Source: Mustelus asterias (taxonomy: Eukaryota). From it: DNA of 64,000 nucleotides. A program made the translations under genes and the position numbers. Each line of letters opens with the position of its first letter. The stretch's first letter is position 1. The notes beneath the pieces were generated by a model. That model worked only from the letters and a program-made list of their open reading frames with translations. It had not been told where the DNA came from and did not search any database. Where the stretch lies: assembly GCF_964213995.1 (NCBI RefSeq), contig NC_135801.1, positions 17,918,001-17,982,000 of the forward strand, given 5' to 3'. Positions 1 to 64,000 of the stretch are shown piece after piece.

Positions 1-719
1 CACGCATAACATTAGCAATCATTATCTGCGCATACAAAATGTTAGTGATAAGCTGATTGGACTGTGCAAACAACTTAACCCTCAGTAATAAAAATAGCAC
101 ATGGTTAGCATTTATAATCCCCTTTTCCTGTTCCACAGAAAGTTGCTTCAATCTGTTATCCAGTGTCCCAGACAGACACATTCCTGAAGTTCCTTGGCCA
201 CTCCTCTTGTTTGGATCTGGCTCTTCAACCTCCTGTACTGTAACATAAATTACAGCATAGGAGGCCGCTGTCTAGATCTTTGGGCTTGTGCCAGAACCAG
301 CTCTACAACTGGAGTTATCTACTGAATATTTCTATTACAGCACTAGAAAGTAAGGAAGTTGCAGTCTTTATGCTAAACTCTATGTGGATGTGATTTAAGA
401 AATGGGAAGTGAAACAGTATAACAGTGTGCATTACAGGCGACTGAGGAGTGGCAGTGGAGGAGATCTGAAGACAGTTCAAAGAGAAATGCAAAAACAGGG
501 CAGGTTAATAAGGCTAGACTGTCCAAGTTTTGAAACATTGCTAACTTACAGCATATAAACTTTTAAGTTATTCAATAAACTGGCTAACTCTTGCTCTTGA
601 CTTGTTAGCTATCTAAACAGCCTAATCCTAAATTACTATCACCCATTTATATCAATTATAGGGTTCAATCTCAACTGTCACAGGGATCAAGGCTGGGGCT
701 TCAAGTATTTACAATCTAT

Positions 720-922
720 GGGGGCAATTCTCCCCCCAAAAAAAGTGTCGAATTCACGTGAAAATTTGAGTAAATCAAGCTGAATTTTTCAGCGGGAGTT
801 TCAAAGTGAATCTCCCACACTCTGTGCACTGCAGTGTCCTAGCGTGAGTGCCTCAGTGCCTCCTGATCGCTGGCCAGCCCTGTGACCCCAAAGTAGCACA
901 GTGGGCTGGGAGAATCACCTCC
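720..922. mobile_element. MITE-like non-autonomous DNA transposon
   Basis: 15-bp imperfect TIRs (GGGGGCAATTCTCCC and GGGAGAATCACCTCC), flanked by TAT on both sides, interrupting a CR1. Confidence 0.6.
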
Positions 923-1528
923 TATATCTTTGACTTGGATGAAGGGACTAAATTATAGTAGTTAAATTTACCAATGACACTGAAATAGGTCAGAAAGTAA
1001 GTTGTCAAGAGCATACACAAGAACATATAAATTAGATGCAGAAGTAGGTAATTCGGCACCGTGAACCTGCTCTGCCATTCAGCAAGATCTTGGCGGATTT
1101 GATTGTGGCCTCAACTCCACTGTTCTTCCTACCCCTTATACCCTTTGACTCCCTTGTCAATCAAGAACCTATCTAACGCAGCCTTTAAAACCTTCAATGA
1201 CTCTGTCGCCACTGTTCTCTGGGGAAGAATTCAACGGACTCACAAACCTCAGAAAACAAATTCTTTTCATATCTGTCTTAAATGGGAGAGCCTTGTTTTT
1301 AAAGTGTGTACCCTCATTCCAGTTTCTCCCACCAGGGGGAATGTCCTTTCAGCATCCACTCTGTCAAGTCATCTCAGGATCTTACTGTTCCGATAAGATC
1401 ACCTCTTATTCTTCTAAATTCCAATGTATCTAGGCCCAATGTGTCCAAACTTTTCTCATAGAATAACCCCCTCATCCCAAGAATCAGTCGAATGAATCTT
1501 CTCTGAATTATTTCTCATGCAATTAGAT

Positions 1529-1793
1529 AAGTTTATTTATTAGTCACAAGTAAGTTTACATTAACACTGCAATGAAGTTACTGTAAAAATCCCCTAGTCA
1601 CCACACTCCAGTACACTGAGGGAAAATTTAGCATGACCAATGCACCTAACCAGCATATCTTTCGGTCTGTGAGCGGAAACCGGAGAACCCAGCGGAAACC
1701 CACGTACAGAATATGCGAACTCCACACAGACAGTGACCCAAGCCTGGAATTGAACCCGCATCCCTGGCACTATGAGGCAGCAGTGCTAACCAC
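1529..1793 (-). mobile_element. HE1/V-type tRNA SINE, tail B
   Basis: tRNA-like head, V-type body, CAGTAACTTCATTGCAGTG tail. Confidence 0.85.
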
Positions 1794-1932
1794 TCCTTTC
1801 TTAAATAAGGAAACCCAAAACTGTACACAGTACTATACAACTGTAGCAAAAACATCTCCACTTTTATATTCCATCCCCCTTGCAATAAACAATGACATTA
1901 ATTTTGCTTTCCTAATCAGTTACTGTACCTAC

Positions 1933-2194
1933 ATCATAGAATCATAGAAACCCTACAGTGCAGAAAGAGGCCATTTGGCCCATCGAGTCTGCACCGACCA
2001 CAATCCCACCCAGGCCCTATCCCCATATCCCTACATATTTACCCGCTAATCCCTCGAATCTACCCATCTCAGGACACTAAGGGGCAATTTTAGCATGGCC
2101 AATCAACCTAACCCGCACATCTTTGAACTGTGGGAGGAAACCGGAGCACCCGGAGGAAACCCACGCAGACACGAGGAGAATGTGCAAACTCCAC
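1933..2194 (-). mobile_element. HE1/V-type SINE, tail A, 5'-truncated
   Basis: V-type body plus CR1-like GGGCCAAATGGCCT...TTCTATGA tail. Confidence 0.85.
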
Positions 2195-3160
2195 TGTTTT
2201 TGAGTATGAGAGGCGATGATCTTATTAAAACACAGGATCCTGAGGAGAGTTGATACCGTGGTTACCAGGAGGATGTTTCCACTTGTGAGCAACTAGAACT
2301 AGGAGCAGTTTAAAAATAAGATGTCTCTCTTTTAAGGCAGAGATTAGGAGAATTCCTTTCTCTCAGAGGGTGATAATTCTATGTAATTCTCTTCCCAGAA
2401 ACCAAGAGACTGAATTTATTCAAGGCTGATAATCAAGGGAGGCAAGGTTTATAGTGGGAAACATGACGGTGAAGTTCAGACCACAATCAGAGCTGCCATA
2501 ATCTTATCGAATGGTAGAGCAGGCTCGAAGGGCCAAATGGTCTACTCTTGCTTCGCAGTGCTATGTTCCTATAATATGAAAATCAACAATACAGCTGAAT
2601 AACTGTGACACATCTGAACTGCCTTTGGAACTTCTGATAACCATTTAATTTACTAACTATCTGCATACATTTAGAAATTTATATATTGCTCGTCATGGCA
2701 ACAATTTTGATGATTTGACAAGAAATTCACTCAGTCTATAACAAATCCCTTTGAACCGTCTTCAGATCTCCCCCACTTGCCATCTCCACTACCCAATGGC
2801 CTATAATGTACATGAAGCATTGTACCATTTCCCTATGCTGATTATAAGTTGGTATATGTTTACCCAATCCAAAATGGATGGTGCAAGACAGTATGTCAGA
2901 CCAAATATGAGCAATATTTACTCCCAATCATAAATTGGATGATAAAACCAACTTAGATGATCCAGGCATCTGTTCCCCAAAGAGGAGTGCATCCTGTGGT
3001 ACTAACTTGTGTCTAGCTGAAAGAATAAGATACAGTAAATATGTTGCACAATGCTCACCCTTGTGTGAACAATGGCCTCAGATGCTGCATGATATTATTC
3101 TACAGCTGCTATTAAAAGGTTGCGCCAGGTTGTACGAGTTGTCTAAGGAAAAGAAGTTAC

Positions 3161-35201
<32,041 letters not shown>

Positions 35202-35364
35202 CTCGACAGGCGGTGGTGTGTTGCCGGGGATGAAGTGAGAAAGCGGCCGGTAACAGCCCGATAAACCGGCGGATGGAATCCGATTAAACCCACCGGCCCG
35301 CCACTGTGCAGCTGCTCCCGGGAGCACTGCGCATGCGCCACCTCTGTCTCTCTGGCTATAAACT

Positions 35365-36857
35365 CATGATGTGGAGATGCCGGCGTTGGACTGGGGTCAA
35401 CACAGTGAGAAGCCTCACAACACCAGGTTAAAGCCCAACAGATTTATTTGGTAGCACAAGCTTTCGGAGTCTCGCTCCTTCTTCAGGTGAGTGAGGAGTT
35501 GTGTTCACAAACAGAGCATATACAGACACAAACTCAATTAACAAAATAATGGTTGGAATGCGAGTCTTTACAGGTAATCAAGTCTCAAAGGTACAGACAA
35601 TGTGAGTGGAGAGAGCGTTAAGCACAGGTTAAAGAGATGTGTATTGTCTCCAGACAGGACAGTTAGTGAGATTTTGCAAGCCAAGGCAAGTTGTGGGGGT
35701 TACAGATAGTGTGACATGAACCTAAGATTCCCAGTTGAGGCCATCCTCATGTGTGTGGAACTTGGCTATCAGTTTCTGCTCAGTGATTCTGTGCTGTCGT
35801 GTGTCGTGAAGGCCGCCTTGGAAAACGCTTACCCGAAGATCAGAGGCTGAATGCCTGTGACTGCTGAAGTGTTCCCCAACAGGAAGAGAACACTCTTGCC
35901 TGGTGGTTGTTGAGCGGTGTTCATTCACCCGTTGTCGTAGCGTCTGCATGGTCTCCCCAATGTACCATGCCATGGGACATCCTTTCCTGCAGCGTATCAA
36001 GTAGACAACGTTGGCCGAGTTGCAAGTGTATGTACCGTGTACCTGGTGGATGGTGTTCTCACGTGAGATGATGGCATCTGTGTCGATGATCCGGCACGTC
36101 TTGCAGAGGTTGCTGTGGCAGGGTTGTGTGGTGTCGTGGTCACTGTTCCCCTGAAGGCTGAGTAGTTTGCTGCGGACAATGGTCTGTTTGAGGTTGTGTG
36201 GTTGTTTGAAGGCAAGAAGTGGGGGTGTGGGGATGGCCTTGGCGAGATATTCGTCTTCATCGATGACATGTTGAAGGCTCCAGAGAAGATGTCGTAGCTT
36301 CTCTGCTCCGGGGAAGTACTGGACGACGAAGGGTACTCTGTCCACCGTGTCCCGTGTTTGTCTTCTGAGGAGGTCGGTGTGGTTTTTCGCTGTGGCACTT
36401 CGGAACTGTCGATCGATGTGTCGAGCGCCATATCCTGTTCTTATGAGGGCATCTTTCAGCGTCTGAAGGTGTCTGTTGCGATCCTCCTCATCTGAGCAGA
36501 TCCTGTGTATACAGAGGGCTTGTCCGTAGGGGATGGCTTCTTTAACATGTTTAAGGTGGAAGCTGGAGAAGTGGAGCATCGTGAGGTTATCCATGGGCTT
36601 GCGATACAGTGAAGTGCTGAGGTGACTGTCCTTGACAGAGATGTGTGTGTCCAAGAATACAACCGATTCTGGAGAGTAGTCCATGGTGAGTCTGATGGTG
36701 GGATGGAACTTGTTGATGTCATCATATAGTTGTTTCAGTGATTGTTCACCATTTGTCATCGATGTATCTAGTGTATAGCATCGGTTGAAGGTCCTGTGCG
36801 GTGAAGAGGTTTTGTTGCTGGTTTGATGACATCTTCATGCACAGGTTCGAACAAGAC
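35365..36857 (-). mobile_element. Penelope-like retroelement, 5'-truncated (RT C-terminus, GIY-YIG endonuclease, pLTR)
   Basis: RYIDD near 36760; ORF 35722-36759 with NVVYLIRC...WYIGET...LRQRVNEH GIY-YIG motif; pLTR contains a hammerhead. Confidence 0.92.
35455..35489 (-). ncRNA. Minimal type I hammerhead ribozyme in a PLE pLTR
   Basis: CAC CUGAAGA A GGAG-CGAGA-CUCC GAAA GC UU GUG. Confidence 0.8.
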
Positions 36858-37148
36858 CTAGAATTTAGCCGCACAGTCATAGGTGTATAAGGAGTATAGT
36901 AGGGGCTGAGAACACAGCCTTGTGGGGCACCGGAGTTGAGGATGATTGTGGAGGAGGTGTTGTTACCTATCCTTACTGATTGTGGTCTGTGAGTTGTTAG
37001 GAAGTTCAGGATCTAGTCGCAGAGGGAGGAGCCGAGGCCCAGGCCATGGAATTTGGAGATGAGTTTCGTGGGATTAATAGTTTGAAGGCTGAGCTGCGGT
37101 CAACAAAAAGGAGTCTGACATAGGTGTCCTTGTTATCTAGGTGTTCCA
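36858..37148 (-). mobile_element. Rex/L2-like LINE RT fragment
   Basis: [20 protein letters not shown] and GAPQGCVLSPLLYSLYT motifs. Confidence 0.8.
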
Positions 37149-37279
37149 GGACACTGTCTCTGGATATAAACTCACTCACAGAGAGGACACTGTCTCTTGA
37201 TGTAAACTCATTCATAAAGAATACTATCTCTCAATATAAACTCGTTCACTGAGGGAGAGAGGACACTATCTCTGGATAT
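37149..37279. repeat. ~36-bp tandem repeat with further pieces at 35343-35366 and 42066-42110
   Basis: Unit GGACACTGTCTCTGGATATAAACTCACTCACAGAGA. Confidence 0.75.
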
Positions 37280-38008
37280 TGTGATGTTAGTGTACCTTTA
37301 AGAGTTTTTAAAAATTCATGCTGACAGCCTTAAGTGCTTAGGCATTGTTGGGAAGGAGAAAAAAAAACTGTGGGCAGGTCAGGTGACAAGGATTGATTTC
37401 AGTTTTGAGCTACAGGCTAGAGTTTATTGCTTTTGTTTTGGAAAGGATAGCAAGCTCAAAAAGAAGTGTTTTACCCTTTCCTATTGATTAGTTGAAAACA
37501 AGATCTTGTTTTCCTAAAGGGTGAAAGTTTGTTGTTGTTGGGGACTAGACTAGACGCTCTGATGCTTTTGGGAAGCTGTCTTATCTTCAAACTATTTGGA
37601 ATGAACGGAGAGAACTGCAGACTTCAACCAAAGGACTCAAATTTCCATTATCATGTGAGTGCGTCTGTGCTGTGTTAAACCTGTAAAAATGTTTTTTTTA
37701 GTCTATGGGTTTTGGTTTAATTGGAACACAATGTCTAACTGTTAATGAACATATTCATTAACGGGTTATACATTATAGTGGTTTTGTTTCTTGTTTGTAA
37801 TTGATAAACCTTCTTGCTAATTTTATTACTATACACGTTGACTATATTCTTAAATAAACGTTTTGCTAAAAGCTCTCTAGTGGGTCTTTTGAATCACACC
37901 TGAAGTGAAACATCTCGTGCTTATCCTAACCAAATCCAAGATGCAAAACGTATGATTCAGGTGGGCCTCATAAAACACTTTTTGGAGTTTCTAACCTGAA
38001 CCATAACA
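37280..38008 (+). repeat. LTR of the Gypsy element
   Basis: Termini TGTGATG and CATAACA (imperfect inverted repeat); internal AATAAA. Confidence 0.75.
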
Positions 38009-38009
38009 T

Positions 38010-38286
38010 TTGATTTATTATTGTCACATGTATTGGCATACAGTGAAAAGTATTGTTTCTTGTGCGCTATACAGATAAAGTATACCATTCATAGAGAAGG
38101 AAAGGAGAGGGTGCAGAGTGTAGTGTTGCAGTCATGGCTGGGGTGTGGAGAGGGATCAGCTTGGTGCAGGGTGGGTCCATTCGGGAGTCTCATGGCAGCG
38201 GCGAAGAAGCTGTTCTTGAGTCGGTTGGTGCGTGACCTCAGACTTTTGTATCTTTCTCCCGATGGAAAAAGGTGGAAGAGAGAATG
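38010..38286 (-). mobile_element. Rex/L2-like LINE 3' end inserted just after the LTR
   Basis: RLKNSFF motif and 3'UTR shared with 45244-45490. Confidence 0.75.
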
Positions 38287-39659
38287 TCCCTCGTTGGGTT
38301 AAAATCTATATTTTTTGATTGATTTGGGATTATTGAACTCCAAGACAGTGTGTGGTGAGCATATTGGTGTTTTCTTTTCTGATGTTGTATTCAGATTTAA
38401 ATAGGAAGTGCCTTGTGGCATAAAGACTCTTTCAGAGGCTAAGAAGTTCTTGGGGGTGGAGGAAGCCACACAAGGTAGTTTACAAAAGGTGACTAAAACA
38501 AAACTTTTGGAATTGACAAAAACATTGCAGTTGACATTGCCTGACAGTGTATGGAAGCGGAAGATAATTGTGGCTATAGCTCAGCATTTAAAATTGCCAG
38601 AAACACAGTCAGAATCATTGGAAATGACTAGAACTCAATTACAAATGAAACAATCTGAACATGAAAAAGAATTAAAGCAGCTTGAATTCGAAATAAAGGA
38701 AAGAGAGAGGGTAACAAAAGAAAGGACAGCCCTAGCAACAAAAGGCCAAAGAAAGGGATCCAATTGCAGCAGAAAAAGCAAAAGAAAGGGAGGCTATTGC
38801 AGCAGAAAATGGGAGGGACAAAAAGCAAAAGAATTGAAACAGTTTGAATTACAACAAGAAAATAAATGAAACTGCTTGAATTTCAGGCAAGGGAAAAAGA
38901 GAGAGAATTGAAACTTCAGAAACTGGAAAGACAATTTGAACTTGAAATGTTAGAAGTGCAAATGCGTAAACTGTGAGGTTAGCAGCAGAAATGGCAGATG
39001 ATAATGAATTAATTCATAAATCAAAGTTTGGTTTCCGACATCAGTTTCAGCCAATGAGGGATAGAAACTGGGGAAAAGAGAAATATTCAGGTGGTAAAGG
39101 TAAAGAAGATCTTGTTGAAGATAATAAAGACAGTGTACCTCAGGTTAAAAAGGAAATACAGGAAGGTGGAAGAGAAATGAAAAGCCTCAAAATGTTTTCA
39201 CTGTAATAAATTAGGCCATGCAAAGTTGCAGTGGTGCTGGTTTAAGAAAAGCCCTGGGAAGACTGACCTGGTAAAACAGGATAAACCATTGGGGTTTGTT
39301 AAAGTAATAAAGGAAAGCCCAGTAGAAGCAAAAGAAGGTACAGCCTGGTCAGGAGTTGATTGATAAGAAAGTGCCGGATCTCTTTAAAGAATTTACTTAT
39401 GTGGATAAAGTTTACTCGTGTATACCAGGAGGAGTAGGTGAAGAAGTTAAAATTTTAAGAGATAAGGGAGCAAGTCAATTTTTGATGGTAAGAGGAGTTA
39501 TTGCCAGAAAAGGTAGTAATGCGTGAAATTCAAGGTGAGGAGTAGTGTTCCATAATACAAGGTAAGGTTGGAGAGTCCAGTGAAGAGAGATGAAGTGGTA
39601 GTAGGAGCAATAGAGAAATTGTCTTGTCCAGGAATACGGTTTATCTTGGCTAATGATAT

Positions 39660-40115
39660 AAGAACATAAGAACTAGGAGCAGGAGTAGGCCATCTGGCCC
39701 CTCGAGCCTGCTCCGCCATTCAATAAGATCATGGCTGATCTTTTTGTGGACTCAGCTCCACTTACCTGCCTGCTCACCATAACCCTTAATTCCCTTACTG
39801 TTCAAAAATGTATCTATCCTTGCCTTAAAAACATTCAGTGAGGTAGCCTCAACTGCTTCACTGGGCAGGGAATTCCACAGACTCATGACCTTTTGTGTGA
39901 AGAAATTCCTCCTCAACTCAGTCCTAAATCGGCTTCCCCTTATTTTGAGGCTATGCCCCCTAGTTCTAGTTTCACCCGCCAGTGGAAACAACTTCCCTGC
40001 TTCTTTCTTTTCTATTCTCTTCATAATCTTATGTTTCTATAAGATCTCCCCTCCTTCTTCTGAATTCCAAAGAGTATAGCCCCAGTCTACTCAGTCTGTC
40101 CTCATAAGCCAACCC
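39660..40115 (-). mobile_element. CR1 3' fragment inserted in the Gypsy element
   Basis: TRGHSLKIRG...RRNFFTQKV; TAAGAACA tail. Confidence 0.88.
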
Positions 40116-41531
40116 TATAGCTGGCTCACAGATGGGAGCAATGCCTACTGTGGTTGAAAAGCCAGTGGAGAATCAAACAACTAAGCCGGTGAAGCATGCA
40201 TATCCTGGGACCTTTCCTGAATGATATAGAAATAAAACAGTTGTAAGAGAAAGCATACATGGAAGAGGAATCTGAGTGCATACCAGAATGTTACTACCTT
40301 AAAAATGATGTCTTAATGAGGAAATGGAGACCTTTTACATATTCAGGCGGATGAAAAGTGGGTAGAAGTTCATCAAGTGGTATTGCTGGTAGGGTATAGA
40401 AAGGAGATGTTGTAAGTAGCACATGAGGTATCAGTAGGAGGTCACTTGGGAGTAAGGAAAACTCAAGCGAAAATACAAAAACATTTTTATTGACCTGGAC
40501 TGCATAAAGATGTAGTTACATTTTGTTAGTCATGTCACACATGTCAAGTGATAGGGAAACCTCAAGTGGTGATGAAACCAGCACCCTTGACGCCCATTCC
40601 AGCATTTGACGAATCATTTACCAGGGTCTCAATTGATTATGTGGGACCCCTTCCTAAAACGAAAAATCAATATCTGGGAATCAATATCTATTGACTATAA
40701 TGGAAGTTATGGATATCTTGGGAATAAAACAATTTAAATCTACTGCGTACCATCCAGAATCACGGAGGGCTAGAGTGGTGGCATTAAACTTTAAAGACAA
40801 TGTTGAGAGGTTATTGTCAAAATTTTCCAGAGAATTGGGATAAAGGAATTCATTTGTACTCTTTGCAATTAGGGATGCACCTAATGAGTCGTCAAAATTC
40901 AGTCCATTTGAATTGATTTTTGATTATGGGGTAAGGGGACCACTTAAATTGATTAAGGAGAAAGTGGTGAGTGAGTGTTCTGAGACTACATTATTGGGCT
41001 ACATGTCAAATTTTAGGGAAAGGTTGAATAGAGCAGGTGAATTGGCTAGACAACATTTAAAAGTAGCACAGCATGCGATGAAACAGGAAGCAGGGAAGAA
41101 TTCAAAAATTTGTAGTTTTGCTAGTGGGGATAAATTCTTAGTACTGCTACCAGTGGTAGGTGAACCTTTAAAAGCAAGGTTTAGTCGGCCTTATGAAATT
41201 GAAAGGAAATTGAGTGAGGTAAATTATTTGATAAGAACATCAGAGAGAAGGAAAACTCTTGTGTGTATGTGAATATACTTAAAAGGTATTTTGATTGGGA
41301 AGGAGAGCAAAAGGAGGAGGTTTTAGTGGTTATAACTCAGAGGGAAGAACCAAATCCAGATGACTCTGAATTTGACATTCCCCAAGTTAAGTTGGATAAC
41401 GAGGATGTTATTAAAAATTGGGATAAATTATTGAGTAACCTTGCAGAGAACAATCGAAGTGATCTGAAAGAGTTATTAATATCACATGGACAAGTATGTG
41501 GGAATAAGTTGGGAAGAACTAGAATGTAGTA

Positions 41532-41829
41532 GGGGCAGCATGGTGGCACAGTGGTTAGCACTGCTGTCTCATAGCGCCAGGGACCCGGGTTTGATTCCCG
41601 GCTTGGGTCACTGTCTGTGTGGAGTTTGCACATTCTCCCCGTGTCTGTGTGGGTTTCCTCTGGGTGCTCCAGTTTCCTCCCACAGTCTGAAAGACGTGCT
41701 GGTTAGGTGCATGGACCCGAACAGGCGCTGGAGTGTGGCGACGTTAATTTCACAGTAACTTCATTGCAGTGTCAGTGTAAGCCTTACTTGTGACTAATAA
41801 ATTAACTTTAACTTTTACTTTTAACTTTA
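41532..41829 (+). mobile_element. HE1/V-type SINE, tail B, inside the Gypsy element
   Basis: Flanked by a TAGAATG repeat; ACTTT(T)A-repeat end. Confidence 0.9.
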
Positions 41830-42294
41830 GAATGGTTATACATGGTGCAGATGTAGGAAATGCTGTTCCAATTAAGCAACCTCCTTGACTTAACCCTCTA
41901 AAATTGGCACAGGTTCAAAAGCAGTTTGAAAGTATGCTTCAAAATGACATAACTGAAGTGAGTGGCACTCACCCATAGTGATGGTACCCAACGATTGTGT
42001 GTGGGCTGTAGGAAAGTTAAAGCAGTTACGAAATCAGACTCTTATCCTATTTCACAGAGGGTGCGAAGACACTATCTCTGGATATATACTCACTCCGAGG
42101 ACACTCTCACACTCCAAAAATGTGCTAGTTAGGTTGATTGGCCATGCCAAATTGCCCCTTTAGTGTCAGGGGTCCTGGGGTGGGGGGGGAGGGTTTCAAG
42201 GATAGGACCTGGTTGGGATTGTTGTCAGTGCAGGCTCGATAGGTCAAATGGCCTCCTCCTTCACTATAGGGATTCTATGATTTTTTTTTTCCAT

Positions 42295-45243
42295 CGGGAA
42301 TAGGTCAATAAGTATAGAGGCTGGGGACAAGGTTGGGGCCAAGACAAGGCAATCTAAGAGGAAGAGCGTTCTGGGGGAGGATGACCTCAGTGGGCTTGGA
42401 GGTCTGGAGTGCATCTGCTTCAATGCAAGGAGCGTCATGGGCAAGATAGACGAGCTTAGAGTCTTAATGCTTGCGCGGAACTTGGATGTGGTTGCAGTGA
42501 CGGAGACTTGGTTAAAAGAAGGACAGGACTGGCAGCTGAATATTCCGGGGTATAAGTGTTTTAGGCGAGACAGAGGAGGGGCTAGGAGAGCTGCGGGAAT
42601 AGCAATGCTGGTTAGGGAGCATATTACAGCGGTACAGAGGGTGGACAGTTTGGAAGGGTCAGGTAACGAGTCACTGTGGATGGAGCTCAGAAACAGGAAG
42701 GGCGCAGTCACTATGCTGGGGGTATACTACAGGCCTCCCAACAGCCCACGGGAAGTTGAGGAACGGATATGTAAGAAGATTCTGGACAGGTGCAGAAAAA
42801 ATAGGGTTGTTGTAGTGGGAGACTTTAATTTCCCTCACATAGACTGCAAATCGCTTAGGGCTGCAGGCCTGGACGGAGAAGAATTTATAAAATGCGTACA
42901 TTCTTTGGAACAATATGTTGACAGTCCAACTAGAGAGGGGGCTATACTGAACTTAGTACTGGGGAATGAGCCCGGTCAGGTCATCAAAGTTTCAGTAGGG
43001 GAACATGTGGCAAATAGTGACCACAATTCTGTAAACTTTAGGATAGTAATGGAAAAAGATGAGTGTTGTCCTATGGGTAAGGTACTGAATTGGGGGAAGG
43101 CTAACTACAGCCGGATTAGGCAGGATTTGGTGGCTGTTGATTGGGAGAGGCTGTTAGAGGGTAAATCCACATCTGGCATGTGGGAGTCTTTTAAGGAGTA
43201 GTTGATAGGACTGCAGGTCAGGCACGTGCCTGTAAAGAGGAAGGATAGGAAAGGTAGGATTCGGGAGCCGTGGATAACCAGTGAAATTGTGGGTCTAATC
43301 AAAAAGAAAAAAAGAGGCATACATGAGGTCCAGGCAGCTAAAAACAGATGGAGCACTGGAGGAATACAGAGAAAGTAGAAAAGAACTCAAACAGGGAGTT
43401 AGAAGGGCAAAAAGGGGTAATGAAATGTCCTTGGCAGACAGGATTCAGGAGAATCCTAATGGCATTTTATACATACGTTCGGAACAAGAGGGTTGTTAGG
43501 GAAAGAATCGGACCTCTCATGGACAAAGGAGGGGAATTATGCTTAGAACCAAAGGAAGTAGGAGAGATCCTAAATGAATACTTTGCATCAGTATTCACAA
43601 AGGAGAGGGACATGTTGACTGGTAGTGTCTCAGAGAGATGTGTTGACCCGTTAGAAAAAATCTCAATTACAAGGGAGGAAGTGTTAGGTTTTTTAAGAAA
43701 CATTAAGACAGACAAATCCCCAGGGCCGGATGGCATCTATCCTAGACTCCTCAGGGAGGCAAGAGATTAAATTGCTGGGCCTCTAACAGAAATCTTTGTC
43801 TCTTCATTGGACACAGGTGAGGTCCCAGAGGATTGGAGGATAGCAAATGTGGTCCCGTTATTTAAGAAGGGTAGCAAGGATAACCCGGATAATTATAGGC
43901 CGGTGAGCTTGACGTCCGTGGTAGGGAAATTGTTGGAGAAGATTCTTAGAGATAGGATATATGCGCATTTAGAACTGAATAATCTCATTAGCGATAGACA
44001 GCATGGTTTTGTACGAGGGAGATCATGCCTCACAAATGTGGTTGAGTTTTTTGAGGAGGTGACAAAAACGATTGACGAGGGAAGGGCCGTGGATGTCGTC
44101 TATATGGATTTTAGTAAAGCGTTTGACAAGGTCCCTCATGGCAGGCTGGTGCAAAAGGTTAAATCTCACGGGATAAAAGGTGAGCTAGCTAGATGGGTGG
44201 AGAACTGGCTTAGCGATAGAAGACAGAGGGTAGCAGTGGAGGGGTCTTTTTCTGGTTGGAGGTCTGTGACTAGTGGTGTTCCGCAGGGCTCTGTACTGGG
44301 ACCTCTGCTGTTTGTGATATATATAAATGATTTGGAGGAAGATGTAGCTGGTGTGATCAGTAAGTTTGCGGATGACACAAAGATTGCTGGAGTTGTGGAT
44401 AGTGATGAACATTGTCAGAGAATACTTCAGGATATAGATAGGCTGGAACATTGGGCGGAGAAATGGCAGATGGAATTTAATCCAGGTAAATGCGAAGTGA
44501 TGCATTTCGGTAGATCTAATGTAAGGGGGAGCTATACAATAAATGGCAGAACCATCAGGAGGACACAGAAGGACCTGGGTGTACAAGTCCACAGATCCTT
44601 AAAGGTGGCAGCACAGGTGGAGAGGGTGGTGAAGAAGGCATATGGCATGCTTGCCTATATTGGACGAGCATAGAATATAAAAGTTGGCATATGATGTTGC
44701 AGCTGTATAGAATGTTGGTTAGGCCACATTTGAAATACTGCATCCAGTTCTGGTCGCCACACTACCAGAAGGACTTGGAGGGAGTACAGAAAAGGTTTAC
44801 CAGGATGTTGCCTGGTATGGAGGGTCTTAGCTATGGGGAGAGATTGAGTAAACTGGGGATGTTCTCCCTGGAAAGATGGAGGATGAGAGGCGACCTAATA
44901 GAGGTGTATAAAATTATGAAGGGCATAGATAGGGTGAACAGTGGGAAGCTTTTTCCCAGGTCGGAGGTGACGAACACAAGGGGTCACAGGTTCAAGGTGA
45001 GGGGGGCAAGGTTCAACACAGATGTCAGGGGGACGTATTTTACACAGAGGGTGGTGGAGGCCTGGAATGCACTGCCAAGCAAGCTGATTGAGGCGGACAC
45101 ACTGGGATCATTTAAGACTTATCTAGATAGCCACATGAACAGACTGGGAATAGAGGGATACAAACGAATGGTCTAGTTGGGCACATGAGCGGCGCAGGCT
45201 TGGAGGGCCGAAGGGCCTGTTCCTGTGCTGTATTGTTCTTTGA
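42295..45243 (+). mobile_element. CR1 LINE with near-complete but disrupted ORF2 (APE endonuclease and RT)
   Basis: VTETWL, GVYYRPP, VVGDFN and SDHN endonuclease motifs; RT KFADD; stops and frameshifts. Confidence 0.95.
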
Positions 45244-45490
45244 TACAAAAGTCTGAGGACACGTACCAAACGACTCAAGAACAGCTTCTTCTCTGCTGTC
45301 ATCAGACTTTTGAATGGACCTACCTTATATTAAGCTGATCTTTCTCTACACCCTAGCTATGACTGTAACATTACATTCTGCAGCCTCTCCTTCACCCCTA
45401 TTTACTGTATGAACGTATGTTTTGCCTGCATAGCACACAAGAAACAATACTTTTCACTGTATCCCAATACATGTGACAAAAATAAATCAA
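45244..45490 (+). mobile_element. Rex/L2-like LINE 3' end
   Basis: RLKNSFFSAVIRLLN, then ACATGTGAC..AATAAATC tail. Confidence 0.75.
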
Positions 45491-45614
45491 ATTATTTGAT
45501 TAAGGACGGTGAGCATCAATAATAATCACCCAATCAAACACAGACCAACTGAAAACCACAATCATAAGCTACGAACTGAGGGTTTTCCATACTTGGTAGG
45601 AAGCGTGTACCGAT

Positions 45615-45892
45615 TGGCACAGTGGTTAGCACTGCTGCCTCTAACGCCAAGGATCCGGGTTCGATTCCCGGCTTGGGTCACGGTCTGTGCGGAGTTTGCA
45701 CATTCTTCCCGTGTCTCCGGGTACTCCGGTTTCCTCCCAAAGTCCGAAAGATGTGCTGGTTAGGTGCATTGGCCATGCTAAGTTCTCCCTCAGTGTACCC
45801 GAACAGGTGCCGGAGTGTGGCGACTCGGGGATTCTCTCAGTAACTTCATTGCAGTGTTAATTTATGCCTACTGGTGACACTAATAAATAAAT
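45615..45892 (+). mobile_element. HE1/V-type SINE, tail B
   Basis: A/B boxes and tail B. Confidence 0.88.
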
Positions 45893-46024
45893 TTTAAGCA
45901 TTGCAGGAGGTTACATTTCCCCAGAACATTCATTACATTCCCAGACTCGATGGGCCAAATGGCCTCTTTCTGCATTGTAGGGTTTCTATGATTTTATGAT
46001 TCATTACATTGCCACCAAGTGTCG

Positions 46025-46115
46025 ATCCAACCAATCAGAACCATGATAGCAGCAACCAATCAGAGTCTGCATTGATTCAGCCAATCAGAACAGAGCTCCG
46101 TGCAGCCAATCGGGG
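46025..46115 (+). promoter_or_regulatory. THAP1-like promoter with four NF-Y-type CCAAT boxes
   Basis: CCAATC at 46031, 46056, 46081 and 46106. Confidence 0.8.
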
Positions 46116-46167
46116 TGTGGTTTGTTTTCGGGTGGGCGAGTTGGGCAGAGGGAAAGGTTTTGGTGTC

Positions 46168-46238
46168 ATGGTGTTGTCCTGTTCGGCCTATGGCTGCAAG
46201 AATCGCTACGATAAGGACCGGGGAGTTTCCTTCCACAG
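46168..46238 (+). CDS. THAP1: THAP1-like exon 1
   Basis: 71 nt, CAG|GTAGGG donor. Confidence 0.93.
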
Positions 46239-49200
46239 GTAGGGAGCGCCTGGCTGCTGACACTCTCTCTCTTTCCGTGGTCTGGGCGCCACCTAAGAGC
46301 GATAAAGCTCCGGGGGCAGCCTTTAAACAGCGGTTGAGGGGGTTGGGGGGAGGGGGTTGTGGGGAGGGGGTTGTGGGGAGGGGGTTGGGGGGAGGGGGTT
46401 GGGGGGAGGGGGTTGAGGGGAGGGGGTTGGGGGGAGGGGTTGGTGGGGGGTTGGTGGGGGGTGGGGAGGGGGTTGAGGGGAGGGGGGGTGGGGAGGGGGT
46501 TGAGGGGAGGGGGAGGGGGGGTGGGGAGGGGGTTGAGGGGAGGGGGTTGAGGGGAGGGGGAGGGGGGGTGGGGAGGGGGAGGGGGGGTGGGGAGGGGGAG
46601 GGGGAGGGGGGGTGGGGAGGGGGAGGGGGGGTGGGGAGGGGGGGTGGGGAGGGGGGAGGGGGGGTGGGGAGGGGGAGGGGGGGTGGGGAGGGGGAGGGGG
46701 GGTGGGGAGGGGGAGGGGGGAGGGGGAGGGGGGGTGGGGAGGGGGGGTGGGGAGGGGGAGGGGGGGTGGGGAGGGGGGGTGGGGAGGGGGAGGGGGGGTG
46801 GGGAGGGGGAGGGGGGGTGGGGAGGGGGAGGGGGGGTGGGGAGGGGGTTGAGGGGAGGGGGGGTGGGGAGGGGGTTGAGGGGAGGGGGAGGGGGGGTGGG
46901 GGGTGGGGAGGGGGAGGGGGGTGGGGAGGGGGAGGTTGTGGGGGGGGCTGAGGGGAGGGGAGAGGGTGATGGGATGGAGAAGGGGTGTTGATGGGGTGGA
47001 GGTGGAAGGGAGGGAGATTTGTGAGGAGCAGGGGTGTTGGGACGAGGAAGAATGACATTTAGGGGAGGGAGTTGAGGCAGGTGTGAGGAAGAGGTTTCAG
47101 GAGGGGAGCTGAAGAGCAAAGACAGAAATTGCTGGAAAATCTCAGCAGGCCTGACATCTGTGGAGAGAGAACAGAACTAATGTTTTGAGCCAGGATGACC
47201 CTTCGTCAGAGCTGAATTGAGGAGGACAGGGTTAGGCTGGGTGAAGGGTTTTGGGGAAGGGAGTTTCACGGGAAAGGTGATGTGGGGATATGGAACGGGG
47301 TTTCAGGGAATGGGAACGGGCGGCGTTCAGGCGAGAAGCTTTTCTGGGCGGTGTTAGTTGTGATCAAGTGAAAAGATTGCTGTTGTTATAAAATACAAAC
47401 TGTTTGCAACTTGCCTTTTGGCCTAATTTGGTAATACATGCACACTGAATTGAACTATTTCCTGTTGTCGGTCTGTCTCAGTGGTGATACTTTTGTCTTT
47501 GAGTCAGGCTGCAGAGACTGGAAGCACATAATCCAATACGACTGATACACACTCTCTCAGTACTGCACAGAAATATGATTCAACAAACTGGTTGAAATGT
47601 TGGACCTAAGCTGGACTTCTCTTTGGGTGGTTGAGATTCCGCAGCCCTATCTGAACTTAGAGTGGCTGAGTTCTTCTGGTGTCCTGGCTAATATTTCGTC
47701 CCTCAACCAACACCTAAAAACACTGATTTTCTGATCTTTCTGCTCACAGCATGTCCATCAGAATCAAACGAAGGAGGTAGGGGGAGATGGTTGGGGTGGG
47801 ATTGATGCTGCTGCTTAAGTGGAAGCATGCTGATTTGATTTTAAACACAGTGGACATGACTCCCAGTCAAAACTACAATGAGAGTGCATTTTCTGATCTA
47901 TAAAGACTACTTTGTGAAACTTGCATCTACCCACTGCAGAAGTTGCATCAGCTCTTGCACTCTTCTCCTGTTTGGTGCCTACGTTAATCTCCTGGAGTGA
48001 CATAGTCATATCATGTCCTGCCCTCCTGTATTGCAGATGCAAGTTCCAGCCTCCGCCAATAGTTCTTGCACCTGCACCATATGAGTATGACTGTGTTGTC
48101 TGAATTTGAGCAGAGTGTTCTTGAAATATTGGTCTCTGAAAAGCAATAGCCCCAAGCCTCAGCTGATGTTTGGTTTTTTTTGTCACTTCAAGGGAGGGCA
48201 GAAGAATTGTTCCTCCTGCTCGGTTGATGTTCTGTGATCCACCCAACAATATCTGCTTTGGTCAGTAATGCTGATTTCCCTGTAGGGTGCTGCACTGCCA
48301 GAGGTGCTGTGTTTTAGTTGAGAGTTTAAATTGAGGCTTCATGCCATTGGATTTTTTAGGTGGATGTAAAAGATCCCATGGCACTATTTGGGAAAACAGC
48401 AGACAAGTTTTGATGTCCTCGGCAATATTTCTTGCTCAACCAATCTTGCTGTGCATTCACTCTCCCAAGTTCAGCCTGCCAGCTTGTTTCATTACTTTTT
48501 GTGGATCATGCAACTGGCTATAGTACTTTTTAAGCGTAAAATACTTGACATTTTTAAGTTGGAGTTTAAATCTAGGAAGTTCTGACATGGTGTAACACCG
48601 AGCCTCTTACTGAAAGAGAACTGTGGGGAGGTGTAGAACAGCCACAGAGGAGCTGCACAGCAGTTACTTCCTAGGTTTAGGGCTAGCCAAATGAACATGC
48701 AGTTGAATATAGTAGTTATGAGGACTGGCCAGTCTGTTAAACGAGACCTCAGTCCACAGGGGGCTACATGGCCCCCATCATAGAAATCATAGAAACCCTA
48801 CAGTGCAGAAGGAGGCCATTCGGCCCATCGAGTCTGCACCGACCACAATCCCACCCAGGCCCTACCCCCACATATTTTACCCGCTAATCCCTCTAACCTA
48901 CGCATCCCAGGACTCTAAGGGGCAATTTTTTTTTAACCTGGCCAATCAACCTAACCCGCACATCTTTGGACTGTGGGAGGAAACCGGAGCACCCGGAGGA
49001 AACCCACGCAGACACGAGGAGAATGTGCAAACTCCACACAGACAGTGACCCGAGCCGGGAATCGAACCCGGGACCCTGGAGCTGTGAAGCAGCAGTGCTA
49101 ACCACTGTGCTACCGTGCCGCCCTGGCATCGCACACAATACTCTAATATTTAGAATTAAAATCTCACCTTTTTGCATACTCGTGGAGACTGACATCATCG

Positions 49201-52200
49201 TGTACCCTGATGCATGTGGGTGGCTAGGTGAATGTGCAGAAGAATTACATTGACTGCAATTAAGATCTTCCCTCCTAACAATATTTCTAAAACCTCTTTA
49301 AAGGTTTCCCCTGAAACGACCAGAGCTCTGTAAGAAGTGGCTGGCTGCAGTCAGGCGACGTAATTTTACACCCACCAAAAACAGCAATCTTTGCTCAGAA
49401 CATTTCACGTTGGACTGTTTTAGAAAGAACTGTAACAACAAAATACTAGAAGAAAATGCTGTACCGTCCATTTTTTGCTTTACCCGACCAAATCAACAGT
49501 CAAAGGTAACTTTTTTTTGTTATTCGATTACAATGCAGAATAAGTTGATTAATATTGATCCAAACAAAATATGCTGGAAAATCTCAGCAGGTCTGACAAC
49601 ACATGTGGAGAAGGAATAGAGCTAGTGTTTTCAGTCTGGGTGACTTTGTCAGGGCAGATAACTAACTTTAAATGTAGCGCTGTCATTTTATAAGGTACCT
49701 TATACAGATTAATACACAGTGGTTCCAACCCATTCTATAGTTTTAATTAAAATTTTGATTGCATTGCTAAGTCTATGTAGAATGTAATGCATAATGATCC
49801 TATCATATTAAGATCCAACATCAGAAATTTGACACACACACCCATGAAATTAGCTATCACTTAAGCTATTCTTGATAGTGTTATTTGACTAAAAGTTAGC
49901 TAGGTCTCTCTTGTTTGGACGGTCTCATGGATTCTTTAACATTTACCTGAAAAATTAGAACAGAGAAATGACATTGGTTTAGTGGGCTGGAATCTGTTAG
50001 AGTTGGGCAACTTGATTTCTGCTCAGTTTGGACTTTTTCCTGAGCCCTTCAGCTCAAAGCCTTTTTGCTCTGTAACTACAAACTGAGAATGGTGCATCAG
50101 AGACCCCACTGCCCAACAGGACCATCAGTGTATCACCTTAACCAATAAGATTTAAGGATTGAAAAATGAACATAGGAAGGAGAGAGAATTAGAGTGGTTG
50201 AATTTGTCAAATAAGGTACAGAAAGAGGAATAGAAAGGAAATTAAAGGTTGGATTAAGAGTGAGAGGGGGATGTTAATGTACACCCGCTATTCAAAAAGG
50301 GAGGTAGAGAGAAAACAGGGAACTATAGATCAGTGAGCCTAACGTCATTAGTAGGAAAGTTGCTCGAGTACATTATCAAGGATTTCATAACACAGCATTT
50401 GGAAAGCAGTGGTGTAATCAGATAAAGTCAGCATGGATTTACAAATGGGAAATCATGCTTGTAATGGCATTCTTGTAAGTAGTGGAGATGACCAGGGAGA
50501 ACCAGTGGATTTATTTAGACTTTCGGAAGGCTTTCGACAAGGTCTCACTTAGCAGACTACAATGTGAAGTTAAAGCGCACAGGTGGCAGGTAATATCTTG
50601 AGATGGATAGAAAGCTGGTTAGCAGACAGGAAGCAGAATTGAAATAAATGGGTCTTTTTCTAATTGGCAGGCAGTGACTAAGTGGGGTACTGCAGGGATC
50701 TGTGCTAGGACCCCAACTGTTCACATTATTATTATAGAATCCCTGCAGTGCAGAAGGAGGCTATTCAACCCATCAAGACTGTACCAATGACAATCCAACT
50801 CAGGTCCTATCCTTGTAACCCCACGTATTTACCCTGCACAGCATAATGCCCCTGACACTAAGGGGCAATTTAGTATGGCCAATCAACCTAACCTGCACAT
50901 CTTTGGACTGTGGGAAGAAACCGGAGCATGTGGAGGAAACTGATGCAGACACCGGGAGAACATGCAGACTCCACAGTCACCTGAGGCCAGAATCGAAACT
51001 GGGTCCCTGGCACTGTGAGGCAGCAGTGCTAACCACTGTGCCACCGTGCTGTCTTTATATATTATATAACATGATATTATAATGATTTGGATGAGGCAAC
51101 TAAATGTATTATCTCAAGTTGGGTGGGAGGGTGAACTGTGAGGAGGATGCAGAGATGCTTCAGCATGATTTGGACAGGCTAAATGAGTGGGCAAATGCAT
51201 GGCAGATACTGTAAAATGTGGATAAATATGAGGTTATCCACTTCAGTTGCAAAAATAGGAATGCAAATTATTATTTGAATGGGCGTAAATTGAGAGAGGT
51301 GGATGCTCAGCGAGACCTTGGTGTCCTTGTGTATCAGTCGGTGAAAGTGAGTAGGCAGTAAAGAAGGCAAATGATATGTTGGCCTTCATAGTGAGAAGAG
51401 TTGAGTACAGGAACGGGGATGTTTTACTGCAATTGTATCGGGTGTTGGTGAGGCCACACCAAAGAATGAAATGAGACTCCACACTTTAAATTGTTCATTT
51501 TTTGCATCAGAGAAGTTGATTGGCAGTCATTTAGACTTATTGTACATTTATTACTTGACTAAACTTTCTGTGGCAAGTTTACTGGGCAAATGTAACAAAT
51601 TCATGAAACTCGGGGGAGAATAAAGGGGAAACGTTGTGTTCGCAGAGTGGTGCAAATGATCCAGCAATGCACTTGTGCCTCTTCACAAATTGTTGGCCAA
51701 TTTGTACATTAATAATGGAAGCGCAGTCCTCCTATCGATGGAGAATGCTATCTGTATTGCCCAGCCGCGTCTGTCCAAACTCTGTACTAAATACTTTTAC
51801 GTGGGAAGCAAAGGCACCACCGTTGTCCAAAACCAAGTGCACCTTAGCAACACTGGCATAAACATTGAACATCTAGTACACATTGTTAATTTACATGATT
51901 TTTATTAAAGAAGCAATGGCAGCACTTTTAAATCGCTTGTTCCTGTAGATGGAAAGAAAACATGTTAAATTTGAATTTTTCTTTCCCTCTCTTCTCTTTC
52001 CCTCCCCTCCCTCCCCTCCCTCCCCTCCCTCCCCTCCCTCCCCTCCCTCCCCTCCCTCCCCTCCCCTCCCCTCCCCTCCCCTCCCCTCCTCTCGTTCCTC
52101 AGCTTTCATTAATGGGTGTTGAGGTCACTTATAAAAAGCTTCCCTGTCTGAGTTTAACTAACTGGAGCAAGGATTGTTCCAAATACTCTGGTCAGTATGT

Positions 52201-54091
52201 CTCTCAGCCAGATATATGCAAGAACAACAATATGAGTTAGTTTGTACTGCAAATAGTAATTTAGTTCCAATCTGTACAATGTCTTCAGTTGATTTGATCC
52301 CACTTTTCCTTTATCTTAAGTGGGCAATCATTTTGCAGCTGGCAATTCATTTGTATCTCTTTGAATGTGTTAATCTTCAAACTCAGTCATGTAAATAAAC
52401 CTTCACTTTGTCTATTAAGAAAACTTATTTCACAGATTTGCCTTTCTCCCAATATATTTGCTGCTTCTAGTGCTAATGACTGAGTAGCGTTTTGGATAAA
52501 GAATAACATGCACCCCTCTCAACTGCTGTGCTTGGGTTGAGTTAAATGCTAGACTAGGATACAGAGTCATCGTAAACCTCACAGCAAAATACATTCTCCT
52601 GTCAACTGAATCAGGAGAAAATAGCCTGCATTTGACTTGCGTACAGGCAAAAGCTGCTAGTGTAGCTGATTTATACCTAAAGAAATGCATAGAAGCAACA
52701 ATTCACAATACTAACAGAATAATAAAACTTGTATGTAAAAACTGGGTGGAATGCTTTAAAAAACATGCTATTTTCCAGCTTCTGTGTACTTAGATATGCA
52801 TGTAATTTGTTTGGCAGATACCTGGGGAGCTCTGTCCTTCTAACCCATGTAAAGGTAAAGTCGCATAGTCCCAGATGACCATAAACTGACCGGTTGTGTT
52901 TTAACCTGAGGATCACCACACCTCAGGCGAGAGGCAAGGTTGAGAATAACCTCAGCCTGTACAGGAATTGAACTCACACTGTTGGCATCGCTCTGCATCA
53001 CTAACCAGCTATCCAGCCAATTGAGCTAAACTGACACTGAAGACCGCAAGAAAATCTCTAGTATTATGAAGAAGTTTTTTAACCTTTTTGAAGTGCAATT
53101 TCTTTCAAGTAAACATAAAGGTTAAATTATTAACACCTCACGTACAGCATACCCCTGGTGCAGAATAGGCTGCTTGTTTTGACACTGTTAGATGAGGAAA
53201 GCCATGACCTCAGTTCGTTGGATCTTTTTTACACTGGGAAAATGTAGGCTTTGGGGTGATTGACTTGTGAGCCTGAAAGTGTGTGTATCTGTTTGGTCAT
53301 CCTTTTTGAATATGGTCACCACATTAACCTTCTGATACCTTCCCAGGAAACTAATCTTTCCTCATCTCTAAACACATTTTGTTGTCTGACCACACCAGCA
53401 TTTAACCTAACCAAAGATGTGCCGAAACTAAACTTTTCTTTTGCTATTCCCAAAATCTCTGTTGATTTCAAATGGAAAAGCATAACCTTGAATTTGAAAG
53501 TGTTTAACTCAAAACTTGTTGGGTCAGACATTTTGATAAAACGTGCTTTAATTTGTATTTTTATGTACCTTGTCCACCATCTTCTACTTTAACATTGAAA
53601 TATAGCATTAAAAAATTAGGAAAAGTTTATACTTTGAGGAAATAACTGCAGTAGATCTCTTTTTACAAATGTGATTCAAAGCTTTAAATCTGCTATGACT
53701 GAATATTAAAAGTATGTGTTCAGGAGTGTTAATCTATTAATTATTATATTGATAGAAGTTAGAAATGGCAAAGGCAAGCGAACAACCTCGTGCAGCAGAA
53801 GAAATAACAGAGGATGCTGAATTAAAGCAAGCAAATGGTCTGCTAACTGTTTACGATCACAGCTACAGTGTAGGTGATGCGTGTTTGCAAAAGAAAAAGA
53901 TTCAGCAGTTGGAAGAACAGAATGAGAAGCTGAAAAAGAAACTGAAATTCTTGCAGCAGAAATCTCGCCGTCAAGAGCAACGCTTGCAGCGAATGAAGAA
54001 GTTATTACAGGAACTTAACACACAAGAGATATTACCACATCAGAGCTGTGTACTGTTACATGATACTTTGTATGAAGTGATTAAAGTTTAA
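46168..54091 (+). CDS. THAP1: THAP domain-containing protein 1-like, three coding exons, 202 aa
   Basis: [26 protein letters not shown]...LCSEHF...NAVPSIF THAP zinc finger; DHSY HCF1-binding motif; C-terminal coiled coil; exon layout as in THAP1. Ortholog versus paralog unresolved. Confidence 0.85.
46333..46965 (+). repeat. G-tract low-complexity repeat in THAP1-like intron 1
   Basis: Continuous G4-G7 runs separated by A, T, TT or short T/A linkers. Confidence 0.95.
47114..47213 (-). mobile_element. ~100-nt hammerhead-headed element, second copy
   Basis: AGCU CUGACGA A GGGUC-AUCCU-GGCUC AAAA CA UU AGUU with the same tail; flanking GAGCTGAA repeat. Confidence 0.75.
48285..48510 (+). mobile_element. 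Deu-domain SINE remnant (AmnSINE1/SacSINE1-like)
   Basis: GGTGGATGTAAAAGATCCCATGGCACTATTT core; related remnants at ~22670-23030 (-), 32330-32990 (-) and 47470-47740 (+). Confidence 0.65.
48778..49122 (-). mobile_element. HE1/V-type SINE, tail A
   Basis: Full length and CpG-rich, so probably young. Confidence 0.92.
49304..49505 (+). CDS. THAP1: THAP1-like exon 2
   Basis: 202 nt, [25 protein letters not shown]...QQSK, AG/GT flanks. Confidence 0.93.
49561..49655 (-). mobile_element. ~100-nt hammerhead-headed element, third and more decayed copy
   Basis: Same tail (GACCTGCTGAGATTTTCCAGCA) and a decayed CUGA-stem-GAAA head. Confidence 0.6.
50270..51460 (+). mobile_element. Decayed CR1 RT fragment interrupted by a SINE
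   Basis: [13 protein letters not shown] and QGSVLGP remnants. Confidence 0.8.
50733..51050 (-). mobile_element. HE1/V-type SINE, tail A
   Basis: Inserted in a CR1. Confidence 0.85.
52000..52090 (+). repeat. Polypyrimidine (CCCCT/CCCT)n simple repeat
   Basis: Seen directly. Confidence 0.9.
52850..53035 (-). mobile_element. Short tRNA-derived SINE of a different family
   Basis: TTAGCTCAATTGG...GTTCAATTCC head; homologous copy at 61741-61920. Confidence 0.7.
53756..54091 (+). CDS. THAP1: THAP1-like exon 3
   Basis: TAG|AAG acceptor (NAGNAG, alternative start 53759); DHSY motif and coiled coil; TAA stop; AATAAA at 54270. Confidence 0.88.
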   Translation, partial: KLEMAKASEQPRAAEEITEDAELKQANGLLTVYDHSYSVGDACLQKKKIQQLEEQNEKLKKKLKFLQQKSRRQEQRLQRMKKLLQELNTQEILPHQSCVLLHDTLYEVIKV

Positions 54092-54993
54092 ATGTAAAAA
54101 TATTTACTAATACAACACTTACTAAATGACAGGTAGTGTGTAGAAACATAACCAATTATCTTTACTACCCAGATTCACAGGAAGGGGATAACTAGCAAAA
54201 TGCCTCGAAGGCTCACTGCTAGGACAATTGTTTACATTGTACATAAATAATTTTAAATAGAAACAGCTGAATAAATTTGCTGTTATATGGGGTCGGGAAC
54301 TAACGCAAATAACACAAGCAGACCATCTACAGAGGAATATGTGACATTGCTTTTTGGGTGTTCTAAATTTGTAAGTACAAAGTGACGAGATTGGAGAAAT
54401 GGATCAGCCAGTGAAGATACAAGATGAAAAAGCATTCGTAGGACATGACAGACCTAGGGATACTGATAGAAAGTTCACTCAAACAATCGCCATGAGACAA
54501 CAATGAAGACAAACTGGGTCTTGGCATATATAGCTAAAGACATGGAATACAAGTTAATGTTGGTGATGGTGTGGTTTCAGTCCTGCTTGAAGTGTGCGTA
54601 TAGCGGAGGATATCCTGGCTTTGTATACTAAACGCAGCTACACCAATATTCGAGATTGGGAATCGTAGCTAACAGAGGCAAGTGAAGAAACTGGGGATGC
54701 TTATGCTGCAGAAGAAACTTGACAGAACCATAAAGTTTTCAAGCTTCTAAAGGCTACAGGTAACATTGCTCAACACCACAAACTTCAGCTAGGTGGCACA
54801 AAGTCAATATCAGAAAAGTGGAAATTAACATGCGGTTTAGACTTCGTCTTGTGTGAAAGAGAACCTGCCACCAAAAACTACATTGTTACTGTCCATGACT
54901 ATCTAATCTAATTTCCTTCTCTTGCTTTTTCCCCCGTACAATGTATTGTGCCTCTTTTGCAAGCAACCATCTGGTTCCTTTTTTAGAAGTAAA

Positions 54994-55297
54994 AAAGTTT
55001 ATTTATTTATTAGTCATAGTAGGCTTACATTAACACCGCAATGAAGTTACTGTGAAAGTCCCCTAGTCGCCACACTCCGGTGCTTTTTCGGGTACACTGA
55101 GGGAGAATTTAGTGTGGCCAATGCACCTAACCAGCACATCTTTTGGACTGTGGGAGGAAACCGGAACACCCGGAGGAAACCCACACAGGCATGGGGAGAA
55201 AGTGCAGACTCCATACAGTCACTCAAGCTGGGAATCAAACTTGGGTCCCTGGTGCTGTGAGGCAGCAGTGCTAACCGCTGTAGTACCGTGCTGCCCC
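54994..55297 (-). mobile_element. HE1/V-type SINE, tail B
   Basis: Full length. Confidence 0.88.
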
Positions 55298-56629
55298 AGA
55301 TCAATTCAACTGTTCTTTGTCAGAGAATTTGACATTCTAGCCACCCACTGATTTTTTTTTTCTAACTTCCCTTAATTATTTTGGTGAACCTTTAATTTAT
55401 ATCCTTTTATCACTCAGTAATTACAACCTATCAATACAGTTTTTGCAATCATTGAATGGCTTTGTCATGTCACCCCTTAATCTCTCAATTCTACTAAAAG
55501 AAAATAAGAAATCTCAATTTTTTAAGTCTTTGTAATTGTAACCCCTCATCCATTGCAGTGAATTGTTCCTTTCTTATATCCTTCCTATATGACGGGGTGT
55601 CAAAATTGTAGACATCCCAATTTTAAGTTTTGTACAAGTTCAATATTACCTCCTTGCATTTGTACTTTGTCTCTGGATACAAAACCAAGGACTGCATTTG
55701 CATGCCTTTAGTGGTTCTACGTACTTGCACTTCCTACCTTTAATGATCAATGCTACCTTTTGAATCTTGTCCTTCACAGTATGTTTCCTTATTCTGGGTT
55801 TGAGGAAAACCAGAGGAGAATATAGTTTGCATTTGAACTTTGGAATTGCAGTGGTCGCTTTGGTCTGTAAAGTCTTAACCACATTTTCAAGTTGTATATA
55901 AAATAATCTTTGCACAGTTAGCTGAGCCACTTGATTCTTTCCGTAATATCGTGGCTAAAAAATGTAATGCAATGTAGTATCTCAGAAACCAAGTTTCTGG
56001 ACAGAACTGCAGCTGCAAAAAATTGGTAAAATTCTAAAATAACCATGGAATAAAAACACTTTGATATTCTGTCACCCAAATGTCTTGATTATCTCTGTTA
56101 TGTGTAATTTTATACCATGGGGAGGAATGGTAAGTGTAAGGGAAAGTCTGATTATGGGGTTAGAATGTGACATGACTTTGGGTGATGTTAGATATTTTCT
56201 CGAGTGTTTACTAATCACTCGTAAATCAATTTCTGATTTTGTATTTTCCGTGATGTCTAGATGAGCAATGATAAGATCCACAGTTTGAACGATGAACTGA
56301 TAATCTATCCACCAGCCACCAGAATATGTCATGTCACCAAGTAATACTCAAGGCTGGATAAACAAATACTTCTACCAAATCTAGAAGCAGGCTTTGAAAT
56401 ACGAGGTGGTTTTATTTGCATCAGGTAGATGAACAGTCTTAATGCAGTGGAAAAAGTTATTTATGCTCCTCAAATACACACCTGCTCTTCAAATACATAC
56501 AAGATGCAGTTTCCTCTCCAAACATGGATTTTTAAGTTAGTTTATTTACTACAAACTCAGTCTAGCCTGTCACCCTAGTTGGGCTACAACAATTACAGCA
56601 TTTAGCATTACAACTGGTCGCTGTAATAT

Positions 56630-57020
56630 TCATAGAATCCCTACAGTGCAGAAGGAGGCCATTTGGCCCATTGGGTCGCACCGACAACAATCCCACCCAG
56701 GCCCTATACCACAACCCCACATGTTTACTTCACTAATCCCTCTAAGCTACACATCCTGGGACACTAATGGGCAATTTAGCATAGCCAATCAACCTAACCT
56801 GCACATTGGCCCATCAAATCTGCACCAACTCTCTAACAGAGTATCCCACCCAGACCTTCTCTGCCCTATCCCCTCAACCCCACATATTTACCCCACTAAT
56901 CCCCCTACCTTACACATCCTGGGACACTAAGGGGCAATTTAGCATTGCCAATCCACCTAACCAGCACCTCTTTGGACCGTGGGAGGTGATCGGAGCACCT
57001 GGAGCAAACCCATGCAGACA
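56630..57020 (-). mobile_element. Two tandem HE1-type SINE 3' halves, tail A
   Basis: Duplicated tail and body segments. Confidence 0.8.
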
Positions 57021-57539
57021 CACTTGCGCTTACTGAGGAGTGATTTATTTGAGCTGCATACAATTGAGGGGCCAGGATAGGAGGGACCTGTTTCCAATGG
57101 GAGACATAACCAGGAGATAGAGCTTTAAAGTAATTGCAGAGATTAGAGTACAGTTTGGAAGAGAAATTAAGCTAAGTGGTGTTGGGGATCTTGAACTCTA
57201 CTTGAAAGGGGGGGGACCCTCACTGTCTTTAAAAAATGTACTCAATACCGTAACCAGAACAAGAGCTAGAACGTGGAATTAAGCTGGATAACTACCTACT
57301 GTGCCCTAAATTTGCTACTAGAATCATAGAATGTAGACAGCACAAAAAGAGACCATTTGGTCCATCATGTTGGTGTTGGCCAAAAAAACTGTAATCCCAC
57401 CTCTCCAGCATTTGGCATGCAAGATTATGGCACTTGAGGTGCATATGCAGACACCTTTTAAATGAGTTGAGAGTTTCTGTCTCTACCACTCTTTCTGGAA
57501 AAAGATACAAAAGCCTGAAAGCACATACCAACCAACTTT

Positions 57540-57835
57540 AGGGTGGCATGGTGGCACAGTGGTTAGCACTGCTGCCTCACAGCACTAGGGACCCAGGTTT
57601 GATTCCAGCTTGGGTCAGTGTGTGGAGTCTGCATGTTCTCCCCGTGTCTGCATGGGTTTCCTCCAGGTGTTCTGGTTTCCTCCCACAGTCCGAAAGATGT
57701 GCTGGTTAGATGCATTGACCATGATAAATTCTCCCTCAGTAGCTGAACAGACGCCGGAGTGTGACGACTAGGGGATCCTCACGGTAACTTCATTACAGGG
57801 TTAATGTAAGCCTACGTGTGACACTAATAAATAAA
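57540..57835 (+). mobile_element. HE1/V-type SINE, tail B
   Basis: Full length. Confidence 0.88.
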
Positions 57836-58612
57836 ACTCAAGAACAGCTTCTTTCCTGCCGCCATCAGACTTTTGAATGGACCTATCTCACAAGTTGATC
57901 TTTTTCTGCCCCCTAGAAATGACTGTACGATTCTGTACCATCTCGATCTTTTTTAAAACTGTCCTAAACCACTGAAACCATACAGGGTCCACCCCTGGTG
58001 CTTCAGGGTGATCACTGTTTTGCGCTTGGCGAGTCTGGTGTATGTCACCTAGCCCCTGATGACATTCTCCAGGAAAACCTTCAGCACCCTGCGGACCTCC
58101 TTGTACATCAGGCCAGAGATGCACTTAACGCTGCTACAGAGAACCAGGTCTCGGATGGCCAGTTTGGTGATGCCCTGAATGTTGTCGCGGAGCACCTTGC
58201 AGTGCCGCTTGGCTCTCGCATTTGCCCAGCCCCTTGTTGCCTTTCTGCCTTTCCTTCTGCCCTACATGATCAACACTGAGCTATCAACAAGCTGTTCTGT
58301 ATCCTCTCCTTTCCTTCTCCCCTATATACTTTGTAGTTTCTCCGTGTCTGTGTGGTGCTCCGGTTCCCTCCCACAAGTCCAAAGATGTGTGGGTTAGGTT
58401 GATTGTCCATGCTAAATTTCCCCTTAGTGTCAGGGGGAAATAGCAGGGTAAATGTGTGGGGTTACGGGAATAGGGTGGGATTGTGGTCAGTACAGACTCA
58501 ATGGGCTGAATGGCTTCCTTCTGTACTGTAGGGATTCTATTCTATGGTATGCCTGTATAGCGCAAGAAACAATACTTCTAAATATATACCAATACATGTG
58601 ACGATAATAAAT
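57836..58612 (+). mobile_element. Rex/L2-like 3' end split by the H4 retrocopy and a SINE
   Basis: Pieces 57836-57944, 58295-58335 and 58545-58612 are colinear with 45270-45490. Confidence 0.7.
57945..58294 (-). pseudogene. Histone H4 processed pseudogene
   Basis: Decayed H4 frame ([17 protein letters not shown]...[11 protein letters not shown]...AKRKTV...TLYGF) with stops and deletions; ATG at 58267; degenerate 14-bp TSD. Confidence 0.9.
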
Positions 58613-58738
58613 CGTGCAGGCTACATTGTGAGCAAGCTCAGACAGACCATGGGCAAACCTGTTCTGTGGAGTGACAAGAGCAGTAAGAAGTCTAACAACA
58701 CCAGCTTAAAGTCCAACAGGTTTATTTGGTAGCAAAAA

Positions 58739-58775
58739 CCACTAGCTTTCGGAACGTTGTTCCTTCGTCAGGTGG
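58739..58775 (-). ncRNA. Minimal type I hammerhead ribozyme in a PLE pLTR
   Basis: CCAC CUGACGA A GGAAC-AAC-GUUCC GAAA GC UA GUGG. Confidence 0.85.
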
Positions 58776-59895
58776 ATGGGAGTTCTGATCACAAACAGGG
58801 CACAAAGACACAAACTCAATTTACATAAATAATGATTGGAATGTGAGTCTTTACAGCTAATCAAGTCTTAAAGGTACAGACAATGTGAGTGGAGAGAGCA
58901 TTTGGCACCAGTTAAAAAGATGAGTATTGTTTCCAGACAGGATAGTGAGATTTTGCAAGTCCAGGCAAGTTGTGGGGGTTACAGATAGTGTGACGTGAAC
59001 CCAAGATCCCGGTTGAGGCTGTCCTCATGTGTGCGGAGCTTGGCTATCAGTTTCTGCTCAGCGACTCTGCATTGTCGTGTGTCGTGAACGCTTACCTGAA
59101 GATCAGAGGCTGAATGCCCGTGACCGCTGAAGTGCTCCCCAACAGGAAGAGAACAGTCTTGCCTGGTGATTGTCAAGCGATGTTCATTCACCCGTTGTCA
59201 TAGCGTATGCATGGTTTCCCCAATGTACCATGCCTCGGGACATCCTTTCCTGCAACGTATGTACCGTGTACCTGGTGGATGGTGTTCCCACGAGAGATGA
59301 TGGTGTTCCCACGTGAGAACGGATGCCATCATCTCACGTGGGAACACCATCCACCAGGTACACGGTACATACACTTGCAACTCGGCCAATGTTGTCTACC
59401 TGATACGCTGCAGGAAAGGATGTCCCGAGGCATGGTACATTGGGGAGACCATGCAGAAGCTACGACAACGGATGAATGAACACCGCTCGACAATCACCAG
59501 GCAAGACTGTTCTCTTCCACTTCAGCGGTCACGGGCATTCAGCCTCTGATCTTCGGGTAAGCGTTCTCCAAGGCGGCCTTCACGACACACAACAGCGCAG
59601 AGTCGCTGAGCAGAAACTGATAGCCAAGTTCCGCACACATGAGGACAGCCTCAACCGGGATCTTGGGTTCATGTCACACTATCTGTAACCCCCAGGACTT
59701 GCCTCGGCTTGCAAAATCTCACTAACTGTCCTGTCTGGAGACAATACACATCTCTTTAACCTATGCTTAACCCTTTCTCCACTCACATTGGCTGTACCTT
59801 TAAGACTTGATTAGCTGTAAAGATTCACATTCCAATCGTTATTCCTGTAAATTGAGTTTGTGCCTTTGTGCCCTGTTTGTGATCAGAACTCCCAC

Positions 59896-59932
59896 TCACC
59901 TGACGAAGGAACAGCGTTCCGAAAGCTCGTGG
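59896..59932 (+). ncRNA. Minimal type I hammerhead ribozyme in a PLE pLTR
   Basis: UCAC CUGACGA A GGAAC-AGC-GUUCC GAAA GC UC GUGG; predicted cut after C59928. Confidence 0.85.
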
Positions 59933-60044
59933 CTTTTGCTCCCACATAAACCTGTTGGACTTTAACCTGGTGTTGTGAGACTTCTTGCTGTGCCCACCCC
60001 AGTCCAACGCCGGCATCTCCACATCATGAGCGATAAGAGCCCCA

Positions 60045-60300
60045 GTGGGCGGGCTGGCTTGCTGCCGTGGGGGCGGGGTCACGTCAGCGGCTGCTGTGGG
60101 GGGGGGGACGGGGTTGCGTCAGCGACTGGGGGTGGGGTTACGTCAGCGACTGGGGGCGGGGTCACGTCAGCGGCTGCTGTGAGGGGGACGGGGTTACGTC
60201 AGCGGGCCTACGTGATGACGCACGCCGGGGCGCGGGATGACGTCGTGGCTATTATTAGAATGTGCGTCACGAGCGCGTGGATGTGCGTCACCGGCCGGGC
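60045..60300 (+). promoter_or_regulatory. CpG-island promoter with tandem GC-box plus CRE/ATF (CGTCA) modules
   Basis: Five GGGG-T(C/T)(A/G)CGTCAGCG units at 60070-60205, plus further TGACG/CGTCA sites up to 60290. Confidence 0.7.
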
Positions 60301-60447
60301 TGGCGCCACGTTCCAGCTTCATGATCGGTGGCTGCTAGGGTCCACACGCCTGCCTTTGAGGCCAGGATCAGCCGGATGGGAACGCCTTTCCACCAGGATG
60401 AGGCAGTGAGTGTCGGCGGACACCTCCACTCGGCTTCGACGGCGGCG

Positions 60448-60643
60448 ATGTTGATGATGATGATGGAGAAGAAAAACGCGGCCGAGCGGCAGCAGCAGCA
60501 GCAGCAACAGGCGGCGGACAACCCGAGAGGCGGCTCCCAGCAGCACACGCTGCCGCAGAGCTCCCCAGCGGAGCTGGAGGGCCCGGCGGACGGGCCCGGC
60601 TCCAGGAGGGAGCTGGAGGGCCTGGCGCATCCCTTTGTGAAAG
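60448..60643 (+). CDS. First coding exon of an unidentified gene (MLMMMMEKKNAAERQQQQQQQ...LAHPFVK)
   Basis: CpG island; GGCGGCGATG start context; AAAG|GTGAGG donor; in frame with a downstream 54-nt exon. Confidence 0.6.
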
Positions 60644-61244
60644 GTGAGGAGAGCGAGCGGCCTGCCTGTCAGCGAGAGAGGGCCGAGGCCCGGGCCTGCC
60701 AGCCAAGAGAGGGCCCGGGGATCCGGAGAGAGCGAGAGGGCCCGGGGGCTTCCCGGCCAGTGCTGGGCCCGCGTGCGGGCCCGGAGCCTCGGGCAGTCAC
60801 AGAGCGGAGATCCCCGCTTCCTCCCTCAGTCGGCCCGCAGTGACTGCCCCCCCGCTGTGGGTACCCTGGCAGACCGGCCTGTCCTTTATTAAACTCCCTC
60901 CAGCTGCACATGGACTCTGCATGTCTGCCCCGTTCTCAGCCTCCCAGTCGGTGTGAGTTTAGGCGACTGGACATTTAAGGCAGGCCCCCTCTGAATATCC
61001 TTCCAACGCTTCCTTAAAGACCAGTCCTTTAATTCTGCTTTGACTCACCACCTTGGCTTGTCGCCTATTCCACATCATCTGTCCCTTTGTAAAGCACTTG
61101 AGAGCATTTCACTAGATTTAACAGATTGTTTAAAATATTGACAGTCTAGAGTTTTAATCTCGGACTATTTCTGTAACTGAGTCTTCCATTTGATTTCTGA
61201 TTTGTGTTGCTCACCTGTAAATAATTTAAATAACTAATCTAATG

Positions 61245-61569
61245 TGGGCAGCACAGTGGTTAGCACTGCTGCCTCGCAGTGCCAGAGACCCAGGTTCAAT
61301 TCCGGCCTTGGGTCACTGTCTGTGCGGAGTCTGCACGTTCTCCCCGTGTCTGCGTGGGTTTCCTCCGGGTGCTCCAGTTTCCTCCCACAGTCCAAAGATG
61401 TGCAGGTTAGATGGATTGGCCATGCTAAATTGCCCCATAACGTCAGGGGGACTAGCTAGGGTAAATGCATGGGTTTATGGGGGGTAGGGCTTGGTGGGAT
61501 TGTAGTTGGTGCAGACTCGATGGGCTGAATGGCCTCCTTCTACACTGTATGATTCAATGATTTCTATGA
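61245..61569 (+). mobile_element. HE1/V-type SINE, tail A
   Basis: Full length; ends ~60 nt upstream of the putative exon 2. Confidence 0.9.
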
Positions 61570-61631
61570 ATTTAAATAACTGAAATGCATTTTGGATTTT
61601 TGAAGCCTAATCTTTGCATTACAATTTGCAG

Positions 61632-61685
61632 GTCGGGGATTCTTGTTGGGAAGCAGAGACCAGATTGAAAACTCTCACTCTTACT
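61632..61685 (+). CDS. Putative second exon of the unidentified gene (GRGFLLGSRDQIENSHSY)
   Basis: TTTGCAG acceptor and GTAAGT donor; symmetric phase-1 exon open in the correct frame. Confidence 0.55.
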
Positions 61686-61740
61686 GTAAGTGTCTATAGA
61701 AAGATTGCAGTTGGGTGCATGTTATGTTTTGTCTTTGGGA

Positions 61741-61920
61741 ACCAGTTTAGCTCAGTTCGTTGGACAGCTAGTTCATGATGCACAACGAGGCCAGCAATGC
61801 TGGTTCAATTCCTGTACCGGCTGAGGTTATTCATGAAGGCCTGCCTTCTTAATCTTGCCCCTCACCTGAGGTGTGGTGATCCTCCGGATGGTCATCTGGG
61901 ACTATGGTGACTTTGTCTTT
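61741..61920 (+). mobile_element. Short tRNA-derived SINE, same family as 52850-53035
   Basis: TTAGCTCAGTT...GGTTCAATTCC head; ATGGTCATCTGGGACTATG tail. Confidence 0.7.
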
Positions 61921-63435
61921 TATGCCTTATCTTTTTATTGGGATGATGTGGCTAAATATTGATGGGAACATAAGAACTAGGAACAGGAATAGGCCATCTG
62001 GCACCTCGAGCCTGCTCTGCCATTCAATAAGATCACGGCTGATCTTTTCGTGGACTCAGCTCCACTTACCCTATAGAAAGTTGGAAATTAACATGATGGG
62101 TTTAGAAACTGGTGGGTGGGGTTCAGTGAGGGGAAATTTGAGGTAATCAAATCTAGATCCAAGAAAGATGGATTGGATTTCTAAATGGCGAAAAGCTGGC
62201 GGTACAGAGGGACTGGGGTCCATGTACAAAAAATTCTTAAACTAGACTGGTCAGGTACAAGAAAGAGAAAACCAAAAAAAGGTATTGGAATGTTGGCCTT
62301 TATCTCACTGTAATACAAAGTGATGGAAGTTATACTGTAGTTGTATAAAGTTGTATGGTTATCTAATTGAATGACCCAACAGGAACGAGGGTTAGAATTT
62401 TAAATCAATATTACTTTTATTTTGTGGTACGTTTGATTAAGTCACGATTGCCAGACATTCTAATAATCAATACAGCAGCATTGGAAGAACTTTTTAAAGT
62501 GTTTGCACCATTGTGTTGTACTAAAGTTGTATACAAAGCATGATAGTTGCAAAGAAAGCATACTTGCTGCATTTGATTTCCCTTTTCCCCATTAATAAAC
62601 AATGCATCTTTAAGATTAGATAACCATTGCCTCTAAATGGGTATGTGTCCCTGAAGATGGCCTGGAGCCAGTCATGTTTCAAAAGCATCATCATGTAGAC
62701 AAGTGAAAGTCGTGCGACGCATATGATCTTCCACTATGTATAATAAAGGCCCTCTGAAAATCTATGGAGAGAACTCATAAGATGTTAGTACATTGCAAGA
62801 CTCGTGCTTCTGCCTAACCTGGTTGTCTTTATAACTTCAAAGATGTAAGCATGGGATCATCTGGCCTTTGCTTTGTGATTTAGCTCATAACCTCCTCAAT
62901 ACTGATGCTTTCCAAATATTTACAGTATCCTGTATAGAGTTTTGGACTTCATTTAACTTTTTAAACTGTTGACTGATTAGATCTACATTGGGAAGGCTAC
63001 TGAATCTCAGACATCAATCTAGCATAATTGTTGTTTTAATGACTATATCATTTCGGCTTGCTCACGTTATTTGGTTCCGTACAATTGTCACCACAATGTG
63101 CTGGAGAAAATGTGACCGGGGCCGGGGGAATGATTTTCAATACTTCAATGTATTTGAAAAAGTTAAATGAATACAAAAGTAACCAGCATAATTGATAAGA
63201 GGCAAAAAAAAATCCACCAGTCAGCTGATGTGTCAAAAGAAAATGTGAAATGCTGTGGTTATTGCTACAATATGGGCAATGCATCTGAAAATTCACAGTG
63301 CAGGAAATGTATAGACTTTTGGGCATGGATTACATTGAGGAAGGAGGATGTTTTGTGTTTGAAAGGAGTTCTTAAAAAATATATATAAATATGAACATAA
63401 GCTATCAGGATCTAGGCTTGAATGGCCACTTAGAA

Positions 63436-63741
63436 TTATAGAATCCCTGCGGTGCAGAAGGAGGCCATTTGACACATCGAGCCTGCAGCGCCAGCAATCC
63501 CACCCAGGCCCTATCCCCGTAACCCCACGTATTTACCCTGCTAATCACCCTGACACTAAGGAACAATTTAGCATGACCAATCTACCTGACCTGCACATCT
63601 TTAGACTGTGGGAGGAAACCGGAGCACCCAGAGAAAACCCATGCAGACACGGGAAGAATATACAAACTCCACACACCGACTCGAGGCTGGAATTGAACCC
63701 AGGTCCCTGGTGTTGTGAGACACCAGTGCTAGCCACTGTGA
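63436..63741 (-). mobile_element. HE1/V-type SINE, tail A
   Basis: Head, body and tail. Confidence 0.85.
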
Positions 63742-64000
63742 CCTTTAGAAGATTTGCCCTGTGACAGTACCCCATTATGGTTCATCTTTCAGAATAGTTG
63801 AGGGGAGTGCAGAAATAAAGCAAAGTACAAATTATTGTACCTATTTTAAATTCTGAAACAACTAAGGTTCAAGAACTTGAAGGCAATGAGTTTCAGAAGA
63901 GGAAACACTCTAACTTGGGCATAGAAGAAAGGTTAAAGTCTTAAAAGACTTGGTGAAAATCCCTTGAGCGCGCTTCACGTTATAAATTTTAAGTTGAAGG

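Follow-up and report, generated by a model that had tools for sequence, protein, structure and literature searches.

Penelope-like elements (PLEs) carry minimal hammerhead motifs whose function has been stated as still unclear (PMC8557442), and three such motifs in a 64,000-nt window of the Mustelus asterias genome (NC_135801.1, positions 17,918,001 to 17,982,000) raise the question of whether ribozymes of this kind cut RNA in vivo, for which published RNA-seq has been unable to provide evidence. A generic type I descriptor scan of the window returned exactly three sites, at 35455..35489 and 58739..58775 on the minus strand and at 59896..59932 on the plus strand (copies 1, 2 and 3, respectively), identical in position and strand to the hammerheads proposed in an initial annotation of this DNA. 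Across 200 dinucleotide shuffles, the descriptor matched 0.09 times per window by chance, 0.01 times when a palindromic stem III was required, and never when a stem II of at least 4 bp was required as well. An Rfam scan returned no hammerhead among 16 matches at E-values up to 5.

All three motifs contain the intact CUGANGA and GAAA core that had been claimed for them, together with a stem II that varies yet stays paired (GGAG/CUCC, 4 bp, in copy 1; GGAAC/GUUCC, 5 bp, in copies 2 and 3) and a one-base-pair stem III with palindromic AGCU (A15.1-U16.1 around GC). The stem I assigned earlier, CAC/GUG, describes the 3 bp of copy 1 but not the 4 bp of copies 2 and 3, and the proposed UH GUGG cut context needs amendment, since copy 1 reads GUGC after the cut and N17 differs among the copies (U in copy 1, A in copy 2, C in copy 3). 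Also overlooked was a bulged, unpaired A that all three copies have between A9 and G10.1. The predicted cuts fall between 35458 and 35457 (copy 1, minus strand), 58743 and 58742 (copy 2, minus strand), and 59928 and 59929 (copy 3, plus strand); here, +1 denotes the first base downstream of the cut (59929 in copy 3), and negative positions lie upstream. According to the text of PMC4209133, an unpaired base between positions 9 and 10.1 is a hallmark of PLE minimal hammerheads, which further share with these motifs the type I topology, intact core, G10.1-C11.1 pair, short helix I, palindromic 15.2-16.2 positions, pseudo-LTR location, covariation across families, and opposite-strand pairs 100-700 bp apart. 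Supported by the descriptor scan, an intact relative (L122) and the element coordinates, the initial identification stands, and the window holds three minimal type I hammerheads, each within a pseudo-LTR of a very abundant PLE. Motifs of this kind have been published before (Cervera and De la Pena 2014), and there is nothing unusual about the present ones; the new finding is that a few percent of genomic copies of the family have their first base right at the predicted cut.

The intact copy L122 encodes a single 892-aa ORF containing a reverse transcriptase (RT), a C-terminal GIY-YIG domain and a Cys linker, with a Pfam RVT_1 match above cut-off (E = 1.7e-7) and a GIY-YIG match just under it (E = 2e-4; 22.0 bits against a cut-off of 22.6). 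An ORF remnant in the window (35722..36834, minus strand) contains the RT thumb region, a CxxxxCxxC linker and a GIY-YIG-type motif, and Pfam matched neither RT nor GIY-YIG on this remnant alone, both being matched on L122. The linker reads CHSNLCKTC in the remnant, L121 and L122, and fits the CX2-5CxxC linker found between RT and endonuclease in the Neptune clade (Craig et al. 2021, PMC8557442). No PDB sequence matched the intact ORF. Judged from its sequence, the host element is probably Neptune-type, a placement based on the linker, which Nematis also has, and on Neptune and Poseidon being the vertebrate clades (10.64898/2026.07.22.740005). Within the repeat unit, 243 nt separate the stop codon from the cut site and a further 97 nt separate the cut site from the start codon, which is found at 60026..60028 (plus strand; +98 to +100), where long-tailed copies end and where the L122 ORF starts. 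Exact core matches number 112,670 genome-wide, over tenfold the about 9,000 copies given for Xenopus tropicalis in PMC4209133, where no shark was found among text passages and two supplementary files.

Copy 1 lies in a 5′-truncated insertion (35363..36857, minus strand; 90% identical to L122 over 1444 nt by BLAST) made up of the 3′ half of the ORF, the 3′ UTR, the ribozyme, and a long tail ending at the start codon. Copies 2 and 3 occupy a head-to-head insertion whose left arm (58681..59303, minus strand) has its 3′ end at a short start site (about +62) and whose right arm (59319..60028, plus strand) has its 3′ end at a long start site (about +100), the 5′ ends of the arms being 7 nt apart in element coordinates. 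A single 13-bp target-site duplication with 2 mismatches (58669..58681 and 60028-60040) is common to both arms, so what had been described as three copies comprises three motifs but two insertion events. The window also holds a ribozyme-less mini insertion of head-to-head tails (7029..7195) with a perfect 12-bp target-site duplication, situated in a CR1-type LINE within a POLR2B intron. Comparison with the right subfamily places its plus arm at +1 and its minus arm at +2 with a 4-nt filler (alternatively at -7 with a 3-nt deletion), and a start of both arms exactly at +1 was thus discarded. A second mini insertion (34333..34497), with a perfect 11-bp target-site duplication, consists of a short minus arm, an AGCT palindrome join, and a plus arm running about 45 nt into the ORF, after which the tail restarts.

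The suggestion in the initial annotation that these copies may still be active is not borne out. The window insertions are 5′-truncated and 84-90% identical to the intact copy (10-16% diverged), and in a read-through transcript of the head-to-head unit, which folds into a long duplex, 36/37 and 34/37 ribozyme bases of copies 2 and 3 pair with the opposite arm, making their activity unlikely. For copy 1, stem I is 3 bp long and no sense-oriented partner lies close by. Every catalytic base is intact in all three copies and monomer folds retain stems I and II, but dead copies commonly keep an intact core, as the genome-wide matches indicate. We consider it very improbable that these three copies are active ribozymes today; they are dead by-products of old 5′-truncated insertions, and present activity is unlikely.

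Conservation across the family was assessed in 82 copies selected blind to the core, and the outcome agrees with the functional constraint anticipated for the motif, in that the core is kept (77/81 to 82/82 per position), positions 7 and 17 are free, and the stems vary with compensation. The unpaired A between positions 9 and 10.1 is present in 81/81 copies and the AGCU palindrome in 80-81/82 per base. Pair 10.1-11.1 is GC in 74 and GU in 7 of 81 copies (G10.1-C11.1 pairs in 22/22 haplotypes), and a helix I pair is CG in 43, UA in 32 and UG in 3 of 79. Changes on both sides are seen in 4/9 pairs, reflecting few independent events in columns that travel with other subfamily markers. The structure count gave 93.4% paired, a value reached by 0/500 shuffles. 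Loop 2 differs in length and sequence between subfamilies. Minimum-energy dimer folds did not produce a hammerhead dimer, and the AGCU duplex by itself was computed at about -4 kcal/mol.

Insertions of the element occur as head-to-head pairs with 10-16 bp target-site duplications, and 33 of the 37 pairs inside a repeat of at least 10 bp combine one long and one short arm, in keeping with the inverted partners and one-sided 30-40 nt tail typical of endonuclease-bearing PLEs. Both arms derive from the same subfamily in 74/76 pairs (2-3 cases are mixed), and arm 5′ ends are correlated within pairs (rho 0.92, 37 pairs), most often stopping at the ribozyme. Simple fold-back copying of the long arm is ruled out by short arms that often extend further 5′, and the use of two different RNAs per insertion was not shown. 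The arrangement resembles that of the green anole Poseidon element PAc (Frangieh et al. 2024, PMC11167929), in which two internal RT start sites bound a 30-40 nt tail, both target strands are primed, the ribozyme lies upstream of the start sites, and uncut RNA is the dominant template. By analogy with the anole enzyme, reverse transcription would begin inside the RNA at about +100 and +62, one start per nicked target strand, and would leave the observed pair with one long and one short tail. In PAc the cut falls 26 nt inside the ORF (PMC11167929), whereas here it lies ahead of the ORF and the long start site is the start codon.

Genomic 5′ ends were then counted by subfamily around the predicted cut. 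Within the main subfamily (N17 = U, 51,074 copies), counts at +1, -1, -2, -4 and +2 gave 835, 305, 298, 104 and 284 junctions, respectively. Under identical filters, estimated by eye from the first 100 listed rows, +1 exceeded -1 by about 626 to 113 and -4 by about 58 to 7, whereas with a matched last base the excess of +1 over +2 is only about two-fold. Inspection of the first 40 of the 835 rows found 40/40 true junctions, none retaining the upstream core, and 34 with a repeat of at least 10 bp at the expected ends; in L292, a lone +1 to +103 insert sits directly between 10-bp duplications. By eye, 74 of 100 listed +1 contexts differ in this subfamily. Some junctions have been re-copied, as shown by the same junction at two target sites (L186, L187). 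None of 39 tails from evenly spaced stretches totalling 530 kb starts at +1, and a script called 3/100 consecutive tails there. A bigger 5′-end hot zone lies at -31 to -60, six-fold over -61 to -250, away from the cut. The ATGG subfamily has 238 ends at +1 without a comparison count and was therefore left out of the argument. In antisense, stem I and the start of the core resemble a splice donor (CAG|GTGAGT), which we take as coincidence; a junction pile-up at this donor-like site was not found.

Some 95% of copies continue across the intact site, so cleavage is not the main route to templates. The initial annotation's proposal that the family processes its RNA by self-cleavage survives in part: the +1 pile-up suggests that the family probably did self-cleave, but as a minority route. 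Cutting of a minority of templates by the ribozyme in vivo is the best reading of these genomic junctions, not a proven one. The enzyme would mostly read through an intact ribozyme; in roughly 2-5% of events it may encounter a template that has previously been severed at the scissile bond, and running off the 5′ end of that template would give an insertion whose first element base is +1, commonly accompanied by a small number of filler bases. Structure and literature suggest that cleavage would need two RNAs paired via AGCU, probably helped by the element's protein. We hold this account as a whole, a high-copy Neptune-type PLE with dimer-type hammerheads and minority template cleavage leaving +1 insertions, to be probable. 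With somewhat less assurance, we favour viewing the thousands of insertions that start at +1 as a fossil record of a minimal PLE hammerhead cutting germ-line RNA in or just before the transposition complex, its 5′-OH product serving as template; in the boldest form, the AGCU dimer would hold two RNAs antiparallel for two reverse transcriptases. Such a scaffold would explain both the same-subfamily arms and the near-identical stops. Partners of +1 arms that stop at the cut were dropped as evidence that both RNAs were cut, because arm ends correlate in all pairs.

A rival view accepts the motif as real and selected but traces the +1 ends to RT stalling or microhomology joins at the stem I/III edge, without any cleaved RNA. 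In N17 = U subfamilies the last base of the palindrome AAGCUU is -1, and a stall would therefore yield +1 too; palindrome joins are also common elsewhere. The nearby hairpin of the main subfamily, however, begins at +3 rather than +1, and 21/26 partner joins in the first 40 rows have filler bases, not overlaps. For the N17 = C subfamily a stall at the AGCU helix predicts -1, and its unrelated junctions favour +1 (about 32 against about 8 at -1 by eye; binomial p 0.0002), an advantage that shrinks to 21 versus 19 if every T before +1 is taken as a decayed CpG. One third of the N17 = C rows at +1 (about 34 of 100) are joins guided by stem I complementarity, for which no cut is needed. The N17 = A group leans to -1 (by eye, about 185 against about 134 at +1), and cleavage with A-rich fillers would predict about 66 at -1. 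We consider stalling or microhomology an unlikely explanation of the pile-up, though the foremost of the alternatives.

An RNA 5′ end of other origin, such as a capped transcription start or a host nuclease cut, would also place ends at +1. A G precedes +1 in about 45 of 100 listed rows (by eye), the pattern expected from a copied cap, but many such Gs derive from a partner arm ending AAAAG, a G stands before only 6/32 unrelated N17 = C junctions, and the position matches the catalytic site in subfamilies with different downstream sequence; we judge this source highly improbable. Cleavage might conversely be the rule, with both ends of each unit RNA cleaved and then joined into a circle by re-ligation (the PMC4209133 model), read-through copies coming from circles and +1 ends being unligated leftovers. 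Circles are compatible with all counts obtained, strict core conservation suggests a needed function, and with start sites 62-100 nt past the cut a linear cut RNA yields only a 100-nt copy. Tandem read-through transcripts account for the same copies, however, and anole PAc in vitro used mainly uncut RNA, core mutants still being inserted (PMC11167929), which makes circles a rather doubtful general route compared with minority cleavage of linear templates.

No in vivo evidence of cleavage is reported in the text of PMC4209133, and in RNA-seq of PAc no ends were found at the cut (PMC11167929), whereas genomic copies here have excess ends there. With more than 100,000 intact motifs, in vivo cutting becomes a DNA-only count of 5′ ends against position 17, by subfamily, which is applicable to any PLE-rich genome and yields an approximate figure for the share of templates cleaved in vivo, a few percent, along with named subfamilies to assay. 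Genomic 5′ junctions likewise record the cut site, with variable joins, for the HDV-like ribozyme of R2 (Eickbush et al. 2013, PMC3774820), a different ribozyme class and element in which the cut sets the full-length 5′ end; here, the cut would yield only short dead copies, in a minority of events. Non-LTR retrozymes (PMC7229834; 10.64898/2026.07.22.740005) also carry type I hammerheads, some dimeric, and are PLE-linked, but they consist of short tandem repeats that are non-coding and hold canonical ribozymes. A retrozyme identity was rejected for the copies in the window, which are fragments of a coding element and lie dispersed or inverted. Retrozymes reach up to 120,000 copies in axolotl (PMC7229834; 10.64898/2026.07.22.740005).

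A generic type I hammerhead descriptor matched exactly three sites in the 64 kb, at 35455-35489 (-; copy 1), 58739-58775 (-; copy 2), and 59896-59932 (+; copy 3), which are the motifs described in the initial annotation. The chance level from 200 dinucleotide shuffles was 0.09 matches per window, or 0.01 if stem III is palindromic. Each copy contains, in order, stem I, CUGANGA, one extra A, stem II, GAAA, GC, U, N17 (the base before the predicted cut; U in copy 1, A in copy 2, and C in copy 3), and stem I; the earlier description stands apart from the extra A after CUGANGA, which it overlooked. An Rfam scan of the window returned 16 matches at E up to 5, none of them a hammerhead, and the three copies therefore fall outside the curated Rfam models. 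The identification is real and correctly named, and its kind is already known: PMC4209133 describes minimal hammerheads with a bulged base, a G10.1-C11.1 pair, and a palindromic helix III in pseudo-LTRs (pLTRs) of Penelope-like elements (PLEs), and no shark is named in its main-text portion and two supplementary files.

A frame of 370 codons lies upstream of copy 1 and, searched alone, gave no RT or GIY-YIG profile match. A piece of this frame queried against the 3.68-Gb genome yielded 22,742 candidates, of which 150 were scored, some with open frames of >900 codons. The intact reference copy outside the window, L122, encodes 892 aa counted from the start codon, with RVT_1 above the cut-off, GIY-YIG slightly under it, and the linker CHSNLCKTC. 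Linkers of this type mark Neptune or Nematis PLEs (PMC8557442), and Neptune and Poseidon are the vertebrate clades reported in 10.64898/2026.07.22.740005, where one cartilaginous fish was sampled. Among named sequences, the closest relatives come from sharks (81-94% identity), making a shark the probable host. The predicted cut lies 243 nt past the stop codon and 97 nt ahead of the start codon. By exact matching, a 31-nt word from the tail (the part downstream of the cut) occurs 165,414 times genome-wide, and the core pattern 112,670 times (reversed control, 0).

A single head-to-head insertion (58681-60028) carries copies 2 and 3, one on each arm, and is flanked by a 13-bp duplication in which 2 positions mismatch; copy 1 belongs to a separate insertion from which the first ORF half is missing. 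Identity to L122 is 90% for the copy 1 insertion and 88% and 84% for the two arms of the pair. A transcript across the copy 2/3 pair folds as a long duplex that takes up 36/37 (plus strand) or 34/37 (minus strand) ribozyme bases. The suggestion that these copies may still be active is a weak claim; the part deserving follow-up is the genomic footprint of past cleavage. Two ribozyme-less mini insertions are also present, at 7029-7195 (perfect 12-bp duplication) and 34333-34497 (perfect 11-bp duplication). Three further possible helices lie in or around copy 3: an upstream hairpin at 59872-59885 whose variants are paired, a hairpin at 59929-59942 (+1 to +14) in competition with stem I, and, recognised by eye, a long-range tail stem of 8 bp (59954-59961 with 60001-60008) that the minimum-energy fold lacks.

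Conservation was assessed in 82 ribozyme-spanning copies selected blind to the core; their sources were a run of 100 consecutive tail matches and a set of 39 tails in evenly spaced stretches. Catalytic positions are 95-100% invariant, two CpG sites being lowest, in contrast to the variable positions N7 (C 42, A 31, T 7) and N17 (T 50, A 28, C 1). In stem I, the first pair reads CG in 43, UA in 32, and UG in 3 (n=79), and every stem II pair is kept in at least 79/81. Across 22 hand-picked haplotypes, 93.4% of cells are paired, a value matched by 0/500 shuffles; since the changes travel with other subfamily markers, the covariation represents few events, not dozens. Excess conservation of the core over the rest of the pLTR, which the initial annotation had named as its test, was found against the upstream flank only, because the tail is as invariant as the core, in part since it was the sampling anchor.

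Positions are numbered so that +1 immediately follows the predicted cut (59929 in copy 3) and N17 is -1. Small samples gave a weak signal, with starts at +1 in 3/100 (script-called) and 0/39. Junctions were then counted genome-wide using a pattern with three non-element bases ahead of a given start, which gave a clearer picture. In the largest subfamily (51,074 copies; N17 = U in 79/79), these numbered 835 at +1, 305 at -1, 298 at -2, 104 at -4, and 284 at +2. Filters were unequal between positions, so for each position the first 100 rows listed were tallied by eye under shared filters, giving estimates of ~626 at +1 versus ~113 at -1 and ~58 at +1 versus ~7 at -4; the excess over +2 is about two-fold, the +2 count including spill from other subfamilies. 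Of the 835 rows, the first 40 (39 loci) were inspected: none retains an upstream core, 26 are joined to a partner arm (21/26 with filler bases), and 34 have a repeat of at least 10 bp at the expected ends. One locus (L292) is a lone insert from +1 to +103 with 10-bp duplications directly on both sides. One amplified master cannot explain the peak, because 74/100 listed contexts are distinct. The junctions are not all independent, since L186 and L187, head-to-head units 1.8 kb apart, share one junction and private changes at two target sites, with different target duplications and with long and short tails swapped.

The pile-up at +1 might instead reflect stalling at the palindrome rather than a cut RNA. 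Where N17 = U, -1 is the last base of the palindrome AAGCUU and stalling also predicts +1; where N17 is C or A, stalling predicts -1. The N17 = C group has 100 rows at +1 and 17 at -1, all of them listed. After by-eye sorting, in which ~34 internal indels or variants were removed and ~34 joins guided by stem I complementarity set aside at +1, and ~9 variants removed at -1, 32 remain at +1 versus 8 at -1 (p 0.0002), against stalling; on the most extreme assumption, with CpG decay behind every preceding T, the counts become 21 versus 19. In the N17 = A group, true junctions make up only 34 of the first 100 rows at +1, or ~134 of all 393, and ~185 of the 201 rows at -1; A-rich fillers and overlaps blur these counts. 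This is more at -1 than cleavage predicts, and counts against it. The excess of 5′ ends at +1 is present in two of three N17 groups.

The 3′ ends of insertions lie at ~+100 or ~+62. In 33/37 short head-to-head pairs a 10-16 bp repeat surrounds the unit, in a search with ends free to vary and without a chance control, and in those 33 one arm is long and the other short without exception. Arms agree in subfamily in 74/76 typed pairs (41% expected), and their 5′ ends are correlated (rho 0.92, 37 pairs). Per base, 5′ ends are six-fold denser at -31 to -60 than at -61 to -250; the denser stretch holds 27 of the 77 at risk, and 17 of these 27 are joined to the partner arm, often at a small palindrome or hairpin. 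The long and short paired arms agree with the anole PLE, in which priming occurs on both target strands from two internal sites (PMC11167929), and with the inverted architecture, tailed at one end, that is already known (PMC8557442). Alongside the motif, its conservation and geometry, the two 3′ ends, and the paired arms, all directly observed, we propose that target-primed synthesis would begin at two internal sites, that the RNA may be cleaved as a dimer via AGCU with help from protein, and that synthesis would run off the 5′ end of the cut RNA. The +1 share in the largest subfamily is 835/51,074 (1.6%), or ~5% allowing for the filter; the majority of templates were uncut or re-ligated, two states that look alike in DNA.

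In the literature, dimer cleavage is summarised (PMC6765202), cleavage in vitro is protein-assisted with RNA-seq lacking ends at the site (PMC11167929), PLE hammerhead function is called unclear (PMC8557442), and R2 offers a precedent for junctions that record a ribozyme cut (PMC3774820). A search that took in few subscription papers and not Repbase turned up neither a description of PLE copies that begin at the hammerhead cut nor one of this shark family.

Several further features accompany these elements. Differing subfamily markers on the two arms of three pairs (L209, L243, L152) hint at two RNAs or a template switch. Some arms reach the first ORF codons past the long start site (34389-34497 in the window; L308 and L309 elsewhere), which shows that templates extended past that site and that further template jumps took place. 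An older subfamily (L031-L060) has a spacer 7 nt shorter and consists mainly of ribozyme-plus-tail pieces starting at -20 to -43; these starts may reflect where transcription begins, or the pieces may be a short non-autonomous form. A fragment of a decayed LINE reverse transcriptase (36858-37153, -) borders the copy 1 element on its 5′ side, and the left flank of that element is found again at ~37154. A template switch onto another RNA may be the cause, but this flank is repeated locally.

The stretch 3158-28155 (-) holds exons of POLR2B that code for residues 7-1027 of the RNA polymerase II subunit RPB2; the first short exon was not found, and the 7029-7195 insertion lies inside an intron. 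Weak Rfam matches to a microRNA at 7055-7133 were rejected as head-to-head PLE tails. The copy 2/3 unit ends directly at the edge of a CpG island (60030-61000) that has a GC content of 0.66-0.69 and contains repeats of GC-box and CRE-like units as well as a plus-strand frame of 172 codons, and lies next to a decayed reading frame (~57950-58270, -) that we take to be histone H4-like. Tandem arrays are found at 46070-47100 (G-rich, 14-nt period) and 34450-34760 (48-nt).
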